Part shown: positions 1-46,841 of the stretch, piece after piece
Layout: each line of letters opens with the position of its first letter
Position numbering within the stretch: the first letter of the stretch is position 1
Virus record (IMG/VR): IMGVR_UViG_2648501797_000005
Span: 1-46,841 of that record
Length of the DNA: 46,841 nt
Strand: one strand, 5' to 3'
Source: a virus
Lineage: Duplodnaviria > Heunggongvirae > Uroviricota > Caudoviricetes
Program-made: the position numbers and the translations under genes
Notes under the pieces: model-generated
Databases searched by the model: none
Told to the model about the DNA's origin: nothing
The model's input: only the letters and a program-made list of their open reading frames with translations

Positions 1-90
1 TCACTCTGCCAGATGGCGCAATGCCATCTGGTATCACTTAAAGGTATTAAAAACAACTTTTTGTCTTTTTACCTTCCCGTTTCGCTCAAG
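1..90. other. host chromosomal flank (bio/ybhB side of lambda attB); perfect inverted repeat CCAGATGGC-gcaat-GCCATCTGG at 9..31
   Basis: Sequence to the left of the att core (CGCTCAAG read on the + strand, i.e. the B' arm, continuing CGAAACGGGAAGG on the other strand) matches my recollection of the E. coli side of attB-lambda; no phage-like coding. Confidence 0.55.
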
Positions 91-105
91 TTAGTATAAA
101 AAAGC
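91..105. other. att core (common O region) of the P-O-B' junction (attR in lambda convention)
   Basis: TTAGTATAAAAAAGC = reverse complement of lambda core GCTTTTTTATACTAA; flanked by B'-type sequence on the left and P-arm-type sequence on the right. Confidence 0.8.
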
Positions 106-250
106 TGAACGCGAAACAGCAAAAGCCAATAATATCAATGTGTTAAAATACATTTAGTCTAAAAAATAGACTGCATGATACTACAAAACACAACATATCC
201 AGTCACTATGAATCAACCACTTAGATGGTATTAGTGACCTGTAACAGAGC
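106..250. other. attP P arm (Int arm-type / IHF / Xis binding region), diverged from lambda near the core
   Basis: 186..248 is the reverse complement of lambda P-arm sequence CTGTTACAGGTCACTAATACCATCTAAGTAGTTGATTCATAGTGACTGGATATGTTGTGTTTT (from memory); 106..185 is AT-rich and only partly lambda-like. Confidence 0.6.
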
Positions 251-292
251 ATTAGCGCAAGGTGATTTTTTGTCTTCTTGCGCTAATTTTTT
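251..292 (+). terminator. sib/tI-like hairpin plus T-run just beyond the P arm
   Basis: ATTAGCGCAAG...CTTGCGCTAAT stem followed by TTTTTT on the + strand; position equals lambda sib relative to att. Confidence 0.45.
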
Positions 293-405
293 GTCAATGC
301 ACTGGGTTAGTTGAATTTACAACCATGCTCAGTATCTCGATAAGCGCAGGTAGATGATGCAGTGGTGGGCTGATTACATCGATGGTCGTGCAGGAGTGTA
401 AGCCA

Positions 406-1437
406 TTACGCGAATTCTTCCACGATCGCCATGCCAGTAGCACCATCACCACCGGTAAATGCCGTACCGGTAAACCCAAGGTCATACGCGCCACCACCAC
501 CGGATCCGGGAGCTGCGCCAGCAATACCGGCCTGAGAACCCGCCCGACCACCGCCGCCAAAATACGACGCCCCGCCGTTGCCCGTCAGAAGGCTTGAGCC
601 TGTCTGTCCATCTGAGCCGGTACCACCGTTGATCCTGATATCTCCGGTCGCCGCCGTACCTCCGGCGCCGCCGGCGGTATTGGACACGCCTGACTTCACG
701 CCGCCTTTCCCGCCAGGAGCTGAGAACAGGCTGGCAAACGAGGTAGCACCACCATCCGCACCACTTACTGCGCCAACTCCGCCCTTACCACCCTTTCCGA
801 CAGTAATCGCGTAAGAACTGGCAGCAGACAGGTCAACCCATACGATAATGGTCGCGCCCGCGCCGCCGCCAGCACCGGAGAAGGTTTCTGTATTGTTGGA
901 GGCCTGGCAGCCGCCACCGCCGCCACCGGCACCGGTCAACGTTACTTTTGCATAACGGGCCAGAGGAGATCGCGTATAGGTTCCGTTTGCATAGAAAGCT
1001 TTTGGAGCGCCAAGTGAACGCCCGACAAAACCAGAGGAATCAGATATTCCGAGGTTATAACGGGCTTCATTTATCGCATCCTCACCGGCATCTTTAATTT
1101 CTGACAGGTTATTGCTGATCTGCAGGAACGACAACAATGATCCGGCGGTCATTAAATTCGCGACAATGTCATTCGTTGACCATACGCGTGCCGTAGTTCC
1201 TTCCTGACCACGAATTACTGTCATCACGTCACCGGATACAGACGTGACGTGCATAATTTCAGAAATTGTTTTCGTGGCCGCGTCGGTTATCGTTAATTTG
1301 AAATAACTCTGCCCAGATACAGGGGACGGGAATAAAGACCCCGCTCCAGTACCCACGGTAATAACGGTAGCGGACGCGCTAATACCAGCAGCGAGAACAC
1401 TCTTTGCGTTATTATTGGCTAATAGCTTCAGCGCCAT
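406..1437 (-). CDS. tail fibre protein, glycine-rich C-terminal region, N-terminal domain shared with the 2918..5380 fibre
   Basis: 343-aa ORF; N-terminus MALKLLANNNAKS...SYFKLTITDAAT parallels MALTLLATNNAES...SYFKLTLTDAAT of the larger fibre; long Gly-rich stretches. Confidence 0.6.
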   Translation of the reverse strand: MALKLLANNNAKSVLAAGISASATVITVGTGAGSLFPSPVSGQSYFKLTITDAATKTISEIMHVTSVSGDVMTVIRGQEGTTARVWSTNDIVANLMTAGSLLSFLQISNNLSEIKDAGEDAINEARYNLGISDSSGFVGRSLGAPKAFYANGTYTRSPLARYAKVTLTGAGGGGGGCQASNNTETFSGAGGGAGATIIVWVDLSAASSYAITVGKGGKGGVGAVSGADGGATSFASLFSAPGGKGGVKSGVSNTAGGAGGTAATGDIRINGGTGSDGQTGSSLLTGNGGASYFGGGGRAGSQAGIAGAAPGSGGGGAYDLGFTGTAFTGGDGATGMAIVEEFA

Positions 1438-1448
1438 ATATACCCCAG

Positions 1449-1766
1449 TTAAATAATAGAATTATCGGAACGAACATCGCAGATAGTAAACGTCACGACG
1501 CCGATGACAGTAACATCGTCCAGGGCTTCGCCCTCGATCGCTTCACCATCTTCAGTAATCAGTGACTTTCCTCTCAGCGTGGCAAGCTCCGTCCCGCCGC
1601 CGTGCTGTATAAGTAGTTGGCTACCCTGCTTTGGCTTCAGGGAGATATCCAGTACAACGTAACCACCAGATCGCTCGAAAACTAGCGTGTTTGGGCCGAC
1701 ATTGCAGATCGAGTTAACAGACAACCTTTGCTCAACGTAGTCCGTCGCTGGTGAAGGGAATCCCAT
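1449..1766 (-). CDS. hypothetical protein (105 aa), second gene downstream of the LexA box
   Basis: ATG at 1766 overlaps the TAA of the upstream gene; GGAGGG Shine-Dalgarno; no family recognised. Confidence 0.45.
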   Translation of the reverse strand: MGFPSPATDYVEQRLSVNSICNVGPNTLVFERSGGYVVLDISLKPKQGSQLLIQHGGGTELATLRGKSLITEDGEAIEGEALDDVTVIGVVTFTICDVRSDNSII

Positions 1767-2005
1767 TAGATCACCCTCCCCATGTTGGCCATCATCCACA
1801 AACGGTTTTCGCTATGGTCGGTGGTTTTGTCGACAAAGTACGTCTGCTCTCTAGATATCCACGCATTAGCCTCTGCGTCGGTAAAGTGCAGCCCAAGCCG
1901 GCGCAGCGCTGACACAAAATCCTTTGTGTGCAGGTACTGGTAGCCTTTGGAGTTGCGCAATACCGACTCGCGGAAAGCCGCGGCGATGTCTGACTGTCGA
2001 AGCAT
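1766..2005 (-). CDS. hypothetical protein (79 aa), first gene downstream of the LexA box
   Basis: ORF with GGAGGG Shine-Dalgarno 7 nt upstream of ATG 2005; no family recognised. Confidence 0.5.
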   Translation of the reverse strand: MLRQSDIAAAFRESVLRNSKGYQYLHTKDFVSALRRLGLHFTDAEANAWISREQTYFVDKTTDHSENRLWMMANMGRVI

Positions 2006-2023
2006 GATCTGCCCTCCGATAAA

Positions 2024-2043
2024 TACTGTTTTTATATACAGTA
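2024..2043. promoter_or_regulatory. LexA (SOS) box overlapping a putative promoter for the 2005->406 gene set
   Basis: TACTGTTTTTATATACAGTA fits the CTGT-N8-ACAG consensus with perfect palindromic arms; sits in the 107-bp gap upstream of the minus-strand 79-aa gene. Confidence 0.6.
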
Positions 2044-2112
2044 GTTTTAAGTGAGCGGCAGATCAATGCTGGTTGTGGCTATCAATCCCTGCGTCAGTAG
2101 CAAACTATTGTT

Positions 2113-2916
2113 TTAGCTATAGCGCCCATTAACCAGGTTGATGTCATCTGAAAGAATCTCTAAGGCATTTTTACTTGTTAGCGTCAGGTCATCTAGTCGA
2201 CAGCGATACACTCCACCATTCACCGAGAGTGATGTCGTTGTTATTTCAGCATCCCCCAGCCGCGCCAGAGTAATTGCTGCCGGATAAGCAACAATCGCTG
2301 AGAATGAGCTCTCATACTTCAGTACGCTATCAAGGTAGAGGCGCGATTTCTGCATTGTCCCATCAGAAGAAACTACGCGCTCAACAGCAACCTGGTGGAC
2401 ATTCCCATCAAAAAGCCCTGACAGGAATGAGTACGCATTAATCACCTCTCCGTGGTTAATCACCTGCAATGCGCTCGCGGCAGTTGTTGAAGAGAATGTC
2501 GGGCGCAGCCAAAACAGCGTGTTCGCTGCGTTACTGGGTGTGCCATTTGTCAGAGCCACCAGGAATGAGTTGGAAGTAGCAGCAGCAGCACCTGTTACTT
2601 TCAGCCAGAACGTATACAGATAATTTGTCATCCCTGATGTGGCAATCATTGATGCCGGGAGATTAATTCCCTGCGCATGAACTGAGTTCAGTTCGTACCC
2701 ATTACCAGCTGCTGTCAGATCAGAGTTAGCTGTCGCGTTGTCGTCGACATAGCACATGTTTTTGATTTGCGCACCAGCAACGAGGTCTGCCCCAGCGCCA
2801 GACCATGTGTTATGGAATGAAATTAACCCCTTCGTCCCACTATTAATCGAGCCATCACGATAAAGAATATCGCCAGTTGCGACAATTACACCATTTCGTT
2901 TCTCAAACGGACCCAT
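2113..2916 (-). CDS. hypothetical tail-fibre-associated protein (267 aa)
   Basis: Starts immediately after the stop of the 820-aa fibre; Ser/Thr/Asn/Gly-rich. Confidence 0.45.
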   Translation of the reverse strand: MGPFEKRNGVIVATGDILYRDGSINSGTKGLISFHNTWSGAGADLVAGAQIKNMCYVDDNATANSDLTAAGNGYELNSVHAQGINLPASMIATSGMTNYLYTFWLKVTGAAAATSNSFLVALTNGTPSNAANTLFWLRPTFSSTTAASALQVINHGEVINAYSFLSGLFDGNVHQVAVERVVSSDGTMQKSRLYLDSVLKYESSFSAIVAYPAAITLARLGDAEITTTSLSVNGGVYRCRLDDLTLTSKNALEILSDDINLVNGRYS

Positions 2917-2917
2917 T

Positions 2918-5380
2918 TTACACCCACCCTAATAATTGAAATTTCTGGTAAATAAATTCAGCGTTTACGTCCGCGCCAGCCTGCAATGCATATTCAGGGG
3001 CGTTAGATGTTTCTTTCGATTGGCTAGGATGCAGTCCGTCATACTTCAATGAAGTTGGAGGGATATCATTTCCAAAGTCAGAAACGTCCTGAGAATATGC
3101 TGGATTATAGTTGTTTACGAAGTTTTCCCTCATATCAACACTATCAATTTCGCACCATAACTCAGGGTATTTCTTTTTAATCATGCTGTTTGATAACATG
3201 ACGTTTGCATAACCTGCTGATCCACGGGGCTCAACACTGCTGTTAAAATCAGGCAGGATAATAACCTTCTGCCCAAGAGATTTAAGGTATTCAACTACAC
3301 CAATAGTGTCGCTGAGAACCTGCATTGACTGGCTAATATTATTCCTTCCCATCCAGAAAATATTTATACATTCAGGGTGAAGAGGGAAAGATGTTCCTGC
3401 CGGAATTCCTCCGGTAATAGCACCAGTGGTCACCGGATCGCAAATGAATGGCACGGCAACAGGCACGTTAACCGCATCACCAGATGCATCACGGGTGAAT
3501 GTGGCATTGGTTCCATCCCATGAAAAATTGCCTGGAATGCCAGCCAGAGAACCGTGGAACGGCGTCGATGCTGCGGCGTTGGCAAAATAACTCAGTGGCC
3601 CCGGGTTTGCCGGAGAAAGAGTTACCGAACCGCTGGCAGGAATGCTGCCGCCAACTGGAACGTAATACGCTCTGCGCCCACCCTGAGCAGCAGCTGTGCC
3701 AACGCTTGTGCGTGAGCTTTTGCCAAAGTTATAGGCCGTGTAGCCGGTTAGCTCCTGCAGGCGTGTCAGCATACGGGGGTTATCAACCATTGAATGGCCC
3801 CACCCGCAAATGATCGGCCTGGCCATTACAGAGTGCTCAGTCAGATCATTGATATAGCAATAATACTGCCCACCCGGTGCGCGATTAGTCTCCCTGTCCG
3901 ATTGCCAGATAACCTTATCATCATCAACGCGTGGCAAGGTTTCATTACTGGATGTATTGGTTACACGAACCTGCTGACCTGTATCCCGATCAAACAGGAA
4001 AACCTGCTCATAGCCTCCTTTCTCTTCGCTAAATGCAATGTAATCAGGCTGACCTGAATTTGTCAGGTCCGATGATTTCAGCGACTCGATAACAACCAGG
4101 TTTTCAGATGTGGATGCCGAAATGTATCCACTATCTGCATACTCATCAGGTGAGAGAAACGTTACTGACTCTGGAAGAGGTGATAATGCGTCAGTAACAC
4201 CCTTTATCTCTGTAAAATCGCTTCCTTCAATTACAGCGTCATCAACGACAATTTTGCTAAAATAAATGGTGGTGCCTTTAATGCCAACAATAATTCTATT
4301 GTTTTCAGAAAAAGTTGCTGAGTCATACCCTGAATCCGAAAATTCAGATATATCGACAAAAGTCGAAGCCTGTAAAAAAGGAACGATTCCAAGAAGGCTT
4401 TGCCCAGAAATCAAAATATCATTTCCTGAAAGGATTTCAGCAGAAAATTCATCTGCGCTGATTTCCCCTGTTTTGATTTTTTGGAAGAACCACTCAACAC
4501 CTTTCCTGGATAGTAATATTTTTTTATTTTCATCTAGTATAGCCTCTTCCACCCCAGAATCTTTATATTCATCAGAAGAAAAGAATTCTGATGCCTGTGT
4601 TATATTTAACAAAGGGGAGTAAGGAGCAATTGATTCATCTACATACTTCTTAGATGGAATTTTCAGACCAGTGGGTTCAAGAGTGCCACTATTGTTAATT
4701 ACTTCAATAGCCAGTGCGCTGTCATCCGGGCTACGGTAAAATGCAGTAGCACCAGACAGAATATTGCCAGCATCGGCGTCGGCCTGTGCCGCCTCCAGCG
4801 TCGAAAATTCGCGGATGGTATTAGTTATAGACCCCTGTCCAGGGTACTCAGCAACCTCTTGTGCTACGCCTGAGTTATTTTTGTAATAACGGAAAGCAAG
4901 GACATTTCCTGTCCCCTGGGGAACGCGGAAGTATTGCCCGCTCGTCGTCGCTGCAAGGCCAGCCGCCGTATCAGCAAAGGTTGATTTATTGTCACCAAAC
5001 TCCGACGCGCTAAGTGCATATCCCTGTGCCTCTTCCGCTGAATCAGATGCCTGTTTTGCAAAATCAGCAATCACATTCAGCGTGTCAGCGGTCATCATGT
5101 TGGCAACCATGTCGTTGGCCGCCCACGCACGCGCCAGCGTTCCTTCTTGCGCACGTTCAATCGTGAAGATGTCCCCAGCCTTGGCTGTCACGTTCACGAT
5201 CTCAACCTGTGAGCCGGTGGCGGCATCGGTGAGAGTGAGCTTAAAATAGCTCTCGCCTGCCACAGCATCAGGGAACTCGGCACCAGTTCCTGCGCTAACG
5301 ATCAGCGACGTGTCGGTTGCGCTGATAGCAGAAGCCAGCGTGCTTTCTGCGTTGTTTGTAGCCAAAAGGGTTAGTGCCAT
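2918..5380 (-). CDS. tail fibre / tailspike protein (820 aa), possible esterase-like C-terminal domain
   Basis: GGAGGA Shine-Dalgarno before ATG 5380 (the 827-aa track ORF starts 7 codons earlier); shared N-terminal anchor with the other fibre; C-terminal DGLHPS resembles the SGNH block V motif (inference only). Confidence 0.65.
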   Translation of the reverse strand: MALTLLATNNAESTLASAISATDTSLIVSAGTGAEFPDAVAGESYFKLTLTDAATGSQVEIVNVTAKAGDIFTIERAQEGTLARAWAANDMVANMMTADTLNVIADFAKQASDSAEEAQGYALSASEFGDNKSTFADTAAGLAATTSGQYFRVPQGTGNVLAFRYYKNNSGVAQEVAEYPGQGSITNTIREFSTLEAAQADADAGNILSGATAFYRSPDDSALAIEVINNSGTLEPTGLKIPSKKYVDESIAPYSPLLNITQASEFFSSDEYKDSGVEEAILDENKKILLSRKGVEWFFQKIKTGEISADEFSAEILSGNDILISGQSLLGIVPFLQASTFVDISEFSDSGYDSATFSENNRIIVGIKGTTIYFSKIVVDDAVIEGSDFTEIKGVTDALSPLPESVTFLSPDEYADSGYISASTSENLVVIESLKSSDLTNSGQPDYIAFSEEKGGYEQVFLFDRDTGQQVRVTNTSSNETLPRVDDDKVIWQSDRETNRAPGGQYYCYINDLTEHSVMARPIICGWGHSMVDNPRMLTRLQELTGYTAYNFGKSSRTSVGTAAAQGGRRAYYVPVGGSIPASGSVTLSPANPGPLSYFANAAASTPFHGSLAGIPGNFSWDGTNATFTRDASGDAVNVPVAVPFICDPVTTGAITGGIPAGTSFPLHPECINIFWMGRNNISQSMQVLSDTIGVVEYLKSLGQKVIILPDFNSSVEPRGSAGYANVMLSNSMIKKKYPELWCEIDSVDMRENFVNNYNPAYSQDVSDFGNDIPPTSLKYDGLHPSQSKETSNAPEYALQAGADVNAEFIYQKFQLLGWV

Positions 5381-5403
5381 GTATCCTCCGGGATTAGGCA
5401 ATA

Positions 5404-5427
5404 AAAAAACCGCAAGCGCGGCCTTTT
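5404..5427 (-). terminator. short hairpin with 7-T run between baseplate genes and the fibre gene (weak, could act on either strand)
   Basis: CCGC-aagc-GCGG stem flanked by A7 and CCTTTT on the + strand. Confidence 0.25.
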
Positions 5428-5441
5428 AAATGGTGAATATT

Positions 5442-5708
5442 ATGAATAATGCTTCTATTGCTATTTTAAAAATACTTTTAGGAACGCTATCTACTTTATT
5501 AATACTCCTTTCTTGCGCCTTGCTTACTATTTTATTTGGATTTCTTTTTCAGCAAGGAATGCCGCCAATAGATATGATAAAAATGTCATCCATTTTGTTT
5601 TTATCAATAGTTGTGCTGCATATAATTTGTCAGTGCGTTAAATCTCATTTGTATATAACAATAGATAATCGAGATAAAAACCTAGTCAAATATCTCAACC
5701 GTGACTGA
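5442..5708 (+). CDS. small two-TM membrane protein encoded on the opposite strand in an AT-rich island
   Basis: ORF in strongly AT-rich DNA; GGTGA before ATG 5442 (ORF opens at 5430); two hydrophobic segments; 27-nt convergent overlap with the 5682..6386 gene. Confidence 0.4.
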   Translation: MNNASIAILKILLGTLSTLLILLSCALLTILFGFLFQQGMPPIDMIKMSSILFLSIVVLHIICQCVKSHLYITIDNRDKNLVKYLNRD

Positions 5709-6386
5709 CTGGTAAAACGGCATGTGCAGCAGGCCGCTATCCATGGCCTGCTTGAAGAAAATGGCGAACTCGAAATCCTCGGTGATCACAAAAGCCGTAT
5801 CCTTCTGGTTGTACTTCCTGGAGTTATAGGCCGATGCGTTATAGATAGCGCTCCGTGTGAACTGCCTCCGCCCCTTATAGATGGAAATCACGATACCGCC
5901 ATCCACAAACTGGATCGATATACTCCACCGCTGGTCGTTGAGGATGTCTGTGCCATTCACTCCCAACAGGAACCGCAGAATCCGCCGCTTTATCCATGGG
6001 ATAGAGAAATAGAAGCCGTCACCTTTGTAAAAATTCCAGGTCATGATCCGCTTAAAAAGGTCATCGGAGACAACAACCTGGTTAGACTGGTCAATCACCC
6101 GGTACTCATTGAATGCCAGTTGGTTAAATTCGAAAGTGTTATATGGGCCTATCTCCTGCTGTTCGCTGCTGGAAATCACCGGCGGCAACACGCCATAAAT
6201 GCCATGGGCAATCCATCGGAGCTGATCTCCGGTGTTGTAGTCACCGATGAAAATCGGCAGGTTGGCATTAACCATCCAGTCATAAATGCCCTGCGCCATC
6301 GAGTTATACGCAGTAAAAAACGCCCGCAGATTGTCATCGTCGTTGTATTGCGTATACATATACGACCGGATGATATCGTCCAGCAT
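5682..6386 (-). CDS. tail/baseplate protein (234 aa)
   Basis: Position between baseplate-like genes and fibre; size and order only. Confidence 0.45.
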   Translation of the reverse strand: MLDDIIRSYMYTQYNDDDNLRAFFTAYNSMAQGIYDWMVNANLPIFIGDYNTGDQLRWIAHGIYGVLPPVISSSEQQEIGPYNTFEFNQLAFNEYRVIDQSNQVVVSDDLFKRIMTWNFYKGDGFYFSIPWIKRRILRFLLGVNGTDILNDQRWSISIQFVDGGIVISIYKGRRQFTRSAIYNASAYNSRKYNQKDTAFVITEDFEFAIFFKQAMDSGLLHMPFYQSVTVEIFD

Positions 6387-6387
6387 G

Positions 6388-7806
6388 CTACGCCCCTGTT
6401 ACGATCACGCCATCCGACGCGATATAAAAATAACTGAACTTATCGCCGCTGATGATATTCGTCCCGGCATCCGGTGGCGTTATCACACCATTGACGGTGA
6501 CCACGACGTTTAGAGTGCTGATCAGCCCCATGTCGATTGTCGAGTTAATCGCCTGCAAGAATGCGTCTTTCAGGTTGTTAACGTTCAGCGGTTTCCCGGC
6601 GAATATGCCATTCACATACTGAATCGTAGGCGCCGAGACCAGAGAGGCGACCGTGGCATCAGTCAGGTAGTTAACACTTTCGGTCCCCCACTGATACGTC
6701 ACTGTGACCCGCTGCAGCAATGGTGTCACGAACGGGATCACGTAGTTATCAGGCCAGTCATTCACCGTCACGGTATTGTTTCTGACGTTCGGCGTCACCT
6801 CGCCGCCGCCTCCCCAGGTCCCGGATGAAGTGGTGTCAATTCCGATGGAAAAAGTGTGAGGAGACAGTACCGTCACGGTCAGAGGAACGTCATTAATGCC
6901 TGTCATCCCGGTAACGCCAGTGATCCGGATAACCTGGCCATCAGTGTAACCATGAGTCAGGTCTGTGCTGACGACGCCAGGATTTGCATTCGTGATCCCA
7001 GTTACATTCAGTGAACACCCTTTCAGCCGGCTGATATCCCCCGCAGACTTATAGAGCGCGCCAGCAATATCGTAAATATCACCGCCGGCGCACATGACTA
7101 TCCACTTATCCCCGTCCTGAATGACAGAAACCAGGCGCGCCTGCACGTTATCAAGGCTGGTGAGATATTGCCGGATAAATCCAGGATATCCCTGAACGGT
7201 AGCCATCTGCGCCTGCCATACGCGATCACGAAACTGATAGTTCGTTTCCGGATCAGCACCCGGAGTGCCGGCGATCGGGTTGGTGCAGGTGATGGTGACG
7301 TCAGACGGTAGACTGGATATGATCTGGTTAACCGTATTTACTGGCACCGCCCAGGTCCCGGTCTCCGTTCCCTCGCATGATACGCTGGCAGACACTCCAG
7401 ACGACGAGATAATCGTCGCATCACTGACTGAATAGGTATAGGTCCCATCAGAAACAATAAACCCCTGTGGGATAACAAATCCCGCCGGGCCGGAAAACTG
7501 AACCGGTACTGTTGTTGTGCCAGCCGTTTTCTGCCCAGGGATACCAGCCTGCTGTGCAAGAAGCTCCAGCATGGCCAGGTTAGCCTTTAGCGGCCCCACC
7601 GAGTTAATCAGGTCAACCCTCGCCTGATCGCAGACGATAAGTGCGCCGACATCAGTGCTGGCCACGTCTTCAATCAGAGAGCCAGGCAAATCAGTTGTGA
7701 GTCCCGGAGATAGCGCAATGGCCTGGGAAACGAGCTGTGCTCGTAGCTCTTCCGCCGTCAGAGGAACCGGGCCCGCTGACGTATAGCTGACTGGTAAATC
7801 GCTCAT
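6388..7806 (-). CDS. baseplate protein (472 aa), possibly baseplate-J-like
   Basis: Translationally coupled (4-nt overlap) within the tail gene run; size and order only. Confidence 0.4.
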   Translation of the reverse strand: MSDLPVSYTSAGPVPLTAEELRAQLVSQAIALSPGLTTDLPGSLIEDVASTDVGALIVCDQARVDLINSVGPLKANLAMLELLAQQAGIPGQKTAGTTTVPVQFSGPAGFVIPQGFIVSDGTYTYSVSDATIISSSGVSASVSCEGTETGTWAVPVNTVNQIISSLPSDVTITCTNPIAGTPGADPETNYQFRDRVWQAQMATVQGYPGFIRQYLTSLDNVQARLVSVIQDGDKWIVMCAGGDIYDIAGALYKSAGDISRLKGCSLNVTGITNANPGVVSTDLTHGYTDGQVIRITGVTGMTGINDVPLTVTVLSPHTFSIGIDTTSSGTWGGGGEVTPNVRNNTVTVNDWPDNYVIPFVTPLLQRVTVTYQWGTESVNYLTDATVASLVSAPTIQYVNGIFAGKPLNVNNLKDAFLQAINSTIDMGLISTLNVVVTVNGVITPPDAGTNIISGDKFSYFYIASDGVIVTGA

Positions 7807-8135
7807 ACGGCCACCTGTGTAATTATTTTTGAACCTGCGTTTGTGATTGCCGAGATGTTATAAACAGGCGGGTCGTCGCTGATCAGTGCAATCTGCAGCG
7901 AGGGAAAATACTGGCTGAACTGTTTTTGAATACGGTTTACGTAATACGTAGGCAGGATTTGCTGGATCACCGACCCGGCGGCCGGTATTCCGTTGTTCGC
8001 ATAAAAGGGCGACTCCTGCGGTGCCAGTTTCAGATTCTGGATCAGGGTGGTCAAATACACCGAGTCATTAAACCCATATTCGTCGGTTTCCACCAGGACC
8101 CACTTCCCCTCAGAGTTTCGGCCATAGGTTCTCAC
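7803..8135 (-). CDS. small baseplate protein (110 aa), possibly gpW/gp25-like wedge
   Basis: Size and position; ATGA-type overlaps at both ends. Confidence 0.35.
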   Translation of the reverse strand: MRTYGRNSEGKWVLVETDEYGFNDSVYLTTLIQNLKLAPQESPFYANNGIPAAGSVIQQILPTYYVNRIQKQFSQYFPSLQIALISDDPPVYNISAITNAGSKIITQVAV

Positions 8136-8848
8136 TCGGTGATACTCCCGTTAAACGTTGAAGTCGGCCCCCCGGTATCATTTCCATCGTTGCCGTTTGA
8201 ATGCTCATGGCTGTTAAGCCAGGCCAGAAGCGACTGCCACCCGGCGTGCATGATTGCCGGGCTGGTGCTGGCCACTGAATCCTGCAGGTGACCTGCATCT
8301 CCTGAAAGGCTCCATTTGCTACCTGTCAGTGAAAAAACTGTCCCGCCAACAGTTACAGTGAAGCTGTCAGGTGTGGAAATGGCGATGCTGTCAGGCTTCA
8401 GGAGAAACGTCGTGTTGCTGCCGCTGTCGCGCAGCGTTACACCATCCGGGCCGTATACCGTCACCACCTGCCCGTCGACACCCTGCCACTCGGTATTACT
8501 GATCGGCAAGAAAACAAGGGCGCTTAAGTTTGCTGGCGGAGTCATATCCGCAATGCCGCCTCCCTGACCGCTAACCCCGCCAATGTAAGTATCTGCGGGG
8601 ATAACAATCCCCTTGTCCCCCGGCTGCATAGGGTAACGAATATATTGAGGGCCGAATAAGGGGATAGTCACTTGCGGCAAAACATATGGGATATCCCTTA
8701 GCTCAAAGGAGACGGTGATCATATTCCCTGTTTGCTTGACCACGCTCGCCGGAAGAACTTTCCCTGATTTTTGAAGCGCATTTTCAATCTTTCTTTCAGT
8801 AAACCTGTTCATGCTTGAGGCAAAATTAAGCTTGTTGTCGATGCTCAT
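8132..8848 (-). CDS. baseplate/tail protein (238 aa), possibly spike or hub component
   Basis: Order and coupling only. Confidence 0.35.
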   Translation of the reverse strand: MSIDNKLNFASSMNRFTERKIENALQKSGKVLPASVVKQTGNMITVSFELRDIPYVLPQVTIPLFGPQYIRYPMQPGDKGIVIPADTYIGGVSGQGGGIADMTPPANLSALVFLPISNTEWQGVDGQVVTVYGPDGVTLRDSGSNTTFLLKPDSIAISTPDSFTVTVGGTVFSLTGSKWSLSGDAGHLQDSVASTSPAIMHAGWQSLLAWLNSHEHSNGNDGNDTGGPTSTFNGSITE

Positions 8849-9882
8849 GCACTACCTGCCTTAATGAAAGGGGAAGCCTCAATAATTGTTACCCATGCCT
8901 CTGCCGTTGGTTGCCTGCTATTCCCTAACAGGCGAACGGAGTTCACAATAAAGTCGCCAGTAAAGGCAGAGTCTTCTCGATACTGAGAGTACGAAGAGGC
9001 CTGTATCAACGGAGTGCTTTTTTTAGGCATCAGGATGTGATCGCCAACCTGAATATCACCGCGCATTACGCACGCCATGCTGATTGTGTTAAATGCCACC
9101 CATGTCGGCTGCCCTATCAAATCCTTGAAATCTATTTGGGTTGGGCTGTTGCTTCTGGCTACGGCGCTGGAAACAGAAGTCTTATCCGGGTGGTTATCAT
9201 AATCGTTATCCCATACCCGGATCTCATTACCATTCACTATTGCGATCTCTACACCAGAGTACCCGCTATCGCGAATTCTGGAACGTGAAAAAGCATTAAG
9301 GTCCTTGGCCAGGGTGACAATGTCATCACAAAACAGCCCCCGGTAATGATTAAGGATTAGCCGGTCGCTTATGTTGATATTGTACGTATACCCTCTGATG
9401 TTCATAAAACACTGCGTGAGGGCTACAGAAAGCTTCTGCCCCTCCTTCCAGTCAAAGGTTAAAGGAAGGGGTACGGGTTTGTTATTTGGCACGTTCTGGA
9501 CAGGACCAACCACGATTATGAAGTCAAGTCGTAACTCAATACCCTGCCAGTTACCAAATACCTGATTTATCACGCCATCCAATACCAGTTTTGGTGCGGT
9601 AACCTTGCCAGCCAATGGCAGCCCGTCTTTCATCCCAAGGAATATTTTAATTTTTTTGCCAAAAAAATTCTGGCGAGCCTGCTGCATTTCTTTTGGGCCA
9701 ATACCCCAGATGGTCAGGTGAGTTTCGCCCTGGGGAGTCGATTCACCGTACCTGAGGATATCAAACTCAATCATCAGGGCGCCGGGGTTGTAAACTCCGT
9801 TCTTATGGCTACTGTATTTTATCGTTCTTTCCGGAGAGGCACCTTCAGCAGGAATAGTTATCTCAATATCATAATATCTCAT
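8845..9882 (-). CDS. tail protein (345 aa)
   Basis: Order and coupling only. Confidence 0.35.
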   Translation of the reverse strand: MRYYDIEITIPAEGASPERTIKYSSHKNGVYNPGALMIEFDILRYGESTPQGETHLTIWGIGPKEMQQARQNFFGKKIKIFLGMKDGLPLAGKVTAPKLVLDGVINQVFGNWQGIELRLDFIIVVGPVQNVPNNKPVPLPLTFDWKEGQKLSVALTQCFMNIRGYTYNINISDRLILNHYRGLFCDDIVTLAKDLNAFSRSRIRDSGYSGVEIAIVNGNEIRVWDNDYDNHPDKTSVSSAVARSNSPTQIDFKDLIGQPTWVAFNTISMACVMRGDIQVGDHILMPKKSTPLIQASSYSQYREDSAFTGDFIVNSVRLLGNSRQPTAEAWVTIIEASPFIKAGSA

Positions 9883-10157
9883 GAACTGTTTACCTCAATC
9901 AGTCCATTCTGTTCGCGCCAGTACATGGAGGACGAATTAAACACTCCGGAGATAATATTTATTCCACCGTTAAGCTCGGAGCCAACGAGCGGGGTATTTA
10001 GAATGGTATTCCCAGAGCCATCTGTAATGAGGACATACCACCTCAGCCCGGCAATGTTCCATTTAACCTGGCAGTTATAGACGGTGCCATCAAGGATCGG
10101 TGTAAATGTCATGCTTTGACGATCATTGCCGGTAAACGGATAATTCTGGGTTGTCAT
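9879..10157 (-). CDS. small tail protein (92 aa)
   Basis: Order and coupling only. Confidence 0.35.
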   Translation of the reverse strand: MTTQNYPFTGNDRQSMTFTPILDGTVYNCQVKWNIAGLRWYVLITDGSGNTILNTPLVGSELNGGINIISGVFNSSSMYWREQNGLIEVNSS

Positions 10158-10864
10158 GGCCCTACCCCCAACTTACCCAATAGGCCGGTTATTGCTTCCG
10201 ATACAGAGCTCCCGAGAGGCGTGTTGCCAAGAGCATTGGCGGTATTAGTCCAGGATGGGTCGGTTACCATATCCCCGGCGCCAATCTTGTTTAAAAAATT
10301 GTTCACGGCCTGCTCTGCACCATTATCGGTTATCAGTGGCTGCTCGAAATCCCATATCCATGAACGCTGTGGTAATGGATCGTTACCAGAGGTAATGTCC
10401 CTCACTACACGCAAAATGCAGTTGCTATAGATAACGGATGGGGTGGCGACGATAAACGTGCCGCCTAAGTTAGAATGCGCCTGAAGGACAGACTGCAAAG
10501 CACTCATAGTGACTAGCTTTGTCATCGCCCCGGTGTTTTCATTGACCGGGGCCTCCATTACCAACGAAACGCGCAAAGGCTGAGCAAGCAAGGCGTTCGC
10601 AGCTACTACCTGGTTGGCGAAAGGGTATCTGGCAATTTCATAATCAACCATTGTGGCGCCCTGAACCGGGCGCCAGTGGCAGAAATATTTATCCAGATCG
10701 GTTAGGTTTATGGCTCCTCCAAGCAGCCCCGTAACAAAGCTCGCGCTCTGCGTCAAAGCGACGATCGGGAGCATTCCTCCAGGAATGGCCTGCGCTATCC
10801 CTCCGCAAAGTATTACTGGGGATATTTCAAAACCCAGCTTATACATTTCACGTGTGAATCCCAT
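10154..10864 (-). CDS. tail protein (236 aa)
   Basis: Order and coupling only. Confidence 0.4.
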   Translation of the reverse strand: MGFTREMYKLGFEISPVILCGGIAQAIPGGMLPIVALTQSASFVTGLLGGAINLTDLDKYFCHWRPVQGATMVDYEIARYPFANQVVAANALLAQPLRVSLVMEAPVNENTGAMTKLVTMSALQSVLQAHSNLGGTFIVATPSVIYSNCILRVVRDITSGNDPLPQRSWIWDFEQPLITDNGAEQAVNNFLNKIGAGDMVTDPSWTNTANALGNTPLGSSVSEAITGLLGKLGVGP

Positions 10865-12681
10865 TACCTCGCCCCCAATTGCGCTGAAGTTACCACTGCA
10901 TTCCCACCGGTATTGTTATAGATCTGAATGACTGTGCTCTCAGAAACTCTGCTACCAGCCCCTTCTTTTTGAGATATAGCAGAAATGAGTTTCGCGATAA
11001 CCTGAGGATCATTGAGATTCAGTTTCTGATTCTCATTAAATCCAGTAGTTTTAACCACATGCCGAATATACTCAGCGGTATTATTTTCCTTAGGAGGAGC
11101 CCATTTTCTTGCAATATCTCCTACCGTATTTATTCCTTTAGCGCCATACATTTGAAGTTGCTTTGTCGCCGCCAGTACGCCTTCATCCAGCGTTGGGAAG
11201 ACGGCAAATTTACCGCTTCTCGTATTCTCGCTGCTATATCCTTCAGCCCACCGCAGATTTCCCGGATTATTAAATCGATCTGCAATAGTCCTGTTTCTGT
11301 CGGAAGTATTTGCAGGTGTGGGATCAACAGCTTTAACGGTTCCATCTTCAAAGAAGCGCCTAACACCCTTGAGCCAGCCCCATACATGCGGGTCATCATT
11401 GCTTCCAGGAGTATAGGATTTTCCCGTTTTCGGATCGATGATGGTGCTTGGGCTCAACATCGTTGACCCGGATGATATATCCGCAGTAGAGATACTCGCT
11501 TTCCCTGTTACCCAATCAATAACCTTGCCAATTAGATTTCCCATTTTCTCTACTTTGTCCATAAAGTTGCTTACATCTGTGGAAAATTCAGGAGAAGCGA
11601 GGTAATTACCGAATCGCTCAATGCCGCCGGCCAGCGCATCAATCCACTTGCCGAGTTCGGGTGATTTCAGAACGGTATCGATCGCGCCTGACAGCGCATC
11701 AGACAGCTTGCTCAGTTGCGGCGTGAGTGGCCCAAGGCCGCGCACAAACGTGTTCCTGATGCTCTGGCTGCTGTAGTCGAGTTGGACGTTAAAATCCTGC
11801 CACTGGCGCGCCTGCTGGTCGGTAATTTGCAACATACGCGCATCCTGCTGCGCGCGCTTCTCCATGGCGGTGATCTCTTCATCGCTCATGTTTTTGAAGC
11901 GGTTCAGGTCGTCCAGTGTAAAGAAGTTTGTCAGGCCGTGCGCCTGTGCGCCCTGCAGCGTGCTGCCGTTCTGCACGAAGATATCGCGCGCATTACGGAT
12001 CATCTGCGGGAGCAGTTTGGCCGGGTCCTGGTCGGGGTTGTTAATCCCCATCGCCTGAAACGTCCAGCGCTTCGACAGGTCCATTTGCGAATCGCGGATA
12101 GCGCCCAGCGTACCCGCCGGATTACCCAGCGCTTTCTGGTAGTTTATGGCGGTGGAATCAAGTGCGCCGATGCTCGTCCCGAGCCCGAGAGAGGTAAACC
12201 GCTGGGCGCCGGTGGTGGCCGCCAGCCGGTTGATGCCAAACAGGCCGCCAACGCCCAGGACGCCGGTAAATATCCCGACAATACCACCCCAGGACAGAAG
12301 GCTGGCCGTCGCTTCCTTGATATGCCCTGCCAGCGATTTAGCGTCTTTCGTCGCATCGCTGAGGAAGCCCTTCGCAGATCGGGTGCTTTTGTTGAATTCG
12401 TCCTGCTTTTTCTTCGAGTCTTCCAGGTTGGTATTGAGCCGATCGATACCGCTGTTGATGGTCAGAATGGCCTCGGCCACGGCATTAAACTCCGCGCCTA
12501 ACTCCTTCGCCTCACCTTTGGCCTTTTCGGTCTGCTTGCTGCTTTCTCCAATACCAACGGCAGCTACCCGCCATGCTTCCGGTAAATCATCCAGCGCGCT
12601 CTGGTACTCGCGAAACCTTTCCATAAACGCGACAAACTTGTCGTCATTTACGTCAATGTCAACGATCGACTTAGCTACCAT
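10864..12681 (-). CDS. tail tape measure protein
   Basis: Coiled-coil N-terminal half followed by Gly-rich hydrophobic segment (SWGGIVGIFTGVLGVGGLFGI) typical of tape measure proteins; start taken at in-frame ATG 12681 with AGAGG Shine-Dalgarno (track ORF opens at 12747). Confidence 0.55.
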   Translation of the reverse strand: MVAKSIVDIDVNDDKFVAFMERFREYQSALDDLPEAWRVAAVGIGESSKQTEKAKGEAKELGAEFNAVAEAILTINSGIDRLNTNLEDSKKKQDEFNKSTRSAKGFLSDATKDAKSLAGHIKEATASLLSWGGIVGIFTGVLGVGGLFGINRLAATTGAQRFTSLGLGTSIGALDSTAINYQKALGNPAGTLGAIRDSQMDLSKRWTFQAMGINNPDQDPAKLLPQMIRNARDIFVQNGSTLQGAQAHGLTNFFTLDDLNRFKNMSDEEITAMEKRAQQDARMLQITDQQARQWQDFNVQLDYSSQSIRNTFVRGLGPLTPQLSKLSDALSGAIDTVLKSPELGKWIDALAGGIERFGNYLASPEFSTDVSNFMDKVEKMGNLIGKVIDWVTGKASISTADISSGSTMLSPSTIIDPKTGKSYTPGSNDDPHVWGWLKGVRRFFEDGTVKAVDPTPANTSDRNRTIADRFNNPGNLRWAEGYSSENTRSGKFAVFPTLDEGVLAATKQLQMYGAKGINTVGDIARKWAPPKENNTAEYIRHVVKTTGFNENQKLNLNDPQVIAKLISAISQKEGAGSRVSESTVIQIYNNTGGNAVVTSAQLGAR

Positions 12682-12804
12682 TGAAGAAACCTCTTTCTTT
12701 GAGCGCGGCGAGAAGGTAGCGCTGCCGGTACTGCGCCGGGCTGGCATACTCCTCGCCGGTGATCTCCCTTATCACCTGCCAGAAGCCCTCATTAGACGCC
12801 CAGT

Positions 12805-13377
12805 CTAAGAGGGTATAAATGATGTTTCCGGCTGGGCATTCTGGGTCTGGGTATCGGTAACCGGCTTCGACGTCTGCAACGAATCGCGGAACGCCGTAAC
12901 GCTCGATGAGGTTAGTTGCCCATCGTACATTTTGATCACCGTTCCCACGGTCGGTGCGATCAGGTTTGCCTTCTGAATAGCAGAGGAAACCATAAAAAAA
13001 ACCACTTCGCCTTCGATCTCACGATACTCATCAGGGTCGATAATCCCCTGATTAAATGCCACCTCAAGGGGTGTGGTTTTCCACTGGCCGCCGACGTTAT
13101 GGATAACGACCGTCAGTCGCTGAATTTCATCTACGATGTTCGGGCCTGCCCGACCGTTATCGATTTCCGCTTTCAGGCTCTGCCTCAGCATCATCGCGGC
13201 GATTCTGGCGGCGCCAAGACCACCCACCTGCGAGATGAATTTTGTGAACAGGTTCCCCAGCAGGATGCAGTGTTCTTCCACCACCTCATAGGGGAATGGC
13301 GTCACATGCAGGTAAACGATCGAGCCGTCATCGCGGGTAACGCTGGTGACCAGATTCAGTTTCTTGTCGATTTTCAT
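12805..13377 (-). CDS. tail assembly chaperone-like protein (190 aa)
   Basis: Position between putative tube and tape measure. Confidence 0.35.
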   Translation of the reverse strand: MKIDKKLNLVTSVTRDDGSIVYLHVTPFPYEVVEEHCILLGNLFTKFISQVGGLGAARIAAMMLRQSLKAEIDNGRAGPNIVDEIQRLTVVIHNVGGQWKTTPLEVAFNQGIIDPDEYREIEGEVVFFMVSSAIQKANLIAPTVGTVIKMYDGQLTSSSVTAFRDSLQTSKPVTDTQTQNAQPETSFIPS

Positions 13378-13380
13378 GCA

Positions 13381-13818
13381 TTACACCCACATGTTGTCGT
13401 TAGTGACCATGTAGCCGCTGATGGTTACCACAAAAGCCGGGTCCATCCCGCTGAAAGCCAGCTCGTTGAAGTTGACCAGGTAGCAGTTGAGCAGCGTGAT
13501 ATTGCCGAACGTCGTTGCATCCGGCGTCACCACGATTTCACCCAGCGACGTGTCGGTTAAAAAGCGCTGCCGGTAGCTTTCGCCCAGCCCCTGAGTTTTC
13601 AGAAGATGCACGGTCAGCGTTACCTGCTGATACGGTGCCTGGCTGCCGACGGTGCCGGTCATCGTAGGGATGATGTCGGTTGCCGGGCCGTCAGGACGCA
13701 GGCTAATGCCGTCCTTTGCCAGGTACGACGCCGAAACGTTCAGCGCCGGTGTATCCGTGACGGAAAGAGCCCCGCGTACGCGGTTAAGAAAGCCCTGCGG
13801 TACTAATGGGTTCGCCAT
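13381..13818 (-). CDS. putative tail tube protein (145 aa)
   Basis: Size and position directly downstream of a 464-aa protein. Confidence 0.35.
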   Translation of the reverse strand: MANPLVPQGFLNRVRGALSVTDTPALNVSASYLAKDGISLRPDGPATDIIPTMTGTVGSQAPYQQVTLTVHLLKTQGLGESYRQRFLTDTSLGEIVVTPDATTFGNITLLNCYLVNFNELAFSGMDPAFVVTISGYMVTNDNMWV

Positions 13819-13821
13819 TTT

Positions 13822-15216
13822 TTACGCCCCTACAAAGTTCGTTACGTTCACGTTAAACGTGATGGATTCGAAGCCGCGGCGCGGCGTCATGACTGCGCTC
13901 AGCCCGTTGTATTTTCCTTCCTGATAATCGGAGGGGTTCAGGCTGTTGTAGTTACTGAACGGAACGGCGTTGATCACGGCGTTGCCGGCGTAAGTGCCTT
14001 TGTCATACTCGGTGTTGAAATCTTCCTGCGTCAGTTGCGTGTCAATGACGCGACCGAGGATCAGCCCGTAGCTGATGCCATTACGCAAGGTTTTCAGAGC
14101 GCGACGCTGTAGGCGGTCAATGCCCTTCTGCTCGTAGTACAGCGGGTTAACGGTCGTGTTGGAGCCGTTGATGATTTCATTCGCCAGGTCGAGCTCAAGG
14201 TTGATCGCCGTCCACGCCACCGAATACCAGTAGTTGAACGGGTTACCGTCGAGCATGCGGCCGGTGAACAGCACTTTGTTACTGAGACCACCTTCGGCGC
14301 CGGTACCGATGTAGTTGATGTTGCTGTCCTGAAGCGATTTCAGCAGTGCGCTGTTGCCTTCCAGCGGATACTCAGTCAGGCCGTACATAAAGCGGTACGA
14401 CATCGGCGGCACCATGTTGCTCGACCCCGGGTCGTTTGCCAGGGATGACTGGAACGGGCCGGCCATGGAAAACTCGCTAGCCGGAATATCCGGAGCCTCG
14501 ACGCCAGCAAAGACAGTTTTGTTTTTCGTCGCTGTCCACGCTTCATAGGTCGCGATCGTTGTGGTGACAAAGAAGTAAACCAGACTTCCCGGCGAAGTAT
14601 AGAGGCTGGTCAGGGTTTTAAATTCATCGACCGAATCCCATTCGCGCGGCACCAGATAGGAGAAAAACTTCTGGTAGGTGTTACCCAGGGAGACGTCTTC
14701 AGCAATGAAGGTTGTCAGCGCTGCGACAGCTGCCTCCATGGACACATCGCCCAGTTCCAGCACATAAACTGCCCGCGTTTTCCCCTGGGCCCAGAACGAG
14801 GTATTCATCTGGGAAATTTCGGTCTGTACTACCGTTTTTACCGTACCCATTGCCGTTGCGCTGCCGGGGTTGGCCGTCAGCGGATAGGTGAAGGTGTTGG
14901 CACCTGTCACCGTAGCGGTATAGGCGCCATTGTACCCCGCCGGAGTCGCGCCGGAGATGATCACCGGGACCTGTGAACCGTTAGTCCATCCGTGAGCGGC
15001 AGCCAGCGTGACCGTTACCACGCCAGTATCCCAGGCGAGCGTCGAGATGGTTTTCGCCGGTGCGAGAATGTCGGCCAGGTCGGTTTCACTGGTCAGCAGC
15101 TGATATTCACCGGCATTCAGCGTCGTGCCGCCCATAGAAATCATCGCCCCGGACTTTAACAACTGCGAGGGCTTCGGCGGATTCGTCACCGACACGTTAA
15201 TATTAACAATTGCCAT
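13822..15216 (-). CDS. putative tail sheath protein (464 aa)
   Basis: Size and position ahead of tube-like and tape-measure genes; not verified by motif. Confidence 0.35.
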   Translation of the reverse strand: MAIVNINVSVTNPPKPSQLLKSGAMISMGGTTLNAGEYQLLTSETDLADILAPAKTISTLAWDTGVVTVTLAAAHGWTNGSQVPVIISGATPAGYNGAYTATVTGANTFTYPLTANPGSATAMGTVKTVVQTEISQMNTSFWAQGKTRAVYVLELGDVSMEAAVAALTTFIAEDVSLGNTYQKFFSYLVPREWDSVDEFKTLTSLYTSPGSLVYFFVTTTIATYEAWTATKNKTVFAGVEAPDIPASEFSMAGPFQSSLANDPGSSNMVPPMSYRFMYGLTEYPLEGNSALLKSLQDSNINYIGTGAEGGLSNKVLFTGRMLDGNPFNYWYSVAWTAINLELDLANEIINGSNTTVNPLYYEQKGIDRLQRRALKTLRNGISYGLILGRVIDTQLTQEDFNTEYDKGTYAGNAVINAVPFSNYNSLNPSDYQEGKYNGLSAVMTPRRGFESITFNVNVTNFVGA

Positions 15217-15220
15217 TTAC

Positions 15221-16159
15221 TTATTTCTCCGGGTCAATGGACGGAATTGCAGACGTGATCAGCTGGCGCGCTAAGTTACGCATCCGTTGCTGGTAATAAT
15301 TGATTTTGAATTTGATGGTCTTACGCATGGCGATGATGTTGAGCTCGTTCTGAGTGACTCGCTCATCCTGCACGACGGGAATATTCATGATCCCCATCTC
15401 CGGGGCATCTCCGGTCGTATAGTCCTGCACATACCGCACGAAGTCTTCAATGCTGGCGTTACGCAGGCCGGTGACCGAAAGCGTGACATCTTCCGATACC
15501 AGCTGATACTGGTTTTGCTTCTCGTCCAGATAGAACGCGCCGGCGATCGGTGACGTGTTACTGCATTTCACTGTCGCATAGGGCGGCGAAAGGTTCTGCG
15601 TTGAGAGCATCGCCGGGAACATCGGCATGTACTGATTCAGGGCCAACCAGATCGGCAACGAGCTCGACACCACCACGTCAGAGAGGTCTATGTCATCCGC
15701 AGAGTTGATGATCTGCGACCGCATGTGCGGGAAAATTGCCTCTCCGGTGTAGTGGTACAGGTTCGCCGGCTCATTCAGCCCGGTACGCCGGGAGAACGAG
15801 AACTGAACGCCAAAAAACTCGCCGATGTACAGCACCTCTGACCCGATGTCGTTAAACGGGTCGATGTCCGCCTGCGCGGTGAACGTCACCGCGTTGCGAT
15901 CGTACAGTTGCTCGTCGTCCTGAATGGTTTCGGTCGTCAGGTGCAAATAACCTTTCACATCTACCGTATCCGGCTCATTGTTCGGATCGTCTGACAGGAC
16001 CGAGGCTTTCACCCAGAACACGAATCCATCGAGCGGAAGTACCTTTCTGATGTACTTCGTGAACGTCACCACCTGGAACCGGCTCAGATCATCCAGCCCC
16101 TGTGTCAGGGTAGCGTTAAGCTCGGTTTTGGCGTTCTGTAACTCACTCAGGGAAGGCAT
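15221..16159 (-). CDS. virion morphogenesis protein (312 aa)
   Basis: Located between head and tail gene runs. Confidence 0.4.
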   Translation of the reverse strand: MPSLSELQNAKTELNATLTQGLDDLSRFQVVTFTKYIRKVLPLDGFVFWVKASVLSDDPNNEPDTVDVKGYLHLTTETIQDDEQLYDRNAVTFTAQADIDPFNDIGSEVLYIGEFFGVQFSFSRRTGLNEPANLYHYTGEAIFPHMRSQIINSADDIDLSDVVVSSSLPIWLALNQYMPMFPAMLSTQNLSPPYATVKCSNTSPIAGAFYLDEKQNQYQLVSEDVTLSVTGLRNASIEDFVRYVQDYTTGDAPEMGIMNIPVVQDERVTQNELNIIAMRKTIKFKINYYQQRMRNLARQLITSAIPSIDPEK

Positions 16160-16577
16160 TCAGCACCCCGCTTACCCAGGCTCGCATAGCTGCCTGATAG
16201 GTTCCTGTGTCAATGAACGAAGGGCGTGGCGGCCCCTTTTTGCCTTTAAAGCGCTTCGATATTCCCTCAAGCGCGCGGCGCGTTGGTACGCCAGGGAGGC
16301 CGTTCATCTCGGTGTTATCGAGGAAGCCGACAAAGAGATCGTGAACTTTGGACATTGACTCAGAGAGCGGGTCTTTTGCCGGCGGCGCGCCAGCGAACAT
16401 GTTTTCAAGCGCTGCGGCCAGGTCTTTGCTCATCAGCTCAGCGATGTCGTTCCCGTAGCGGTCAAAGAACGTCTGCATAATCTGATACCTCGCTTCCAGC
16501 TCTTCCGCTACGCTCCCCGTCGTGGTGTCCTCGTCCTCGTAGGGGATATCGATAACGCCCAGATGAAAGGTGATCAT
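16143..16577 (-). CDS. head-tail joining / completion protein (144 aa)
   Basis: Start at ATG 16577 overlapping the upstream TGA; position. Confidence 0.4.
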   Translation of the reverse strand: MITFHLGVIDIPYEDEDTTTGSVAEELEARYQIMQTFFDRYGNDIAELMSKDLAAALENMFAGAPPAKDPLSESMSKVHDLFVGFLDNTEMNGLPGVPTRRALEGISKRFKGKKGPPRPSFIDTGTYQAAMRAWVSGVLNAFPE

Positions 16578-17002
16578 GTCAGACCCCACAGGCTCCCGAA
16601 CTGCTGAGCGAACATCAGGTAGCGACGGCCCCACGGGTCCTGGAGCATCTGCAGATCTGCCAGCGACAGGTCTTTGAAGAAATCAGGGACCAGGCGCTGT
16701 GCGCTGGTAGAGTTATCCCCGGCTCCCGTGATAACCCCGGCTTTGAAGTCATTCAGCCCATATTGTTTACGGAACTCAGCAAACACAGCCTCTGTCCCGT
16801 AATTGATGAGAAACGATGCCCCAAGGTTATAAACCGCGATGCTGTACATGTTAGGCATAACGCACGCGATGTCCGGGTTAACCCATTCAATGGCGCCGCC
16901 ATAGGCGAGAGAAAAAGACGGCGAGTCGTCGGGAACCTGGTCGGGGGTGATGCCCATATCAGATCGAACGAATTCGATGAATCCCGACAGACTGGTGGTC
17001 AT
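16574..17002 (-). CDS. head-tail connector-region protein (142 aa)
   Basis: Position and coupling. Confidence 0.4.
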   Translation of the reverse strand: MTTSLSGFIEFVRSDMGITPDQVPDDSPSFSLAYGGAIEWVNPDIACVMPNMYSIAVYNLGASFLINYGTEAVFAEFRKQYGLNDFKAGVITGAGDNSTSAQRLVPDFFKDLSLADLQMLQDPWGRRYLMFAQQFGSLWGLT

Positions 17003-17481
17003 TTCTTCTTGCTCCCGGCTTTCGGCGTGACAATTTTTTCGTTGATGGTCGGGTCGTCTGAATGGTCATCGCGCCCCTTGGCCTGCTCTGCGCTGAATTC
17101 CATGTCACCTTCGTAGCCGATACCGCTTTCGCGCAGTGTGTTATCCAGCGCGGCGACGGATGCCTGCCGGCGGTTATGAGCCCCGCGGGTCAGATGACCA
17201 TCGTTATCGCGAATGGTTTTCTCAATAACGCTGGCGGAAACGGGTTTGTTGATGCTGTAGCACAGGCCGACAAATGCCTGGCTCTGGTCGATTTTGGTTG
17301 AGTCAACCAGACCGTAAACCTGATGATGCTGAATAACCGCTTCGACTTCTTCGGTCGAGCCATCCAGAACCTGCATCTGTGAGCCGTGCTCAATGGGGAT
17401 CTGGCGAAGGCGCCCGGTTTCCAGCTGGCGGAAAGTGAAGATGTGGCGCTGCTTGGTAGTGTTGGCGATGTACAGTTTCAT
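16999..17481 (-). CDS. structural protein (160 aa)
   Basis: Immediately downstream of the putative major capsid gene. Confidence 0.4.
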   Translation of the reverse strand: MKLYIANTTKQRHIFTFRQLETGRLRQIPIEHGSQMQVLDGSTEEVEAVIQHHQVYGLVDSTKIDQSQAFVGLCYSINKPVSASVIEKTIRDNDGHLTRGAHNRRQASVAALDNTLRESGIGYEGDMEFSAEQAKGRDDHSDDPTINEKIVTPKAGSKKK

Positions 17482-17553
17482 TGTTTACCCTTCGTAAAAA
17501 AGCCCCTGCACAGCGAACCATGCAGAGGCTTAAGCACTTCTCAATTTCGCGTT

Positions 17554-18585
17554 TTAGGAGCTGTATGCCATCGACAGGATGGTGATAGCTTCCGGACGGA
17601 CTGCCCAGCCAGCCGTAGAGCGCATTTCTGACAGCACGTCGATAGCGCCCCCGGGGATTGGCGTCGGGATTTCCATCGGTGCCGCCATGTCGGTGAACAT
17701 CAGGGCATTAGCCGCCAGAGACGGGCTCAGTTTGGCGAATTCGTTGGTGTTCACGGTGGAGTTAACCATCGGCACTTCCACTTCCGGGATGGTGATAACC
17801 ACCGCGTCAGTACCGCCGGCACCGGCGCCGATCAGCGTGTCGTCGTACACCCAGTCAACCTGAACATTCGCGCCACGGAGAACCTCTTTCACGGTGCCGC
17901 CGACGGTATCAGTACCGCCGCCAGGACGCTGATAAGATGTCAGCTGAACGATCTGCTGAATCTCCATCGCGCCCAGCACTCGCTGCGGCCCGAGGATAAC
18001 AACACGCTGCTGGCGACCCAGTTGCATGGTGCGGGTCAGCGCGGCCTGTACATGGCCCAGCAGATAGACAGCCATCTGTCCATGGTCGTAGGTCAGCACA
18101 GTGGTGTTGCTGTTGCTGTCCGGCGGCAGGGTTTCGGTGGTCGCGCCTGCGGTGTTCAGCAGACCTTCGCCGCCTGCCGGGTTCATGCCGTACAGCAGCG
18201 CAGAACGCAACTGCTGGAAGATGCCCTGACGCATGCCGAGACGCTGAGCTTCTGGCAGTGCCACGTTCCAGTTACCGGCCGCCGCGGTGTCGTGGTGATC
18301 GTAGATACCACGGCAGCGGAACAGGTAGGTTGGAGTGGAGATCATGCGCGCCTCGAGCGCCACGCTCGGCAGCTGGTTGGCGTTGCCGGACTGGCTGGAG
18401 GTTACCTGGGTACGAATATCCAGGCGGCGCATATAAACGTACTGGTCGCCTACGCCAAGGCGGACCTGCGGGTTACCGCTGGCGATGGTTTCGAACGCAC
18501 CGGACGCCTGCTGGTAACCAATGATCAACTCCGGCGCAATATACGACGGGTTGACGATGGTGTAGCTGGGGGTAATTGCAGCCAT
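17554..18585 (-). CDS. putative major capsid protein (343 aa)
   Basis: Size and position after scaffold-like gene. Confidence 0.5.
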   Translation of the reverse strand: MAAITPSYTIVNPSYIAPELIIGYQQASGAFETIASGNPQVRLGVGDQYVYMRRLDIRTQVTSSQSGNANQLPSVALEARMISTPTYLFRCRGIYDHHDTAAAGNWNVALPEAQRLGMRQGIFQQLRSALLYGMNPAGGEGLLNTAGATTETLPPDSNSNTTVLTYDHGQMAVYLLGHVQAALTRTMQLGRQQRVVILGPQRVLGAMEIQQIVQLTSYQRPGGGTDTVGGTVKEVLRGANVQVDWVYDDTLIGAGAGGTDAVVITIPEVEVPMVNSTVNTNEFAKLSPSLAANALMFTDMAAPMEIPTPIPGGAIDVLSEMRSTAGWAVRPEAITILSMAYSS

Positions 18586-18598
18586 TTAAAGCTCCCGA

Positions 18599-19459
18599 TT
18601 AAAGTAAGACCAGCGCGCAGCTGTCGGTGTTGTTCCAGGTAAGGAAGCCCGTAGCGCTGTCATAGCTGACAGTTTTAGAGTTCCCGCTCTCGATGGAGAT
18701 GACTTTCACCGGCAGGGTGATGTCTGCCTGAGCCACAGCGCCGATAGTGCCCTGCGTGGTCGCGGAGCCGCCCGGCGCGCTGGCAGGCGCATAGGTGAAG
18801 GTTGTCGTACTCGGTACGGTCAGCACAACGACGGTGCCGTTATAGGCAGCCGGAGCTACGCCGCTGATCTTCACGTACTGGCCTGCAGTCAGACCATGTG
18901 CAGAGGCAGTGGTGGCGGTGGCCACGCCGTTCGAGTAGGTAACAGCGGTCGTGTCAATGTCAGCACCGGCAAAAGCCGCCGCGGCTGCGGTGGTCACCTG
19001 GTTATTGACGAAGTCCCACGCCAGCGGCGTTTTCACCGATGCGCCAGCGGTTCCCAGTGCGACCACCTGCGCTGACGCTTTCAGCGGAACGCGCATGTTG
19101 GAGCCAAGGCGATAGAATGAAACGCTCATGCCGGACGCATACAGCGGAACCGGTGATTGCGGAGTGGTAAGCCCGTTGTGGGCCTGGTTGAAGACGGTGA
19201 AGCCTTCGAGCTCAGCCAGTGATACAGCGCGACGAATAGTCGACCCGCGAGGACTGGAGTTCACGCCGGGCAGCAACTCGGCAACCGGCAGGCCACCCCA
19301 CAGCGGTTTGGTTTCGGTGGTGGCGACAGTGCCGGACGCCAGGTTAAAGCGGTTTGCCGGATCATCCAGAGCAACGCCCTGAATGAAGCCATCAGACTGC
19401 ACACCGAAGGAACCAGCGGCATTCGTGGTCGCCATCGGGTTAAGAGATAAATTAGCCAT
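18599..19459 (-). CDS. virion structural protein (286 aa), possibly decoration or second scaffold
   Basis: Ala/Thr/Gly-rich protein between scaffold-like and capsid genes. Confidence 0.4.
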   Translation of the reverse strand: MANLSLNPMATTNAAGSFGVQSDGFIQGVALDDPANRFNLASGTVATTETKPLWGGLPVAELLPGVNSSPRGSTIRRAVSLAELEGFTVFNQAHNGLTTPQSPVPLYASGMSVSFYRLGSNMRVPLKASAQVVALGTAGASVKTPLAWDFVNNQVTTAAAAAFAGADIDTTAVTYSNGVATATTASAHGLTAGQYVKISGVAPAAYNGTVVVLTVPSTTTFTYAPASAPGGSATTQGTIGAVAQADITLPVKVISIESGNSKTVSYDSATGFLTWNNTDSCALVLL

Positions 19460-19474
19460 GCTTCAGAGCTCCCG

Positions 19475-21091
<1,617 letters not shown>

Positions 21092-21100
21092 TTAATGCTC

Positions 21101-21922
21101 CTATGCTGCTTTCATGGACTCCAGGAACTTGCGGCCCTTCTGGGTCAGCATGTCCTCGGGAATGCTGCGGAGGTTGTACAGATAGGTGACGTAGCACCGA
21201 CAGAAAACCTCTTCGCCAGGCTGCGTAATTTCGTCTAGATAGCCGGCAGGGCCAGCTTTGACATAGCCATTTTTCTGCGCCCAGTTCCCGCGGATGAGAT
21301 AGACCAGCTTGTCACGTTCCTTGTGATCTTCCCGGTAGTCGTACCCTGGCTGGCGCCAGTGGCTATGCCACTCGGCAGCAATCGCGTTGTTGCCCTTCGC
21401 GATGATGTTGTCGATATTGGCGATCAGCTTATGGCCCTGGTCAATCATCACGCGGCGCGCTTCATAGTCCACCTTCTCGGCGGCCTTCTGAATGTGCGCC
21501 GCCGTCTCCCGCATCGTTCCCTGAATGCCGGTCAGCGCAATGCTGTCTGCTGAGGGAATGCTGCTGGCCCATCCGCTAAACCGCGACAGAGTAGTGTCGA
21601 TGGCTTTCTTGCGATTCAGCTTTATCAGGTCAGCGCTGGCCAGGATGCGGCGATCCAGCTCGCTGCGTAACTTCGGCTCCATGTAGTTCAGCGTGAAGCG
21701 TGAAAGCCCCTTGTGGCGCTCCAGCGCTCCAGCCTTGCTCACCTGCAGGTCATAGGTCTTACGCAACCGATCCGACACCATGCTCATGTAGTCGTCATCG
21801 GTTTCGCTTTCGGCCGCCTGCCGGATAATGGCCTGCCATTGCTCCAGCTCCTGCCTCGAGGTGTAGCCATTGCGCAGAAAGAACTTCACCGCCTCGCGTA
21901 CGGTTCGCGTGAAAGTCTTCAT
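21101..21922 (-). CDS. head morphogenesis / minor head protein (273 aa)
   Basis: Directly follows portal with ATGA overlap. Confidence 0.45.
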   Translation of the reverse strand: MKTFTRTVREAVKFFLRNGYTSRQELEQWQAIIRQAAESETDDDYMSMVSDRLRKTYDLQVSKAGALERHKGLSRFTLNYMEPKLRSELDRRILASADLIKLNRKKAIDTTLSRFSGWASSIPSADSIALTGIQGTMRETAAHIQKAAEKVDYEARRVMIDQGHKLIANIDNIIAKGNNAIAAEWHSHWRQPGYDYREDHKERDKLVYLIRGNWAQKNGYVKAGPAGYLDEITQPGEEVFCRCYVTYLYNLRSIPEDMLTQKGRKFLESMKAA

Positions 21923-23334
21923 AGCATCATCCCGCCGCCGGGCTCTTCATCCCGTGGCTGTTCAGGCCGGTTAGCCTTTAACGAGTCGATATCGAGATCA
22001 AGTCGCTGCGGGAACAGGCTTTCGTTAGCGTTCGCATTGGTCTGCGCCCACTCGATAAGAAGCGCGCGGTTCTCATCATCCGTGTTTACCTGCGGGAGAA
22101 GGACTTCCAGCATGCTGACGATGGCCTTAAAGCGGATTTCGTCGACCTTCACTTTTTCGCTTTCCGGCTCTTTCAGGGATGACGGCCAGCGATATTCGAA
22201 GTTGTTAATCCATGAGGAGAAATACAGGCTGTACGTGTTTTTAAGCTCCGGGAAGTCAGCACGCAGAGAATTGAAAAACTCAATGCTCCAGGCGCGATAC
22301 TGGCAAATACGGATGAAATAGTCATACAGCGGCTCAAGCCACTCGCGGATGTTGTCGATGTAGACTGCAACAGATCGAGCGTCTTCCGTCCCCTCGCCGA
22401 AGCCCTGGGCGAATGTTTCCGAGTTCAGAATGATAGCCGGCATGTCAGCTGCCGCAGCGATATTCTCCAGAATGTGATTCCGGGAGGAGTCGAGCGGCTT
22501 TTCCAGGTTGCTCAGGTCGATGGATTCGATGCTGTCATTTGCGCCGATCTGCAGGACTTCGCCTGTCTTCCCTCGCTTCAGCATCATTCGTTTGATGCCG
22601 CTGAGCTTTTGCATCATGTTGTTGACGACTGAGCTCGGTCCCTGAATCTTCGTTACCAGCAAGCCACCCTTCACGGAAACCATGTCATCGGTGCGCATGG
22701 TCTGGATGAAGGATTTCAGCGGGAACAGAGCGCGCTGGTAAACGCTGCGTCCGGTAAAGCCAAAGGCCGCAGAGTTATAGGCCAGATAAATCGGGTCCTC
22801 GTTCTGTTGCACGACGCAGCGGGATTTGTGATACGGCTTGCCCGCCACTCTGATCCCGTCGACCTTCTGGAAGTCCTGCGCGTTCGGATCCTGGTTCAGG
22901 ACGATGCTTCCGGCAGTGTTCAGCGGGTCGAGAATGTTGAATGTCACGTTGTGCTTATACAGCGTGCGGTAGTCCACCGCAGAGGACGGCTCCTGGTTAT
23001 CAACCAGCATTGCGATCGCCGAAACACCGTAAATGCGAGAGATGCGCGCCGCATTAGCGATGTGCTTATCGGCGCCCAGTGCTTTCCACTCCCGCTCAAA
23101 TGCATCGCGGAGACGCTGCTCAATGCCATACGCCTGCGAAATGTGAACCGTGCGCGACTCGTTCATCGCCATCTTGATCGGGCGATCTACCATTTTCCCG
23201 CCAAGCGGGTGGAAGAGGTAAATCGTTTTGCAGGTCTGATAGCCAGCCGACATACCCGGCTGAATATCATCACTGTCCAGGAGCGTGATCAGCTCCGGCG
23301 AGCAACTGCCGATTGCGATATCATCTTCGTTCAT
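21919..23334 (-). CDS. portal protein (471 aa)
   Basis: Size and position immediately after terminase large subunit. Confidence 0.6.
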   Translation of the reverse strand: MNEDDIAIGSCSPELITLLDSDDIQPGMSAGYQTCKTIYLFHPLGGKMVDRPIKMAMNESRTVHISQAYGIEQRLRDAFEREWKALGADKHIANAARISRIYGVSAIAMLVDNQEPSSAVDYRTLYKHNVTFNILDPLNTAGSIVLNQDPNAQDFQKVDGIRVAGKPYHKSRCVVQQNEDPIYLAYNSAAFGFTGRSVYQRALFPLKSFIQTMRTDDMVSVKGGLLVTKIQGPSSVVNNMMQKLSGIKRMMLKRGKTGEVLQIGANDSIESIDLSNLEKPLDSSRNHILENIAAAADMPAIILNSETFAQGFGEGTEDARSVAVYIDNIREWLEPLYDYFIRICQYRAWSIEFFNSLRADFPELKNTYSLYFSSWINNFEYRWPSSLKEPESEKVKVDEIRFKAIVSMLEVLLPQVNTDDENRALLIEWAQTNANANESLFPQRLDLDIDSLKANRPEQPRDEEPGGGMML

Positions 23335-23345
23335 TGGTTTTCTCG

Positions 23346-24677
23346 CTAGAGTGCGTCGCCGCTACCGAACGCGATGATCAGCCCGTAGGTGTAATCATCC
23401 AGCAAATCGTCGGCGCGCTTGTGCGCGTTCTTATCGGCAAGGTGGAATCGTGATACCTGCTTATGCAGATGGTTTGCTGTTTCGCCCTTGAAGACTGCCG
23501 TCTTCTCGTAGGCGTATCGGGATATTTTCGCCAGCCCGCGGTAGTGATACCCAGAGGCCATAATGGCGCGCTCGTCCTTCCCTTTGCTGGTCAGGGCGGA
23601 TTCAATTTTGTTGACCGGCCATCCCAGGCTCTCGCCTTTCTGCAGAAGGATGCTGCCCATACTGGCGTCTTCAATGAAAACGCCGAGGCTGCCATTTACA
23701 GCGACGCACTGGCCGGATAGCTCATTCAGCCGGGTGAAAACGGACGGAATCCACTCTTCCAGCAGCGCGCCGTCGATCTGCACCACATCCCAGTCAAGAA
23801 TGGTCAGGCGCTGAATTCCGGGCCGGGTGTCTACGGCGTAGTAAACCACCGCCGTGCCGTCGTGCTCAGTACCGCCCTTAACGGCGGTATCCATGACAGC
23901 GAAAACGGCCTGGCACATCTCAGGGTAATCGACAGGCTGATCCTGGTTTTCACCCTCGAACCATTTGCGGACGTCGAACAGCGACGCAGCGGACCAGTCG
24001 ACGAACTCGGCCAGGAACTCCTGCCGGAAAACGCGAGGATCGTTGTTCTGTCGCTCTTTCTCCAGCTCCTCGGGAGGAACGAAGGGGTTTGATGACGTCG
24101 GCGCGTGATGCTCATGGAAGCCGAGGTCTTTGTTATGGCAGATGGCATAGAAGAAATTTTCTTCGTCCACACCGTCAGGCGTTGAGAATACGTAAGCCCG
24201 GCCCTTTGTCGTCAGCAGCGTCGGCTTAATCGACTTCGGCCAGATTTCCTTCAGCATTTCAGGCGACTTGGTAAACGCCGCCTCATCGATCAGGATAATT
24301 TCGTACTCACGACCACGACCGGCCAGTTTGTTGTCGTTGGTGACCCAGAAGTCAATCTTCCCGCCGTTCTTCAGCAGCAGGCGCTTTTCCTGCCGGCTGA
24401 AACTCTTTTTCAGCGGCAACAGGATTTCTTCCAGCTTGTCGTAGATCTCCTGGTACTGGCGATACTCAGCAGTGAAGATACCGACCCGGCCTCCCAGCTC
24501 GATGTCCATGCCCGGGCGCCGAAACTGCGACGTTGCGTAGGTCACCGCGGCGCTCGACAGCATGAAGGTTTTCCCCCAGCGTCGACCACAGCGAACCGCA
24601 TTCAACTGGTGATCCCAGGAATCAGACCAGACCGTTAACTGCCCGTTGTGTAGCGTGGGTAGGTAAATGTCGGCCAT
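23346..24677 (-). CDS. terminase large subunit
   Basis: 443 aa with Walker A-like CGRRWGKT near the N-terminus; follows small-subunit-like gene. Confidence 0.75.
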   Translation of the reverse strand: MADIYLPTLHNGQLTVWSDSWDHQLNAVRCGRRWGKTFMLSSAAVTYATSQFRRPGMDIELGGRVGIFTAEYRQYQEIYDKLEEILLPLKKSFSRQEKRLLLKNGGKIDFWVTNDNKLAGRGREYEIILIDEAAFTKSPEMLKEIWPKSIKPTLLTTKGRAYVFSTPDGVDEENFFYAICHNKDLGFHEHHAPTSSNPFVPPEELEKERQNNDPRVFRQEFLAEFVDWSAASLFDVRKWFEGENQDQPVDYPEMCQAVFAVMDTAVKGGTEHDGTAVVYYAVDTRPGIQRLTILDWDVVQIDGALLEEWIPSVFTRLNELSGQCVAVNGSLGVFIEDASMGSILLQKGESLGWPVNKIESALTSKGKDERAIMASGYHYRGLAKISRYAYEKTAVFKGETANHLHKQVSRFHLADKNAHKRADDLLDDYTYGLIIAFGSGDAL

Positions 24678-24680
24678 GAT

Positions 24681-25421
24681 TTATCTTCCCGGTATTGGCA
24701 GCGAGTTATGCACGACGATCGCGTTATCCTTGTCGCCGTCTTTCAGTACATCAATTTCGAGCTCAACCTTTTCGGTCGCGGCTTCGCGGTAAGCGGCATC
24801 AACGCGCTGCTTGATAATCGCCGCCTTGGTGTACTCCAGCGACTCAATGCGCGCAGTGTTGCGATGCATGGCTTTCTGCGCCTGAGAGATGAGGTCGTGC
24901 AGATCTTTGGCCTGCTCGCTGGCGGCTGTCTCCAGCTCTGTCTGCCAGCGCCCGATATTCTCTGCCGCTGTCAGGCTCGCCGCTCGCAGCCAGAAAAGCT
25001 CATCGTCGAGCGTGAGCATCTGGGCATCTTCGGTGATGGCGTCAGAGAGCAGCATCCGGCGGCCATAGCCACCATGCTTTAATGCGTTCTGGTTGCCAGG
25101 CTGGAAGGCGTTCGTCGGCGGAGCAGTGCGCGATCCGCGTATCGGTTTCGTTTCTGGAGATTTTGAGTGGGCGCCTGTGTCGGGCTGGTGTTTTTTCACC
25201 TCCCCGTTTTTACTGACCCCGCCTTTCTCCTTCTGCGAATTCGCAGATTTGTTCGCACTTTTTTTTTGCGAATTCGCACCGTAAGTCGTGACTTTGATAT
25301 AGCGTTTCGCAGATGAGTAATTCAGTCCCTGCGCTGCGCACCAGTCTTTCGGGGATATTCCTGTTTTGGCATGCTCGGCGAGGAACTGGTGTTGCAGTGC
25401 TCCCCAGTCCGGTTTTGCCAT
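24681..25421 (-). CDS. terminase small subunit (non-lambda type)
   Basis: 246-aa protein with N-terminal HTH-like region immediately upstream of terminase large subunit; unlike lambda Nu1. Confidence 0.5.
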   Translation of the reverse strand: MAKPDWGALQHQFLAEHAKTGISPKDWCAAQGLNYSSAKRYIKVTTYGANSQKKSANKSANSQKEKGGVSKNGEVKKHQPDTGAHSKSPETKPIRGSRTAPPTNAFQPGNQNALKHGGYGRRMLLSDAITEDAQMLTLDDELFWLRAASLTAAENIGRWQTELETAASEQAKDLHDLISQAQKAMHRNTARIESLEYTKAAIIKQRVDAAYREAATEKVELEIDVLKDGDKDNAIVVHNSLPIPGR

Positions 25422-25478
25422 AGTCCTTACCTCGTTGTGACATTATCGAGCCACCTCTGGAAGTGGCTCTGTAATGCC

Positions 25479-25946
25479 TTACTTCAGGCACTGCGTGGTG
25501 ATGTATTCCTGCAGGGCTCTCAGGGCTGTTTGGTCGCTGAGGATTCCGGACCGGATACCGAGAACGTTTCGTCCAGCAACTGCAGAGAGTTCGACGGTGG
25601 CATCATTGCCCATGCCGGAGGCGCTGGAGGTTTTGGCTGAGGCTGGCACAGGGCATTTTCCTTTGACGAGCACCCGACCACCATTATCAAGCTTGCGCCG
25701 AAGAGCATCATTTTCAGCTTTCGCATCCGCTAACTCCTTTGTGTATTTAGCATCGAGTGCATCTGCATCACGCTGGCGCTGCTGCATGTCAGTAATGGTG
25801 GCGTTCACCTTCTCCAGTTCACTGGCCTTGTTATCGCGCTGCTCTTTGTAGGCGATGGCGTTATCACGGTAATGATTAACAGCCCATGACAGGCAGACGA
25901 TGATGCAGATAACCAGAGCTGAGATAATCGCGGTTACTCTGCTCAT
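25479..25946 (-). CDS. Rz: Rz i-spanin
   Basis: N-terminal [30 protein letters not shown] matches lambda Rz; C-terminal half diverged. Confidence 0.85.
25520..25726 (-). CDS. Rz1: Rz1 o-spanin lipoprotein embedded in the +1 frame of Rz
   Basis: MRKLKMML...VVGCSS lipobox followed by Pro-rich segment, nested inside Rz. Confidence 0.7.
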
Positions 25947-26419
25947 ACCTCAATCTCTCTGACCGTTCCGCCAGCTTCTTTGAATTTTGCAATCAGGCTG
26001 TCAGCCTTATGCTCGAACTGACCATAACCAGCCCCCGGCAGTGAAGCCCAGATATTGCTGCAACGGTCGATTGCCTGACGAATATCACCGTGGTCAATCA
26101 TCGGTAAAGCGCCACGCTCTTTAATCTGTTGCAGTGCCACAGCGTCCTGGCTTTTCGGAGAGAAGTCTTTCAGGCCAAGCTGCTTACGATAGGCATCCCA
26201 CCAACGGGAAAGAAGCTGGTAGCGTCCGGCGGCTGTTGATTTGAGTTTGGGGTTTAGCGTGACAAGTTTGCGAGGGTGATCGGAGTAATCAGTGAATAGC
26301 TCTCCGCCAACAATGACGTCATAACCATGATTTCTGGTTTTCTGCCGTCCGTTATCAGTTCCCTCTGACCACGCCAGCATATCGAGGAACGCCTTACGTT
26401 GATTATTGATTTCCACCAT
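25943..26419 (-). CDS. R: endolysin (lytic transglycosylase R)
   Basis: Near-identical to lambda R as I recall it ([24 protein letters not shown]...). Confidence 0.9.
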
Positions 26420-26726
26420 CTTCTATTCCGGCTTTTTTAGCAGCGAAGCGTTTGATAAGCGAACCAATCGAGTCAGTACCGATGTAGCCGATGAACACGC
26501 TCGTTATATAAGCGAGATTGCTACTTAGTCCGGCGAAGTCGAGAAGGTCACGAATGAACCAGGCGATAATGGCGCACATCGTTGCGTCGATTACTGTTTT
26601 TGTAAACGCACCGCCATTATATCTGCCGCGAAGGTACGCCATTGCAAACGCAAGGATTGCCCCGATGCCTTGTTCCTTTGCCGCGAGAATGGCGGCTAAC
26701 AGGTCATGTTTTTCTGGCATCTTCAT
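26403..26726 (-). CDS. S: holin S (dual-start MKM motif)
   Basis: [39 protein letters not shown]... matches lambda S107. Confidence 0.9.
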
Positions 26727-26953
26727 GTCTTAGCCCCAATAAGGGGATTTGCTCTATTTAATTAGGAATAAGGGCAAAACGGCAGGAGGTTGTTAGCGCA
26801 ACCTCTTGCCACCCGCTTTCACGAAGCCAGCCATTGCGCTGGTTTTCTTTTATGCAAAGCACACCGCACCGTAGCCACAGCGGATAAGGTGATTATTTTT
26901 GTCTGTCTGGTATTTGGTTTGATGTGCTTTCAGAAAGGTCGTGATTAAAACGC

Positions 26954-26981
26954 AAAAAGCCCCGAGCTATTAACTCAGGGC
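26954..26981 (-). terminator. tR'-like intrinsic terminator about 40 nt downstream of the pR' start (short 6S-like leader)
   Basis: Minus-strand hairpin AGCCCTGAG...CTCGGGGCT followed by TTTTT. Confidence 0.5.
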
Positions 26982-27017
26982 TTTATTTAACGAGTGCATT
27001 TATCCATCGTTGAGTCA

Positions 27018-27046
27018 AATTTACCCAACTTTATTCAAAAAGTCAA
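27018..27046 (-). promoter_or_regulatory. late promoter pR' (with overlapping qut region)
   Basis: Minus-strand TTGACT - 17 bp - TAAATT followed by TTGACTCAACGATGG, as in lambda pR'. Confidence 0.6.
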
Positions 27047-27088
27047 TATCATGCCGTTAATATGTTGCCATCCGTGGAAATCATGCTG

Positions 27089-27712
27089 CTAACGTGTGAC
27101 CGCATTCAAAATGTTGTCTGCGATTGACTCTTCTTTGTGGCATTGCACCACCAGAGCGTCATACAGCGGCTTAACAGTGCGTGACCAGGTGGGTTGAGTA
27201 AGGTTTGGGATTAGCATCGTTACAGCGCGATATGCGGCGCTTGCTGGCATTCTTGAATAGCCGACACCTTTGCATCTTCCGCACTCTTTCTCAACAACTC
27301 TCCCCCACTGCTCCGTTTTGGCTATATCAACCGCACGGCCTGTACCGTGGCAATCTCTGCATCTTGCCCCCGGCGTCGCGGCACTACGGCAATAATCCGC
27401 ATAAGCGAATGTTGCGAGCACTTGCAGTACCTTTGCCTTAGTATTTCCTTCAAGCTTTGCCACACCACGGTATTTCCCCGATACCTTGTGTGCAAATTGC
27501 ATCAGATAGTTGATAGCCTTTTGTTTGTCGTTCTGGCTGAGTTCATGCTTACCGCAGAATGCAGCCATTCCGAATCCGGCTTGTGATTGCGCCATCCCCA
27601 TAGCAGCCATCACATCAGTACCGGAAAGAGAGTCGGAAGCCGTAGCCCGTGGTGAGTCGCTCATCATCGGGCTTTTTGGCGAATGAAATTTAGCTACGCT
27701 TTCGAGTCTCAT
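27089..27712 (-). CDS. Q: late antiterminator Q
   Basis: 207 aa, near-identical to lambda Q as recalled ([28 protein letters not shown]...). Confidence 0.9.
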
Positions 27713-28374
27713 GCGCCTTCTCCCTGTACCTGAATCAATGTGAGGTTTCCGCAGAACACTGCGCCGGTATCGATATACATTTGGTTGGCAAATTTAAGTG
27801 GTTTCACTGCTGGCGTATGACCAAAGATAAACGTGTCCGCGCCTTTAATTTCTTTCACGATCCCGTCTTGTGAGTTGCTGATTCGTTCGCGGTTCCAGAT
27901 TACCTGCTGATGATCAACTGGCTTTCCAAATTCGTATTCGTCACAAGGATAATCGGCGTGGCAGATGACATATTTTTTACCTTTGCTCACCAGTTCGATG
28001 ATTAACGGAAGTTCTTCTGCTTTATGGGCAAGAGCTTTAGCCAGAATTTCTTTGTCGTAATCGAGATTAAAGAACCAGACACCGCCATTAAGCAGCCAGT
28101 GATTGACGTTTCCACGTTCTGATAAGCCATCAATCATCATGTGCTCATGGTTTCCACGTACAGCTCTGAACCAGGGGAATGTGATTAATTCCAGGCATTC
28201 AACGTTCTCTGCACCACGATCAACCAAATCGCCCACCGAGATAAGCAGGTCTTTTTTGTTGTCGAATCCAATCGTATCCAGTTTGTTCATCAGGTTCGTG
28301 TAGCATCCGTGCAGATCGCCAACTACCCAAATATTTCGGTATTTGCTGCCATCAATTCTTTCGTAGATATTCAT
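27709..28374 (-). CDS. ninI: Ser/Thr protein phosphatase NinI
   Basis: GDLHG and GNHE metallophosphatase motifs; lambda NinI-like. Confidence 0.85.
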
Positions 28375-28976
28375 GCAGCCTCACTTCTGCTGTTTCGCAG
28401 TTTTTTAAGTTTCTGTTGATACTCCGCCTTGATGGTCCTGCACTCTTCGACAGTCCAGCGATGGCGGTTATGGTTTGATTCGATTTCGTCTACTGCTTCC
28501 TGCCCGATGCGGTTAATCAGTTCGACGCGATACGGAACGAGATTTCCGCTTTTGTGCTGGTTGCACACCACGCATTGCTTGTGAATATTGCGTTCATCAA
28601 ATCGGAGTTGAGGTGCCGCAGCAGTTGTCCGGTAATGTCCGGCATCCCACTGAGCAGACGTGAGCGTTCCGCACGAGATACATGGTAAGTCGCGGTCTCT
28701 TTCTCTGATGAAGGCGTTTACGGCTTGTTGGGCTTGTTTAATCCAGTAACTGCGGGGCTTTAAGGCGAGTTTTCGAATCTTCAGTTTATCTTTCTGTTTC
28801 TGCTCCTCTCGTCGTCGTTTCTTCTCTGCTGCTTTTTCCGCTTTTTTTCGCTGTTTACTTTGTAGTTTGAGTGCTAACTGAGTTCCGTGTTCCGGGCAGC
28901 ACCACCACTGATTTGAGAATGCCGGGTGAAACCATTCCTTGCATATTTTGCATTTCCTTCGCGCTGGTTTAGCCAT
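28371..28976 (-). CDS. ninG: NinG (Rap) recombination-associated endonuclease
   Basis: [10 protein letters not shown]...FHPAF...WWCCPEHG... lambda NinG-like. Confidence 0.85.
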
Positions 28977-29145
28977 CGTCTTCTTCCTCGTACATTGAGC
29001 TATTCGGATCGCTCATCAGTTCTGCGCAGCAGTGCTCACACACGTGAACTTCCAGCACATGCAGCTTCTGACCGCAGTTAGCGCACGTTAAAGCCCGCTC
29101 GACGCTTTCTTTCTGGTATTGAAGGGATTGGGATGGGCTAAGCAT
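28969..29145 (-). CDS. ninF: NinF-like zinc-ribbon protein (58 aa)
   Basis: [58 protein letters not shown]; overlapping start/stop with neighbours. Confidence 0.6.
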
Positions 29146-29510
29146 TATTGGATTCTCTGCATCATGAGAAAGACAATCATGGCGGCGCGGAGGGGATTTT
29201 CATGTATAGCTCGCTTAGATTTACAGTAGGCCACACCGCGTGCACCCCACTCGTCTTCATCGAGATTGATAATGCTAATCCTGTATTTTTCAATAATCGG
29301 CCATGCGTCTGCTGGGTTTGCGCATGGGTTAAAGGATCCGCGCTCAACTTCTACTTCAACTGCGTCTCCGTTTACAATGTCTCCCTCAAATGAGACAAAC
29401 ACCATATCGCCATTCTCACCTTCTTTGTAATCCGGTGATCCGTTATGAATGGCTTCGAATACCGCCACGTTAATTTCAAAATCACTTAACTGTGAATAAT
29501 CCATTGTCAT
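29145..29510 (-). CDS. hypothetical nin-region protein (121 aa)
   Basis: Start at ATG 29510 in ATGA overlap with ninE stop; acidic. Confidence 0.5.
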
Positions 29511-29683
29511 TTCCTCGCACGATGTCTTAGCCACCGGATATCCCACAGGTGAGCCGTGTAGTTGAAGGTTTTTACGTCAGATTCTTTTGGGATTGGCTTG
29601 CGTTTATTTCTGGAGCGTTTCGTTGGAAGGTATTTGCAGTTTTCGCAGATGATGTCGGTGATACTTCGTCGCTGTCGTCTCAT
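29507..29683 (-). CDS. ninE: NinE (58 aa)
   Basis: [58 protein letters not shown] matches lambda NinE as recalled. Confidence 0.65.
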
Positions 29684-30525
29684 GCCGCATCCTCAAAATT
29701 AAATCCAAGCTGACATGAAAATGCTTCACATGATTCAGAACACGAACCTGAATCATACTGTCGCATTGATGTCATTCTTGAGGCTAACTCATCTCTTGAT
29801 ATATCACTAAACAAGGCAATCAGTGATTTAAGTGTATTATTCCCTCGATACATAACCGGTTCCTTTCCTGTTTTTATTTCTGTATCAAGGATGTTGATAA
29901 ATGCATCTGCAAGTTCTGGCTCATCCATGGCTGCCAGCGCAACCTTTTGCATACTTTTTTTTATACAGAAAACACAATTACCAAGATGCTCCTGTATGCC
30001 AAGATCAAACTTCTGCCCACTCCACCAATCAAGCACATCCTGTTTTTCAAAATCGCTTATATCAGCCAGGTACCGAAAACCATTAGCCCTTTTAAGCCTG
30101 TTTGGTTCATCTGTGCGAATGCCAAGCCATGTGATGTAATTTCCTTTCCCAAACTTTTCCTGACAATATTTGGTGAATGGAACAGACTTCATTCTGTCGG
30201 TACAGAACGCACCGCCGATATATGGATGTCCGTATTTATTTAACATCCTTTTCCACGGTATAAGATCTGGACCAATATCATTGACACCTATCTCTTCATA
30301 ACTACTGGCCTTCCCCATTTCTGGATTAGGTATTACACGAAGGCAATGTAAGTCTATTTTCCAGTTACTGACGATATTTCGGATGAACTCATATGTTTTA
30401 GGGTGCTCTGCCCCTGTATCCATGAAAACGTAATGCACGTCTTCACCTGCCTGTCGCTTTTGCTCCATTAGCCAGAGCAAATATGCTGACGTCCTGCCAC
30501 CTGAGAAACTAACGACATTTATCAT
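29680..30525 (-). CDS. ninC: NinC, PAPS-reductase-like (PP-loop) protein
   Basis: [10 protein letters not shown]-loop motif; strong AGGAGGG Shine-Dalgarno before ATG 30525 (the 311-aa track ORF opens earlier at 30615). Confidence 0.7.
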
Positions 30526-31049
30526 GCAGCCCTCCTGACACCCTGCCCGATCGCCATCAATGCCGCTTTGGATACGGTAGTAAACATCCGTCGAGGACTG
30601 ATGAACGGTCGCCAAATCAGCAGCATGGAACCTTTGCTGTTTCCCTTTTTCTCTATCCCTGTCGATGGTTCGATAAAATTAATCCGTCCATCAGTGATAA
30701 TGCGAACTTCGTCGACACTCTCCAGAGCCTTGCTGAACCATCCGACAGACATATCCTCTGGCACAAGCATCACTACCGTCTGTCGCTGTTGTATACACTG
30801 CTCAGCGGCTTTTTCCACCCACGGCCTGATATTGCTGTACGGTGGGTTATTCCAGATTGCACCGTGGCTTACCCACTCAGAATTGAGCGCGTCGTCAGCC
30901 TCAGTTAGCCAGTGAGCGCACAGAGCATTTTTGTCGCTCGCTGCCGAATCCAGCCAGAATCCAAACTCAATATCCAGTGCATCAAAAAGCCAAAGCGGCG
31001 TTTGCCAGCAGTCCTTGTCGTGTGCTGGCGTATTTGATTTGATAGTCAT
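30522..31049 (-). CDS. DNA N6-adenine methyltransferase (Dam-like, orphan)
   Basis: NPPYS catalytic motif; ATGA overlaps with ninB stop and ninC start. Confidence 0.7.
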   Translation of the reverse strand: MTIKSNTPAHDKDCWQTPLWLFDALDIEFGFWLDSAASDKNALCAHWLTEADDALNSEWVSHGAIWNNPPYSNIRPWVEKAAEQCIQQRQTVVMLVPEDMSVGWFSKALESVDEVRIITDGRINFIEPSTGIEKKGNSKGSMLLIWRPFISPRRMFTTVSKAALMAIGQGVRRAA

Positions 31050-31504
31050 GCTGCCCGATCTCCCCATCGCGCTTTCCATTCGAGAGCCAGTCGCGCTTCG
31101 TCTGACCATTTAACGCCACGTTCTGTACCGAATGCCTGTATAAGCTCTAATAGCTCCGCAAATTCGCCTACACGCATCCTGCTGGTTGACTGGCCTATTA
31201 CCACAAAGCCATTCCCGGCAAGGTTAGGAACAACATCCTGCTGCTTTAATGCTGCGGTAAACACACACTTCCAGCTTTCTGCATCCAGCCAGCGACCATG
31301 CCATTCAACCTGACGAGAGACGTCACCAAGGCAAGCCCAAAGCTTTCGATTCTGGTCTAAGCTGCGGTTGCGTTCCTGAATGGTTACTACGATTGGTTTG
31401 GTTGGGTCTGGAAGAATTTGCTGTACCGCGTGAATAGCGTTTTGCTGATGTGCTGGAGATCGAATTTCAAAGGTTAGTTTTTTCATGACTTCCCTCTCCC
31501 CCAA
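31046..31504 (-). CDS. ninB: NinB (Orf) recombination mediator
   Basis: Near-identical to lambda NinB as recalled (MKKLTFEIRSPAHQQNAIHAVQQILPDPTKPIVV...). Confidence 0.85.
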   Translation of the reverse strand: MGEREVMKKLTFEIRSPAHQQNAIHAVQQILPDPTKPIVVTIQERNRSLDQNRKLWACLGDVSRQVEWHGRWLDAESWKCVFTAALKQQDVVPNLAGNGFVVIGQSTSRMRVGEFAELLELIQAFGTERGVKWSDEARLALEWKARWGDRAA

Positions 31505-31562
31505 ATAAAAAGGCCTGCGATTACCAGCAGGCCTGTTATTAGCTCAGTGATGTAGATGGTCA

Positions 31563-33014
31563 TCAGAATCCTCCTTTCTTCTTGGATTGCGGTTCCTCGC
31601 GTTCACGGCGGCGCATTTCAGCAGACTGTTGGTCTGTGTCATAAATAGCGCCATTTGCCTGAATGCAATACACCGTGCCGGTATTGCCATGACGATTGAG
31701 ACGAAGGATTAGTTCGGTTTCACCAGGTGGAACACTGTCATCAAAAGCACCTTCACGATGGATCCCCACCCAATAATCGCAATCCTGTTCAATCTGCCCT
31801 GTATCGCGCGAGTCACTTGGTAATGGGCGTTTATTGGTTCGGCTTTCCAGTGCGCGGTTAAGCTGTGTCAGAAGCACAACAACGCAATCAAGCTCTTTGG
31901 CAAGGTTCTTCAGTCCTTTGGTGATCATGCCGTAAGCAAGGTCGTTGCGATCGGCCTTCTCAGCGGTCATTAGTGTCAGGTAATCGACCAGAATCATGCC
32001 AACACATCCTTTTTCTCGCTTGATTCGACGGCTTTCGCTGACGATTTGAGCCAGAGATAATCCCGGCGTGTCGTCGATGTAAAGCATGTCGATTTCACTC
32101 AAGCGATTGGCTGTTTCGATCGCCCTGTTGAAGTCACCATCGTAATCACCCTGATAGCCGTCATCAGCGTCATTTGTCGCCGGAATGTAAAAAATATTCG
32201 GGTTAACACCTGACTTCTGTCCTACCAGCTTTTCCAGTATCTGGTCGCCAGGCATTTCAAGACTGAACATCAGAGCGGGCTTTTTCTCATGCACTGCGCA
32301 GTTGATTGCCATCTGGCTGTATAGCGTCGTTTTCCCCATCTTAGGGCGAGCGCCAATGACAAACAGAGAGCCTTTCACCAGACCTTTCGGTGACAGCATC
32401 CTGTCCAGCGATGGGATCCCTGTGCTCATTCCTCGTTGTTCGCCTGACGGGTCAAATCGCTTCTCAAGATCGCTAACCCAGTCTTCCATGACCTCACCAA
32501 ATGAGCGAAGGCCGCGACGCGATCCGGTTTTTGCATGGTCTGTCAGTTGCGTGAAAATCGACTGAATAGCTTCGTACTTCTGTGTTGCAGTCATTCCGTT
32601 GCGGGAATAGAGCAATTCCGTCGCTTCAGTCATGCGGTTGATGGCGTAGCGTTCCATTGCGGTTTCGCGAACCTGCATTGCATAAGCAACGATGTTTGCT
32701 GCGCTTGGCGTGTTCTTTGCGATCTCAGCGATATAAGCAAAACCGCCAACAGACGCCGTTAACGATTTACGCTCCAGCTCATCGAAAAGCGTCAGGCCAT
32801 CTACTGGCTTTTGCTCCCGGTGCATTCTGGTTATTTCTTCGAAAAGGATTTTGTGTGGTCGGCTGTAAAATGAATCAGGCTTCAGCATCGCCAGAACTTT
32901 CTGGACGCGCTCACTGCTGTCATCATCCAGAAGCAATCCACCAATCACCGCCTGCTCTGCCTCGATGCTATGGGGCGGCGCATAAAAATTATCGGTCATC
33001 GTGTTCACCCTCAC
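31563..33014 (-). CDS. replicative DNA helicase, DnaB family (P22 gene 12-like)
   Basis: Walker A GARPKMGKTT, DnaB-like N-terminal domain and RecA-like core. Confidence 0.85.
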   Translation of the reverse strand: MRVNTMTDNFYAPPHSIEAEQAVIGGLLLDDDSSERVQKVLAMLKPDSFYSRPHKILFEEITRMHREQKPVDGLTLFDELERKSLTASVGGFAYIAEIAKNTPSAANIVAYAMQVRETAMERYAINRMTEATELLYSRNGMTATQKYEAIQSIFTQLTDHAKTGSRRGLRSFGEVMEDWVSDLEKRFDPSGEQRGMSTGIPSLDRMLSPKGLVKGSLFVIGARPKMGKTTLYSQMAINCAVHEKKPALMFSLEMPGDQILEKLVGQKSGVNPNIFYIPATNDADDGYQGDYDGDFNRAIETANRLSEIDMLYIDDTPGLSLAQIVSESRRIKREKGCVGMILVDYLTLMTAEKADRNDLAYGMITKGLKNLAKELDCVVVLLTQLNRALESRTNKRPLPSDSRDTGQIEQDCDYWVGIHREGAFDDSVPPGETELILRLNRHGNTGTVYCIQANGAIYDTDQQSAEMRRREREEPQSKKKGGF

Positions 33015-33879
33015 GAACTTTCAGGTAGGTATTATCGTTAAGCAGGAAATCAAATCCCTTTTTGTGCCAGACGGTTCCGCGTTGATGGTTTGGACGCTCT
33101 TCGAACATCCATCGGCAATTTTCGCCTACGTAGCTCAAATAATTTCTCCAGTCCTGCATCGTGAACCCATGCCCGTCAAGCTGGCGGGTTATCACTCCGG
33201 CTTTGCGCCAGAACGTTCGGATCTGGTTTTTACGCTTGTCATTCAGTGCGCGGATTCTTGGCGCTTCAGGAAGGATTTCGTGGTAAGCATCGACAACATC
33301 CTGACAGCTAACGGAAGGTTTTTTCTTGTCAGACTTTTTGTCTGCTGCGGTACTCTCTAATACGTCAGTATTAGAGATATTATTTATATTATTGTTTATG
33401 GACAACCGTTGGACAACCGTTGGACAATCTCCTCTGAGAGCCGCGCCATTACTGGTGTTTGCGTTGGACAACCGTTGGACAACCGTTGGACAATTTTTTG
33501 CCTGAAAATCGTCATATTTAACGATTGTAAACAGGCTAAATTTCTTCCCCATCGAGCAAATATTAAGCATCCCTTTCGACTCAAAAGTCCGCAATAAGCT
33601 CCGAACTTTGTTGTCGGGGATGAATGTTTCTCTGACCAGCGACGGGCGTCCAGTTATCATCTGACCGCGATCAACAGTTATCGGCCCGATATCCGTATTG
33701 ACGACAGTAGATTTGTGATTAGCCTTGAGGATTAAGTGAAGCCAAAGATGTACTGCCTGAGAGTCCTTATAGAGCCTGCTGTCCATAAACTGGCGGTGTA
33801 TAGAGACATACCCCATACTGGATGCCTCCTGATGTTGTACAGGGTTATGCCTGTAATCAGCTAACTTAACGACGCCCAT
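32989..33879 (-). CDS. replication initiator, O-like, with origin iterons inside the coding sequence
   Basis: Position after cII; encloses the iteron array and AT-rich tract; not lambda O sequence. Confidence 0.6.
   Translation of the reverse strand: MGVVKLADYRHNPVQHQEASSMGYVSIHRQFMDSRLYKDSQAVHLWLHLILKANHKSTVVNTDIGPITVDRGQMITGRPSLVRETFIPDNKVRSLLRTFESKGMLNICSMGKKFSLFTIVKYDDFQAKNCPTVVQRLSNANTSNGAALRGDCPTVVQRLSINNNINNISNTDVLESTAADKKSDKKKPSVSCQDVVDAYHEILPEAPRIRALNDKRKNQIRTFWRKAGVITRQLDGHGFTMQDWRNYLSYVGENCRWMFEERPNHQRGTVWHKKGFDFLLNDNTYLKVREGEHDDR
33400..33498. repeat. origin iterons: about six copies of an 11-bp direct repeat GGACAACCGTT in two clusters, next to an AT-rich tract (33371..33399)
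   Basis: Direct tandem repeats visible in sequence, inside the O-like gene, as in ori-lambda architecture. Confidence 0.65.
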
Positions 33880-34059
33880 GTTTCACTCCTGCTTTGGCTA
33901 GTCTGTAAACACCAACAAGGCGCTCTGCGAACGCCCTGTTATTTGCTGCGGCTACCACTAATCCCTCAGGTGAATCAGGGTGTCGAATCTCTTCTTTTTC
34001 CTGGTATTTCTTACGACGTTTTGTCATAATTACTCCTGTGGATTGATCCAGTAATTCCC

Positions 34060-34356
34060 TCAGAATTGCATATCAATTTGCTTAAAATCCTCGGTGGCGG
34101 CCGGGGATTTTTTCTTTGTGATTTCATCAAGCGCATACTTAAAAGCCCTGCTAATCGGACTGATGTCTGATGCCATTCCGAAAGCACACAAGACCGAAGC
34201 AATAAATCTCCAGTCCGTTCTGCTTATCTTCGATTCATGACAGCCAATCATCTTTGCCAGACCGCGCTGGGTAAGCGTTGACAGGTTGATGAGTAAATCA
34301 GTTTCTGCGCGATCAATTTCTCGCTGTGTTGGCTTGCTGTAACTTGCTTGTGTCAT
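34060..34356 (-). CDS. cII: CII-like transcriptional activator (diverged from lambda CII)
   Basis: Position after cro/nutR; C-terminus KKKSPAATE...QIDMQF resembles lambda CII C-terminus. Confidence 0.55.
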   Translation of the reverse strand: MTQASYSKPTQREIDRAETDLLINLSTLTQRGLAKMIGCHESKISRTDWRFIASVLCAFGMASDISPISRAFKYALDEITKKKSPAATEDFKQIDMQF

Positions 34357-34440
34357 TTGTTAATTTTCCAATAGTGAATAGTTAGTTGAAAGGTATGCGT
34401 GGAAACGCATATGGCCTTAGTTGGTCAGATATATTGGGAC

Positions 34441-34455
34441 TCGCTTTGTCAGCGA
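34441..34455 (-). promoter_or_regulatory. putative nutR boxB hairpin (P22-type)
   Basis: Minus-strand CGCTGACAAAGCG resembles the boxB at nutL; between cro and cII. Confidence 0.35.
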
Positions 34456-34493
34456 CGTAGGACGAATGTCCATTGTGAAAATAGCGGTGTTAC

Positions 34494-34703
<210 letters not shown>

Positions 34704-34720
34704 TTAGTACATGCAACCAT

Positions 34721-34784
34721 TATCACCGCTAGAGGTAAAATAGTCAACACGCACGGTGTTAGATATTTATCCCTTGCGGTGATA
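34721..34784. promoter_or_regulatory. right operator OR1 (34721..34737), OR2 (34745..34761), OR3 (34768..34784) with divergent pR and pRM
   Basis: 17-bp sites TATCACCGCTAGAGGTA, CAACACGCACGGTGTTA, TATCCCTTGCGGTGATA; OR2 and OR3 match lambda, OR1 differs at one position from my recalled lambda OR1. Confidence 0.8.
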
Positions 34785-34791
34785 GATTTAA

Positions 34792-35508
<717 letters not shown>

Positions 35509-35585
35509 GGCCAGCAACGAATCACAACAAACACATGGGGCGGCGGATTAAGGGTGATGGAGAATCGAAATAAGTTGAGGTCAAC

Positions 35586-35741
35586 ATGAACACGTTCAGC
35601 ATAATCGCGATACCTTTTTTTGCCCTTTCAGTGGTTCTGTTGACTCTTGGCGCTACCAGGAAGAACCAAGCCAGCTTCATCGTTGGCGGCGTGTTTATGG
35701 CGTCATGCGTGGTTAATGCCATTATCGGCATGTCTCTTTGA
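35586..35741 (+). CDS. small two-TM membrane peptide (51 aa) in the rex slot
   Basis: GAGG Shine-Dalgarno before ATG; MNTFSIIAIPFFALSVVLLTLGATRKNQASFIVGGVFMASCVVNAIIGMSL. Confidence 0.45.
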   Translation: MNTFSIIAIPFFALSVVLLTLGATRKNQASFIVGGVFMASCVVNAIIGMSL

Positions 35742-35933
35742 GCGCTATGAGATCAGGCATCCTCGTTACTTTGTCATGTGTGACAGCCTGGTATGCACTC
35801 TGCGAGCTTTGATGTGGTTTACCACTTTAATAGTCACCGTATCACTAAACTGATTAGCTTTACTCATACTCTTGTGGATTCGCTATTTCTGATGTCAATG
35901 CAAAAAAATACTAAGGAAACAAAAAGGATACTT

Positions 35934-36200
35934 ATGTCAGATAACACTATTAAAATCATACCTCAGCACATGACCGCCACATCAGTTCTTATTACGCCTG
36001 ATCGTGCTGAAACAATCATTACTTTTTACCGCCATGAATTTGAGCATCACATGCAGCCTGATGAGCAAGGAAAGAATAGCTTCCAAGTAAAAGTTGAGTT
36101 GACCCCTAACATGTCAGTCTCAATGAGCCCGGATCAAGCTGTTGCATTAGTAAAATCATTACAGGTAGCTCTCAGGGATAATGGGCTATGGAAAGACTGA
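35934..36200 (+). CDS. hypothetical soluble protein (88 aa) in the rex slot
   Basis: AGGA Shine-Dalgarno before ATG 35934 (track ORF opens at 35793); stop overlaps the next gene start. Confidence 0.45.
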   Translation: MSDNTIKIIPQHMTATSVLITPDRAETIITFYRHEFEHHMQPDEQGKNSFQVKVELTPNMSVSMSPDQAVALVKSLQVALRDNGLWKD

Positions 36201-36838
36201 AGCCAGTTTCTTCAGTTCAACCTACCTCAGGAACAACATCATCAGTTCTTCCAAGTATTATAGTTAGTGCAACCCTAGCAGCGACAACCGTTTCTCCTTA
36301 TGGGGATCCATCTCAGTACCAAAGTATTGGTATTGATGCTAAGGTATCAAATAGAGTTTCATACGCCATGGACGAAACGGGTTTGCGCCCAAGTAAGGAA
36401 GATGTAGCGATGAAGAGTGATACCCTGGAGGTAAGCGTGAGCGGAATGTCCAGAGAAGAACTTGACGCAAAGCTTTCACAAAACAAATCAGAGGTAGAGT
36501 CTATTGCTGCGGAAATGCGTCGCGAATCAGCTGACTTTAAAACCTATTATACTCAGCAATTTTCTTCTATTGAGAGAGGTATTGCTGAAATTAAAGGTGA
36601 AATCGGCGGTTTGAAAACGGGACTTACAACGACTCAGTGGGCGATGGCCGTTGGCTTGACTTTAGTTACTGTGATTCTGTCTGGCGTGATGTTAGCCTCA
36701 AGTTGGATTATCTCCGGCAATGACAAGTCACCATCAGTAACCAGCCCGGCTCCAATTATAATACAGGTACCGACACAGCAACCATTAACGAGCGCTCCAA
36801 CTAACCAATCGTCATCACAACAAGCTCCTAAGCAATAA
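36188..36838 (+). CDS. bitopic membrane protein (216 aa): coiled coil, single TM, Pro/Ser/Thr/Gln-rich tail
   Basis: Start overlaps upstream stop; TM WAMAVGLTLVTVILSGVMLASSWII; same strand and presumably same transcript as cI. Confidence 0.55.
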   Translation: MERLKPVSSVQPTSGTTSSVLPSIIVSATLAATTVSPYGDPSQYQSIGIDAKVSNRVSYAMDETGLRPSKEDVAMKSDTLEVSVSGMSREELDAKLSQNKSEVESIAAEMRRESADFKTYYTQQFSSIERGIAEIKGEIGGLKTGLTTTQWAMAVGLTLVTVILSGVMLASSWIISGNDKSPSVTSPAPIIIQVPTQQPLTSAPTNQSSSQQAPKQ

Positions 36839-36840
36839 AT

Positions 36841-36869
36841 AAACCCGGCCACCGCGCCGGGTTTTCTTT
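36841..36869 (+). terminator. intrinsic terminator closing the cI-cassette transcript
   Basis: ACCCGGCC...GCCGGGT hairpin followed by TTTTCTTT. Confidence 0.55.
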
Positions 36870-37020
36870 GCCTCACGTTCGCCCCAAAACACATAACCAA
36901 TTGTATTTATTTGAAAATTAATAGATACAACTCACTAAACATCGCAATTCAGATCTCTCGATCACCTCCCAAGCCACACACCCCTGCAAAAAAATAAATC
37001 TATATAAAAAACATACAGAT

Positions 37021-37083
37021 AACCATCTGCGGTGATAAATTATCTCTGGCGGTGTTGACATAAATACCACTGGCGGTGATACT
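37021..37083. promoter_or_regulatory. left operator OL3/OL2/OL1 with pL (-35 TTGACA 37055..37060, -10 GATACT 37078..37083)
   Basis: AACCATCTGCGGTGATA, TATCTCTGGCGGTGTTG, TACCACTGGCGGTGATA match lambda OL sites. Confidence 0.85.
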
Positions 37084-37151
37084 AAACACATCAGCAGGAC
37101 GCACTACTCACCAGGGCGGTGAATATACAACGATTCGAATATGAATCTACG

Positions 37152-37166
37152 GCGCTGACAAAGCGC
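37152..37166 (+). promoter_or_regulatory. nutL boxB, P22-type
   Basis: GCGCTGACAAAGCGC hairpin in the pL leader, matching the P22 boxB as I recall it. Confidence 0.5.
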
Positions 37167-37331
37167 AATAACCAAAGTGAACTTTGGGGTGTGGTGAAGG
37201 GTTCATGGACGGGAATATGTCGCACGTAAAGCGGCGAGGCCTGCGGGACTATTGCCGAATTGAAGTAGGCCGAAACAGGTCGAAATGGGTCTCCCACCTA
37301 CCACACCACCAAAGTTCATCAGGAGGTCTAT

Positions 37332-37715
37332 ATGACACGCAGAACTCAGTTCAAAGGCAATTCACGTTCTCGTCGTCGTGAGCGTTTAAAGGCAAAGGCA
37401 TTAGCTAACGGCGTACTGGCCCGCGAAGAAGCAATAAGTTCAGAAGTATTACACCGCCCTACTCTAAGCAGAGCGCAGATTCAGGCTAAAGGTACTCACG
37501 AAACGCCTGAGCGCATAGAAGACGCTAAGCCAATTAAGTTCATGGCACAGGACGTGATCTGGCAACAGAAAGAATACAGACGCAATCTGGAGAGAGCGGC
37601 CATTGTGTACGCGAATGAGTTTGGGCATAGGCAACCAGAAACTGGTGTATGTCTTCCAAATGTAGCTCTTTACGCGGCAGGCTACAGGAAATCAAAACAA
37701 CTGACAGCAAGGTGA
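37332..37715 (+). CDS. N-family antiterminator (P22 gene 24-like, not lambda N)
   Basis: First gene after pL; Arg-rich N-terminus (RRTQFKGNSRSRRRERLKAK); C-terminus VALYAAGYRKSKQLTAR resembles P22 gp24. Confidence 0.7.
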   Translation: MTRRTQFKGNSRSRRRERLKAKALANGVLAREEAISSEVLHRPTLSRAQIQAKGTHETPERIEDAKPIKFMAQDVIWQQKEYRRNLERAAIVYANEFGHRQPETGVCLPNVALYAAGYRKSKQLTAR

Positions 37716-37843
37716 CTTGTGTTGGTCGCCAGAAAATGAAATTAGGCAGCAAACCACTTATTTGAGGTGATATATGGAAGAAGAATTTGAAGAGTTCGAA
37801 GAGCATCCGCAGGATGTGATGGAACAATACCATGATTATCCGT

Positions 37844-38044
37844 ATGACTACGACTATTGATAAGAATCAATGGTGTGGACAATTCAAGCGATGCAATGGA
37901 TGCAAGCTGCAATCGGAATGCATGGTTAAGCCTGAAGAAATGTTTCCTGTAATGGAGAATGGGAAATATGTCGATAAATGGGCAATACGAACGACGGCAA
38001 TGATTGCCAGAGAACTTGGTAAACAGAATAACAAGGCTGCCTGA
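37844..38044 (+). CDS. ral: Ral restriction-alleviation protein
   Basis: MTTTIDKNQWCGQFKRCNGCKLQSECMVKPEEMFPVME... matches lambda Ral as recalled. Confidence 0.85.
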   Translation: MTTTIDKNQWCGQFKRCNGCKLQSECMVKPEEMFPVMENGKYVDKWAIRTTAMIARELGKQNNKAA

Positions 38045-38180
38045 TGGTGGCCTTTATTTTTGGCATAAACAACAGAATAAACACAGCACTGTGTATTCAT
38101 TCCAATGAGTGAATACACGGAGCAATGTCGCTCGTAACTAAACAGGAGCCGACTTGTTCTGATTATTGGAAATCTTCTTT

Positions 38181-38206
38181 GCCCTCCAGTGTGAGGGCAT
38201 TTTTTT
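38181..38206 (+). terminator. intrinsic terminator-like hairpin within the pL operon
   Basis: GCCCTC-cagtgt-GAGGGC followed by ATTTTTTTG. Confidence 0.4.
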
Positions 38207-38218
38207 GATGGAGGATAT

Positions 38219-39187
38219 ATGAGTGAAGTAACAGATTTAGTTGTTATTGAAAAAGCAAATGCAATGACTGTATTTCAGTCTGCCGACCAGATTGAAGAAA
38301 TCCTTCAAAGGGTTGAACGTGAAGTTATGTCCTTTGTGCCTGATATCACAACGGCAAAGGGCAGAAAGGAGATCGCTTCTCTGGCGTATAAAGTTGCGCA
38401 GACGAAAACATATCTCGATGGTCTTGGCAAAGACCTTGTTGCTGAACTGAAGGAAATTCCAAAGCTAATTGATGCCAACCGCAAGACAGTGCGTGATCGC
38501 CTTGATGAGCTGAAAGCCAAGGCGCGCCAGCCTCTTACTGATTATGAGGAGGAACAGGCACGGATTAAAGCCGAAGAAGAAGCTAAGGCAGCAGCTGAAG
38601 CTCTCGCAAAGCAAATTGAGTCTGACCATGAAATAGCGATTTTGATGGATCGCGAATTTGACCGCCAAAGAGAAGAGGCAAGACTCAAAGCGGAGCGGGA
38701 AAAGCGAGAGCATGAAGAACGCTTAAAAAGAGAAGCTGAAGAGAAAGCCAGAGCAGAAGCCGAAGCAAAGGCAAAAGCCGAAATTGAAGCAGCAGCAAGG
38801 CGAGAAGCAGAAGCTAAGGCCGCAGCGGAACGTGCAGAGCGTGAACGCATTGAAGCCGAGCAACGAGCACTGCGCGAAGCAAAAGAGGCAGCAGAACGAG
38901 CTGAAAGAGAAAAGCAGGCTGCAATTGAAGCAGAACGCAGAAAAGCACAGGAGGAGGCTGAACGAATCCGGCGCGAGGCTGAAGCAAAAGAGCAAGCCAG
39001 AATAGCAGAAGAAAAAAGAATCAAGGAAGAAGAAGAGCGTAGAGCAAAGGATAAAGCTCACCGGAAAGAAGTAAATAACAAAATACTTGCTGACCTTATC
39101 AAGGTTGGCGCATCAGAAGATGTTGCTAAAAATATCATAACAGCCATCGTAAAAGGCGAAGTATTCGCAACAAAAATAACCTACTAA
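38219..39187 (+). CDS. hypothetical protein (322 aa) with long Glu/Arg/Lys/Ala-rich coiled coil
   Basis: GGAGG Shine-Dalgarno; globular N- and C-terminal segments around a roughly 180-aa charged repeat region. Confidence 0.5.
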   Translation: MSEVTDLVVIEKANAMTVFQSADQIEEILQRVEREVMSFVPDITTAKGRKEIASLAYKVAQTKTYLDGLGKDLVAELKEIPKLIDANRKTVRDRLDELKAKARQPLTDYEEEQARIKAEEEAKAAAEALAKQIESDHEIAILMDREFDRQREEARLKAEREKREHEERLKREAEEKARAEAEAKAKAEIEAAARREAEAKAAAERAERERIEAEQRALREAKEAAERAEREKQAAIEAERRKAQEEAERIRREAEAKEQARIAEEKRIKEEEERRAKDKAHRKEVNNKILADLIKVGASEDVAKNIITAIVKGEVFATKITY

Positions 39188-39211
39188 TAAAACCAACATA
39201 AGGAACCACCC

Positions 39212-39343
39212 ATGATTTACGCAATCGCGGGAGGCGCTCGCATGGGTGCCTTCCAATTAAATGAATCTTTACTTGAACGAATCACCCGTAAATTACGTGA
39301 CGGATGGAAAAGAGTTGAGGTCTTATTATGCGCAATGAAATAG
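39212..39343 (+). CDS. cIII: CIII (FtsH inhibitor)
   Basis: MIYAIAGG...ESLLERITRKLRDGWKR central helix matches lambda CIII. Confidence 0.7.
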   Translation: MIYAIAGGARMGAFQLNESLLERITRKLRDGWKRVEVLLCAMK

Positions 39344-39480
39344 CCATCAATCACCAGATGCTTCGTGCAGCACAAAATAAAGCAGTAATAGCCAGATTTA
39401 TTGGTGATTCCAAAATGTGGCTTGAAGCAAATAAAGCGATGAAATCAGCTATCAACCTTCCGTGGTATCGCAGGAAATGA
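39328..39480 (+). CDS. Kil-like small protein (50 aa)
   Basis: Overlaps the cIII 3' end as lambda kil does; ARFIGDSKM resembles my recollection of lambda Kil. Confidence 0.4.
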   Translation: MRNEIAINHQMLRAAQNKAVIARFIGDSKMWLEANKAMKSAINLPWYRRK

Positions 39481-39555
39481 GTTTTACAGATAACTGGTCA
39501 GACGAAGAATTCATTCGTCAGATGAAAGAATTAATCGGTAACGAAGGAGATATTC

Positions 39556-39726
39556 ATGTCACTTGCAACCACAGTGAAGGAGAGCAAGTTACAGAGACGC
39601 ATGTACACGCAGAAAGCTCTCTGGTATCGCCATAATGGCGACCGCGAAGGAATGCGGGTATGCCTTAATTTGTCCCGAGTCGAAGTATTAAATCAGCGTT
39701 ATTTCCTTGGGCCGTGTCCATTCTGA
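39556..39726 (+). CDS. hypothetical small protein (56 aa)
   Basis: Strong AAGGAGAT Shine-Dalgarno; ends 8 nt before the annealing-protein gene. Confidence 0.35.
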   Translation: MSLATTVKESKLQRRMYTQKALWYRHNGDREGMRVCLNLSRVEVLNQRYFLGPCPF

Positions 39727-39734
39727 GGTGAATT

Positions 39735-40442
39735 ATGGATTTGAATAAATTCGATGAGCCATTCAGCCCTGAAGATATCGAATGGCGAATACAGCAAAGC
39801 GGTAAAACACGCGATGGCAAAGTGTGGGCTATGGTGCTGGCTTATGTCACGAACCGGGCAATCATGAAACGCCTGGACGATGTTTGCGGCAAAGCAGGAT
39901 GGCGCAATGAATACCGCGATATTCCCAACAACGGCGGCGTTGAATGCGGCATATCAATAAAGATTGATTCCGAATGGGTAACCAAATGGGATGCTGCTGA
40001 AAACACGCAGGTAGAAGCCGTCAAAGGTGGTCGTTCCGGTGCAATGAAGCGCGCTGCCGTTCAGTGGGGAATCGGTCGGTATCTGTATAACCTTGAGGAA
40101 GGTTTCGCACAAACATCTCTCGATAAAAAGCAGGGATGGCACAGGGCAAAACTCAAGGATGGAACAGGATTTTACTGGCTCCCTCCATCGCTGCCGGGAT
40201 GGGCAATACCAGCATCAGATAACAAACCATCACCAGAAAATACCAACCAGAAATCTCCATCGGTTGACTGCGAACAAATCCTGAAAGACTTCAGCGATTA
40301 TGTGTCAACAGAAACTGACAAGAAAAAACTCATCGAGCGTTATCAGCGTGACTGGCAATTAATGGCTGGCAACGAGGAGGCGCAGGCTAAATGCGTTCAG
40401 GTAATGAACATCAGAGTTAACGAACTAAAACAGGCGGCATAA
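39735..40442 (+). CDS. single-strand annealing protein, Rad52-like (Sak-type)
   Basis: EDIEWR...GWRNEY...KRAAVQWGIGRYLYNLEE pattern resembles Rad52-family phage proteins; occupies the bet position. Confidence 0.55.
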   Translation: MDLNKFDEPFSPEDIEWRIQQSGKTRDGKVWAMVLAYVTNRAIMKRLDDVCGKAGWRNEYRDIPNNGGVECGISIKIDSEWVTKWDAAENTQVEAVKGGRSGAMKRAAVQWGIGRYLYNLEEGFAQTSLDKKQGWHRAKLKDGTGFYWLPPSLPGWAIPASDNKPSPENTNQKSPSVDCEQILKDFSDYVSTETDKKKLIERYQRDWQLMAGNEEAQAKCVQVMNIRVNELKQAA

Positions 40443-40958
40443 ATGGCAAGCAGAGGCGTAAATAAGGTGATCATTATTGGTCGCCTTGGGCATGATCCAG
40501 AAATCAGATATTCACCATCAGGAACGGCATTTGCAAACCTTACAGTTGCTACGTCAGAACAATGGCGTGATAAGCAAACTGGAGAGCAAAAGGAGCAGAC
40601 GGAGTGGCACCGCGTGGTAATGAGCGGAAAACTGGCAGAAATTGCCAGCGAATATCTGCGAAAAGGCTCTGAGGTTTATCTTGAAGGAAAATTGCGGACA
40701 AGAAAATGGCAGGATCAAAGCGGACAGGATCGGTTCACTACCGAAGTCATCGTGGGCGTTGGTGGAACCATGCAAATGCTTGGTGGCAAGCAAGGAGGCA
40801 ATGAACAGTCTTCACCTCAGCGAAATGACGGTCAGCAACAAAGACAGCAACCTCAGCAGCAAGGGAATCACAGCGAACCACCTATGGATTTTGACGACGA
40901 TATCCCCTTTGCACCAGTAACTCTCCCTTTCCCTCGTCACGCTATTCACGCAATTTAA
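40443..40958 (+). CDS. ssb: single-stranded DNA-binding protein
   Basis: OB-fold N-terminus, Gly/Gln-rich linker, C-terminal DFDDDIPF tip. Confidence 0.9.
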
Positions 40959-40966
40959 GGACTTAC

Positions 40967-41515
40967 ATGAATCACTTGATGGTTGACCTTGAAACAATGG
41001 GCAACGGGCCATACGCGCCAGTTATTTCTATTGGGGCGGTATTCTTTGACCCGAATACCGGAGAAACAGGAGAAGAGTTCTCGGTAAATATCTCGCTTGA
41101 GTCATCAATGCGATATCGGGCGCGTCCTGACGCTTCAACGATTTTATGGTGGCTGGAACAGAGTGAAGAAGCCAGAAAATCGCTAACCAGCAACACTCAG
41201 GAGCTTTCAACGGCTCTTTCATGGTTATCTGAATTCATCATAAAGAACGCCAACCACAAACTCGTTCAGGTTTGGGGGAATGGAGCATCATTTGACTGCG
41301 TTATTCTCCGCAACAGTTATTCGCTGACAGGGCAGCCAGTTCCGTGGCAGTGGTGGAATGACCGCGACGTAAGAACAATCGTCGAACTTGGGAAGGTAAT
41401 AGGATTCGATCCTAAGCGAGATATGCCATTCAAAGGAACTCGCCACAACGCGCTTGATGATGCCATCCACCAAGCCAAATACGTTTCAGCGATCTGGAAA
41501 AAGTTAGCTAAATAA
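40967..41515 (+). CDS. 3'-5' exonuclease, DnaQ/DEDDh-like
   Basis: N-terminal MVDLETMG motif and C-terminal H...D motif (HNALDDA). Confidence 0.65.
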   Translation: MNHLMVDLETMGNGPYAPVISIGAVFFDPNTGETGEEFSVNISLESSMRYRARPDASTILWWLEQSEEARKSLTSNTQELSTALSWLSEFIIKNANHKLVQVWGNGASFDCVILRNSYSLTGQPVPWQWWNDRDVRTIVELGKVIGFDPKRDMPFKGTRHNALDDAIHQAKYVSAIWKKLAK

Positions 41516-41531
41516 TCAACAGGAGAAAACC

Positions 41532-41828
41532 ATGCCAGCGCCTCTATATGGTGCGGACGACCCGCGCCGCTGTTCCGGCAATTCCATATCGGAGGTGCTG
41601 GAAAATATCAAGAATAATCTCGACGCGTTTCTTGCTCTGCCACCAGAAACAAAAGAAGAACGGAAGTACCGACGCGATATACAACTCGCAGAAAAACAGG
41701 AAAAAGACCGAATAAACGAAACATCAATCCGACCATTCCGCAAATCCACATATACCCACTTCCCTGAATATATCGACCCGCGCCTGCGTAATTACCGCTC
41801 ACGCTATGGCGCTATCAGTAATGACTGA
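41532..41828 (+). CDS. hypothetical early protein (98 aa)
   Basis: ORF in the co-directional early-left operon. Confidence 0.4.
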
Positions 41829-42003
41829 GGAATTTACCATGAGAGGACTTGCATACAATCCCGGCATTCTTCCGGCAGAAATGATTATTCGCCAACGCGT
41901 AAAGCCAATGCCATCGAGAGAGGAATTGCTTAAGAGAAATTCTTTTCCGTCAGTAAATCAAAACAAATATCTGAATGCGATGTGGCGGAGTGGGAAGAAA
42001 TGA
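41806..42003 (+). CDS. hypothetical small protein (65 aa)
   Basis: Overlapping-start operon ORF. Confidence 0.3.
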
Positions 42004-42440
42004 AACAAATGTCACTAATTGAGATGGATGGTTTTCTGAAAGGTAAATGCATCCCACGAGATTTAAAGGTTAACGAAACAAACGCTGAATATCTGGTGCG
42101 TAAATTTGCTGAAGCGGAGGCCAAGTGCGCGGCGCTAGCAGCGGAGAATGCGGGGCTGAAGTCTGGCGATATGGACGAAATCAATGTTATCAACCGTGGA
42201 GGGCAGGCATATTGCGTAAAAGATGGAGTGCAAGTTAATCCCATGTATGCAAGAGGGTGGAATGACTATCGCGCAAAGTCTCTGCAATCAGACACCACAG
42301 CCACCGATGCTTTCCTGGCTGAAGTGTGGGCTCAGGGTGTGGAGATGCTCTACGCAAGCAGAGCGGCTCAGTGGTCTGATGAATTGTTAGCTGAGCTTAA
42401 TGAATTCGCCACTCAGCTTCGCGAAGGAGGTGCGGCATGA
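41982..42440 (+). CDS. hypothetical early protein (152 aa)
   Basis: Operon ORF. Confidence 0.4.
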
Positions 42441-42673
42441 GCAATCAGATTAATCCTGCCATAAGAATTGATGCAGATGGTAATGCCAGAGACGTCGACA
42501 ACGCTTACGAGGAGGGAATCTACGCCGCCGTAATAGGCCTCGATGTAACTGACAATCCGTATTCAACAGATGATCCACTCAACCGTAAGCTTTGGCTAAA
42601 GGCTTTCGCTGGGGTCAAAAGTGGAAAGATCAGAAGCGCCTCCCAGTTACGCAAAGGAGGTGAGCAAAAATGA
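42437..42673 (+). CDS. Rmf-fold-like small protein (78 aa)
   Basis: GIYAAVIG...NPY...W pattern resembles ribosome modulation factor-like phage proteins. Confidence 0.4.
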   Translation: MSNQINPAIRIDADGNARDVDNAYEEGIYAAVIGLDVTDNPYSTDDPLNRKLWLKAFAGVKSGKIRSASQLRKGGEQK

Positions 42674-42987
42674 CAATCACAAAACAACGAGTAGAAGAAA
42701 TCATATCCAGCATTGAAATGTATGGACATGGTGCAGGGTATACCGTTGACGAGGTTTATGACCTGGCTGTACTGGTGCTGAATTTATCAAATATCGCAAA
42801 CCTGAAGCGATACGAGCTTGATATGGATGGTTGTGACTCGTGCGGTCAGGATTGTGGCGCTGACATGACTGAAGATTCTGATGGCGATTATGTCCTGTTT
42901 GATGACGTGGTTAAGTTGTTTGAGTTTGATACAACCACTCAGAAGCTAGAAAGCCCAGCAAAGGAGGCAGCCAGTGAGCGAGATTGA
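42670..42987 (+). CDS. hypothetical acidic protein (105 aa)
   Basis: Operon ORF; Cys-rich DGCDSCGQDCG segment. Confidence 0.4.
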   Translation: MTITKQRVEEIISSIEMYGHGAGYTVDEVYDLAVLVLNLSNIANLKRYELDMDGCDSCGQDCGADMTEDSDGDYVLFDDVVKLFEFDTTTQKLESPAKEAASERD

Positions 42988-43513
42988 CTATCAGGCACTG
43001 CGTGAGGCGGCGCAGAACGCGAAAGATTTAGGTGGGATTAAGAATTACAAGCGAGGCGAGCAAGCTGTTGCCGAATTTGAGTCCCGGATAACGCCACACA
43101 TTGTGCTGGCGCTTCTGGATGAACGGGAAAGAAACCAGCAATACATCAAACACCGCGACCAGGAGAACGAGAATATTGCACTAACGGTTGGGAGGCTGCG
43201 TGTGGAGCTGGAAGCAGCAAAAAAACGCATAGCAGAACTGGAAGCCGAACCTGTAAGCCAAACTTACAAGTTGAACGAGCTGTCGGGCAACTCTCCGGTA
43301 ACTCCGGATGGTTGGATAAGCTGTAGTGAGCGGATGCCAGAGGACGGTCAGCACGTAATTATTTTATGTGATGGCGCATTCGTTCTTTATGCGCAATATC
43401 GAGACGGTGAGTTTTTTGATGTCGTCCGCAATGGTGAGGAGTTCTTCGAAACGCAGAGCCGCAATGTAACCGACTGGATGCCTCTACCAGAACCGCCGCA
43501 GGAGGTGAAGTGA
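42974..43513 (+). CDS. DUF551-like early protein (179 aa)
   Basis: C-terminal WMPLPEPP typical of DUF551 early-region proteins. Confidence 0.45.
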   Translation: MSEIDYQALREAAQNAKDLGGIKNYKRGEQAVAEFESRITPHIVLALLDERERNQQYIKHRDQENENIALTVGRLRVELEAAKKRIAELEAEPVSQTYKLNELSGNSPVTPDGWISCSERMPEDGQHVIILCDGAFVLYAQYRDGEFFDVVRNGEEFFETQSRNVTDWMPLPEPPQEVK

Positions 43514-43791
43514 TGGACTCCTTCGCGAAATATACGATTATTGACTGGATAGCATTCCTTCAGGTTTTGCTCATCTGGTTTTATATGGCTTACAGGAGTG
43601 GACAGTGGATTGTCAGTGTAGCCTGTAGAAAGGGATGGCGTTGGTGGAACCGAAAGAATAAAAAAGCACTGGCATTGGATTCGTTTTACGAAGCATTCAA
43701 TCTTAACAGCCTTCAGCCTGGTTCTGTCATTGTAGTCACCACTCAAAGCGGCATGACCATTCAGATTCATAAACCAAAAGAGGAAAAATGA
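43513..43791 (+). CDS. hypothetical membrane-associated protein (92 aa)
   Basis: GGAGGTGA Shine-Dalgarno; hydrophobic N-terminal segment. Confidence 0.4.
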   Translation: MDSFAKYTIIDWIAFLQVLLIWFYMAYRSGQWIVSVACRKGWRWWNRKNKKALALDSFYEAFNLNSLQPGSVIVVTTQSGMTIQIHKPKEEK

Positions 43792-43877
43792 TGTGGCCTA
43801 TATGTGTTAATTGCGGACGGATGTGCCTATCTGGATGGTGCCGAAAGTGCGACAAATGCACGAAGCAAAGACAATAA
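43788..43877 (+). CDS. Cys-rich micro-protein (29 aa), possible zinc ribbon
   Basis: MMWPICVNCGRMCLSGWCRKCDKCTKQRQ with GAGGA Shine-Dalgarno. Confidence 0.3.
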   Translation: MMWPICVNCGRMCLSGWCRKCDKCTKQRQ

Positions 43878-43949
43878 CAATCCTCGCACTCGCGGGGATT
43901 TCTTTTATCTGAACTCGCTACGGCGAGTTTTGTTTTATGGAGATGATAA

Positions 43950-44117
43950 ATGCACTTCCGAGTCACAGGTGAATGGAATGGAGAGCCATTCAACAGAGTT
44001 ATCGAAGCAGAGGACATCAATGACTGCTATGCCCACTGGATGCTGTGGGCGCAGATAGCACATGCAGACGTAACCAATATTCGAATTGAAGAACTGAAAG
44101 AACACCAAGCCGCCTGA
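43950..44117 (+). CDS. small protein (55 aa) upstream of xis, orf55-like position
   Basis: ORF followed immediately by a hairpin terminator. Confidence 0.35.
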   Translation: MHFRVTGEWNGEPFNRVIEAEDINDCYAHWMLWAQIAHADVTNIRIEELKEHQAA

Positions 44118-44130
44118 TGGCGGTTTTTTC
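44107..44130 (+). terminator. hairpin plus T6 upstream of xis
   Basis: CCGCC-tgat-GGCGG followed by TTTTTT. Confidence 0.35.
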
Positions 44131-44156
44131 TTGCGTGTAATTGCGGAGACTTTGCG

Positions 44157-44375
44157 ATGTACTTAACACTTCAGGAGTGGAACGCACGCCAGCGACGTCC
44201 AAGAAGCCTTGAAACAGTTCGTCGATGGGTACGCGAGTGCAGGATATTCCCTCCTCCGGTTAAGGATGGAAGAGAGTATCTGTTCCACGAATCAGCGGTA
44301 AAGGTTGACTTAAATCGACCAGTAACAGGTAGCCTTTTGAAGAGGATCAGAAATGGGAAGAAGGCGAATTCATGA
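44157..44375 (+). CDS. xis: excisionase
   Basis: 72 aa, matches lambda Xis as recalled. Confidence 0.9.
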   Translation: MYLTLQEWNARQRRPRSLETVRRWVRECRIFPPPVKDGREYLFHESAVKVDLNRPVTGSLLKRIRNGKKANS

Positions 44376-45423
44376 GCGCCGGGATTTACCCCCTAACCTT
44401 TATATAAGAAACAATGGATATTACTGCTACAGGGACCCAAGGACGGGTAAAGAGTTTGGATTAGGCCGAGACAGGCGAATCGCAATCACTGAAGCTATAC
44501 AGGCCAACATTGAGTTATTTTCAGGACACAAACACAAGCCTCTGACAGCGAGAATCAACAGTGATAATTCCGTTACGTTACATTCATGGCTTGATCGCTA
44601 CGAAAAAATCCTGGCCAGCAGAGGAATCAAGCAGAAGACACTCATAAATTACATGAGCAAAATTAAAGCAATAAGGAGGGGTCTGCCTGATGCTCCACTT
44701 GAAGACATCACCACAAAAGAAATTGCGGCAATGCTCAATGGATACATAGACGAGGGCAAGGCGGCGTCAGCCAAGTTAATCAGATCAACACTGAGCGATG
44801 CATTCCGAGAGGCAATAGCTGAAGGCCATATAACAACAAACCCGGTCGCTGCCACTCGCGCAGCAAAATCAGAGGTAAGGAGATCAAGACTTACGGCTGA
44901 CGAATACCTGAAAATTTATCAAGCAGCAGAATCATCACCATGTTGGTTAAGACTTGCAATGGAACTGGCTGTTGTTACCGGGCAACGAGTTGGTGATTTA
45001 TGCGAAATGAAGTGGTCTGATATCGTAGATGGATATCTTTATGTCGAGCAAAGCAAAACAGGAGTAAAAATTGCCATCCCAACAGCATTGCATGTTGATG
45101 TTCTCGGAATATCAATGAAGGAAACACTTGATAAATGCAAAAAGATTCTTGGCGGAGAAACCATAATTGCATCTACTCGTCGTGAACCGCTTTCATCCGG
45201 CACAGTATCAAGGTATTTTATGCGCGCACGAAAAGCATCAGGTCTTTCCTTCGAAGGGGATCCGCCAACCTTTCACGAGTTGCGCAGTTTGTCTGCAAGA
45301 CTCTATGAGAAGCAGATAAGCGATAAATTTGCTCAACATCTTCTCGGGCATAAGTCGGACACCATGGCATCACAGTATCGTGATGACAGAGGCAGGGAGT
45401 GGGACAAAATTGAAATCAAATAA
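44353..45423 (+). CDS. int: integrase (tyrosine recombinase)
   Basis: 356 aa, near-identical to lambda Int as recalled; overlaps xis 3' end as in lambda. Confidence 0.95.
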   Translation: MGRRRIHERRDLPPNLYIRNNGYYCYRDPRTGKEFGLGRDRRIAITEAIQANIELFSGHKHKPLTARINSDNSVTLHSWLDRYEKILASRGIKQKTLINYMSKIKAIRRGLPDAPLEDITTKEIAAMLNGYIDEGKAASAKLIRSTLSDAFREAIAEGHITTNPVAATRAAKSEVRRSRLTADEYLKIYQAAESSPCWLRLAMELAVVTGQRVGDLCEMKWSDIVDGYLYVEQSKTGVKIAIPTALHVDVLGISMKETLDKCKKILGGETIIASTRREPLSSGTVSRYFMRARKASGLSFEGDPPTFHELRSLSARLYEKQISDKFAQHLLGHKSDTMASQYRDDRGREWDKIEIK

Positions 45424-45496
45424 TGATTTTATTTTGACTGATAGTGACCTGTTCGTTGCAACAAATTGATAAGCAATGCTTTTTTATAATGCCAAC
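45424..45496. other. attP P' arm
   Basis: Reverse complement of lambda P' arm ...GCATTGCTTATCAATTTGTTGCAACGAACAGGTCACTATCAGTCAAAATAAAATCATTA. Confidence 0.7.
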
Positions 45497-45511
45497 TTAG
45501 TATAAAAAAGC
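45497..45511. other. att core of the B-O-P' junction (attL in lambda convention)
   Basis: TTAGTATAAAAAAGC followed by AGGCTTCAA (B arm of attB-lambda). Confidence 0.8.
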
Positions 45512-45557
45512 AGGCTTCAACGGATTCATTTTTCTATTTCATAGCCCGGAGCAACCT

Positions 45558-46841
45558 GTGAACACATTTTCAGTTTCCCGTCTGGCGCTGGCATTGGCTT
45601 TTGGCGTGACGCTGACCGCCTGTAGCTCAACCCCGCCCGATCAACGTCCTTCTGATCAAACCGCGCCTGGTACCTCTTCTCGCCCGATTCTGTCGGCAAA
45701 AGAAGCGCAGAATTTCGATGCTCAACACTATTTTGCATCCCTGACACCAGGTGCTGCAGCGTGGAATCCTTCCCCGATTACCCTGCCTGCGCAACCTGAC
45801 TTTGTTGTCGGCCCGGCGGGCACTCAAGGTGTAACGCATACCACGATTCAGGCGGCGGTAGATGCGGCAATTATCAAGCGTACCAACAAGCGCCAGTATA
45901 TTGCCGTGATGCCTGGTGAGTATCAGGGAACGGTATATGTCCCTGCCGCTCCGGGTGGAATTACTCTGTACGGTACAGGTGAAAAACCGATTGATGTGAA
46001 GATTGGGCTTTCCCTTGATGGTGGCATGAGCCCTGCCGACTGGCGTCACGACGTCAACCCGCGCGGCAAATATATGCCAGGTAAACCAGCGTGGTATATG
46101 TACGATAGCTGCCAGAGCAAACGCAGCGACAGTATCGGTGTTCTCTGCTCTGCGGTCTTCTGGTCACAAAACAATGGCCTGCAACTGCAAAATCTGACCA
46201 TCGAAAACACGCTGGGCGATAGCGTAGATGCAGGTAACCATCCGGCGGTGGCACTGCGTACTGATGGTGACCAGGTACAGATTAACAACGTTAACATTCT
46301 CGGTCGTCAGAACACCTTCTTTGTCACCAACAGCGGTGTGCAGAACCGTCTGGAAACGAATCGTCAGCCGCGTACGCTGGTGACCAACAGCTACATTGAA
46401 GGGGATGTGGATATCGTTTCTGGTCGCGGCGCAGTGGTGTTCGATAACACCGAATTCCGCGTGGTGAACTCACGTACTCAGCAAGAAGCGTATGTGTTTG
46501 CACCGGCTACGCTGTCCAACATTTACTACGGTTTCCTCGCCGTAAACAGCCGTTTCAATGCTTTCGGTGATGGTGTGGCGCAACTGGGCCGCTCGCTGGA
46601 TGTTGATGCCAATACCAACGGTCAGGTGGTGATCCGTGATAGCGCCATCAACGAAGGTTTTAACACGGCTAAACCGTGGGCCGATGCGGTGATCTCTAAT
46701 CGTCCGTTTGCGGGTAATACCGGCAGCGTAGATGATAACGACGAAATACAGCGCAATCTGAATGACACTAACTACAACCGCATGTGGGAATACAATAACC
46801 GCGGCGTGGGTAGTAAAGTGGTTGCAGAGGCGAAGAAGTAA
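45558..46841 (+). CDS. ybhC: host lipoprotein, pectinesterase-fold family (YbhC-like)
   Basis: Signal peptide plus lipobox LTACSS; located where ybhC lies next to attB-lambda; stop codon is the last triplet of the window. Confidence 0.7.
   Translation: MNTFSVSRLALALAFGVTLTACSSTPPDQRPSDQTAPGTSSRPILSAKEAQNFDAQHYFASLTPGAAAWNPSPITLPAQPDFVVGPAGTQGVTHTTIQAAVDAAIIKRTNKRQYIAVMPGEYQGTVYVPAAPGGITLYGTGEKPIDVKIGLSLDGGMSPADWRHDVNPRGKYMPGKPAWYMYDSCQSKRSDSIGVLCSAVFWSQNNGLQLQNLTIENTLGDSVDAGNHPAVALRTDGDQVQINNVNILGRQNTFFVTNSGVQNRLETNRQPRTLVTNSYIEGDVDIVSGRGAVVFDNTEFRVVNSRTQQEAYVFAPATLSNIYYGFLAVNSRFNAFGDGVAQLGRSLDVDANTNGQVVIRDSAINEGFNTAKPWADAVISNRPFAGNTGSVDDNDEIQRNLNDTNYNRMWEYNNRGVGSKVVAEAKK

Follow-up and report, generated by a model that had tools for sequence, protein, structure and literature searches.

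The stretch of DNA analysed here (the window, 46,841 nucleotides) holds a prophage of ~45.4 kb in E. coli, which lies at the lambda attB between ybhB/bioA (the bio side) and ybhC. Two exact copies of the lambda core GCTTTTTTATACTAA, and no more, are present in the window, both as its reverse complement, at 91-105 (the attR core, an exact match to the 15-bp lambda O region) and at 45497-45511 (the attL core). The outer flanks are the attB arms of E. coli, with ybhB/bioA on the left, where CGCTCAAG next to the attR core is the B' arm, and ybhC on the right, where AGGC after the attL core is the B arm.

The integration genes on the plus strand, xis (44157-44375) and int (44353-45423), are nearly those of lambda, as a preliminary description of this DNA had put it, with Xis 97.2% and Int 98.6% identical and none of the Int substitutions at catalytic residues. 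A CII site of pI at 44131 is identical to lambda 29104. The same description took the att arms to be lambda-identical, which holds for the P' arm (45424 up to and including the attL core at 45511; the arm is 100% identical) but not for the P arm (106-296, minus strand, aligned to lambda 27742-27534), a divergent allele that is 88% identical over 210 nt with the ~70 nt nearest the core strongly diverged. By alignment to lambda the P2 site falls at ~200-209, P1 at ~230-242 and the sib/tI hairpin at ~249-292; these are retained along with X1 and the H2 IHF consensus, whilst X2 has three changes. The same allele adjoins the core in 9 IMG/VR contigs. Beyond the P arm (315-395, plus strand) an integrase gene of IntS/P4 type, like that of Chronis, survives as its final 27 codons, which contain an in-frame stop; 26/27 match Chronis gp27 (tblastn, E=5e-12). 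Other E. coli prophages have an intact 386-aa integrase where this fossil stands. As the fossil adjoins the lambda P arm, the particle module probably once carried its own IntS/P4-type integrase, with the lambda attP-int-xis module later taking over.

The immunity core (34494-35508) is 97.7% identical to lambda at the nucleotide level and comprises cro (34494-34694, minus strand), OR1-3 with pR and pRM (34721-34784) and cI (34795-35508, plus strand). CI and Cro had been described as lambda-identical or nearly so, and they are 99.2% (T3A, K71N) and 98.5% identical respectively. The operators OL1-3, OR2 and OR3 match lambda base for base, but OR1 has a single G>A change, an allele common to HK97 and HK106. 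The block from cII to N agrees with HK97 throughout, with CII, Cro, CI, gp48 and N 100% identical as proteins and gp49 99%. The cII gene (34060-34356, minus strand) is of the HK97 type, its product being only 35% identical to lambda CII, and it is accompanied by a pRE CII site, TTGCTGTAACTTGC, at 34334 with the motif TTGC-N6-TTGC and by the nutR boxB TCGCTGACAAAGCGA at 34441-34455. The slot of rexAB is filled by homologues of HK97 gp49 and gp48 (35793-36838, plus strand, 99.8% nucleotide identity to HK97 and HK225), which find no match in Pfam or PADLOC and a single sub-threshold one in NCBIfam. A terminator follows, an inverted repeat at 36841-36864 that the scan places on the minus strand. 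OL3-OL1 and pL (37021-37083), the nutL boxB GCGCTGACAAAGCGC (37152-37166) and the N antiterminator gene (37332-37715) are on the plus strand. The boxB is identical to that of P22 nutL, and N is also 100% identical to HK106 gp43 (HK97 gp47) and shares 41/100 residues with P22 gp24, which bears out the proposed P22-type N/boxB. The regulatory parts called lambda are thus, to judge from sequence, more precisely of HK97/HK106 type, so the combination of lambda immunity with a P22-like N and a DnaB helicase is one already known.

If these parts work as in their relatives, the HK97-type CII would establish lysogeny by acting at the TTGC-N6-TTGC sites of pRE, paQ and pI, and the lambda-immunity block (CI, Cro, OL, OR) would then repress the prophage, with release expected by RecA-stimulated cleavage of CI. 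In the lytic phase N, of the P22 boxB class, would antiterminate at nutL and nutR. We infer that the genes are expressed and the prophage inducible.

The pL operon (37832-43791, plus strand), recognised by domain matches and nucleotide identity, includes Ral (98.5% identical to lambda), CIII, Kil, an Ea22-like protein, small ORFs and a 322-aa protein that is annotated as TolA-like in relatives. Its recombination genes encode a Rad52-type annealing protein (39735-40442; Rad52_Rad22, E=4.9e-26), SSB (40443-40958; E=1.3e-38), a 3'-5' exonuclease (40967-41515; Rv2179c-like, E=5.8e-73) and Abc2 (41532-41828), and the block is 95-97% identical at the nucleotide level to that of IME10, Sf6 and CUS-3. 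A non-lambda annealing protein and a lack of Red had been predicted, and with tblastn at E<=1e-3 there is indeed no match to lambda exo, bet or gam, nor to Nu1, A, N, O, P, rexA/B or sieB.

Replication genes are on the minus strand and, as anticipated, are not those of lambda: an O-like initiator (32989-33879; phrog_345) and a DnaB-type helicase (31563-33014; DnaB and DnaB_C domains) are 98% and 99% identical to HK106 proteins. Iterons of the sequence TTGTCCAACGG, five exact and one degenerate, lie within the initiator gene at 33396-33493, and an AT-rich stretch comes after them. The initiator would bind these 11-bp repeats and recruit the phage's own helicase.

Q and the nin region (27089-31504, minus strand) encode NinI (96% identical to lambda), NinG, NinF, a NinX-like protein, NinE, a NinC-like PAPS reductase (PAPS_reduct), a Dam methylase (E=9.8e-65) and NinB (100%). 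Q itself (27089-27712) is 99.5% identical to lambda, with a paQ CII site at 27412. The lysis cassette (25479-26726, minus strand) follows with S (holin) and R (endolysin) each 98.1% and Rz 61% identical; a candidate Rz1 nested in Rz (25520-25726) has a lipobox and a proline-rich region and is divergent from lambda. The earlier reading of Q, S, R and pR' as lambda-like therefore stands for the three proteins, but the segment between (26956-27046, minus strand) departs from it. The promoter, TTGACT-17-TAAATT at 27046-27018, has two mismatches to lambda, and the lambda match ends at the promoter and start of the leader; the short leader and tR' (26984-26956) are of the P22/HK97 type as opposed to the 194-nt 6S RNA of lambda. 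P22 and HK97 are close over promoter, leader and terminator, P22 being identical for the first ~75 nt. Lambda Q would act at this pR'/qut, with readthrough via S, R and Rz/Rz1 into ~20 kb of virion genes.

The virion genes, all on the minus strand, resemble those of Klebsiella phage Chronis, whose family, Felixviridae, is a recent name (ICTV 2025). There are 23 collinear virion genes with 89-100% identity, and TerS is 71% identical. TerS (24681-25421; phrog_370, E=2.2e-84) and TerL (23346-24677; 100% identical to Chronis) precede the head and neck genes (15221-23334; phrog_324, phrog_264; 89-100%), amongst them a DUF1073-type portal (21919-23334; Phage_portal_3, E=2.2e-20), a head morphogenesis protein (21101-21922), a NUDIX-DUF2213-coiled-coil protein (19475-21088; NUDIX E=2.9e-16) and the major capsid protein (17554-18585). 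Both PCR primers for RothD gp7 match exactly, at 21044-21064 and 19477-19497. Then come the tail sheath (13822-15216; phrog_205, E=4.8e-51), the tail tube (13381-13818), and baseplate and tail-assembly genes (5682-13377; phrog_2276/873; 85-100%) that include a tape measure with a lytic transglycosylase (10864-12747), a baseplate hub (8845-9882; phrog_196) and baseplate J (6388-7806; E=5.9e-12). On sequence the module is identifiable as the core of Felixviridae (Chronis, RothC/D; PMC12629751), temperate phages in which the structural core is conserved with minimal conservation beyond it (PMC12629751, PMC12451628), and it would supply a T4/P22-family large terminase, the portal, the capsid and a contractile tail.

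A contractile tail had been thought likely, and sheath, baseplate J and hub agree with it. Tube and sheath are 97-99% identical to Chronis and 78-80% to the Yersinia myovirus vB_YenM_29.18, whose virion genes are collinear and 61-92% identical, and such Yersinia relatives are mitomycin-C-inducible myoviruses by electron microscopy (PMC9224151). As Pfam recognises neither sheath nor tube, and sheath and TerL have no sequence match among solved structures, the assignment draws on PHROG profiles and homology to this EM-characterised phage; the particle, known here from its genes, is probably of myovirus type.

After the core come what would be E. coli-specific receptor-binding genes (2113-5401, minus strand; phrog_19652 and tail-fibre PHROGs), an 827-aa tail fibre or spike, whose likeness to Chronis gp23 (64%) is limited to the N-terminal 321 aa, and a 267-aa downstream protein. 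An accessory block (406-2005, minus strand) holds a glycine-rich fibre-like protein (406-1437; Gly_rich_2, E=8.5e-14; tail-fibre PHROGs), a HumD/UmuD'-like protein (1449-1799; a match to the HumD family at E=1.3e-12 that falls short of the curated cutoff) and a 79-aa ORF; the segment 87-2066 that spans it is 95.6% identical to PDP110P1/P2.

The same architecture recurs in 18 or more complete E. coli genomes, of which some have it at the lambda attB; ETEC4091 likewise has it at this site, with a frameshift in its gene for TerS. Many contigs encode the identical TerS protein, always between lambda-type S/R and Felix-type virion genes, whilst Q, the replication genes and the repressor vary; genes of lambda size for CI (237 aa) and for Cro (66 aa, Pfam Cro) are among them. 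One IMG/VR contig, L011, has 99.6-99.7% identity and contains an attP junction of the form P-core-P'. The complete element might have proved to be a named siphovirus, but no named phage matching it was found; among phage records the best reach 78% coverage for the left half and 52% for the right, and the exact combination is absent from the phage and complete E. coli collections.

Taken together the window most probably holds one complete temperate lambdoid mosaic phage genome, integrated by lambda Int and working as a standard lambdoid phage (probability roughly 0.85). The module origins that the preliminary description proposed are borne out by gene-by-gene identities, with its coordinates exact to the base, as is its view of an apparently intact element: the att cores are perfect and all genes compared with homologues in plaque-forming phages are full length, virion proteins matching those of plaque-forming Chronis in length except for the tape measure. 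This identity and intactness is evident at the level of reading frames, whose length inactivating missense changes would leave unaltered.

It is here that a rival reading enters, that of a recently immobilised prophage which looks intact but fails at induction, excision or assembly through missense changes or module incompatibility, for instance of lambda Int/Xis with so diverged a P arm, or of lambda Q-driven late transcription with a foreign virion operon. The altered X2 and 88% identity of the P arm, the 71% identity of TerS to that of Chronis and the ETEC4091 frameshift point that way, and the KlebPhaCol authors raise the possibility that many felixvirus prophages are in decay (PMC12629751). 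We nonetheless think it unlikely given full-length ORFs and two perfect cores, OR1 and pR' variants that are those of viable HK97, HK106 and P22, a P-arm allele that is widespread, a 99.6% identical contig in attP form and a TerS conserved exactly in many genomes. Far less credible is an artefact, either tandem prophages at attB or an assembly chimera of lambda/HK97-like and Felix-type prophages. The virion region has a GC content of ~0.54-0.61 against ~0.44-0.50 for the early region, and this shift and the piece of a second integrase could suggest one. That piece, however, is 27 codons with a stop, there are just two att cores, one repressor, one lysis cassette and one terminase, and siphovirus virion genes were not found; the TerL-TerS-Rz-R joint recurs at 96.5-98.6% identity in the 18 or more complete genomes, each assembled independently, and the P-arm/fibre joint in other genomes and phage records.

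Within the preferred reading of an intact phage, the manner of packaging is a separate matter. The proposed absence of lambda cos and of a Nu1/A-type terminase is confirmed, cos being missing from the window, but the pac-type terminase stands as plausible, a family-level assignment: TerL shares a Pfam family with headful P22 gp2 and falls outside those of lambda gpA and HK97 TerL. Its Terminase_6N match is weak (E=3e-8, 34 bits) and membership of that family is not confined to phages with headful packaging; other lambdoid myoviruses, SfI and SfV, use cos (PMC3636060), and none of the papers examined on this virion type gives a packaging mode for a member. Assembly yielded a circular Chronis genome (PMC7163006), compatible with terminal redundancy, and a cos or other site-specific mechanism seems somewhat unlikely.

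On its gene content the element joins the genes of a Felixviridae contractile-tail particle to control, integration and lysis genes of the lambda/HK97 type. Such shuffling of modules is ordinary among lambda-like phages and is seen in many E. coli genomes.

The prophage is bounded by the 15-bp lambda core GCTTTTTTATACTAA, which occurs twice in the window, both times as the reverse complement (91-105 and 45497-45511), and outside these cores lie the E. coli attB halves, with the ybhB/bioA side on the left and ybhC on the right. With two lambda cores and half an attB on each outer side, the limits given in the preliminary description are exact. No tRNA genes were found in the window, and no Rfam family matched anywhere across it at gathering thresholds. 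The P' arm is 100% identical to that of lambda, the P arm is 88% identical and strongly diverged in its core-proximal ~70 nt. The P arm keeps the P1 and P2 arm-type sites, X1, the H2 IHF consensus and the sib/tI hairpin, with X2 showing three changes relative to lambda, and this allele is a common one, adjoining the core in nine IMG/VR contigs.

When all lambda proteins were compared with the window by tblastn, Int (98.6%), Xis (97.2%), CI (99.2%), Cro (98.5%), Q (99.5%), S (98.1%), R (98.1%), NinB (100%), NinI (95.9%) and Ral (98.5%) were found to be close to their lambda counterparts. Int has five substitutions, none of them catalytic, and CI differs from lambda CI only by T3A and K71N; the autocleavage residues, which we take to be those known from lambda CI, are not among these two. 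The operators OL1, OL2, OL3, OR2 and OR3 have the lambda sequence and OR1 has a single G>A, which is the allele of the viable phages HK97 and HK106, so that by sequence CI, Cro and the operators would place the prophage in the lambda immunity group, with one mismatch in OR1. A literature search for HK97-lambda homoimmunity returned no helpful statement, and the argument is built on sequence identity.

The lambda-alignable part is nevertheless only 18.6% of the prophage, in 16 segments that make up 8.5 kb at a mean identity of 94%. It had been proposed that integration, attachment, immunity and lysis functions were lambda-identical or nearly so, and this holds for Int, Xis, CI, Cro, the operators, Q, S, R and the P' arm, but not for the P arm or for pR'. 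The promoter pR' differs from lambda at two positions, and in place of the lambda 6S RNA it has a transcript leader and terminator of the short P22/HK97 type. For Rz the identity to lambda is 61%, and Rz1 is likewise diverged, the Rz1 candidate retaining both a lipobox and a proline-rich region. CII shows just 35% identity to its lambda counterpart, and TTGC-N6-TTGC CII sites are found at the expected pRE, paQ and pI positions.

Much of what is not lambda in the early half is HK97 or HK106. CII, Cro, CI, gp48 and N have 100% protein identity to HK97 and gp49 has 99%. The rex slot, downstream of cI where lambda has rexA and rexB, holds two genes (35793-36838, + strand) that correspond to HK97 gp49/gp48 at 99.8% nucleotide identity, and the block closes with a hairpin. 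Neither gene has a Pfam or PADLOC match, there is one sub-threshold NCBIfam match only, and a literature search on their function returned only unrelated papers; because of their position they are candidate lysogen-expressed exclusion or defence genes. PADLOC also found nothing for a 322-aa protein of the pL operon and several small ORFs, the same set of ORFs gave only sub-threshold NCBIfam matches (HumD/UmuD'-like, Rmf/CrpP-like, sll1863-like), and Pfam gave nothing for three of them.

Antitermination is of the P22 type, as had been suggested, since the nutL boxB GCGCTGACAAAGCGC is the P22 nutL boxB, the nutR boxB has an identical loop, and the N-terminal arginine-rich motif of N, GNSRSRRRERLKAKA, resembles that of P22, GNAKTRRHERRRKLA. 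N matches 41 of the 100 residues of P22 gp24, and the C-terminal 17 residues are nearly identical. The predicted O-like initiator with iterons unlike those of lambda and the DnaB helicase were likewise borne out; the initiator, which matches phrog_345, and the helicase, which matches Pfam DnaB and DnaB_C, have 98-99% identity to their HK106 counterparts. The origin lies entirely within the initiator gene and has two groups of 11-bp TTGTCCAACGG repeats, five of them exact and one degenerate, with an AT-rich stretch after them. The pL operon encodes the expected Rad52/Rad22-family annealing protein, together with SSB, a 3'-5' exonuclease and Abc2, and this recombination block is 95-97% identical to IME10, Sf6 and CUS-3. 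In the window tblastn gave no match to lambda Nu1, A, exo, bet, gam, N, O, P, rexA/B or sieB, and lambda cos is absent, its best match being at chance level with 2 mismatches, which agrees with the earlier statement that neither a cos/Nu1/A-type terminase nor Red is present.

The HK97 and HK106 identities mean that the backbone of lambda immunity, P22-class N and DnaB-type helicase is an already described HK97/HK106 type. These phages (Hendrixvirinae) have in common with the prophage the lambda-type int, xis and att, Q, S, R and the OR1 and pR' alleles, but they differ in having an Erf-type recombination module, and they are siphoviruses with an HK97-type capsid, tail and TerL (TerL_ATPase), none of whose virion genes is in the window. 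Lambda itself uses the same integration site and its attP core, P' arm, Int, Xis, CI, Cro, operators, Q, S, R, NinB, NinI and Ral are 95-100% identical, whereas its N/nut, CII, O/P, Red, rexAB, sieB, 6S leader, cos, Nu1/A and virion genes are all replaced in the prophage. A further gene in the region of the nin genes is a complete Dam-family N6-adenine methyltransferase (30522-31109, minus strand; Pfam Dam, E=9.8e-65), which sits between ninB and a PAPS-reductase NinC-like gene and is 97% identical to the HK97 methyltransferase.

The virion genes come from elsewhere. Between 5682 and 24677 the window encodes 23 collinear virion proteins that are 85-100% identical in amino acids to those of Klebsiella phage vB_Kpn_Chronis, with the same lengths except for the tape measure, and the TerS gene is next; nucleotide identity to Chronis is 95-97% over 5686-10923 and 11591-24677. 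Profiles assign a tail sheath (phrog_205, E=4.8e-51), a baseplate hub (phrog_196), Baseplate_J, a tape measure with a transglycosylase, a portal (Phage_portal_3), a head morphogenesis protein, TerL (Terminase_6N) and TerS (phrog_370); sheath, tube and baseplate genes are all present, as in a myovirus. The module is also collinear with that of the group 1 temperate Yersinia myovirus vB_YenM_29.18, at 61-92% identity (sheath 80%, tube 78%, capsid 92%, TerL 88%). That phage was induced with mitomycin C and its contractile tail was seen by electron microscopy (PMC9224151); contractile tails are known from micrographs only for the Yersinia relatives. The sheath and baseplate profiles, taken with this homology to a myovirus proven by microscopy, therefore give good support to the suggestion that the particle of the prophage would be contractile-tailed. 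A sequence search of the sheath and TerL against solved structures returned no matches, and an exact-protein look-up of the 267-aa tail-associated protein found none on record.

Two other features of the virion region deserve mention. A 537-aa head protein (19475-21088, minus strand) combines NUDIX and DUF2213 parts with a long K/E/A-rich coiled coil as its third part, has an intact NUDIX catalytic box (G-X5-E-X7-REVLEETGY) and occupies the slot expected for a scaffold or protease. It is 100% identical to Chronis gp4 despite the different hosts and corresponds to gp7, the PCR marker gene of RothD, and the fusion may target an enzyme into the capsid. Two receptor-binding-type proteins (406-1437 and 2918-5401, both minus strand) have a common homologous N-terminal domain of ~110 aa. 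Identity of this domain to the N-terminus of the Yersinia phage tail fibre is 68% in the first protein and 59% in the second, which suggests a pair of alternative fibres sharing a single baseplate anchor. The assembly collection lists the exact 343-aa glycine-rich protein, encoded at 406-1437, in 952 blocks.

The mode of packaging is less certain than the contractile tail. TerL matches Terminase_6N at only 34 bits, the same family to which the headful P22 gp2 belongs at 163 bits, and it falls outside the families of lambda gpA and HK97 TerL; there is no direct similarity between TerL and P22 gp2 at E<=1e-4. The pac-type terminase that had been proposed is thus an argument from terminase family, and pac packaging may apply. 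No packaging data for this virion type were found in the Chronis or Yersinia phage papers, and a text search of the RothD paper gave no mention of headful packaging.

Where the modules meet can be seen at two places. One joint, between the lambda-type lysis cassette and the Felix-type module, falls within Rz (about 25476-25699). The second is found where the lambda P arm ends, at 296; beyond it, at 315-395 (+ strand), lies an integrase fossil, the last 27 codons of a Chronis-like IntS/P4-type integrase, which contains an in-frame stop. An intact 386-aa integrase comes after the same glycine-rich fibre gene in other E. coli genomes, at the yfdC-mlaA-fadL locus. We infer that the particle module once travelled with an IntS/P4-type integrase, which would later have been replaced by lambda attP-int-xis. 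The accessory block at 87-2066, which contains the P arm, the integrase fossil, the glycine-rich fibre gene and a HumD-like gene, also adjoins lambda attP in two siphoviral records, PDP110P1 and PDP110P2 (95.6% identical), and in CP151050, at lambda attB, it neighbours a different myovirus tail module; since it lies beside differing virion types it therefore moves independently of virion type. The HumD/UmuD'-like protein (1449-1799, minus strand, 116 aa, near attR) matches NCBIfam HumD at E=1.3e-12, below the curated cutoff, and the accessory block carrying its gene is widely common to Klebsiella prophages at 80-93% nucleotide identity.

A mixture of this kind could also arise if two prophages lay in tandem or if the assembly were chimeric. 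Both readings were rejected on the presence of two att cores only, on functions that are single-copy and on joints that recur in independent genomes. Of 5,426 complete E. coli genomes, 33 have no less than 80% of the left half (97-98% identity); the TerL-TerS-Rz-R joint is present to the same extent in 18 complete E. coli genomes (96.5-98.6% identity). The exact TerS protein occurs on many contigs, always between lambda-type S/R and Felix-type virion genes, with Q, replication and repressor genes that vary and with two contigs carrying a lambda-type 237-aa repressor and 66-aa Cro. The element of ETEC4091 (NZ_CP122617) shares this architecture, lies between ybhB and ybhC, carries lambda Int/Xis and aligns to 64.6% of the prophage at 97.3% identity, but its repressor, Q and Erf differ and its TerS is frameshifted; NZ_CP185938 and STEC346, judged from flanking genes, apparently also combine the ybhB-ybhC site with lambda Int/Xis. 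The E. coli relatives, including contigs L023-L032, have Felix-type virion genes and lambda-type S/R in common, whereas repressor, Q, replication and recombination genes come in a different mix in each. The relatives compared align over at most 87% of the compared stretch, and coverage by any phage record is at most 78% for the left half and 52% for the right half. With no match to the whole element and an architecture that recurs, the exact combination is therefore new and its kind is common. The mosaic structure and the module origins set out in the preliminary description are supported.

In its gene order (att-int-xis-recombination-cIII-N-cI-cro-cII-replication-nin-Q-lysis-virion) the prophage is classically lambdoid without exception, and it shares long segments, 96-97% identical, with HK97/HK106; such stretches of high identity are what lambdoid phages recombine through. 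Its similarity to lambda is ~0.17, below the 70% whole-genome threshold of the genus Lambdavirus, and a blastn-based estimate of ~0.45 to Chronis is below the same threshold for Chronisvirus and about equal to the 45% subfamily threshold given in the Felixviridae paper's supplement. Felixviridae (ICTV 2025; Chronis and RothC/D) are defined by a conserved structural core with little conserved outside it (PMC12629751, PMC12451628), and that core (RothD gp1-gp24, Chronis gp1-gp21) is represented here by the 23 collinear proteins; both published family-specific gp7 PCR primers (PMC12629751) match the window perfectly and predict an amplicon spanning 19477-21064. Chronis (Chronisvirus chronis) and RothC/RothD (Nakavirus sapi) are, like the prophage, temperate with lambdoid gene order. 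Only 48.5% of the prophage aligns to Chronis, which has an IntS/P4-type integrase rather than lambda Int, YqaJ/GamL rather than Rad52-type recombination, and different immunity, N, Q, S/R, distal tail fibres and host. The Yersinia phage vB_YenM_29.18 also has a lambdoid early region, but with its own integrase, immunity, replication (lambda O/P type), recombination (RecT/exonuclease VIII) and lysis. Lambdoid myoviruses have long been known, and the precedent for joining a contractile tail to lambdoid early genes is set by the Shigella phages SfV and SfI (PMC3636060); they differ in cos packaging and integration at a tRNA site, and they gave no match in the phage searches.

The element would operate as a standard lambdoid temperate phage; by sequence it has the lambdoid order, lambda-type immunity, the Felixviridae core and the myovirus gene set. 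The att cores are identical and perfect, int and xis are full length, the arm sites are present, the essential genes are uninterrupted and all compared genes are full length, in keeping with the first impression that the prophage is intact. The IMG/VR record IMGVR_UViG_2648501797_000001 (9.5 kb, 1-9544), which derives from an isolate genome, corresponds to window 3325..87 joined by a single core to window 45511..39212 at 99.6-99.7% identity, and is the attP form, excised or virion, of a near-identical phage. This suggests excision or circulation of such elements and is no proof of activity for the copy in the window. That the prophage is a fully active E. coli myovirus, homoimmune with lambda and integrated by lambda Int at attB, which would make it the first cultivable Felixviridae of E. 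coli, is given a probability of about 0.45, slightly short of even. In the searched phage collection there is no cultured Escherichia phage that carries the Felix virion module, and to our knowledge Klebsiella and Pantoea are so far the only sources of cultured phages with Felixviridae particle genes, which have collinear relatives in Yersinia.

The value of the analysis is mainly a base-accurate annotation of a natural hybrid, and it opens no new biological question. The integrase fossil and the recurrent lysis-terminase joint point to the swapping of whole integration and early modules between taxonomically different families, which calls for caution in classification based on the virion core. 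The prophage places Felixviridae particle genes at the lambda attachment site and puts them under the control of the best-understood regulatory circuit in biology, and if inducible it would be a convenient model, a genetically tractable system (lambda tools, K-12 host) for a poorly studied virion type with an invariant NUDIX-scaffold fusion. As the early half of the prophage shares 96-100% identity with lambda, HK97 and HK106, an active phage of this kind should recombine freely with them, and Felixviridae and the lambda/Hendrixvirinae siphoviruses would then form one interbreeding gene pool in E. coli.

Follow-up and report, generated by a model that had tools for sequence, protein, structure and literature searches.

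The window analysed here, a 46,841-nucleotide stretch of a Caudoviricetes genome (IMG/VR record IMGVR_UViG_2648501797_000005), carries near its beginning a run of three minus-strand open reading frames of 79 aa (2005..1766), 105 aa (1766..1449) and 343 aa (1437..406). They are headed by a 107-nt non-coding gap (2006-2112), within which a 20-mer with CTGT/ACAG arms occupies positions 2024-2043. The 20-mer and the three genes had been described in an earlier reading made from the letters only (the sequence-only reading), and were found exactly as described. The features of the locus are:

406..1437, minus strand: second, glycine-rich tail fibre of 343 aa, which neighbours the SOS unit downstream without being one of its conserved members
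1449..1766, minus strand: 105-aa UmuD'/HumD-like gene, whose product has an S24 fold that lacks the catalytic loop; the start codon overlaps the 79-aa gene's stop codon (TAATG)
1766..2005, minus strand: 79-aa winged-helix gene (phrog_3893), the first gene of the SOS unit
2003..2064, minus strand: inverted repeat around the operator, with the 5' arm GATCTGCC at 2064..2057 and the 3' arm GGCAGATC at 2013..2006
2024..2043, minus strand: LexA operator (SOS box), TACTGTTTTTATATACAGTA in the window, TACTGTATATAAAAACAGTA on the coding strand
2038..2066, minus strand: putative sigma-70 promoter, with the -35 TTGATC at 2066..2061, a 17-nt spacer and the -10 TACTGT at 2043..2038
2077..2086, minus strand: upstream element ATTGATAGCC, common to the umuDC promoter

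The operator agrees with the 20-bp gamma-proteobacterial SOS box consensus TACTGTATATATATACAGTA at 18 of its 20 positions and is identical, over the full 20-mer, to the umuDC operator of E. coli K-12. LexA-box scoring had been suggested as a check, and it bears the assignment out. With a heterology-index-type score built on 26 E. coli LexA sites from the literature, the identical umuDC site being excluded, the operator scores 1.12 on its coding strand, against 9.8 for the next best site of the window and 7.87 for the best site over 30 shuffled windows; only one of the 26 genuine sites beats it. Could the palindrome be a chance LexA-like sequence, or the operator of a regulator other than LexA, with no SOS role? 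The bare core CTGT-N8-ACAG is by itself statistically ordinary in 47 kb: the window has two copies where 0.61 are expected, an excess that is not significant, as 13 of 100 shuffles also reach two. The full 20-mer, in contrast, is far beyond chance. It is identical to a bona fide operator and lies within a homologous promoter, nothing in shuffled sequence scores nearly as well, and its position is fixed across divergent phages, all of which makes a chance sequence or a non-LexA operator hardly credible.

Of 67 distinct related upstream sequences, 62 carry a box of the form CTG[T/G]-N8-[A/C]CAG at a near-constant distance from the start codon (21 nt from box to ATG in the window), and the flanks further upstream are unrelated among these loci while the box and the -35 stay conserved. 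LexA boxes also lie about 20 nt 5' of the same two-gene module in mEp390, Flotzy, HK140, phiES15, Midgardsormr38, AH07, Kp4884-3 and the metagenomic locus L093, and precede the solitary UmuD'-like genes of P1, pAEv1818 and Kp4873-4.

The operator overlaps the putative promoter, the -10 hexamer TACTGT being the first six bases of the LexA box, and transcription would start inside the box. An alignment of 61 sequences (A2) shows little or no variation in the TTGA of the -35 and in TACTGT, and a TTGATC-N17-TACTGT-type architecture recurs in umuDC, mEp390, HK140, phiES15, AH07 and L093. A generic promoter and terminator scan returned nothing at the operator because the -10 matches at only 3/6 positions. 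About 65 nt of the promoter region are homologous to the umuDC promoter (local alignment score 66, shuffle maximum 28); this alignment takes in the upstream element at 2077..2086, which many related loci have as well. The umuDC-identical operator, the umuDC-homologous promoter and the conservation across dozens of phages with unrelated flanks strongly support the predicted LexA (SOS) control of the two small genes, as the sequence-only reading had proposed, and LexA is expected to bind the operator.

The inverted repeat encloses the operator, with its 5' arm overlapping the -35 and its 3' arm placed between the Shine-Dalgarno sequence GGAGGG (2017..2012) and the ATG (2005..2003). The hairpin has an MFE of -30.8 kcal/mol. 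The duplex between its two arms has an energy of -25.9 kcal/mol, where the background averages -10.2; no natural 28-mer equals this value when sampling proceeds in 7-nt steps from up to 3 kb upstream. The arm duplex falls at or below the 5th percentile in 65% of 62 distinct loci; the hairpin is absent from mEp390, Flotzy and HK140, and column-wise covariation for the window's own hairpin is only marginal. RNAalifold on 61 upstream regions recovered the LexA palindrome alone, since the register of the outer stem shifts between loci, and an Rfam search of positions 1-3000 gave no family. What might the hairpin do? The late operon, with its Q antiterminator, lies on the same (minus) strand and gives a late transcript of 26 kb that spans all of that strand's genes. 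It is possible that in read-through late RNA the hairpin would hide the ribosome-binding site; by pairing the -35 region with the Shine-Dalgarno-ATG segment, it may keep the two SOS genes untranslated on the late transcript. A weaker form of this inverted repeat is also found in chromosomal umuDC, where no read-through is expected.

The first gene of the unit encodes a protein with the winged-helix topology H1-S1-H2-H3-S2-S3. It had been judged by eye not to resemble DinI, and this judgement holds: there is no Pfam DinI match and the fold is that of a winged helix, on which grounds a DinI or ImpC-like identity was rejected. For 30 members of the family Pfam gives no hit at E<=1, a PDB sequence search with the protein returned only noise (E>0.5), a BFVD fold search returned a single nameless family member, and hhalign finds no relation between the family and the LexA N-terminal domain (probability 0.3%). 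The protein is an orphan winged-helix protein with putative nucleic-acid binding.

The second product had been taken for an unknown protein. It is instead a UmuD'/HumD homologue, pre-truncated in the manner of P1 HumD. It begins with MGFPSPA, equivalent to UmuD Gly25 (the post-cleavage glycine), and its N-terminal arm MGFPSPATDYVEQR aligns with UmuD residues 25-38. Among 16 family members the arm motif GFPSPAxDYxE has G2, P4, S5, P6, A7 and D9 invariant and M1, F3, Y10 and E12 nearly invariant, so that the arm is far better conserved than the globular core. Identity to P1 HumD is 33% over residues 1-100 (E 8e-6), the short UmuD' type being about 32-35% identical to UmuD' and HumD, and the PHROG matches are phrog_811 (6e-11) and phrog_3469 (1.8e-46). 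The protein has the beta fold of the S24 family (LexA/CI/UmuD C-terminal domain); the best structural matches of its AF2 model, which was made from a shallow alignment, include UmuD' and also the lambda CI and LexA C-terminal domains. A self-cleaving S24 peptidase was considered for this protein and rejected: the 11-residue segment around UmuD Ser60 is missing, no lysine aligns with UmuD Lys97 and the chain starts past the cleavage site, and it is therefore not a peptidase. Neither the window nor any of the related loci inspected has a umuC adjacent to the gene, so its function would depend on the host's copy. By analogy with HumD, the protein would use host UmuC; alternatively, it could act as a decoy instead of a UmuC partner. 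Clustering at 90% identity puts hundreds to thousands of Klebsiella and E. coli sequences into single clusters of this protein.

The two small genes lie side by side in 77 of 80 IMG/VR loci plus RothC, and the pairing persists with winged-helix homologues of only 35-38% identity. The pair is found in many enterobacterial temperate phages, between tail fibre and attP, and as a cassette it occurs in a wide range of temperate phages, lambdoid ones included, from several host genera; a scan of species-representative genomes gave 3 loci only. Relatives of the UmuD'-like gene without the 79-aa gene are also found in P1-like and Aeromonas phages. Two natural winged-helix/S24 fusions, P0141 and P0166, were discarded as probable artefacts of a frameshift or truncation. 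Neither umuDC nor HumD has a counterpart to such strict coupling with a winged-helix gene, a hint that the pair may do something else, or something more.

The minus-strand segment 1449-2086 is probably a self-contained, LexA-repressed two-gene moron in a prophage of lambda immunity, placed where the late operon ends; its UmuD'-like product would aid host UmuC. In an undamaged lysogen, host LexA on the umuDC-identical operator, which overlaps the -10 and the likely start site, would keep the unit silent. Upon DNA damage RecA* would cleave LexA and transcription would start within the box, giving a LexA-controlled transcript with a short leader in which the GGAGGG ribosome-binding site is free. 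Two translationally coupled products would be made, the 79-aa winged-helix protein and the 105-aa UmuD' look-alike, the latter starting already at the residue that RecA-mediated cleavage would expose in UmuD, its protease loop lost. By analogy with P1 HumD, the UmuD'-like protein would dimerise and arm host UmuC as a Pol V-type translesion polymerase with no need for slow UmuD processing, while the winged-helix protein may be an obligate partner or a regulator. The replication of damaged phage and host DNA would be helped, at the cost of mutagenesis.

Does the unit extend into the fibre gene? The sequence-only reading had raised an SOS-controlled alternative receptor-binding fibre, and the LexA promoter might exist to put the Gly-rich receptor-binding fibre and two helpers under SOS control, in which case lysogens induced by damage would be expected to release virions of altered fibre content or host range. 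The 343-aa protein (Pfam Gly_rich_2, PF21722, 8.5e-14; PHROG tail-fibre families) is encoded on the same strand, starting 11 nt downstream of the UmuD'-like stop, and no terminator-like site was found on the minus strand of 406-2112, from the operator to the end of the fibre gene (the only minus-strand match in 1-3200, at 2884..2868, is inside the 267-aa gene); some SOS read-through into the fibre gene is therefore possible. Its N-terminal 134 aa, a baseplate-anchor N-terminus, have 49% identity (E 3e-33) with the main 827-aa fibre, so that the two could compete for the baseplate site, and Klebsiella phage RothC has the same gene order. Set against this is the distribution of the pair, which is followed by the fibre in only 6 of 81 related loci and elsewhere comes last before the prophage end or the integrase, in some loci with an intrinsic terminator straight after the UmuD'-like stop. 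The fibre is therefore a neighbour and not part of the SOS unit. Moreover, neither small protein is a fibre chaperone, one being homologous to UmuD' and the other a winged-helix protein, and the simplest account of normal fibre expression is the Q-antiterminated late transcript, from which the fibre would mainly be made. An SOS-controlled fibre as a designed feature is not supported, and a promoter that exists for its sake is quite unlikely.

Gifsy-type antirepressor genes are located at the tail end of the prophage, and here too a small LexA-regulated gene lies at that end. It could be asked whether the 79-aa protein is a LexA-controlled antirepressor, of the Gifsy, SPC32H Ant or 186 Tum type, that inactivates the prophage repressor on damage; the Gifsy antirepressors are under LexA control in the work cited by PMC9879122, a paper on SOS genes of Gifsy-1 that is itself unrelated. 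The CI of the window (34795-35508), however, has HTH_3 and Peptidase_S24 (6.8e-29) domains, the Ala-Gly site VQAGMF, the GNSM serine and the FKKL lysine; being lambda-type and self-cleaving, it needs no antirepressor, which makes such a role unlikely. A repressor-specific factor should also not be so portable as a cassette, and the 79-aa protein is always coupled to a UmuD' homologue; the antirepressor reading, very unlikely on these grounds, was rejected. A role for the pair without UmuC deserves more weight, as a two-piece, non-cleavable LexA-like regulator or as an S24 decoy acting on RecA* filaments or on host UmuD/UmuD', in either case tuning SOS or the timing of induction. A winged-helix DNA-binding domain with an S24 dimerisation domain is LexA's own domain make-up, the model of the 105-aa protein matches the lambda CI and LexA C-terminal domains besides UmuD', and the deleted catalytic loop, the strict coupling of the two genes and the conservation of the arm above the core would all suit it. 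Yet no sequence relation links the 79-aa family with the N-terminal domain of LexA, its member here is mildly basic at most and has a third helix that is not rich in DNA-contacting residues (as read by eye), the only fusions found are apparent frameshift artefacts, and HumD, the closest characterised relative, acts as UmuD'. We regard this reading as unlikely. A broader proposal, that the winged helix and the protease-dead UmuD' form an unrecognised two-protein SOS effector (a split non-cleavable LexA-like regulator, or an adaptor retargeting UmuD'/UmuC or RecA*), with an anti-Shine-Dalgarno hairpin that limits translation to the LexA-controlled transcript, is speculative and, taken whole, unlikely.

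RecA*-dependent cleavage of UmuD normally delays Pol V. If the UmuD' moron reading is right, a pre-activated UmuD' supplied by the prophage would bypass this step, and lysogens could become sooner mutagenic and tolerant of damaged templates after damage, for example by a fluoroquinolone. As the module is common, it could affect the supply of mutations and the survival of prophages among Enterobacterales of clinical importance. The conserved 79-aa partner, uncharacterised and with a clear regulatory context, makes an easy experimental target.

Among known LexA-controlled prophage genes, Gifsy GfoA/GfhA, SPC32H Ant and 186 Tum are likewise small genes under a LexA box outside the immunity region. 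The window differs in its self-cleaving repressor and in the UmuD' homologue that is the partner of its 79-aa gene; no homology to these antirepressor modules was detected, and the pair is not a member of them. The two-gene module is shared instead with HK140 (HK140_027/028), mEp390 (gp26), Flotzy, phiES15 (gp51/52), Midgardsormr38 (gp33/34), Pantoea AH07 (26/27) and Klebsiella RothC, as are the LexA box and the position between tail fibre and attP/integrase. In these phages the UmuD-like/hypothetical pairs are known from record annotation alone: the winged-helix ORF is unannotated in mEp390 and is named 'DNA polymerase V' in Midgardsormr38. Several of them have a divergent dinI next door, whereas the window has no dinI there, and among these records only RothC has the Gly-rich fibre downstream of the pair.

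The pair, almost certainly switched on by DNA damage, is cargo of a sort already known in phages, P1 HumD being an example, rather than a tail fibre under damage control. P1 HumD, like N15 gp26, is a UmuD' homologue of a temperate phage that is regulated by LexA and made in pre-truncated form. In the P1 record a 'LexA binding site in the regulatory region of lxr and humD' is annotated, and HumD is described there as a protein that 'functionally complements E. coli UmuD''. HumD and the window protein have in common the MGFPSPA start at the UmuD Gly25 equivalent, the S24 fold, a strong LexA box 20-40 nt upstream and a temperate phage without umuC. They differ in length (129 aa for HumD, 105 aa for the window protein, which is without the catalytic-serine loop) and in setting, as the window gene comes second, coupled to a 79-aa winged-helix gene that P1 does not have, and lies beside attP, where the late tail operon has its 3' end.

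With E. coli umuDC (Pol V) the likeness extends to the control region, where the two share the 20-bp operator to the letter and some 65 nt of homologous promoter, ATTGATAGCC and the -35 region ATTGATCTGC among them, and the UmuD' N-terminal arm GFPSPAADYVEQR is nearly identical to that of the window protein. In contrast to umuDC, the window is without umuC and the catalytic serine loop, and has an extra winged-helix gene between the promoter and the umuD'-like gene. It also lacks the N-terminal 24 residues and the cleavage site of UmuD, and RecA*-dependent activation is therefore not needed.

A 20-bp LexA-type box lies at 2024-2043, as the sequence-only reading had it, in a 107-nt non-coding gap ahead of a run of three ORFs on the minus strand. 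Together with this regulatory DNA, the first two of these genes appear, from comparison of related loci, to form a portable, self-promoted SOS cassette (a moron). The elements concerned are the following:

2916..2113, minus: 267-aa gene
2006-2112: 107-nt non-coding gap holding the box, between the 267-aa gene and the three-ORF run
2077-2086, minus: 10-nt element ATTGATAGCC, separated from the -35 downstream of it by about 10 nt (starts about 20 nt apart)
2066..2061, minus: putative -35, TTGATC
2064..2057, minus: 5' hairpin arm GATCTGCC, in the -35 region
2024-2043: LexA-type box TACTGTTTTTATATACAGTA, read on the coding (minus) strand as TACTGTATATAAAAACAGTA
2043..2038, minus: putative -10, TACTGT, the first six bases of the box, 17-nt spacer from the -35
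2013..2006, minus: 3' hairpin arm GGCAGATC, complementary to GATCTGCC, between Shine-Dalgarno and ATG
2005..1766, minus: 79-aa gene, phrog_3893, predicted winged helix (AF2)
1766..1449, minus: 105-aa UmuD'-like gene with phrog_3469, PDB and P1 HumD matches
1437..406, minus: 343-aa glycine-rich fibre, Pfam Gly_rich_2

The bare core CTGT-N8-ACAG is unremarkable alone, occurring twice in the window against 0.61 expected. The full box was scored with an approximate heterology-index-type matrix from 26 E. coli LexA sites of the literature, the identical umuDC site being excluded. On this scale, where genuine sites span 1.1 to 9.9, the coding-strand box scores 1.12, the next best site in the window 9.8 and the best over 30 shuffled windows 7.87. 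A chance origin of the box is excluded for practical purposes. Two weak LexA-like sites at 34034-34053 and 7918-7937 (both about 9.8, at the edge of the genuine range) are probably chance matches; one of them lies directly beyond the end of the cII-like gene.

The operator of E. coli K-12 umuDC, when its upstream region is read, is the same 20-mer. About 65 nt of upstream DNA align between the two (ATTGATAGCC ... ATTGATCTGC ... ACTACTGTATATAAAAACAGTAT), with a local alignment score of 66, where 500 shuffles never exceed 28, which marks the regulatory region of the window as an umuDC-type promoter-operator. Since the -10 coincides with the first six bases of the box, bound LexA would occlude both the -10 and the start site, which we infer to fall within the box. 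The generic promoter scan made no call at TTGATC-N17-TACTGT because the -10 matches at only three of six positions. The element ATTGATAGCC recurs in the E. coli umuDC promoter and in many related loci, and includes a second -35-like hexamer, TTGATA.

How widely is this arrangement kept? Of 212 relatives of the 79-aa protein in IMG/VR, 80 loci were fetched. A box of the form CTG[T/G]-N8-[A/C]CAG stands at a constant distance from the ATG in 62 of 67 distinct upstream sequences, which also retain TTGA in the -35 and a GGAGGG Shine-Dalgarno; beyond the promoter the DNA is unrelated, with differing tail genes and spacers. The other five (L019, L020, L032, L049 and L081, related loci of one sub-lineage) have box and promoter swapped for unrelated GC-rich DNA (~3930-4000) that runs up to ...ATTTATCGGAGGG, with Shine-Dalgarno and both genes intact; these copies presumably lack SOS control. 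The same layout is found in more distantly related phages, namely mEp390, Flotzy, HK140, phiES15, Erwinia Midgardsormr38, Pantoea AH07 and Klebsiella Kp4884-3. It also occurs beside metagenomic homologues of just 35-38% identity, among which the upstream sequence was read in L093 alone, where the box precedes a GTG start codon by 21 nt.

The 105-aa protein matches phrog_3469 ('UmuD-like', 1.8e-46), and its residues 2-44 match UmuD and UmuD' in the PDB (GFPSPATDYVEQRLSVNSI vs GFPSPAADYVEQRIDLNQL). It starts exactly at the equivalent of UmuD Gly25, which RecA-mediated cleavage exposes, and among characterised proteins P1 HumD is its nearest relative, with 33% identity across residues 1-100. In an AF2 model built on a shallow alignment, residues 1-22 form a disordered arm and the beta core has pLDDT 77-89. 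In a 16-sequence alignment the short type is without 11 residues around UmuD Ser60 and without the Lys97 equivalent, so that the protein, a UmuD' homologue, cannot be a peptidase and has no need of that activity. The SOS control proposed for two unknown small proteins is strongly supported by the umuDC-identical operator and its conservation, and one of the two is no longer an unknown.

Its partner belongs to an orphan family. The 79-aa protein matches phrog_3893, which has no assigned function, and among its 378 relatives the top 120 carry a hypothetical or uncharacterised label or no name. Near-full-length matches, mostly of about 79 aa, go down to about 35% identity, and the 84 family representatives to about 28%. 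The AF2 model (pLDDT 91.7, H-S-H-H-S-S topology) predicts a winged helix. A Pfam search of 30 family members returned no match at E<=1, DinI included, which agrees with the earlier impression by eye that the small proteins are not DinI, and no relation to the LexA N-terminal domain was detectable. The two genes overlap as TAATG and are adjacent in 77 of the 80 IMG/VR loci and in the Klebsiella phage RothC. In mEp390 (NC_019721) the winged-helix ORF (2263-2502, plus) is unannotated, the record giving a 43-aa ORF of the other strand in its place; in Midgardsormr38 (459-701) its label is 'DNA polymerase V'. Both seem to be errors of annotation.

Does the operator also govern the fibre? The window comprises a complete prophage whose attachment site is that of lambda, with lambda immunity, integrase and Q joined to a contractile-tail late operon:

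~94-108, minus: attachment core GCTTTTTTATACTAA, which we take, on reading 1-300, to be the lambda attB/attP core
~253-297, plus: presumed lambda-like P arm and sib/tI hairpin with T-run, recognised in the same way
44353-45423: lambda-type integrase
45558 (start): 427-aa host-like ORF
all minus: Q-like antiterminator, lysis genes, terminase, sheath and tape measure

The 343-aa protein is a genuine second fibre, sharing 49% identity with the 827-aa fibre over its first 134 residues. The scan from the operator to the end of its gene found no terminator-like site, so SOS transcription may to some extent continue into the fibre gene in this lineage. Only 6 of 81 related loci have the fibre after the pair; in the rest the pair runs up to the prophage end, attP or integrase, at times with an intrinsic terminator. 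The late genes from the Q-like antiterminator to the tape measure are all on the minus strand, so the late transcript runs through the cassette into the fibre gene and is the simplest source of its expression. The comparison of the 81 loci therefore makes designed SOS control of an alternative fibre unlikely. A promoter-like TTTACT-18-GATAAT (1461-1490, minus) sits within the UmuD'-like gene at its 3' end, with the fibre ATG 24 nt further on; as the sole generic-scan match in 1-3200, where shuffles give 4.7, it is weak evidence for an internal promoter. The 827-aa fibre more likely starts at an ATG (MALTLLA...), which aligns with Met1 of the glycine-rich fibre, than at the TTG of the mechanical ORF seven codons upstream (5380-5401 region). 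A strongly hydrophobic 92-aa ORF (5430-5708, plus), flanked by the 827-aa fibre gene and the baseplate genes and antisense to the late operon, could be a membrane-protein moron.

The two arms around the operator are an open lead with substantial caveats. The predicted fold of the 75-nt region has -30.8 kcal/mol and places the LexA palindrome at its tip, and the arm-arm duplex reaches -25.9 kcal/mol (background mean -10.2), equalled by no natural 28-mer taken every 7 nt up to 3 kb upstream. In 65% of 62 distinct loci the duplex is at or below the 5th percentile of its own background, and four loci (L035, L051, L066, L093) retain pairing to the Shine-Dalgarno region with quite different 5' arms. 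Both arms would occur only in RNA begun upstream, here the late read-through transcript, so the hairpin could block translation of the SOS genes late in infection, whereas the SOS transcript, beginning within the box, would leave the Shine-Dalgarno free. RNAalifold on the upstream regions recovered the palindrome alone, column-wise covariation is marginal (24 vs 18 double-change cells; 22 of 500 shuffles as high), and the hairpin is absent in mEp390, Flotzy and HK140. Chromosomal umuDC has a weaker version.

LexA would repress the pair promoter until DNA damage lifts repression, and the winged-helix protein and the UmuD' look-alike would be produced together. The latter may then arm host UmuC, bypassing slow RecA*-dependent UmuD processing, and armed UmuC would help to replicate damaged DNA during induction; we infer this arming step by analogy with HumD, which the P1 record credits with functional complementation of E. 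coli UmuD'. Because the loop is deleted, identity is low and the winged-helix partner is obligatory, a decoy or regulator role is conceivable, and a pair acting as a split LexA-like regulator or as a RecA*/UmuD decoy seems to us rather improbable. An antirepressor module is unlikely, since the CI of the window, which we take to be nearly identical to lambda CI (HTH_3 and Peptidase_S24 domains), is self-cleaving and the cassette moves among widely differing temperate phages (compared outside their immunity regions).

Four features appear to be new with respect to the literature searched: the conserved winged-helix partner, the missing catalytic loop, a promoter-operator directly homologous to that of umuDC and the possible anti-Shine-Dalgarno hairpin. 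LexA-regulated, pre-truncated UmuD' genes are already known in temperate phages (P1 HumD, N15 gp26), a LexA site is entered in the P1 record for the lxr and humD regulatory region, and 'UmuD-like' genes are annotated at this position in several lambdoid phages.

Follow-up and report, generated by a model that had tools for sequence, protein, structure and literature searches.

Why should a prophage carry two tail fibre genes that begin alike and end differently, with a putatively DNA-damage-controlled cassette set between them? The window, by which we mean the whole stretch of 46,841 nucleotides that was analysed, holds a ~45-kb contractile-tail prophage of the Felixviridae type, integrated at the lambda attachment site; the att core at one end has its partner at 45497-45511, and the prophage therefore spans ~45.4 kb. 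The Felixviridae are a recently named group of gut-associated temperate phages of Klebsiella and Enterobacteriaceae, in which only the large protein has been flagged as a receptor-binding candidate (KlebPhaCol preprint). One candidate has been noted so far for this family, a point against our overall account, and here we describe two. The answer we favour, with moderate confidence, is that a baseplate tailspike and an accessory fibre, with paralogous anchors, are encoded on either side of an inserted SOS moron. The genes that frame the question are the following.

91..105, minus strand: attR, a lambda-type att core
406..1437, minus strand: fibre 2, a short fibre (343 aa) with no further gene between it and attR
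1135..1437, minus strand: anchor of fibre 2 (f2-type lineage)
2918..5380, minus strand: fibre 1, a large tailspike of 820 aa with a putative enzymatic domain, its ATG preceded by GGAGG
5078..5380, minus strand: anchor of fibre 1 (f1-type lineage)
5682..7806, minus strand: baseplate wedge pair, a Baseplate_J-like protein of 472 aa (6388-7806) and p234 (5682-6386)

Two related anchors and two unrelated tips

The first-pass annotation had proposed that the two fibres share closely parallel N-termini of about 100 residues and then diverge completely, and both halves of this proposal hold. Fibre 1 and fibre 2 align by BLASTP at 49% identity across 134 aa (E 6e-33), and their anchors (residues 1-101) align by tblastn at 57.4% identity without a gap (E about 1e-35). 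BLASTP yields no second significant alignment between the two proteins, which are unrelated past about residue 130, and tblastn detects no third copy of the anchor in the window. Neither gene is a pseudogene, both open reading frames being intact.

Both fibres match the same PHROGs (6427, 25419, 30299 and 8469), and both anchors are recognizably related to gp75 and gp76 of the Ralstonia podophage GP4 (BLASTP, 36-42% identity, E 1e-14 to 3e-19; 40-42% for the fibre 1 anchor). A profile of fibre 2 homologues likewise matches the structure of GP4 gp76, PDB 8jov (Zheng et al., 2023, J Mol Biol 435:168258), over residues 7-110 (E 2e-11). AlphaFold monomer models of anchor residues 1-86 and 1-130 gave pLDDT values below 50 and hence no confident model, which weighs against our overall account. 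The family takes in 10,022 representative proteins at E<=1e-3; among the best 150 of these matches, nearly all have the domain starting within the first few residues, a few have it from residue 17-25 and a single one has it inside the protein. Relatives of anchor-bearing fibres have exchanged their distal domains, and the f2-type anchor in particular is found fused to Gly-rich, Collar or gp53-like tips. As this family is very large, with no Pfam model and a single solved representative, it deserves a name.

Within it, the anchors of the window belong to two conserved lineages, with 57% identity between them and 85-100% within each (94-100% for the fibre 1 anchor among related prophages), and 18 positions are fixed inside each type and different between the two. 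The f1-type sits mostly on proteins of 470-1304 aa, with three shorter intermediates of 370-451 aa; the proteins that bear the f2-type are 188-446 aa long. Their sequences mark them as stable, separately conserved paralogous lineages. Beyond the anchors, the relevant features are these.

409..1005, minus strand: TNF-like plus glycine-rich (polyglycine-II type) distal domain of fibre 2
2113..2916, minus strand: p267, an accessory gene coupled to fibre 1, matching phrog_19357 only
2921..3832, minus strand: SGNH-fold esterase-like C-terminal domain of fibre 1 (residues 517-820), with key residues S530, G553, G678-R-N-N681, D781 and H784
4616..5020, minus strand: D2 module of fibre 1 (residues 121-255), also present in tailspikes with other N-termini

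Fibre 1, which has a full-length close homologue of the same 820 aa (P0121, 96%), can be parsed into the anchor (1-101), a helical neck (~100-135), the D2 module (121-255), which is a recombination junction, three ~70-aa repeats (256-445), TolB-like blades (446-516) and the SGNH-fold domain (517-820). Apart from the TolB-like blades, residues 100-516 have no Pfam or PDB sequence match. An esterase-like end of the SGNH type, marked by DGLHPS, had been suggested as a possibility, and it is upheld as a fold with conserved residues: the domain has the alpha/beta/alpha arrangement, DGLHPS is block V, and S530 (block I), G553 (II), N680 (III) and D781/H784 (V) occur in the right order, are invariant in 37 homologues and lie where this fold would place them, at the ends of strands or ahead of the last helix. 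Block I reads GHS rather than GDS. The Pfam families PF13472, PF00657 and PF03629 do not match the domain even at E 5, and in hhalign comparisons with PF13472-bearing relatives block V alone aligns (probability 57%); that the SGNH family sequence models miss this domain is a point against our overall account. The domain most likely strips O-acyl groups from capsule or O-antigen. The start of p267 is translationally coupled to the stop of fibre 1 (a TAA-A-ATG junction), and its product, with no Pfam or PDB match, co-occurs with this distal type of tailspike in two further loci (L022 and L064).

Fibre 2 likewise has a full-length close homologue of its own length (P0001, 95%, 343 aa, in a cluster of 797 members), and consists of the anchor (1-101), a helical neck (~88-128) and a TNF-like plus polyglycine domain (145-343). 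The glycine-rich end noted at first is confirmed by Pfam PF21722 (Gly_rich_2; residues 153-340, 52.5 bits against a cut-off of 24.3) and by a match of the tip to the fold of a solved Pam3-type fibre. Of the two receptor-binding proteins, one is a tailspike that is related to the spike of epsilon15 and probably acts as a deacetylase; the other is an adhesin resembling those of Pam3 and gp38.

The SOS cassette between the fibre genes

The cassette lies downstream of p267, and its elements are as follows.

1449..1766, minus strand: UmuD'/HumD-like protein of 105 aa (phrog_3469)
1766..2005, minus strand: p79, a small protein of 79 aa (phrog_3893), the first cassette gene
2043-2024, minus strand: LexA box TACTGTATATAAAAACAGTA, an exact box, 0.01 expected by chance
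2024..2066, minus strand: umuDC-type SOS promoter, -35 TTGATC (2066-2061), 17-nt spacer, -10 TACTGT inside the LexA box

This box (CTGT-N8-ACAG) is the sole full match in the window. An identical 20-bp box, with the same layout of -35, 17-nt spacer and -10, stands upstream of umuD in E. coli K-12. Across 13 aligned loci the -35 and the box are conserved, with similarity beginning at the -35 and varying flanks, and in most IMG/VR loci a LexA box lies upstream of p79 or humD. On this sequence evidence the cassette promoter is a copy of the E. coli umuDC promoter, and it is predicted to be LexA-repressed. The stop of p79 overlaps the ATG of the next gene (TAATG), and residues 2-40 of the protein encoded there align to residues 25-63 of K-12 UmuD (BLASTP, E 1e-10). 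Because it starts at the equivalent of UmuD Gly25 (GFPSPA.DYVEQR), it would be born pre-cleaved. Its best NCBIfam match is HumD (NF051876), at 48.4 bits below the cut-off of 120, as is PRK10276 at 29.7 bits below its cut-off of 110; Pfam reports no Peptidase_S24 match in it.

We propose that both fibre genes were once neighbours in a late operon, and that a self-contained SOS moron, an accessory unit dispensable for phage growth, comprising the umuDC-like promoter with its LexA box, p79 and the pre-cleaved UmuD'/HumD-like gene, was later inserted between them. With the moron between the former neighbours, fibre 2 should have two sources of transcript, late read-through and the LexA-controlled promoter. 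We found no terminator-like site between the cassette and fibre 2; late read-through is nevertheless only assumed, because a terminator-like hairpin lies immediately upstream of fibre 1. The initial placement of the second fibre in a LexA-linked operon was thus right in that the gene is downstream of a LexA-controlled promoter, but the link is not intrinsic: neither p79/humD nor an upstream accessory gene accompanies fibre 2 in every locus, and in 11 IMG/VR loci without the cassette fibre 2 directly follows the tailspike or its accessory gene, giving the order fibre 1, accessory gene, fibre 2.

Gene neighbourhoods and the probable docking of the fibres

In 12 species with a related J/p234 pair, an anchor-bearing fibre gene is found at most ~3.5 kb downstream of p234, within ~600 bp in nine of them and ~3 kb away in three Serratia loci. 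This proximity makes the J/p234 wedge the probable site at which the fibre 1 anchor docks, and fibre 1 would then be the primary, baseplate-attached tailspike. For the f2-type the picture is broader, with 19 of the 42 informative IMG/VR loci having such a fibre without this baseplate and without any f1-type anchor; the f2 anchor is therefore not solely dependent on J/p234. The same count weighs against our overall account. The backgrounds of f2-type fibres examined in detail are the Felix type, a wedge of J428 with a gp53-like protein, J398 with DUF2612, and one that has a protein of 1137 aa.

In the account we prefer, fibre 2 would be a short accessory fibre, its TNF-like/polyglycine tip being of the receptor-recognising, variable-loop type, and both fibres would be borne by the same virion at different docking sites. 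This would permit a two-step or dual recognition, in which glycan processing comes first and a second receptor is bound next.

The spread of the f2-type also bears on a rather unlikely reading in which the Gly-rich fibre, in many cases together with the SOS cassette, is a portable, baseplate-independent receptor-binding module that docks on a shared partner (e.g., the tailspike) or is supplied in trans. Such a module would remain under purifying selection as it moves among prophages of Klebsiella, E. coli and Raoultella whose tails are of at least three or four unrelated types, and in its in-trans form the fibre would be made from the host-type LexA promoter and given to co-induced phages in polylysogens.

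In every background examined in detail the f2-type fibre is directly downstream of a large tailspike, most of these tailspikes match D2 fully or partially, and in one locus (L022) the tailspike matches fibre 1 at 96-99% identity from residue 255 on and is followed by p267, the cassette and fibre 2, even as its N-terminus and baseplate differ. Of the 19 non-Felix loci, moreover, 17 have an intact fibre 2, and purifying selection acts on the alleles that were compared (~3-9 synonymous to one nonsynonymous codon change). One could imagine from this that fibre 2 rides on the tailspike or another common partner, the tailspike-distal part, accessory gene and fibre 2 forming a portable branched module of which only the tailspike N-terminus is swapped to suit each baseplate. 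Phages of Klebsiella and E. coli are well known to build such branched receptor-binding complexes, and T4 gp10-like branching domains are mentioned in this connection. However, Pfam and PDB sequence searches detected no T4 gp10-like or other branching domain in fibre 1, and the supposed partners do not co-vary: identical f2 anchors pair with D2 modules just 49-57% identical, two loci have D2-bearing tailspikes without any fibre 2 (L007 and L008), and three have fibre 2 without a detectable D2. The near-identical alleles across backgrounds may instead reflect frequent recent recombination, and we hold a branched module to be unlikely.

The first-pass annotation had read the shared N-terminus as attachment to the same baseplate site. 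In that case the two fibres would compete for it, giving mixed or alternative virions in a ratio set by expression, e.g., through SOS induction. The clear homology of the anchors is in keeping with this, as are the more distant baseplate relatives, whose single fibre has an anchor 60-68% similar to both and about equally so, fitting the duplication of one docking module; the separate LexA-controlled promoter before fibre 2 could shift the ratio. Yet the divergence of the two lineages, with its fixed type-specific positions and different size classes, speaks against a single site, because proteins fitting one surface would not be expected to diverge in this way. The f2-type without this baseplate and the 11 loci without the SOS cassette tell against it too, and by analogy GP4, with two paralogous-anchor genes, has a virion with several fibre types. 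A single shared site is thus not borne out, and we consider it decidedly improbable.

Finally, fibre 2 might be cargo of the SOS cassette without function in this virion, serving co-resident phages or a non-virion role. It is the last gene before attR, a typical moron position; the promoter ahead of it is of the host SOS type, not a late promoter of the phage; and the block of p79, the humD-like gene and fibre 2 is common to prophages of unrelated tail types; in one pair (L003 and L004) the block includes the att arm, and the fibre 2 protein is 100% identical with 9 synonymous site differences. Against this, it begins with a domain that genuinely belongs to virion fibres, its tip has a receptor-binding fold of fibres, and tips are swapped among its relatives as in functional receptor-binding proteins. 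It is also present in all 23 Felix-type loci recovered via its anchor and in RothC, RothD and Chronis, related phages that formed plaques when isolated. Given also its purifying selection and its independence of the cassette in the 11 loci, we regard a cargo role as very improbable. A switch of the Mu Gin/S-S' or P1 Cin type, and with it the switchable specificity first suggested, finds no support: positions 1-6500 contain no inverted repeats longer than 21 nt, none bracketing fibre segments and no inversion system, and both genes are complete and co-oriented.

Overall, the window shows a commonplace pairing of two receptor-binding proteins, to which some new detail is added, and it does not overturn current understanding. 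Knowing two receptor-binding proteins of Felixviridae should help host-range prediction and engineering. The spread of the same short fibre over unrelated tail modules, beside a copy of a host umuDC promoter, is a modest lead that bears on how accessory receptor-binding proteins travel and on their timing.

Comparison with known systems

The nearest relatives, Chronis among them, have the baseplate genes of the window (98-99.8% at the amino acid level), both anchor types and the same gene order of fibre 1, accessory gene(s), (cassette), fibre 2 and att/integrase region; the distal parts of both fibres differ from those of the window, and in Chronis p79 is missing and the humD-like gene is truncated.

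GP4, which has three fibre types, parallels the paired anchors most closely: gp75 and gp76 are encoded by adjacent fibre genes with the same N-terminal domain family (47% identity) and different distal parts, and the virion structure 8jov contains 18 chains of gp76. In contrast to the window, GP4 is a virulent podophage whose fibres sit on the tail adaptor or nozzle rather than on the baseplate of a contractile tail; it carries no SOS cassette, and the distal domains of its fibres are not related to those of the window.

The SGNH-fold domain of fibre 1 has a clear homologue in the C-terminal domain of the epsilon15 tailspike (PDB 9sij to 9sin, for which we found no publication; profile E 1e-97), with which it shares the GHS, GRN and DxLHPS motifs. 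The spike body of Salmonella phage epsilon15 is an endorhamnosidase. At least one close relative has the epsilon15-type domain after an annotated beta-helix repeat, whereas in fibre 1 it is preceded by the repeats and TolB-like blades. The SGNH-esterase type of fibre or spike represented by gp63.1 of E. coli phage G7C (PDB 4qnl) has no Pfam or hhalign match to fibre 1 beyond block V, and differs from it in the GDS of block I.

The tip of fibre 2 is of the type seen in gp24 of cyanophage Pam3 (PDB 7ypx/7yfw) and, by extension, in T-even gp38 and the 'tail wing brush' gp33 of mycobacteriophage Bxb1; in the Pam3 fibre and the gp38 adhesins this tip recognises receptors via variable loops (PMC9608196). 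Pam3 gp24, however, docks by an alpha-helical N-terminus in place of the GP4-type anchor and needs the downstream chaperone gp25 (PMC9608196). No chaperone gene directly follows fibre 2, since the att site comes next, after a lambda-type sib/tI hairpin (int transcript terminator plus RNase III site); this difference from Pam3-type fibres is another point against our overall account.

The cassette, finally, departs from umuDC downstream of the shared promoter: an extra 79-aa gene separates the promoter from the humD-like gene, and a fibre gene rather than umuC comes next. P1 HumD is a pre-cleaved UmuD' analogue, and the protein of the window is shorter, at 105 aa, and lacks the GDSM catalytic-serine segment. 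A shared anchor with different tips is normal modular phage design; the putatively DNA-damage-controlled cassette between the two genes is the twist.

Two tail fibres with a common anchor

The two tail fibres of the window, an 820-aa tailspike (fibre 1) and a 343-aa short fibre (fibre 2), align with 49% identity across 134 residues (E 6e-33), and their residues 1-101, here termed the anchor, are 57.4% identical without gaps, which bears out the parallel N-termini of about 100 residues seen in the first-pass annotation. Its description of the distal parts as unrelated also holds: there is no further significant alignment between the two proteins, and a third anchor copy is absent from the window. 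Both fibres are full length against close homologues, and the fibre 1 ATG sits after GGAGG, giving 820 aa from that start. The fibres, the accessory gene p267 and the cassette genes all lie on the minus strand.

Features of the fibre region and of the distal att site
406-1437, minus strand: fibre 2
1449-1766, minus strand: UmuD'/HumD-like gene, 105 aa, its ATG overlapping the p79 stop
1766-2005, minus strand: p79, first cassette gene
2113-2916, minus strand: p267
2918-5380, minus strand: fibre 1
5682-7806, minus strand: J-like gene and p234, the baseplate wedge pair
44353-45423: ORF of 356 aa adjoining the second att core

A Pfam search recovered no family for the anchor; both fibres match the same PHROG tail-fibre families. 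With phmmer, 1.84 billion representative proteins yielded 10,022 anchor matches at E<=1e-3, of which 2,726 reach E<=1e-10, with the anchor at the extreme N-terminus in nearly all of the best 150 of the 10,022 matches. Some homologous proteins (P0242, P0260, P0114, P0266, P0294, P0331, P0336 and P0357) contain 2-3 anchor-matching stretches per chain, possibly tandem copies. A profile of fibre 2 homologues matches PDB 8jov, an 18-chain entry labeled 'putative tail fiber protein' (E 2e-11), whose chain tblastn identified as gp76 of the Ralstonia podophage GP4. Literature searches by the PDB codes 8JOV and 9SIM/9SIJ returned no useful paper.

The window is a prophage, in which the lambda att core GCTTTTTTATACTAA occurs twice, at 91-105 and 45497-45511. 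The bases beyond 91 we take, by eye, to be the bio-side arm of lambda attB, consistent with the match of transducing lambda records to window bases 1-296; at the position equivalent to that of the 356-aa ORF, a related locus has a 356-aa ORF that we likewise took by eye to resemble lambda Int. A strong hairpin with a T-run at 244-294 (plus strand; dG -24.2, z -5.2) is presumably the lambda sib/tI element adjoining the att arm, where int transcripts of the circularized phage would stop, antisense to the fibre 2 end. Among the tail genes are those for a sheath, for a tape measure that carries a transglycosylase domain, for a baseplate hub and for a Baseplate_J-like protein; the virion hence has a contractile tail. 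Neighboring ORFs match only PHROGs of unknown function. The tape-measure-like protein (627 aa; 10864-12747, minus strand) has its lytic transglycosylase/endolysin-like domain at the C-terminus (PHROG matches, residues 475-615). The Baseplate_J-like protein (6388-7806, minus strand) has an inserted domain (residues 275-338) matching the ubiquitin-activating enzyme E1 FCCH domain (PF16190, E 4e-14), after which PGAP names the whole protein. Relatives of this prophage were recently assigned to the new family Felixviridae (preprint 10.1101/2024.12.02.626457).

Anchor lineages and the baseplate

Related loci were fetched with p234, the gene directly upstream of fibre 1, taking one genome per species. 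All 12 of these loci, spanning Raoultella and Kluyvera to Commensalibacter and a Saccharibacteria bin, have the order J-like gene, p234, anchor-bearing fibre gene, with p234 and the fibre gene no more than ~600 bp apart in nine and ~3 kb apart in three Serratia loci. This co-inheritance supports the proposal that the anchor docks on the J-like/p234 wedge. Among the p234 loci, two anchor-bearing genes are confined to the close Klebsiella/Raoultella/E. coli group; more distant relatives have one, about equally similar to both types.

These types emerge from the division of 240 anchor homologues into two lineages. The f1-type anchors, with a median of 100% identity to fibre 1, are mostly on 470-1304-aa proteins, three intermediate ones being on proteins of 370-451 aa; the f2-type anchors, whose median identity to fibre 2 is 90%, are on 188-446-aa proteins. 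An f1-type and an f2-type anchor are ~57% identical to each other. When 32 distinct f1-type and 72 distinct f2-type anchors were compared, 52 positions were conserved and identical across both types, and 18 were conserved within each type yet different between them. The two lineages may thus be specialized for different docking contexts, which weakens the earlier proposal that both fibres attach to the same baseplate site. Docking of the fibre 2 anchor on D2 of the tailspike (fibre 1 residues 121-255) was tested by co-variation, and none was found.

Distal domains of the two fibres

Relatives of fibre 1 are 90-97% identical over the first 250 residues, and their distal parts are many and different, several bearing Pfam SGNH/GDSL or sialate O-acetylesterase domains. 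Mosaic assembly fits the fibre 1 gene, given that GC shifts along it (anchor 0.57, D2 0.50, middle 0.40, C-terminal part 0.48). Residues 256-445 (4046-4615, minus strand) form three significant ~70-aa repeats that share the motif E[YF]xDSG...EN (E 1e-5 to 1e-10 between pairs), in a region of GC 0.40 whose structure model is not confident; weak TolB-like beta-propeller blades come after them.

Residues 517-820, for which the AlphaFold model is reasonable in an overall poor prediction (mean pLDDT 57), match PDB 9sij/9sim, 'tail spike protein' (E 1e-97), traced by tblastn to the C-terminal part of the tailspike from Salmonella phage epsilon15. Across 37 homologues, S530, G553, G678-R-N-N681, D781 and H784 do not vary. 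Curated sequence models gave no match to residues 517-820, and hhalign comparison of the C-terminal profile with the Pfam SGNH/SASA-bearing relatives aligned block V only, or nothing. In agreement with the SGNH-esterase-like end originally suggested for this fibre, we conclude that residues 517-820 form an SGNH-fold domain that is probably an active esterase, and, by analogy with known esterase tailspikes, the obvious guess for its substrate would be an O-acetyl group of a surface glycan. The C-terminal 300 aa of the epsilon15 tailspike (PDB 9sij-9sin) carries the same SGNH-like motifs; because of these, and because the O-antigen of the epsilon15 host is O-acetylated, a second, deacetylating activity of that spike seems possible, on which we found no paper.

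Downstream of fibre 1, p267 is translationally coupled to it and co-travels with its particular distal type. Upstream, an opposite-strand 92-aa ORF (5430-5708, plus strand; GC 0.30), apparently with two hydrophobic helices as judged by eye, lies between the baseplate genes and fibre 1, in a slot occupied by three tiny ORFs in the related phage RothC and by a different gene in Chronis. Pfam, NCBIfam and PDB searches gave no match for p267, p79, p234 or this 92-aa membrane protein. A terminator-like hairpin with a U-run lies just upstream of fibre 1 (~5396-5428, minus strand; dG -11.6, z -2.6), and so antitermination or a promoter of its own may be required for fibre 1 to be reached by late transcription.

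The glycine-rich end reported for fibre 2 corresponds to a match of residues 153-340 to Pfam Gly_rich_2, and the structure model is confident for residues 145-343. In relatives the f2-type anchor is joined to a C-terminal domain of Gly-rich, Collar or gp53-like kind, and such swapping of tips is the usual signature of a receptor-binding protein. In the cyanophage Pam3, a unit of this type, TNF-like plus glycine-rich and related to the gp38 adhesin of phage S16 is the receptor-recognizing part and needs a downstream chaperone (PMC9608196); in contrast, no gene lies downstream of fibre 2. Neither p79 nor the HumD-like protein was retained as a candidate chaperone, each being found without the other.

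An SOS cassette between the fibres and the portability of the short fibre

The 107-bp gap after p267 contains TACTGTATATAAAAACAGTA at 2024-2043. The cassette -35 element, TTGATC, lies 17 nt upstream of TACTGT, which opens the LexA box; the region upstream of E. coli K-12 umuDC has an identical box in the same layout, with further upstream similarity to the cassette. Across 13 aligned loci conservation starts at the -35 element, and CTGT-N8-ACAG is kept with a variable spacer. The promoter of the cassette (cassette 1449-2066, minus strand), a close copy of the umuDC promoter/operator, scores 8/12 on consensus and was recognized only by this homology; consensus promoter and terminator scans gave no result above chance. 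It drives p79, of 79 aa, and a UmuD'-like protein that is both shortened and pre-cleaved, umuC being absent. The latter, the 105-aa protein, begins where cleaved UmuD does, at the residue corresponding to Gly25, and its best NCBIfam match, below cut-off, is the phage P1 HumD family. Some cassette variants have two or three CTGT-N8-ACAG boxes (L051, L062, L063, L070, ~9118, 9585, 9678; L066, 9589, 9682), with a more divergent humD-like gene (54-62% identity) and p79 absent. A p79 leader fold (z -3.8) sequestering the ribosome-binding site was dropped, its long stem not being conserved in relatives.

Fibre 2 starts 11 nt after the 105-aa gene, behind a GGGG motif. The terminator scan found no terminator-like site between the cassette genes and fibre 2, and the first-pass annotation was therefore right to place fibre 2 in a LexA-linked operon, though the link is not intrinsic to this fibre. 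The p79 and humD-like pair is common in Klebsiella prophages of several kinds, at their distal end, and other Klebsiella prophages end in it without having fibre 2; in 11 IMG/VR loci without the cassette, the tailspike or its accessory gene is followed directly by fibre 2. Insertion of a moron between two neighboring fibre genes is the simplest history.

Fifty IMG/VR loci were fetched via the f2-type anchor, 42 with enough upstream sequence to judge. Of these, 23 have a Felix-type baseplate and an f1-type fibre; the other 19 have neither, their place being taken by a different Baseplate_J plus gp53-like wedge, by a baseplate of the DUF2612 type or by a 1137-aa protein. An intact fibre 2 is present in 17 of these 19, and among the 343-aa alleles compared synonymous codon changes outnumber nonsynonymous ones ~3-9:1 in Felix-type and other loci alike. 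In one locus, L022, both the baseplate and the N-terminus of the tailspike are different, and this tailspike shares 96-99% identity with fibre 1 over the part from residue 255 to its end; p267, the cassette and fibre 2 come after it. This arrangement indicates that the distal block moves as a unit, with the tailspike N-terminus exchanged near D2. L003 (OZ035751, 'Lambdavirus PDP110P1') and L004 (OZ035745, 'Wanchaivirus PDP110P2') have an identical att-proximal block of p79, humD-like gene and fibre 2, adjoined in L003 by a lambda Int-like ORF. A further Gly-rich fibre, of 431 aa and with a different N-terminus, is L003's own; the 'Lambdavirus' label of L003 looks questionable, since its tail genes are Baseplate_J-type.

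Of the dual or switchable specificity initially proposed, the dual form is plausible and the switchable form unsupported: a search of 1-6500 for inverted repeats able to flip fibre segments found none, which speaks against an invertible-segment or recombinational switch, and at the DNA level the anchors of the two fibres are too diverged for ready recombination. What is said here on incorporation into virions, on docking sites, on enzyme activity and on regulation is inferred. Worth retaining are what the anchor family is and its precedent in GP4, the relationship between the C-terminal domain of fibre 1 and the epsilon15 tailspike, the SOS cassette derived from umuDC and inserted between the fibres, and the unexpected portability of the short fibre among tails of unrelated type.

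The adsorption apparatus with its two receptor-binding proteins is a normal, modular one of a known kind, of which a newly named phage family now has a more detailed description. In GP4 a second fibre gene, gp75, adjoins gp76 and has the same anchor domain (47% identity to gp76, 36-42% to the anchors of the window); according to citing papers, GP4 has three kinds of tail fibres. GP4, for which a virion structure has been solved, thus provides a precedent for neighboring fibre genes with paralogous anchors.

Follow-up and report, generated by a model that had tools for sequence, protein, structure and literature searches.

A Family of Small, Predicted Membrane Proteins Encoded Antisense at the Baseplate–Fibre Junction of Temperate Enterobacterial Myoviruses

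The AT-rich island between the baseplate and tail fibre genes of an E. coli prophage carries a small gene belonging to a previously undescribed protein family, and lies in a slot that related phages fill with other genes for envelope proteins or leave empty. The DNA analysed, referred to here as the window, comprises positions 1 to 46,841 of IMG/VR record IMGVR_UViG_2648501797_000005 (Caudoviricetes). That the small gene is real and encodes a membrane protein is close to certain, and there is little doubt that it is accessory, non-structural cargo. The features of the region are listed in Table 1.

Table 1. Features at the junction of the baseplate and tail fibre genes (window coordinates).
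Feature	Position	Strand	Remarks
Tail fibre, 820 aa, C-terminal SGNH/GDSL esterase	2918..5380	-	PHROGs tail fibre matches; divergent from small gene
AT-rich island / cargo slot	5401..5700		0.31 G+C; between last baseplate-side gene and first fibre gene
Hairpin plus T7 run, terminator-like, CCGC-GCUU-GCGG core	5403..5427	-	Just upstream of fibre ribosome-binding site
Likely Shine-Dalgarno sequence, GGTGA	5433..5437	+	5 nt before ATG 5442; read from sequence
Small gene: CDS, 88 aa predicted two-TM inner-membrane protein of an uncharacterised family	5442..5708	+	ORF list, homologues, dN/dS, AlphaFold, hydropathy
Baseplate-side structural gene, 234 aa, phrog_8212	5682..6386	-	Convergent with small gene; synteny conserved in all relatives
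Baseplate J-like gene	6388..7806	-	Followed by hub, sheath, etc., all minus strand

The AT-Rich Island and Its Gene

An initial annotation of this DNA, made from the sequence alone, had pointed to a switch to strongly AT-rich composition between the baseplate run and the fibre gene, and the measurements bear this out. The G+C content of 0.31 across 5401–5700 is found in both of the 200 nt intervals 5401–5600 and 5501–5700, compared to 0.55–0.60 immediately upstream, 0.52 immediately downstream and 0.503 for the full 46.8 kb.

Within the island, a single ORF reaches 60 aa, and it is on the plus strand (5430–5708, 92 aa). One further ORF of at least 30 aa (42 aa, 5513–5641) is nested within it in another frame of the same strand and was judged irrelevant, while no minus-strand ORF of at least 30 aa was found within 5430–5680. 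The in-frame ATG at 5430 is not conserved, and since homologues align from query residue 5, translation starts at ATG 5442. This agrees with the earlier description of a single ORF of roughly 88 codons, antisense to the surrounding virion genes, all of which are on the minus strand. At the position of the likely Shine-Dalgarno sequence, relatives have GGTG, GGAG or GAGGGG.

The small gene and the 234 aa gene, the counterpart of which in phage PdC23 carries the annotation DUF2612, end at stop codons 5706–5708 and 5682–5684, respectively. Their shared 3′ ends amount to exactly 27 nt, the length of convergent overlap reported initially. In the other direction, 61 nt separate the ATG of the small gene from that of the fibre gene. 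The fibre start was taken as ATG 5380, which has a GGAGGA ribosome-binding site, and not as the TTG at 5401 given by the ORF lister. E. coli homologues of the fibre are named SGNH/GDSL hydrolase or sialate O-acetylesterase in RefSeq.

Comparison of codon usage with the flanking genes, a check put forward with the initial annotation, revealed a foreign composition. The G+C and GC3 values of the small ORF are 0.30 and 0.26, versus 0.47–0.56 and 0.51–0.68 in the neighbouring baseplate genes, and its CAI-like index (with phage structural genes as the reference) is 0.41, versus 0.62–0.74. The other family members described below are likewise all of 0.27–0.40 G+C, with an adjoining gene of 0.38–0.50.

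Homologues and Selection

A word-indexed protein search with the single sequence returned only a twin of 96% identity, and the family surfaced by exhaustive phmmer and then by a profile. Against 1.84 billion representatives, phmmer detected, beyond the twin, eight proteins at E ≤ 1e-3 with 33–46% identity (six of 95–98 aa, one of 143 aa and one of 70 aa), and these homologues begin at the MNN start. The profile search gave 105 clusters, 104 of them below 1e-13 and 82–101 aa in length. Their hosts are Enterobacterales: Klebsiella, Salmonella, Enterobacter, Citrobacter, Kosakonia, Scandinavium, Yersinia, Kluyvera and Izhakiella. The clusters carry the name 'hypothetical' or none at all, except for two JGI names that are evidently spurious, and none has a Pfam domain. 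Salmonella and Enterobacter strains carry members of 97 and 82 aa, respectively, and the island of E. coli ETEC4091 is 100% identical to that of the window. The window copy, through its 96% identical cluster mate, matches the family profile with 105 bits (E 6e-25). Related prophages have therefore kept the ORF, from E. coli to Yersinia and Izhakiella, a point on which the initial annotation had made its interpretation depend.

In comparisons across the family, dN/dS ranges from 0.06 to 0.3, with saturated synonymous sites (pS 0.6–0.87). For example, relatives L028 and L034 differ with a dS of 1.83 and a dN of 0.13 (omega 0.07), and L028 and L029 with a pS of 0.07 and a pN of 0. Between the window copy and other members, pN is 0.38–0.48 and pS is saturated. 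Two alleles occur in E. coli, and both retain an undisrupted ORF across the 16 genomes and 7 viral contigs that carry them. Their ORFs differ at eight sites, of which four are synonymous and four are conservative amino acid replacements, and neither stops nor indels separate them; the 4:4 ratio is not significantly different from neutrality (binomial p ~0.1).

Annotation of the gene is uneven. It is absent from RefSeq in the two E. coli copies for which feature tables were read, and among the 16 E. coli genomes with the gene none lists an additional feature beneath the match, but homologues in other genera have been annotated by NCBI. Searches by tblastn of isolated phages and plasmids, using the window protein and two homologues, gave no match.

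An open frame of 92 codons was reached in 90 of 20,000 mononucleotide shuffles of the 307 nt, 31% G+C stretch when all six frames were considered, and the remaining five frames of the natural sequence have 3–13 stops. A chance ORF within an AT-rich non-coding spacer, which the lack of RefSeq annotation in E. coli and the failure of a promoter scan might suggest, has a negligible likelihood and was ruled out by the rarity of this length among shuffles, by the existence of at least 104 clusters of homologues in which length, start and motifs are conserved, and by dN/dS, the protein having been conserved although synonymous sites are saturated. By these sequence comparisons, the small ORF is a real gene, and its protein has been maintained by purifying selection.

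Predicted Structure of the Protein and Searches for Known Families

Two hydrophobic helices had been noticed in the translated sequence, and this is supported by both hydropathy and structure prediction. There are two Kyte–Doolittle maxima, at about residues 4–36 and 45–66, and AlphaFold2, given a 46-sequence alignment, returned a confidently predicted helical hairpin (pLDDT 87.6) with helices at 3–37 and 43–87 and a loop at 38–42. One lysine or arginine precedes the first transmembrane (TM) helix, one is in the loop and five are in the C-terminal tail. By the positive-inside rule, this distribution predicts a two-TM inner-membrane hairpin with both termini in the cytoplasm (N-in/C-in) and the loop in the periplasm.

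The family consensus reads MNNLSVxIxKxLLSS...FLIxLIFxMWxQEGIPPFENIKF...LLVICQCLKY..DMAIDxR, and is followed by a basic tail. Traits shared in the family alignment (A3) are the length range given above, the MNN start, K10, the G-x-P-P loop, the I-C-x-C-L-K and D-x-R motifs, and an antisense position next to a fibre gene. The predicted periplasmic loop is the most conserved region. By profile score, conserved columns and slot, the window copy belongs to this family, and it carries the conserved polar residues K10, G39, P41, P42, K47, C65, K67, D75 and R77. Of 21 columns with conservation of 90% or more, it keeps 15; the six missed are five hydrophobic swaps and a change of N45 to M, the sole conserved polar residue lost. 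On this count it is among the more divergent family members. In a few members (MVNIM in the window, MVEM in Izhakiella and MVIKM in P0036), another in-frame Met lies several codons further upstream; most members have none.

Searches of family databases revealed no sequence relationship to known exclusion protein, toxin or holin families. In a Pfam-A hmmscan of the window protein and 10 members with E up to 1, neither Imm_superinfect nor YebO was listed, and no member reached the cut-off of any family. Matches to holin or 2TM-effector families were confined to single members at E 0.018–0.03 (Phage_holin_2 at E 0.018), and these, together with a match to the BlyA holin (E 0.29), were below cut-offs. 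No PHROGs family was found for the window protein at E ≤ 0.001, and one relative matched two families of 'unknown function' at E 0.02–0.04. NCBIfam gave weak matches alone (E 0.017 or worse, far under cut-off), and 10 members searched against PADLOC-DB with an E limit of 1 returned no family. The best E value in a sequence search of the PDB was 0.13, and in a Foldseek search of viral structures it was 0.25, a helical hairpin being too generic for fold searches. Within 5000–6100, no Rfam sRNA scored above threshold (the top match was csRNA, E 0.74). The two-TM family is, by these searches, undescribed and uncharacterised.

The Slot in Related Phages

The prophage is of the temperate myovirus type, with sheath, hub and baseplate J genes recognised by PHROGs, and its baseplate genes share 95–96% DNA identity with those of Klebsiella phages RothC, RothD and Chronis. 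These phages have been placed in the proposed family Felixviridae, which is common as prophages of gut Enterobacteriaceae (preprint 10.1101/2024.12.02.626457).

In 16 of 17 distinct contexts, the small gene lies antisense between the 234 aa gene and the first fibre gene. The fibre that follows the slot varies (256, 273, 284, 291, 340, 371, 388, 408, 412 or 531 aa, and the 820 aa esterase in the window), as does the 3′ end of the small gene relative to the 234 aa gene (−27, −11, 0, +6, +9 or +37 nt). The remaining context, P0050, holds the nearest relative of the window copy (49% identity), and is found in a distantly related backbone with a 208 aa homologue that is 44% identical. There the small gene comes after the fibre and chaperone genes, at the prophage end beside host genes. 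A member in a different backbone and at a different position shows that the small gene is mobile. No chromosomal copies outside prophages were seen among the contexts examined.

The slot is empty in Erwinia L009, where a 140 nt spacer contains only a hairpin, and in Pantoea phage PdC23 and L011–L016 the fibre gene is directly adjacent, with no cargo. Other relatives have different cargo: a lipoprotein gene on the sense strand in E. coli cS100a and Yersinia phage vB_YenM_29.18, an antisense gene for a signal-peptide protein of 133–149 aa in RothC, Pantoea and Kluyvera, and a sense-strand gene for a secreted protein in Raoultella. Of the two lipoprotein loci, that of vB_YenM_29.18 has a TGtTACAAT promoter and ends in a clean terminator. 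All of the cargo seen is envelope-targeted and, since the slot of relatives holds lipoproteins, secreted proteins or nothing, this site is a hot spot for envelope-protein cargo. The cargo ORF of RothC is mis-split in its annotation.

The backbone junction is present in 40 of 5426 complete E. coli genomes, 16 of which have the small gene and 9 the lipoprotein. In one strain, 2024CK-00475, a prophage with the small gene is accompanied by another that shares the backbone but has lipoprotein cargo, so that a lysogen can harbour two close relatives.

Expression Signals and the State of the Window Copy

The hairpin at the fibre-proximal end of the island was not flagged by a consensus scan. Its predicted folding energy is −11.6 kcal/mol on the minus strand, where it is followed by U7, versus −6.5 kcal/mol on the plus strand, and stronger hairpins are found at the equivalent place in L028, Yersinia phage L041, L002, L003 and the empty-slot Erwinia L009. 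Because it is kept in relatives, including the one with an empty slot, the hairpin belongs to the backbone, as a terminator-like element for minus-strand transcripts, and is not part of the cargo. If so, the fibre gene is presumably expressed by read-through or antitermination.

For the small gene of the window copy, no promoter was found by consensus scan (no sigma-70 site within 160 nt), and the best PWM promoter score of 6.9 was attained by 179 of 500 shuffles. Relatives show a TG-extended −10-like hexamer 27–28 nt before the ATG (TGgTAAAAT, TGgTAGTAT or TGgTATTAT), and the Yersinia member has TTGACT-17-TGcAAAAAT. The extended −10 was considered as good promoter evidence but downgraded, as only the Yersinia locus stands out from shuffles in the PWM test (7 of 500). 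The leader of the window copy is about 25 nt shorter than those of relatives and is without the −10-like segment, leaving a gap of 20 nt between hairpin and ATG. Leaders are also short in Kluyvera and Izhakiella (37–49 nt), so a promoter within the 5′ end of the fibre gene is possible. No plus-strand gene able to provide read-through lies upstream in the prophage.

No plus-strand terminator was found after 5708, where the small gene runs into the convergent 234 aa gene. A GC-rich hairpin inside the latter (5728–5752) was rejected as a candidate: it has no U-run, its z-score is −1.25, and it is not conserved in Salmonella.

These observations, together with those on the alleles and conserved columns, bear on whether the window copy is a transcriptionally orphaned or decaying remnant of a functional family, a reading that is compatible with any of the functions considered below. 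Several features would fit such a remnant, namely the short hairpin–ATG gap and missing −10-like segment, a promoter not found within 160 nt, the conserved positions missed, an allele ratio indistinguishable from neutrality, and a fibre gene that is already broken in the allele-B prophages. Decay is harder to reconcile with an ORF that is intact in both alleles, with retention of the Shine-Dalgarno sequence and of all conserved polar residues but one, and with nonsynonymous allele changes that are conservative; the short leaders of Kluyvera and Izhakiella, and the possibility of a promoter in the fibre gene, also weaken the argument from the leader. An orphaned copy is thus an unlikely explanation, although one that retains appreciable weight.

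The island had been interpreted at the outset as a horizontally acquired moron. In the sense of Juhala and Hendrix (PMC3594210), morons are extra DNA between otherwise adjacent genes, and this is the arrangement seen when the window is compared with L009, PdC23 and L011–L016; the base composition also deviates. A factor-independent terminator of its own was not found for the small gene, the only terminator-like hairpin being upstream, on the minus strand and part of the backbone. The extra DNA, foreign composition and mobility uphold the interpretation. A strict definition of morons also calls for a dedicated promoter and terminator and for expression from the repressed prophage; neither signal is recognisable in the window copy. 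By position and composition, the island gene fits the moron type.

Proposed Function

It is proposed that the 88 aa protein would insert into the inner membrane as a helical hairpin with both ends cytoplasmic, exposing the conserved short loop (G-x-P-P-x-x-x-x-K) to the periplasm and a basic amphipathic tail to the cytoplasm. As convergent late transcription would oppose the small gene, expression would be timed to lysogeny, when the late operon on the opposite strand would be silent; during lytic growth, late transcription would traverse the gene in antisense. In the lysogen, the protein may block phage DNA entry at the level of the envelope, a form of superinfection exclusion like that of HK97 gp15, T4 Imm and P22 SieA.

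A DNA-entry block is favoured on two grounds: receptor-binding proteins and O-antigens vary around an unchanging gene, and that gene keeps to a single baseplate lineage. Its lack of dependence on fibre type or host O-antigen suggests a conserved target at the inner membrane or injection step, probably one common to phages of the lineage, in place of a surface receptor. For the same reason, modification of O-antigen or receptor in the manner of Iap or Gtr is unlikely, the gene being constant across differing fibre types and hosts. The double lysogen 2024CK-00475 is mild evidence against broad self-exclusion. Further points that weigh against the proposal are the shortened leader and the lack of recognisable expression signals in the window copy, the absence of sequence or fold similarity to known exclusion or defence families, the missing RefSeq annotation in E. 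coli, the failure to find the gene in the isolated phages searched, and the six conserved positions lost. A role of the small protein in phage exclusion or entry block is accordingly offered as a tentative reading, plausible but somewhat short of probable.

The moron product gp15 of HK97, a small protein of the inner membrane whose gene lies within the tail operon, blocks genome injection (PMC3594210), and T4 Imm and P22 SieA are inner-membrane proteins that keep injected DNA out of the cytoplasm (PMC11436027, PMC10883804). Like gp15, the family described here consists of small predicted inner-membrane proteins encoded by extra DNA of deviating composition in the tail region of a temperate phage, and by analogy would block entry at the inner membrane, leaving the outer-membrane receptor untouched. 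Unlike gp15, the small protein has no match to YebO or any other Pfam family. In HK97, gene 15 is flanked by the genes for the tail chaperone and the tape measure and is known to be expressed from the prophage, whereas the small gene is antisense, lies at the baseplate–fibre junction and has no recognisable promoter or terminator in the window copy, and exclusion is putative. T4 Imm differs in being a lytic-phage protein made early in infection, and the small protein has no Imm-family Pfam match. Imm is, however, of comparable size and has two predicted membrane helices. P22 SieA is larger than the small protein.

In its location, the small gene resembles lambda lom, phi80/N15 cor, P2 Z/fun and SopE-phi sopE, accessory and often AT-rich genes placed beside tail fibre genes, a class that sometimes moves between phage families. 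The products of these genes differ from the small protein in being outer-membrane proteins, lipoproteins or secreted effectors of unrelated families, and Cor is resembled more by the lipoproteins in the slot of relatives than by the two-TM protein. Both cor (PMC11436027) and lom (PMC3594210) are cargo of the tip/fibre junction that encode envelope proteins and are expressed from the prophage. Small membrane-protein cargo beside the fibre genes of temperate phages is a well-known kind, and it is the sequence family that is undescribed.

A more specific form of the exclusion proposal can be outlined, though it is speculative and rather doubtful as a whole. The protein would found a new family of injection blockers specific to temperate myoviruses of the Felixviridae type, with the G-x-P-P loop recognising the incoming tail tip or tape measure of phages that share this baseplate, and with the antisense placement giving lysogeny-specific expression through interference by convergent late transcription. 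The slot would then be a dedicated, exchangeable envelope-defence locus, in which lipoproteins and secreted proteins alternate with the two-TM protein.

Instead of excluding phages, the protein could act in lysogenic conversion, modulating a host membrane protein or process (transport, stress response or envelope signalling) to the benefit of the lysogen. The evidence from the gene, its topology and the slot is equally compatible with this, conservation from Yersinia to E. coli would fit a conserved host target, and a double lysogen with a related phage exists. Non-defence roles are also common among moron products, such as Lom and Bor (PMC3594210). A conversion factor would, however, be expected to spread more widely than a gene tied almost strictly to the tail module of one lineage (16 of 17 contexts), and copies in non-prophage parts of chromosomes were not seen, so this explanation is considered unlikely.

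Class II holins and pinholins, of about 70–100 aa, have two TM helices, an N-in/C-in topology and a charged C-terminal tail. The predicted layout of the small protein corresponds to this, raising the alternative of a membrane-damaging effector: a toxin, abortive-infection protein or holin/antiholin-like protein that depolarises the membrane when de-repressed, with restraint possibly coming from low expression or from late transcription in antisense. Such transcription would cover the entire gene, toxicity would be in keeping with a promoter that is weak or missing, and the second upstream Met of a few members recalls the dual-start motif of holins. That motif is not conserved in the two-TM family, however, most members lacking the upstream Met. 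The small gene is in the tail module, outside the lysis cassette and antisense to the late operon, no holin family was matched beyond the sub-cut-off hits to single members, and PADLOC gave no match. Type I toxins are of less than about 60 aa with a single TM segment and a dedicated antisense sRNA; the family proteins are longer and have two TM segments, no Rfam sRNA was found, and the sole antisense RNA expected over the small gene is the late-operon transcript. Conservation that is highest in the periplasmic loop suggests a specific interaction and not bulk damage, and membrane damage is considered unlikely, somewhat more so than lysogenic conversion.

Significance

The concepts are unchanged by these results, as small membrane-protein morons in tail regions were known before. 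What the analysis adds is a family of small membrane proteins that had no annotation and comprises at least 104 clusters, and one exchangeable slot in which the cargo is always envelope-targeted. It also exposes gaps in annotation, the small gene being absent from RefSeq E. coli and the neighbouring cargo ORF of RothC incorrectly divided. If the cargo genes encode exclusion factors, they would shape phage superinfection of E. coli, Salmonella, Klebsiella and Enterobacter lysogens, which would be relevant to phage therapy and to the prediction of host range, and a new sequence family would join the very short list of inner-membrane injection blockers.

Probable Receptor-Binding Proteins of the Prophage

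The first fibre of the window (820 aa) is probably a deacetylating receptor-binding protein, since homologues in E. coli go by the names SGNH/GDSL hydrolase or sialate O-acetylesterase. The G+C content falls to 0.34–0.38 in the middle of its gene (approximately 4100–4700), which suggests a mosaic origin. The N-terminal adaptor region of this fibre is shared with the second, fibre-like protein (343 aa), and the phage therefore seems to have two receptor-binding proteins that use a common anchor.

The baseplate genes are separated from the fibre gene by a terminator-like hairpin followed by a U-run, which is present even where the slot (the cargo position between the 234-aa baseplate-side gene and the first fibre gene) is empty. 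With this hairpin in place, expression of the fibre gene would require read-through or antitermination, or the fibre would be purposely kept at a lower expression level than the baseplate genes. In the 15 genomes carrying the 97% allele (allele B) of the small ORF found in the window slot, the annotation splits the SGNH fibre into a partial pseudogene and a C-terminal fragment listed separately, and these prophages may be defective despite an intact small ORF.

Features of the window and of related loci.
Feature	Locus	Position	Strand	Basis or remarks
First fibre, 820 aa	Window	2918–5380	minus	E. coli homologue names
Second fibre-like gene, 343 aa, glycine-rich	Window	406–1437	minus	PHROGs tail fibre and fibre assembly matches
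Terminator-like hairpin and U-run	Window	5403–5427	minus	Equivalents in L009 (Erwinia, empty slot), L028 (carries a small ORF homologue) and L041
SGNH fibre gene, annotated broken	L004 (E. coli MEI008 and other allele-B genomes)	2564–5953
Slot lipoprotein gene, AT-rich	L002 (E. coli cS100a)	4145–4663	sense	Lipobox
Slot lipoprotein gene, AT-rich	L041 (Yersinia phage vB_YenM_29.18)	3764–4396	sense	Lipobox
Slot ORF, 133 aa	L003 (Klebsiella phage RothC, PP934563)	3799–4200	+ in locus	Signal peptide
Acyl_transf_3 or SASA esterase gene past the fibre genes	L029	3282–4427	+
Same	L040	681–1781	+
Same	L043	2048–3184	+
Same	L031	1349–1978	+
Same	L006, L008, L009
Very AT-rich non-coding DNA, ~640 nt	L038	3360–4000

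Possible Prophage Ends

Locus L038 carries the one homologue of the small ORF that was found in a different phage backbone. Very AT-rich non-coding DNA lies between this gene and the host genes ychH-prs-ispE-lolB, and presumably marks where the prophage ends or contains its attachment region. The first 400 nt of the window (1–400), adjoining the last fibre-like gene, are also AT-rich (0.35 G+C) and may be a prophage boundary or additional cargo.

Cargo Genes of Related Phages

Two relatives carry lipoprotein genes in the slot, with lipoboxes LSSGC (L002) and LSGC (L041); neither protein matched a known family. With its extended −10 promoter and strong terminator, the Yersinia phage gene is a textbook moron, and its product is a possible Cor/Llp-like receptor blocker. 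The RothC slot is annotated in GenBank with three tiny ORFs (43, 32 and 31 aa), all of which are covered by a single 133-aa ORF that has a good ribosome-binding site and encodes a signal peptide (MKVIIRLLISLIFSSASVNAFA...). This ORF is retained in Pantoea (L007), with a degenerate version in Kluyvera (L010), and the tiny ORFs are probably a mis-annotation of one secreted cargo protein, for which no known family was matched.

In many relatives the fibre genes are followed closely, on the + strand, by a gene for either an O-antigen acetylase-like protein (Acyl_transf_3) or a SASA esterase. This site is a second lysogenic-conversion position, separate from the slot between baseplate and fibre genes.

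Follow-up and report, generated by a model that had tools for sequence, protein, structure and literature searches.

The closest described systems are the late control regions of phages lambda and P22 and the pR' leader of the Stx phages. In lambda, transcription from the late promoter pR' gives a leader of 194 nt (44587..44780) that ends in a complex tR' hairpin; tandem late terminators in this phage were reportedly the subject of a 1983 study by Luk and Szybalski. With regard to Q-type antitermination, the roles of the qut elements have been described: Q loads, together with NusA, from a binding element embedded in the promoter spacer, none of the known qut elements extends beyond +6, pausing has occurred by about +17, and the qut architecture includes a promoter-proximal pause at 16–25 nt (PMC4914094). 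That work, in its treatment of NusA and nascent-RNA length, deals with where the pause lies, not with how far away the terminator is, and is used here as general support only. Further, lambda Q and P22 Q (gp23) have been reported to be interchangeable (PMC8022706).

In the RefSeq record of P22 (NC_002371.2), the late promoter ('P late or PR''), the qut site and the 5' nucleotide of the late RNA, an A used as +1, are all marked, and positions +31..+59 carry the feature 'terminator: t late or tR'; antiterminated by gene 23 protein action'. A compact pR'-tR' arrangement, being annotated in P22, is thus already known, and the P22 type of late control, with the gene 23 antiterminator, is common to HK97, HK022, epsilon34 and the mEp phages. 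For P22, PMC7547250 cites Roberts et al. 1976 on a short late RNA. In Stx phages, the RNA StxS is made constitutively from pR' and ends at tR' in lysogens (PMC7547250).

Here we analyzed the interval between the Q and S genes in a window of 46,841 nt, i.e., the whole of the tailed-phage record IMGVR_UViG_2648501797_000005, in which the late control region is read from the minus strand (Table 1). The gap between Q and S spans 27088..26727 (362 bp) and is 314 bp shorter than its lambda counterpart (44510..45185, 676 bp). According to the list of open reading frames, Q, S, R and Rz are all intact, and the Q protein was identical to lambda Q in 206/207 amino acids (99.5%). Positions relative to transcription are counted from the first A of AACGAT, the presumed start (+1 = 27011); by the same rule, +1 in lambda is 44587.

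Table 1. Features of the Q–S interval and of the adjoining late genes in the window.
Feature	Position (relative to +1)	Strand	Basis
Q antiterminator gene, lambda type, 207 aa	27712..27089	minus	Pfam PF03589 (Antiterm), E 1.3e-57
Late promoter pR'	27046..27018	minus	promoter scan; 27/29 identical to lambda pR'
pR' -35 hexamer TTGACT	27046..27041	minus	promoter scan
pR' spacer, 17 bp, with putative Q-binding element	between -35 and -10	minus	alignment with lambda
pR' -10 hexamer TAAATT	27023..27018	minus	promoter scan
qut, pause-inducing part: -35-like TTGACT	27018..27013	minus	identical to lambda
qut, pause-inducing part: -10-like AACGAT	27011..27006	minus	identical to lambda
tR' (t late), predicted intrinsic terminator (hairpin 1)	26984..26954 (+28..+58)	minus	scan, fold, P22 homology
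C-rich/G-poor untranslated stretch, 60 nt	26938..26879 (+74..+133)	minus	composition
Hairpin 2, core	26810..26781 (+202..+231)	minus	fold; lambda homolog
Hairpin 2 with outer stem	26814..26772 (+198..+240)	minus	fold; lambda homolog
Junction of 71-nt deletion	26772/26771	minus	alignments with lambda and with HK97/P22
CCCC-UUAUU-GGGG stem-loop abutting the S ribosome-binding site	26746..26734	minus	conserved with lambda
S holin/antiholin gene	26726..26403	minus	list of open reading frames; Pfam PF05106, E 2.4e-30
R	26419..25943	minus	list of open reading frames
Rz	25946..25479	minus	list of open reading frames

Of the elements that define the lambda type (type 1) of Q-dependent control, the following were found: a gene of the Q family immediately upstream, a pR' whose spacer holds the putative Q-binding element, and the AACGAT/TTGACT pair. 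From the Q stop codon to +23, the window aligned nearly base for base with lambda, both mismatches being located in the pR' spacer. A scan with the promoter consensus alone returned 3 promoter-like sites against 3.3 expected, which is chance level; pR' is taken as real because of its homology to lambda (2 mismatches in 29 bp and an identical pause element) and not because of its match to the consensus. In line with this, the original prediction of a lambda-like pR' with the hexamers TTGACT and TAAATT was borne out at 17-bp spacing. The record of phage mEp235 annotates PR' and qut at this place, without a terminator. The presumed start at 27011 corresponds to the A that the P22 RefSeq record marks as the late RNA 5' nucleotide, and a sigma70-dependent pause would be expected, by analogy with lambda, at +16/+17 (26996/26995). 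The two spacer polymorphisms are common and occur with compact and lambda leaders alike; no co-segregation with leader type was seen among the viral contigs listed.

Two minor observations concern the same region. A 5' stem, AACGA/UCGUU, at 26989-27011 of the minus strand (+1..+23) is kept in every leader type, including that of lambda and the rare variants, and ends exactly where the homology between lambda and compact leaders ceases; it may represent a 5'-end structure of the leader or late mRNA, or simply a recombination boundary. In the HK97 record (AF069529, around position 1005 of locus L004), the -10 hexamer and the pause element are one A further apart, so that HK97 reads TTGACATCAACGAT where others read TTGACTCAACGAT, which is either a genuine qut spacing variant or a sequencing error.

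The first hairpin downstream of the pause consists of a stem, AAAGCCCUGAG/CUCGGGGCUUU, of 11–13 bp, a loop of 3–6 nt (UUAAUA) and a U5 tract at +54..+58. It had been placed at 26954..26981, and these coordinates are right, with the full stem and the U5 tract running from 26984 to 26954. It was the only terminator-like site that the scan flagged on the minus strand from Q to S. The overall number of such sites (5 against 3.5 expected) was unremarkable, so that the locus stands above chance by homology and thermodynamics rather than by scan counts: the segment +1..+67 folded at -23.3 kcal/mol (z = -4.3), which none of 200 shuffled sequences equalled, and over +28..+58 hairpin 1 was identical to tR' of P22 (NC_002371.2) at 29/32 positions and lay at the equivalent position. 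Among 17 unique compact leaders, 97% of the pair cells held standard pairs, with a compensatory change at one pair only, and the covariation score was reached by 28 of 500 shuffles. Covariation was consequently dropped as proof of hairpin 1; as the variants are nearly identical and a single pair shows compensation, its support comes from conservation. By computation and homology, a predicted intrinsic terminator thus lies downstream of the pause site and ahead of the first of the late genes, and the terminated leader RNA is predicted to measure about 57–59 nt. The start site, pausing, termination and Q-dependent read-through are those that homology with lambda and P22 would predict, and the efficiency of termination, the RNA 3' end and the response to Q at hairpin 1 are likewise proposed from the sequence.

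This arrangement contrasted with that of lambda. When the lambda pR'-S interval was aligned, as the original prediction had suggested, the ordinary lambda spacing was not seen: homology broke off at +23 and resumed at TTCGTGAA (about +429 in lambda), just before hairpin 2, and the window sequence from +24 up to that point was unrelated to lambda. The two phages have in common pR', the Q-binding element, TTGACT, AACGAT and transcript nucleotides 1–23 with the 5' stem, and, further downstream, hairpin 2, the start region of S and the CCCC/GGGG stem-loop. Only lambda has the remainder of the 6S RNA with its complex tR', the LPR2 segment (+230..+264) and the orf-64 region. As claimed beforehand, the first terminator is much nearer to the promoter than the lambda 6S tR', being a simple hairpin that ends at +58; its U-tract lies at +54..+58 against +188..+193 in lambda, and the leader is about 135 nt shorter. 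Hairpin 2 is found at +445..+474 in lambda (45031..45060) and at +202..+231 in the window, and the ATG of S at +600 and +286, respectively.

No full-length counterpart of lambda 6S RNA (about 194 nt) was found in the window, as the homology stops at +23. The same applied to LPR2, the small RNA of about 63 nt from the lambda late operon: the reverse complement of the Northern probe P844 (Silverman et al.) maps to lambda +230..+264, for which the alignment with lambda shows a gap in the window. Given that the remainder of the 6S RNA and the LPR2 segment are both absent, the window encodes neither the 194-nt 6S RNA nor LPR2.

The nearest relatives were found among phages of the P22 and HK97 type. 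The 1.3-kb stretch from Q to S was 99.8% identical to phage mEp235 and, one indel aside, 97–98% identical to HK544, HK106, HK97, HK022, Sf101 and other mEp and HK phages, and a more sensitive search added the P22 group of Salmonella phages, which was about 82% identical. The P22 late region and the window share the Q family, promoter, qut and start nucleotide, a homologous terminator at an equivalent place (+31..+59 in P22, +28..+58 in the window), the C-rich composition of the spacer, hairpin 2 and an S-type holin with a dual start. They differ in the terminator loop (UUUAACC in P22, UUAAUA in the window), in the spacer sequence and in a 71-nt segment ahead of S, kept in P22 as in HK97 and lambda but missing from the window. 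The block from the promoter to +73 was 91–100% identical in the window and in P22; identity fell to 50% over the 60 nt that follow (+74..+133). Judged by these alignments, the compact spacing is the arrangement of the P22, HK97, HK022 and mEp phages and not a peculiarity of the window.

Public annotation of hairpin 1 is inconsistent. In the alignment, the +31..+59 feature of P22 is its homolog, and the record of phage Emek has a rho-independent terminator annotated at the same position. The HK620 record (AF335538, positions 791-833 of locus L127), in contrast, labels the homolog 'qut' and puts its late terminator tQ (1422-1448 of L127) about 650 nt downstream. The mEp235 and HK97 records leave hairpin 1 unannotated.

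To describe the distribution of the compact form, IMG/VR was scanned for exact matches to GGGTAAATTTGACTCAACGATGG, which gave at least 119 loci; 116 viral contigs had sufficient flanks and were classed by leader type. Among these matches listed, all with the exact pause motif, 95 leaders were compact and 21 were of the lambda type. The compact form is therefore commoner than the long 6S version of lambda among the matches listed that carry a lambda-type Q-loading site, and it is present in the plaque-forming phages HK97, HK022, the mEp series and P22. With respect to complete E. coli genomes, 1218/5426 matched part of the interval and 262/5426 matched at least 80% of it; a 100% identical interval was found in at least five E. 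coli chromosomes among the matches listed.

The spacer that follows the terminator stands out by composition. Its C/G ratio at +74..+133 was 3.6, compared to 2.57 for the 99th percentile of 60-nt windows on the same strand, and the counterparts gave 3.7 in P22, despite 50% sequence identity, and 4.4 in HK97. On this composition, the stretch is a possible rut-like Rho-loading region that could act as a back-up block downstream of tR'.

The original prediction of a second strong hairpin before S, at about 26776..26816 and as in lambda, also held, since a homolog exists at lambda 45031..45060 and the fold reached -22.3 kcal/mol (z = -2.8). Hairpin 2 reads GGCAAGAGGUUG-CGCUAA-CAACCUCCUGCC and forms a stem of 12 bp with one internal mismatch, closed by an outer GGGU/GCCC helix. 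It persisted in 31 unique variants, mostly with a mismatch at one internal position, and the Salmonella types showed a T-A to C-G compensation and, in some cases, a replaced loop on a retained stem. The sequence after it is GUUUUG in the E. coli phages and UGAUCUG or UGAUUUG in the Salmonella (P22-type) phages. Hairpin 2 was not supported as a second intrinsic terminator, because its U-tract is not conserved in the Salmonella relatives and is located inside the outer helix. It was rejected as an equivalent of LPR2, whose probe maps to the lambda-only segment right after tR'. The segment from hairpin 2 onwards accompanies S even in phages with unrelated Q genes, and in CUS-3 it is annotated as 'bsq3 boundary sequence'. 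From this pattern, hairpin 2 is probably part of the S 5'-UTR module and not a terminator; its role, if any, may be in the stability, processing or translation of S mRNA.

A stretch of 71 nt that lambda, HK97, P22 and most relatives carry downstream of hairpin 2, ahead of the ribosome-binding region of S, is missing from the window; the original prediction had not mentioned this. The deletion removes GTGCATATCGG...AATCGACC, including the inverted repeat GAACAAATC...GGATTTGTTC, so that S starts at +286 instead of +357. Among the relatives, the missing segment is near-invariant (1 variable site in about 66 nt). The same junction was found in mEp235 and, among the loci compared, in 8 others (viral contigs); as mEp235 is plaque-forming, the 71-nt segment is dispensable.

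At the start codons of S, there is a CCCC/GGGG stem-loop, distinct from hairpin 2, which is a putative counterpart of the sdi structure reported for lambda by Blasi et al. 1989. The dual start ATGAAGATG (26726..26718) places start codons at 26726 and 26720 with a Lys codon in between and, as in lambda S, is preceded by a stem-loop that overlaps the ribosome-binding site; presumably, the dual start and the stem-loop together constitute the dual-start translational control familiar from lambda. At 26733 (minus strand), the window and mEp235 have GGGGC in the ribosome-binding region of S, where lambda and HK97 have GGGGG; this change could shift the balance between the S107 and S105 start sites.

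Taken as a whole, the interval is, with high confidence on the sequence comparisons, the compact P22/HK97 version of the antitermination switch by which a lambdoid prophage controls its late genes. The following sequence of events is proposed. Host sigma70 RNA polymerase would initiate constitutively at pR', at about 27011, and sigma70 would re-bind at the AACGAT -10-like element, aided by the adjacent TTGACT, to hold the polymerase at about +16/+17. In cells without Q, the polymerase would resume and terminate at hairpin 1 (+56..+59), a leader of about 58 nt would be released, and S, R, Rz and the virion genes would stay silent. When present, Q would bind the element in the promoter spacer and join the paused complex with NusA, and the modified polymerase would then read through tR' and later terminators, among which there may be a Rho-dependent one in the C-rich stretch. 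As parts of the S 5' UTR, hairpin 2 and the CCCC/GGGG stem-loop would act, if at all, on the stability or translation of S mRNA. Termination some 40 nt past the pause evidently suffices, as P22, HK97 and the mEp phages grow normally.

As the standard late switch of a very common lambdoid group, the locus has little discovery value, and its use is corrective. The textbook 194-nt 6S leader is the minority form among the matches listed, most of which place tR' about 40 nt past the Q-loading pause. Lysogens of the compact group should hence produce a pR' transcript of about 58 nt, not 6S RNA, and should lack LPR2, which is relevant for extending work on lambda small RNAs to other prophages.

The leader itself might have a function. 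Lysogens could produce it constitutively as a small RNA that acts in trans, perhaps bound by Hfq, in the manner of StxS, with the compact form having been selected for it; such a role would be an addition to the antitermination switch and not a replacement, and we regard it as unlikely though conceivable by analogy. In the case of StxS, a pR' leader was turned into an Hfq-dependent small RNA, and the generality of this was proposed in the same study (PMC7547250); the 6S RNA of lambda is also Hfq-associated, with few targets (bioRxiv 10.1101/2024.10.31.621285). StxS and the leader predicted here are alike in being short, constitutive pR' RNAs arising as by-products of Q-type antitermination. 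By description, the two also differ: StxS belongs to a different Q/qut type and arises as a 74-nt species when RNase E cleaves a longer leader at +173. The window leader has a generic small-RNA layout with the 5' stem, an A-rich linker (AAAUAAA), the terminator hairpin and a U-tail; the U5 tail, however, is short for an Hfq-binding RNA, the hairpin 1 loop differs between E. coli and Salmonella types, and the leader has no Rfam family. If the small-RNA role were true, the near-invariance from E. coli to Salmonella phages (91–100% identity over +1..+58, diverging to 50% beyond +74) would reflect a regulatory function, but promoter, pause and terminator function together with modular recombination fully explain this conservation. 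The further combination, in which a StxS-like trans-acting leader in lysogens and a Rho back-up in the C-rich stretch form a two-layer block overridden by Q, seems to us rather improbable.

With regard to other content of the gap, no cargo gene was found between Q and S, in agreement with the original prediction: the tRNA scan of the whole window found none, an Rfam scan of 26300..27400 returned nothing at E<=1, and three small open reading frames wholly or largely inside the gap (32, 34 and 52 aa) had no Pfam match. That the interval hides a small protein gene is very unlikely. The first candidate, a 34-aa frame with a GTG start at 26758-26862 (minus strand) that spans hairpin 2, matched phrog_22751 at E 9e-23, and its homolog, of 51 aa in several HK and mEp phages, is annotated as 'hypothetical protein' in HK140, mEp234, Sf101 and ECP1, but this match shows only that others have annotated the same DNA. 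Although the frame is open in most relatives, with a slight excess of synonymous changes (8/21, against 4/20 in other frames), it is not convincing as a gene: it ends within or just before hairpin 2 in 11/77 loci, is shifted in the Salmonella types and has no consistent start codon in lambda-type upstream sequence. Its variable sites are spread 5/5/8 over the codon positions, without clear bias, the 3' two-thirds being invariant at all positions, and the C-terminus in the window differs owing to the 71-nt deletion. The second candidate, an antisense frame at 26790-26948 (plus strand), has a hydrophobic C-terminus (VIIFVCLVFGLMCFQKGRD) and ends at a TAA abutting hairpin 1, which on the plus strand is followed by UUUAUUU, so that the hairpin might terminate in both directions. 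As a type I toxin-like peptide it was rejected, since it is interrupted in Salmonella-type relatives and cut to 10-11 aa in 18 loci, with non-synonymous changes and a marginal PHROG match. On the same strand, a terminator-like hairpin at 26823-26855 (GAAGCCAGCC-AUUGCG-CUGGUUUU, then CUUUUAU) is opposed to late transcription; it had a z of -2.0 only, is absent from lambda and has no known transcript to end.

The labelling in HK620, where the hairpin 1 homolog is called 'qut' and tQ stands far downstream, raises the question of whether hairpin 1 is a Q-utilisation or RNA-stability element rather than a functional tR', with the Q-sensitive block located further downstream. The candidates for such a block would be hairpin 2 together with GUUUUG, its 3' neighbour in the E. 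coli types, or termination by Rho within the C-rich/G-poor stretch after hairpin 1. We give this little credence, as the canonical features of an intrinsic terminator are all found in hairpin 1, the one site flagged by the minus-strand scan, and not in hairpin 2, whose U-tract is sequestered in the E. coli types and replaced in the P22-type phages. Further, the P22 and Emek records name the homolog a terminator, and the end of known qut elements at +6, with the pause by about +17 (PMC4914094), is upstream of hairpin 1.

Finally, that the compactness is recent damage by deletion to a lambda-type region in a decaying prophage, to which the 314-bp difference from lambda and the restriction of the 71-nt deletion to a minority of relatives might point, is refuted for practical purposes by the distribution of the compact form among viable phages, as the same pR'-tR' layout is found in plaque-forming P22, HK97, HK022 and mEp235 (the last of which also has the 71-nt deletion) and in 95/116 viral contigs among the matches listed, with Q, S, R and Rz intact in the window.

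Leaders other than the two main types were also encountered. In rare loci, hairpins with different stems, e.g., GCCCCGCGG...CCGUGGGGC, occupy the position of hairpin 1. In seven loci (L051, L058 and 5 others, with +1..+70 ending in ...GCGTTTGCACAA), a compact tR' is followed by a long hairpin similar to that of lambda LPR2 (GCACAACAGGTAAGAGCA...); the presence of both in the same contigs indicates that leader modules recombine independently.

With respect to the wider genome, the right part of the window resembles the early regions of HK106, mEp234 and IME10, and the early region together with Q-S-R-Rz is of the E. coli HK/mEp/lambda type. The half that holds the virion genes (313..24677), with baseplate-J and a DUF1073 portal, was about 95% identical to the Klebsiella phages vB_Kpn_Chronis, RothC and RothD. 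Judged by these similarities, the window is an inter-genus mosaic prophage, an instance of ordinary lambdoid mosaicism in which, on the gene order predicted here, a non-lambda morphogenetic module is under the control of a lambda-type Q.

Follow-up and report, generated by a model that had tools for sequence, protein, structure and literature searches.

What fills the slot between the repressor gene cI and OL/pL, where lambda carries rexAB, in this lambdoid prophage, and could its content protect the lysogen from other phages? In the window (the whole stretch of DNA analyzed, 46,841 nt), three open reading frames (ORFs) were confirmed in this slot on the cI strand, at 35586..35741, 35934..36200, and 36188..36838 (51, 88, and 216 aa, respectively). 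The initial annotation had described them as one novel, translationally coupled cassette. The features of the region were as follows.

34795..35508, + strand: cI repressor of the lambda immunity type, 237 aa, with a leaderless start behind pRM/OR
35509..35559, + strand: 51-nt segment just 3′ of cI; left mosaic boundary (DNA comparison)
35586..35741, + strand: module 1, unannotated gene for a 51-aa two-helix inner-membrane protein (homologs, dN/dS)
35742..35933, + strand: 192-nt spacer from the stop of the 51-aa ORF to gp49, unique to the HK97-type cassette
35934..36200, + strand: module 2a, gp49, 88-aa soluble partner (phrog_26809), with an AGGA Shine-Dalgarno sequence
36188..36838, + strand: gp48, 216 aa (phrog_5820)
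36188..36448, + strand: module 2b, gp48 residues 1-87, variable N-terminal region predicted to be disordered (family alignment, AF2)
36449..36631, + strand: gp48 residues 88-148, conserved coiled-coil core, SREELDAKLxQNKAEV..AAEMRRE... (family-wide conservation)
36635..36712, + strand: gp48 residues 150-175, single transmembrane helix (AF2, family hydrophobicity)
36713..36838, + strand: gp48 residues 176-216 and stop, Pro/Gln/Ser/Thr-rich tail with a PIIIQVP motif (composition)
36841..36869, unstranded: bidirectional intrinsic terminator of the lambdoid immunity-region type, G+C-rich hairpin and T-run; right mosaic boundary
37021..37083, + strand: OL3, OL2, OL1, and pL, lambda sequence (-35 at 37055..37060, -10 at 37078..37083)
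37332..37715, + strand: N antiterminator, 127 aa, of the HK97 Gp47 type, not lambda N

The frame of the interval was of lambda type, as previously read. The cI DNA was 100% identical to HK97 cI and 97.9% identical to lambda cI, and its protein (domains Peptidase_S24 and HTH_3) was 99.2% identical to lambda CI, with two substitutions (T3A and K71N). OR1-3, pRM, OL1-3, and pL read as the lambda sequence. The segment at 35509..35559 was 98% identical in mEp234, HK106, and mEp506, in which the slot holds HicAB, and homology stopped at 35559. At the other end, the intrinsic terminator that had been proposed to close the unit was recovered as a 9-bp G+C-rich stem followed by a T-run, the last ~59 nt being common to the annotated immunity-region terminators of mEp234, HK106, and 933W. 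An Rfam scan of positions 34000-38500 returned a single chance-level match and nothing else.

Positions 35509-36900 were 99.6% identical to phage HK97 DNA. The same interval was 100% identical in E. coli ST540 and was also found in HK225, there beside a different repressor; at full length, it was present in 52 of 5,426 complete E. coli genomes (~1%). The 88-aa protein was HK97 Gp49 (NP_037734; phrog_26809 profile, E = 2.3e-61, residues 1-88) and the 216-aa protein was HK97 Gp48 (NP_037733; phrog_5820 profile, E = 9.6e-69, residues 20-210 on positions 2-198 of 200), both annotated as hypothetical in HK97. Two of the three proteins that had been reported as unrecognized were thus already on record, and the claim of a novel cassette fails because the interval is HK97 DNA sequenced in 2000 and is made of two modules. 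The window has the same cI, terminator, and N as HK97, and nothing of substance differs across the interval; outside it, the prophage is a different mosaic. By this comparison, we assign the interval to the HK97 immunity-region accessory locus, carried in a mosaic lambdoid prophage. The prophage occupies the lambda attachment site, on the ybhC side, of an E. coli resembling strain ST540. Although HK97 serves as a model phage, its rex-replacing genes have been without an assigned function for 25 years.

The interval consists of two independent modules between cI and the immunity terminator, rather than of one three-gene unit, because elsewhere the 51-aa gene is found without the gp49-gp48 pair and vice versa. 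Translational coupling held for gp49-gp48, in which the gp49 stop and the gp48 start overlap by 13 nt (an overlap also kept in Klebsiella), and does not extend to the 51-aa ORF, which ends 192 nt before gp49.

In module 1, a GAGG Shine-Dalgarno sequence lies 5 nt before the start, and a basic TRKN loop joins the two helices of the protein. We found 36 homologous clusters (67-98% identity), mostly of exactly 51 aa. Their dN/dS values of 0.06-0.2 indicate strong purifying selection, and DNA homology was limited by the start and stop codons. Conservation of this kind marks the 51-aa ORF as a real gene, beyond what chance would leave. Chromosomal homologs occurred in Atlantibacter, Lelliottia, and Raoultella, and another prophage carried a homolog after a different repressor, beside different cargo; on these comparisons, module 1 is best read as a copy of an enterobacterial chromosomal gene that has been captured. 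The HK97, RefSeq, and ST540 records do not annotate it. The ORFs that the HK225 annotation places on the minus strand across the spacer were rejected because the 51-codon sense frame is fixed among homologs, while the antisense frame shifts, varying in length and in its ends.

In module 2, Gp49 was a class-A partner, 46-66% identical to its Klebsiella and IMG/VR counterparts; with 4 His in 88 residues, its earlier description as His-rich was weak. A weak profile link joined it to the partners of classes B, C, and D (hhalign, E = 1.3e-4, probability 54%). Classes E and F were unrelated to Gp49, and the term partner may therefore not cover a single role. Among the related loci, which were found with a 9-sequence alignment of the Gp48 family, a small same-strand ORF (84-165 aa) abutted or overlapped the gp48-like gene in every one of ~30 distinct loci. 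The AlphaFold2 model of Gp49 (3 sequences) was unreliable (mean pLDDT 49.4), and its Foldseek search against the PDB was meaningless (best E = 0.53).

The Gp48 family comprised 203 cluster representatives at E ≤ 1e-3, of which 107 at E ≤ 1e-10 (profile search); phrog_5820 comprised about 200 clusters at 50% identity and was matched by all 100 aligned Gp48 relatives. The architecture common to the family starts with a variable, disordered N-terminal region, continues with a conserved coiled coil and a single membrane helix toward the C-terminus, and closes with a tail rich in Pro, Gln, Ser, and Thr; the coiled coil, single helix, and tail first noticed in the 216-aa protein were confirmed. Residues 1-87 of Gp48 carried the class-A motif S-x-[IV]-[IV]-[ST]-A-T-L...Y. 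A strong C-proximal hydrophobic helix was found in 95 of the 100 members and a second helix in one. The fraction of P+Q+S+T in the tail was 0.61 in Gp48 (family mean, 0.47 in the tail vs. 0.28 overall), and the PIIIQVP motif was kept in E. coli, Yersinia, and Kosakonia. With K+R at 1.81 upstream vs. 1.09 downstream of the membrane helix, the tail is probably periplasmic. A second Gp48 membrane helix at residues 21-38 (hydropathy ~1.5, hand calculation) was rejected, being absent from most relatives. The AlphaFold2 model of Gp48 (9-sequence alignment; mean pLDDT 51.6) had a helix at residues 89-142 (pLDDT 85-90) as its only confident element. Given such poor models, a contact between Gp49 and Gp48, a pore, or an oligomer can only be conjectured.

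Pfam, NCBIfam, and PADLOC scans of all three proteins gave nothing above threshold, and PDB sequence and profile searches gave coiled-coil noise only. Profile and structure searches, which had been proposed as a check, thus yielded the HK97 PHROG identities and no characterized homolog (Pfam, NCBIfam, PADLOC, PDB, Foldseek of Gp49), and no function was obtained from homology, structure, or publications. Nothing on an exclusion or abortive-infection role of gp48/gp49 was found in the searchable literature, where a published test could have been missed, and the Gp49 and Gp48 accessions were not among the entries of the DefensePredictor supplements.

The statement that the interval encodes no RexA/RexB was borne out: lambda RexA/RexB showed no homology to any of the three proteins (BLASTP, best E = 1.5). 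The likeness to rexAB was one of arrangement, with the same cI-to-OL slot, strand, and closing terminator, presumed pRM read-through, and the pairing of a soluble with an inner-membrane component. The components themselves differed. RexA has 279 aa vs. 88 aa in Gp49, the order of the genes relative to their size differs too, and RexB is a polytopic, multi-pass protein of 144 aa, whereas Gp48 has one helix and a coiled coil; the 51-aa protein does have two helices, but belongs to the separate module. Sbash gp30/gp31 and Butters gp30/gp31, two-component prophage defenses of actinobacteriophages, reportedly combine a cytoplasmic and a membrane protein and have been likened to Rex. The likeness to the present pair is an analogy only, in the concept of a lysogen-expressed soluble protein working with a membrane protein, and the hosts are unrelated.

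By gene order, the gp49-gp48-type pair appears in three prophage slots, each known to hold exclusion genes that the lysogen expresses, and the loci of the Gp48 family were confined to prophage accessory slots. The first is the rex slot, after the repressor, where relatives follow at least five unrelated repressor types; the nearest upstream same-strand gene encoded HTH_3 in 16 of 18 cases and Peptidase_S24 as well in 12 of 18. The second, after mnt, is the sieA slot of P22: in the P22-like locus L047, the genes for tailspike, Ant, and Arc lie on one strand, and those for Mnt, the partner, and the Gp48-like protein follow one another on the other (the position is based on the P22 gene order in PMC10461980). 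In the third, between tail chaperone and tape measure, L051 and L053 carry the pair in antisense orientation, flanked by DUF6246/Big_2 tail genes on one side and the tape measure on the other, the kind of site taken by the HK97 gp15 moron (PMC3594210). The rex, sieA, and gp15 slots also hold toxin-antitoxin pairs and genes of other function.

A survey of the slot after lambda-type cI, as the initial annotation had suggested, showed this known hotspot for cargo to be filled differently in different phages: rexAB in lambda, and HicAB with one ORF in mEp234 and HK106, the cI of which is 99.9% identical to that of the window. The same cI and the same terminator enclose rexAB, HicAB, or gp49-gp48, depending on the phage. 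The positional argument from the rex slot holds and is strengthened by this comparison and by the slots of the relatives; inference from genomic position is guilt by association. The interval between repressor and N has been described as one in which morons are common (PMC7067206, citing Degnan 2007), and a precedent in the same slot is bstA, the transcription of which is driven by the cI promoter (PMC7067206). From cI to 36841, a sequence scan found no strong terminator or consensus promoter, and for this reason only we infer that both modules are co-transcribed with cI from pRM.

Cores that were 60-94% identical were combined with partners and N-termini that were <30% identical (core/partner/N-terminus, 94/7/16 for L041 vs. 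L048 and 84/1/16 for L008 vs. L033). The converse exchange was observed between HK97 and Klebsiella (partner 66% identical, core 34%). Each partner class was paired with its own Gp48 N-terminal motif. Judging from these alignments, the partner and the N-terminus swap independently of the coiled-coil/membrane core.

Our best reading of the locus, at a probability of roughly 0.4, is that of an anti-phage system expressed in the lysogen, anchored in the membrane, and fitted with an exchangeable sensor. Read-through from pRM would transcribe both modules with cI, as it does rexAB in lambda. Gp49 would be a small cytoplasmic partner protein, and Gp48 would be anchored C-terminally in the inner membrane, with a cytoplasmic N-terminus, the coiled coil, the helix, and a short Pro/Gln-rich outer tail. 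Oligomers of Gp48, the constant effector or anchor, would form at the membrane via the coiled coil, and Gp49 together with the N-terminal segment of Gp48 would be the exchangeable specificity unit. That unit would keep Gp48 inactive until engaged by a component of a superinfecting phage; released Gp48 would then compromise the membrane or block a step that the invader carries out there, aborting the infection. Gene pairing, three exclusion slots, and a swappable N-terminus and partner turn a "hypothetical protein" into a concrete hypothesis, and the placement of the relatives in other prophages makes the locus a good, though unproven, candidate for protection of the lysogen against further phages. 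If true, this would be a new membrane-acting defense family with built-in specificity change; if false, the cassette is ordinary mosaic cargo. A wider proposal is more tentative: that phrog_5820 with its variable partners may form an unrecognized, widespread two-component defense family of Enterobacterales prophages (rex, sieA, and gp15 slots), with a constant membrane-anchored coiled-coil effector and a sensor cassette of partner and effector N-terminus that recombination shuffles, for which HK97 would be the ready-made model, and that the 51-aa protein may also act in exclusion independently, as a further factor recruited from the chromosome, like gp15 from YebO. This would then add a second example of a small membrane protein of the chromosome domesticated by a prophage.

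A role outside phage conflict seems rather unlikely, be it lysogenic-conversion cargo for envelope or stress physiology (cf. the tail-anchored coiled-coil proteins ElaB and YqjD) or selfish cargo without benefit to the host. The CCDC90-like family PF07798 (DUF1640) has the same layout as Gp48, with a coiled coil that leads into a C-terminal membrane helix. Gp48 scored 12.6 bits (E = 0.12) and did not reach the gathering cut-off of 33.5 bits; 34 of the 100 relatives gave weak matches (E ≤ 0.01, best E = 2e-8), a coiled-coil similarity prone to compositional artefact. The Gp48 family as a whole may be distantly linked to PF07798. Bacterial members of PF07798 are without known function, so nothing is transferable to Gp48. 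The chromosomal homologs of the 51-aa protein look like housekeeping genes, and the defense models of PADLOC gave no match, both as expected of such cargo. However, the Gp48 family is restricted to prophage accessory slots, and the fast exchange of partner and N-terminus on a conserved core is the pattern of an arms race, not of housekeeping.

Superinfection exclusion at entry, by which inner-membrane Gp48, possibly with the 51-aa protein, would stop DNA injection by certain phages and the cell would survive, is improbable. The models for it are P22 SieA and HK97 gp15, likewise prophage-expressed inner-membrane proteins, and the predicted location of Gp48 agrees with theirs. Its relatives sit in their slots (after mnt and in the gp15-type tail operon), and its PIIIQVP motif, placed outside the membrane, is conserved in the three genera. 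The 51-aa protein in turn parallels gp15, a small YebO-like protein whose origin is YebO, a small membrane protein encoded in the chromosome (PMC3594210). Yet known entry blockers work alone, neither gp15 nor SieA needing a partner gene, whereas the gp48-like gene always comes with a gene for a cytoplasmic partner. Most of Gp48, including its conserved part, is predicted to lie on the cytoplasmic side, and the outer tail looks dispensable, given that family members have tails of anywhere between 1 and 65 aa. In SieA, there are three membrane helices and a cytoplasmic FnRYPnEAnnFNK motif (PMC10461980). Neither this motif nor RYP was found in Gp48 by a regular-expression search, Gp48 has one helix instead of three, and a domain scan gave no YebO-like match for it.

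A toxin-antitoxin-like or maintenance pair, in which Gp49 would neutralize Gp48 as a membrane toxin and thereby stabilize the prophage or modulate the lysis-lysogeny switch rather than defend, has in its favor the typical type II layout of a small upstream gene overlapping a larger downstream one, HicAB in the same slot of mEp234 and HK106, and an influence of RexAB on the switch, as recently proposed (bioRxiv 10.1101/2021.04.19.439022), but is hardly probable. No toxin, antitoxin, or DNA-binding domain was detected in Gp49 or Gp48 (Pfam, NCBIfam), and a role in the switch is made less likely by the finding of the pair in antisense orientation in tail operons, at a distance from the immunity region. 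Because many toxin-antitoxin systems are abortive-infection systems, this alternative overlaps the anti-phage reading.

With respect to the moron concept (Juhala et al. 2000, as summarized in PMC3594210), a crude scan found no consensus sigma-70 promoter in 35509-35933 or upstream of the antisense copies of L051 and L053, and GC content did not contrast with the neighbors (0.39-0.49 inside vs. 0.40-0.51 outside). The interval was extra DNA between genes adjacent in related phages, with a terminator at its 3′ end. A weak 5-bp hairpin lies at 35716..35731, at the 3′ end of the 51-aa ORF, just upstream of the spacer.

The interval between cI and OL/pL held three ORFs on the cI strand, which ORF mapping of the window recovered as the initial annotation had placed them, and the closing intrinsic terminator described there was present as a hairpin with a T-run.

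Features of the cI-to-N interval
upstream of cI, plus strand, OR/pRM
34795..35508, plus strand, cI
35586..35741, plus strand, 51-aa ORF
35934..36200, plus strand, 88-aa ORF, Gp49
36188..36838, plus strand, 216-aa ORF, Gp48
36841..36869, G+C-rich hairpin with T-run
37021..37083, plus strand, OL3-OL2-OL1/pL
37332..37715, plus strand, N-type gene

The initial annotation had called cI and the OL/pL operators canonical lambda. The operators did read as lambda sequence. cI was 100% identical to HK97 cI and 97.9% identical to lambda cI in DNA, with two residue differences from lambda CI. OR1 (within 34701..34790) was TATCACCGCTAGAGGTA, one base off lambda OR1, which we take to be TATCACCGCCAGAGGTA; the remaining OR/pRM was as in lambda. 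The spacing from the cI stop to OL3 was 1,512 nt in the window and 1,575 nt in lambda. Despite the lambda operators and pL, N (37332..37715) was of the 127-aa HK97 Gp47 type, which places a mosaic joint between pL and N. The RefSeq annotation of ST540 has just a 69-nt pseudogene fragment at the N position.

The cassette DNA itself is already known. A survey of the cI-to-N interval in other lambdoid prophages, as the initial annotation had proposed, found window positions 35509-36900 to be 99.6% identical to phage HK97, 99.7% to HK225 (where the copy adjoins a different repressor), 99.8% to Lambdavirus PDP110P1 and 100% to E. coli ST540, whose prophage sits at the lambda attachment site, on its ybhC side, and has the same layout. 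Of 5,426 complete E. coli genomes, 52 had the full cassette. The two larger proteins, unrecognized at first, were HK97 Gp49 and Gp48, which have no assigned function and belong to phrog_26809 and phrog_5820, respectively, neither with a known function. Pfam, NCBIfam and PADLOC scans of the three proteins gave nothing above threshold, and a literature search returned no paper giving a function for these genes, although a published test may still exist. The view that the slot does not encode RexA/RexB was borne out by BLASTP of the three products against the lambda proteins (no match; best E 1.5). Likeness to lambda Rex is limited to position and to having one soluble and one membrane component; gp49-gp48 falls outside it on sequence and on topology.

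Variability of the rex slot among lambda-immunity phages is already established, and unknown cargo there will not surprise a specialist. The repressor-to-N interval is a common accessory-locus site, according to a review citing Degnan et al. 2007 (PMC7067206). Lambda carries rexAB in it; mEp234 and HK106 have cI (99.9%), the terminator and the 51 nt that follow cI in common with the window, and carry HicAB and one ORF in place of gp49-gp48 or rexAB. In mEp234 (NC_019715 26874-28004; L066) this cargo was a HicA/HicB toxin-antitoxin pair and a 141-aa hypothetical protein. A 68- to 69-aa opposite-strand gene followed the cargo in three comparison loci (L005:6934-7143, L063:5353-5562 and L002:4357-4563, the last being HK225 gp41), with Pfam DUF2767 assigned to both copies scanned (L005 and L063). 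The window lacked this gene; there, terminator and OL abut.

The 51-aa ORF had no annotation in HK97 or ST540, and HK225 has minus-strand ORFs annotated there. Its protein had 36 homologous clusters in the protein database (67–98% identity, mostly exactly 51 residues), from Raoultella, Atlantibacter, Enterobacter, Kosakonia, Lelliottia and Klebsiella. Against four homologues, dN/dS was 0.06–0.2 with synonymous sites near saturation, a ratio that alone is no bar to an antisense frame because wobble positions are shared with the sense frame. DNA homology spanned just the stretch from the start codon or ribosome-binding site to the stop codon. The antisense ORF was rejected as the gene: its length (69–95 codons) and ends varied among homologues, whereas the sense ORF was fixed. 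The homologues of Raoultella, Atlantibacter (between LysE and PmrD genes) and Lelliottia (between RIO1 and YceI genes) were chromosomal. In another prophage (L063/L064), a 90%-identical copy lay 15 bp downstream of a YdaS/YdaT-type repressor and was followed by different cargo, a 331-aa ClpP/NfeD-like protein. In diverged gp49-gp48 pairs the gap between repressor and partner (the small gene preceding the gp48-like gene) was just 25–100 bp, leaving no room for the 51-aa gene. On these homologues, dN/dS, homology limits, fixed sense frame and separate contexts, the 51-aa ORF is a real gene for a small two-helix membrane protein that travels independently of gp49-gp48; the single three-gene cassette of the initial annotation is refuted and replaced by two modules. 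HK97 gp15, a derivative of YebO, a small membrane protein encoded on the chromosome (PMC3594210), is a notable parallel. On the Raoultella planticola chromosome (L065:3738-4156) the homologue shared 4 nt with the 3' end of a DUF6500 gene (88 aa) and had the small toxin-type genes GhoT/OrtT, GnsAB and YncL as neighbours, which hints at a small-membrane-protein neighbourhood.

The translational coupling first proposed for the cassette was reflected in a 13-nt overlap of gp49 and gp48 (ATGGAAAGACTGA), preserved in the Klebsiella michiganensis homologue. A word-indexed search returned just 11 Gp48 and 6 Gp49 clusters; full profile searching, run against 1.84 billion representatives, returned 203 Gp48-family proteins at E<=1e-3 (107 at E<=1e-10), 90–280 aa long for almost all of the 150 matches listed. 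All 100 aligned relatives matched phrog_5820. The family has a variable N-terminus (40–110 residues), a coiled coil that is conserved (consensus ISREELDAKLxxNKAEV.A.AA.MR.EMA), a hydrophobic helix close to the C-terminus (in 95 of 100 relatives; a second helix in 1 of 100) and a tail of 1–65 residues (median 34), in which Pro/Gln/Ser/Thr made up 47%, compared with 28% over the proteins as wholes. Basic residues were commoner on the N-terminal side of the helix (1.81 per 15 residues) than on the C-terminal side (1.09), and no signal peptide was found in the family; both favour a cytoplasmic Gp48 N-terminus. AlphaFold2 was confident for Gp48 solely at helix 89-142, with the N-terminus and tail predicted to be disordered; the Gp49 model was unreliable. 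Of the profile and structure searches initially suggested, the former matched the two PHROGs and the Foldseek matches of Gp49 were meaningless. Approximately one-third of family members matched weakly to coiled-coil Pfam families, including CCDC90-like/DUF1640, which has the same coiled-coil and C-terminal-helix layout, but the window Gp48 scored far under that family's cut-off and is not a member at the Pfam threshold.

Approximately 30 distinct loci, taken from the homologues' encoding contigs and an IMG/VR scan, were mapped with a custom ORF caller. In every one, a small same-strand ORF (84–165 aa) abutted or overlapped the gp48-like gene upstream. Three slots recurred. In the first, the pair came right after the prophage repressor, with cro/cII divergent; the nearest upstream same-strand genes carried HTH_3 in 16 of 18 cases, and Peptidase_S24 too in 12 of the 18. 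These repressors belonged to types with no relation to one another: lambda cI, that of HK225, a 132-aa HTH protein with YdaS/YdaT, and several of the S24 kind from Yersinia and Kosakonia. The second was an immI-type region: in P22-like locus L047, one strand carried tailspike, Ant and Arc and the other carried Mnt, partner and gp48-like gene, in that order, the pair taking the position of P22 sieA (PMC10461980), and in Xenorhabdus-type loci it adjoined Arc-family and KilA-N/Bro-N genes. The third was antisense in the tail operon (L051, L053 and L054), between a Big_2 tail protein with DUF6246 and the tape measure, the same kind of site as that of the HK97 gp15 moron (PMC3594210). The classical occupants of all three slots are lysogen-expressed exclusion genes.

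Small membrane proteins seem often to accompany the pair. Beside it lay ORFs of 132 and 135 aa after the Yersinia cI (L004:4746-5691) and, in L050, ORFs of 160 and 59 aa (-1175..-530, counted from the start of the gp48-like gene). In L047 the pair was followed by a two-helix ORF of 75 aa (+607..+834, counted likewise). All were single- or double-helix and had no homology to the 51-aa protein.

Each partner class came with a characteristic short motif in the N-terminus of Gp48.

Partner classes and accompanying Gp48 N-terminal motifs
Class A (Gp49-like; HK97, Klebsiella and comparison loci L034 and L036-39): S-x-[IV]-[IV]-[ST]-A-T-L...Y
Class B: VDxFxMPAYHEK
Class C: xAYY[DE]
Class D: GAYSNVIGLD
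Class E: NVAYVIGWIDLD

Partners of classes B, C and D and those of Kosakonia and L050 were mutually alignable, and a weak link joined this group to class A (54% probability and E 1.3e-4 in hhalign, over 56 collinear columns). Class E (four-cysteine, zinc-ribbon-like) and class F were unrelated.

Pairwise identities (core: coiled coil, membrane helix and tail of Gp48)
L041 versus L048: core 94%, partner 7%, N-terminus 16%
L008 versus L033: core 84%, partner 1%, N-terminus 16%
HK97 versus Klebsiella: core 34%, partner 66%, N-terminus 28%

By these identities, partner and N-terminus had a history separate from that of the core; in HK97 Gp48 an N-terminus of class A is joined to a core of Yersinia type (65% identity to L004). 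The separate histories suggest a membrane portion that stays constant and a specificity portion, partner included, that is exchanged, and the same pattern hints that the partner may physically contact the Gp48 N-terminus.

Between cI and the terminator there was just a weak 5-bp hairpin, at 35716, and no consensus promoter; we infer read-through of the cassette from pRM. Our preferred model, to which we give a probability of roughly 0.4, is that gp49-gp48 is a lysogen-expressed anti-phage system. Gp48 would oligomerize through its coiled coil at the inner membrane, as effector or anchor; Gp49 and the Gp48 N-terminus would form the sensor and keeper; a phage product would free Gp48, which would then harm the membrane or stop a membrane-linked step. 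The candidate exclusion or abortive-infection role first suggested is supported in part, by relatives in three exclusion-gene slots; non-defence or selfish cargo is an unlikely reading. Entry exclusion alone, as by SieA or gp15, whose genes sit at two of these sites, is quite improbable: the cytoplasmic partner is obligatory, the conserved Gp48 region is predicted to face the cytoplasm, the tail looks dispensable, and Gp48 fell outside SieA when membership was tested. A toxin-antitoxin-like or switch-modulating pair, which would overlap with abortive infection, is improbable to a like degree, its switch role being weakened by the pairs in tail operons. The anti-phage hypothesis is specific and can be tested cheaply in a model phage. 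Three findings go beyond the initial annotation and are, as far as checked, unpublished: that gp49-gp48 belongs to a conserved two-gene family seen in three exclusion slots, that the sensor-like part of this family is shuffled, and that the 51-aa gene lacks annotation.

Elsewhere in the window, the pL operon contained a 322-aa ORF (38219..39187; hypothetical in ST540) with a central region extremely rich in Glu/Lys/Ala/Arg and an AT skew reaching 0.73. In the virion-gene region (approximately 19475..23334, minus strand; L003 3967-7826), RefSeq labels a 471-aa product 'anti-CBASS protein Acb1 family protein', its gene adjoining those annotated as large terminase and a 537-aa NUDIX hydrolase.
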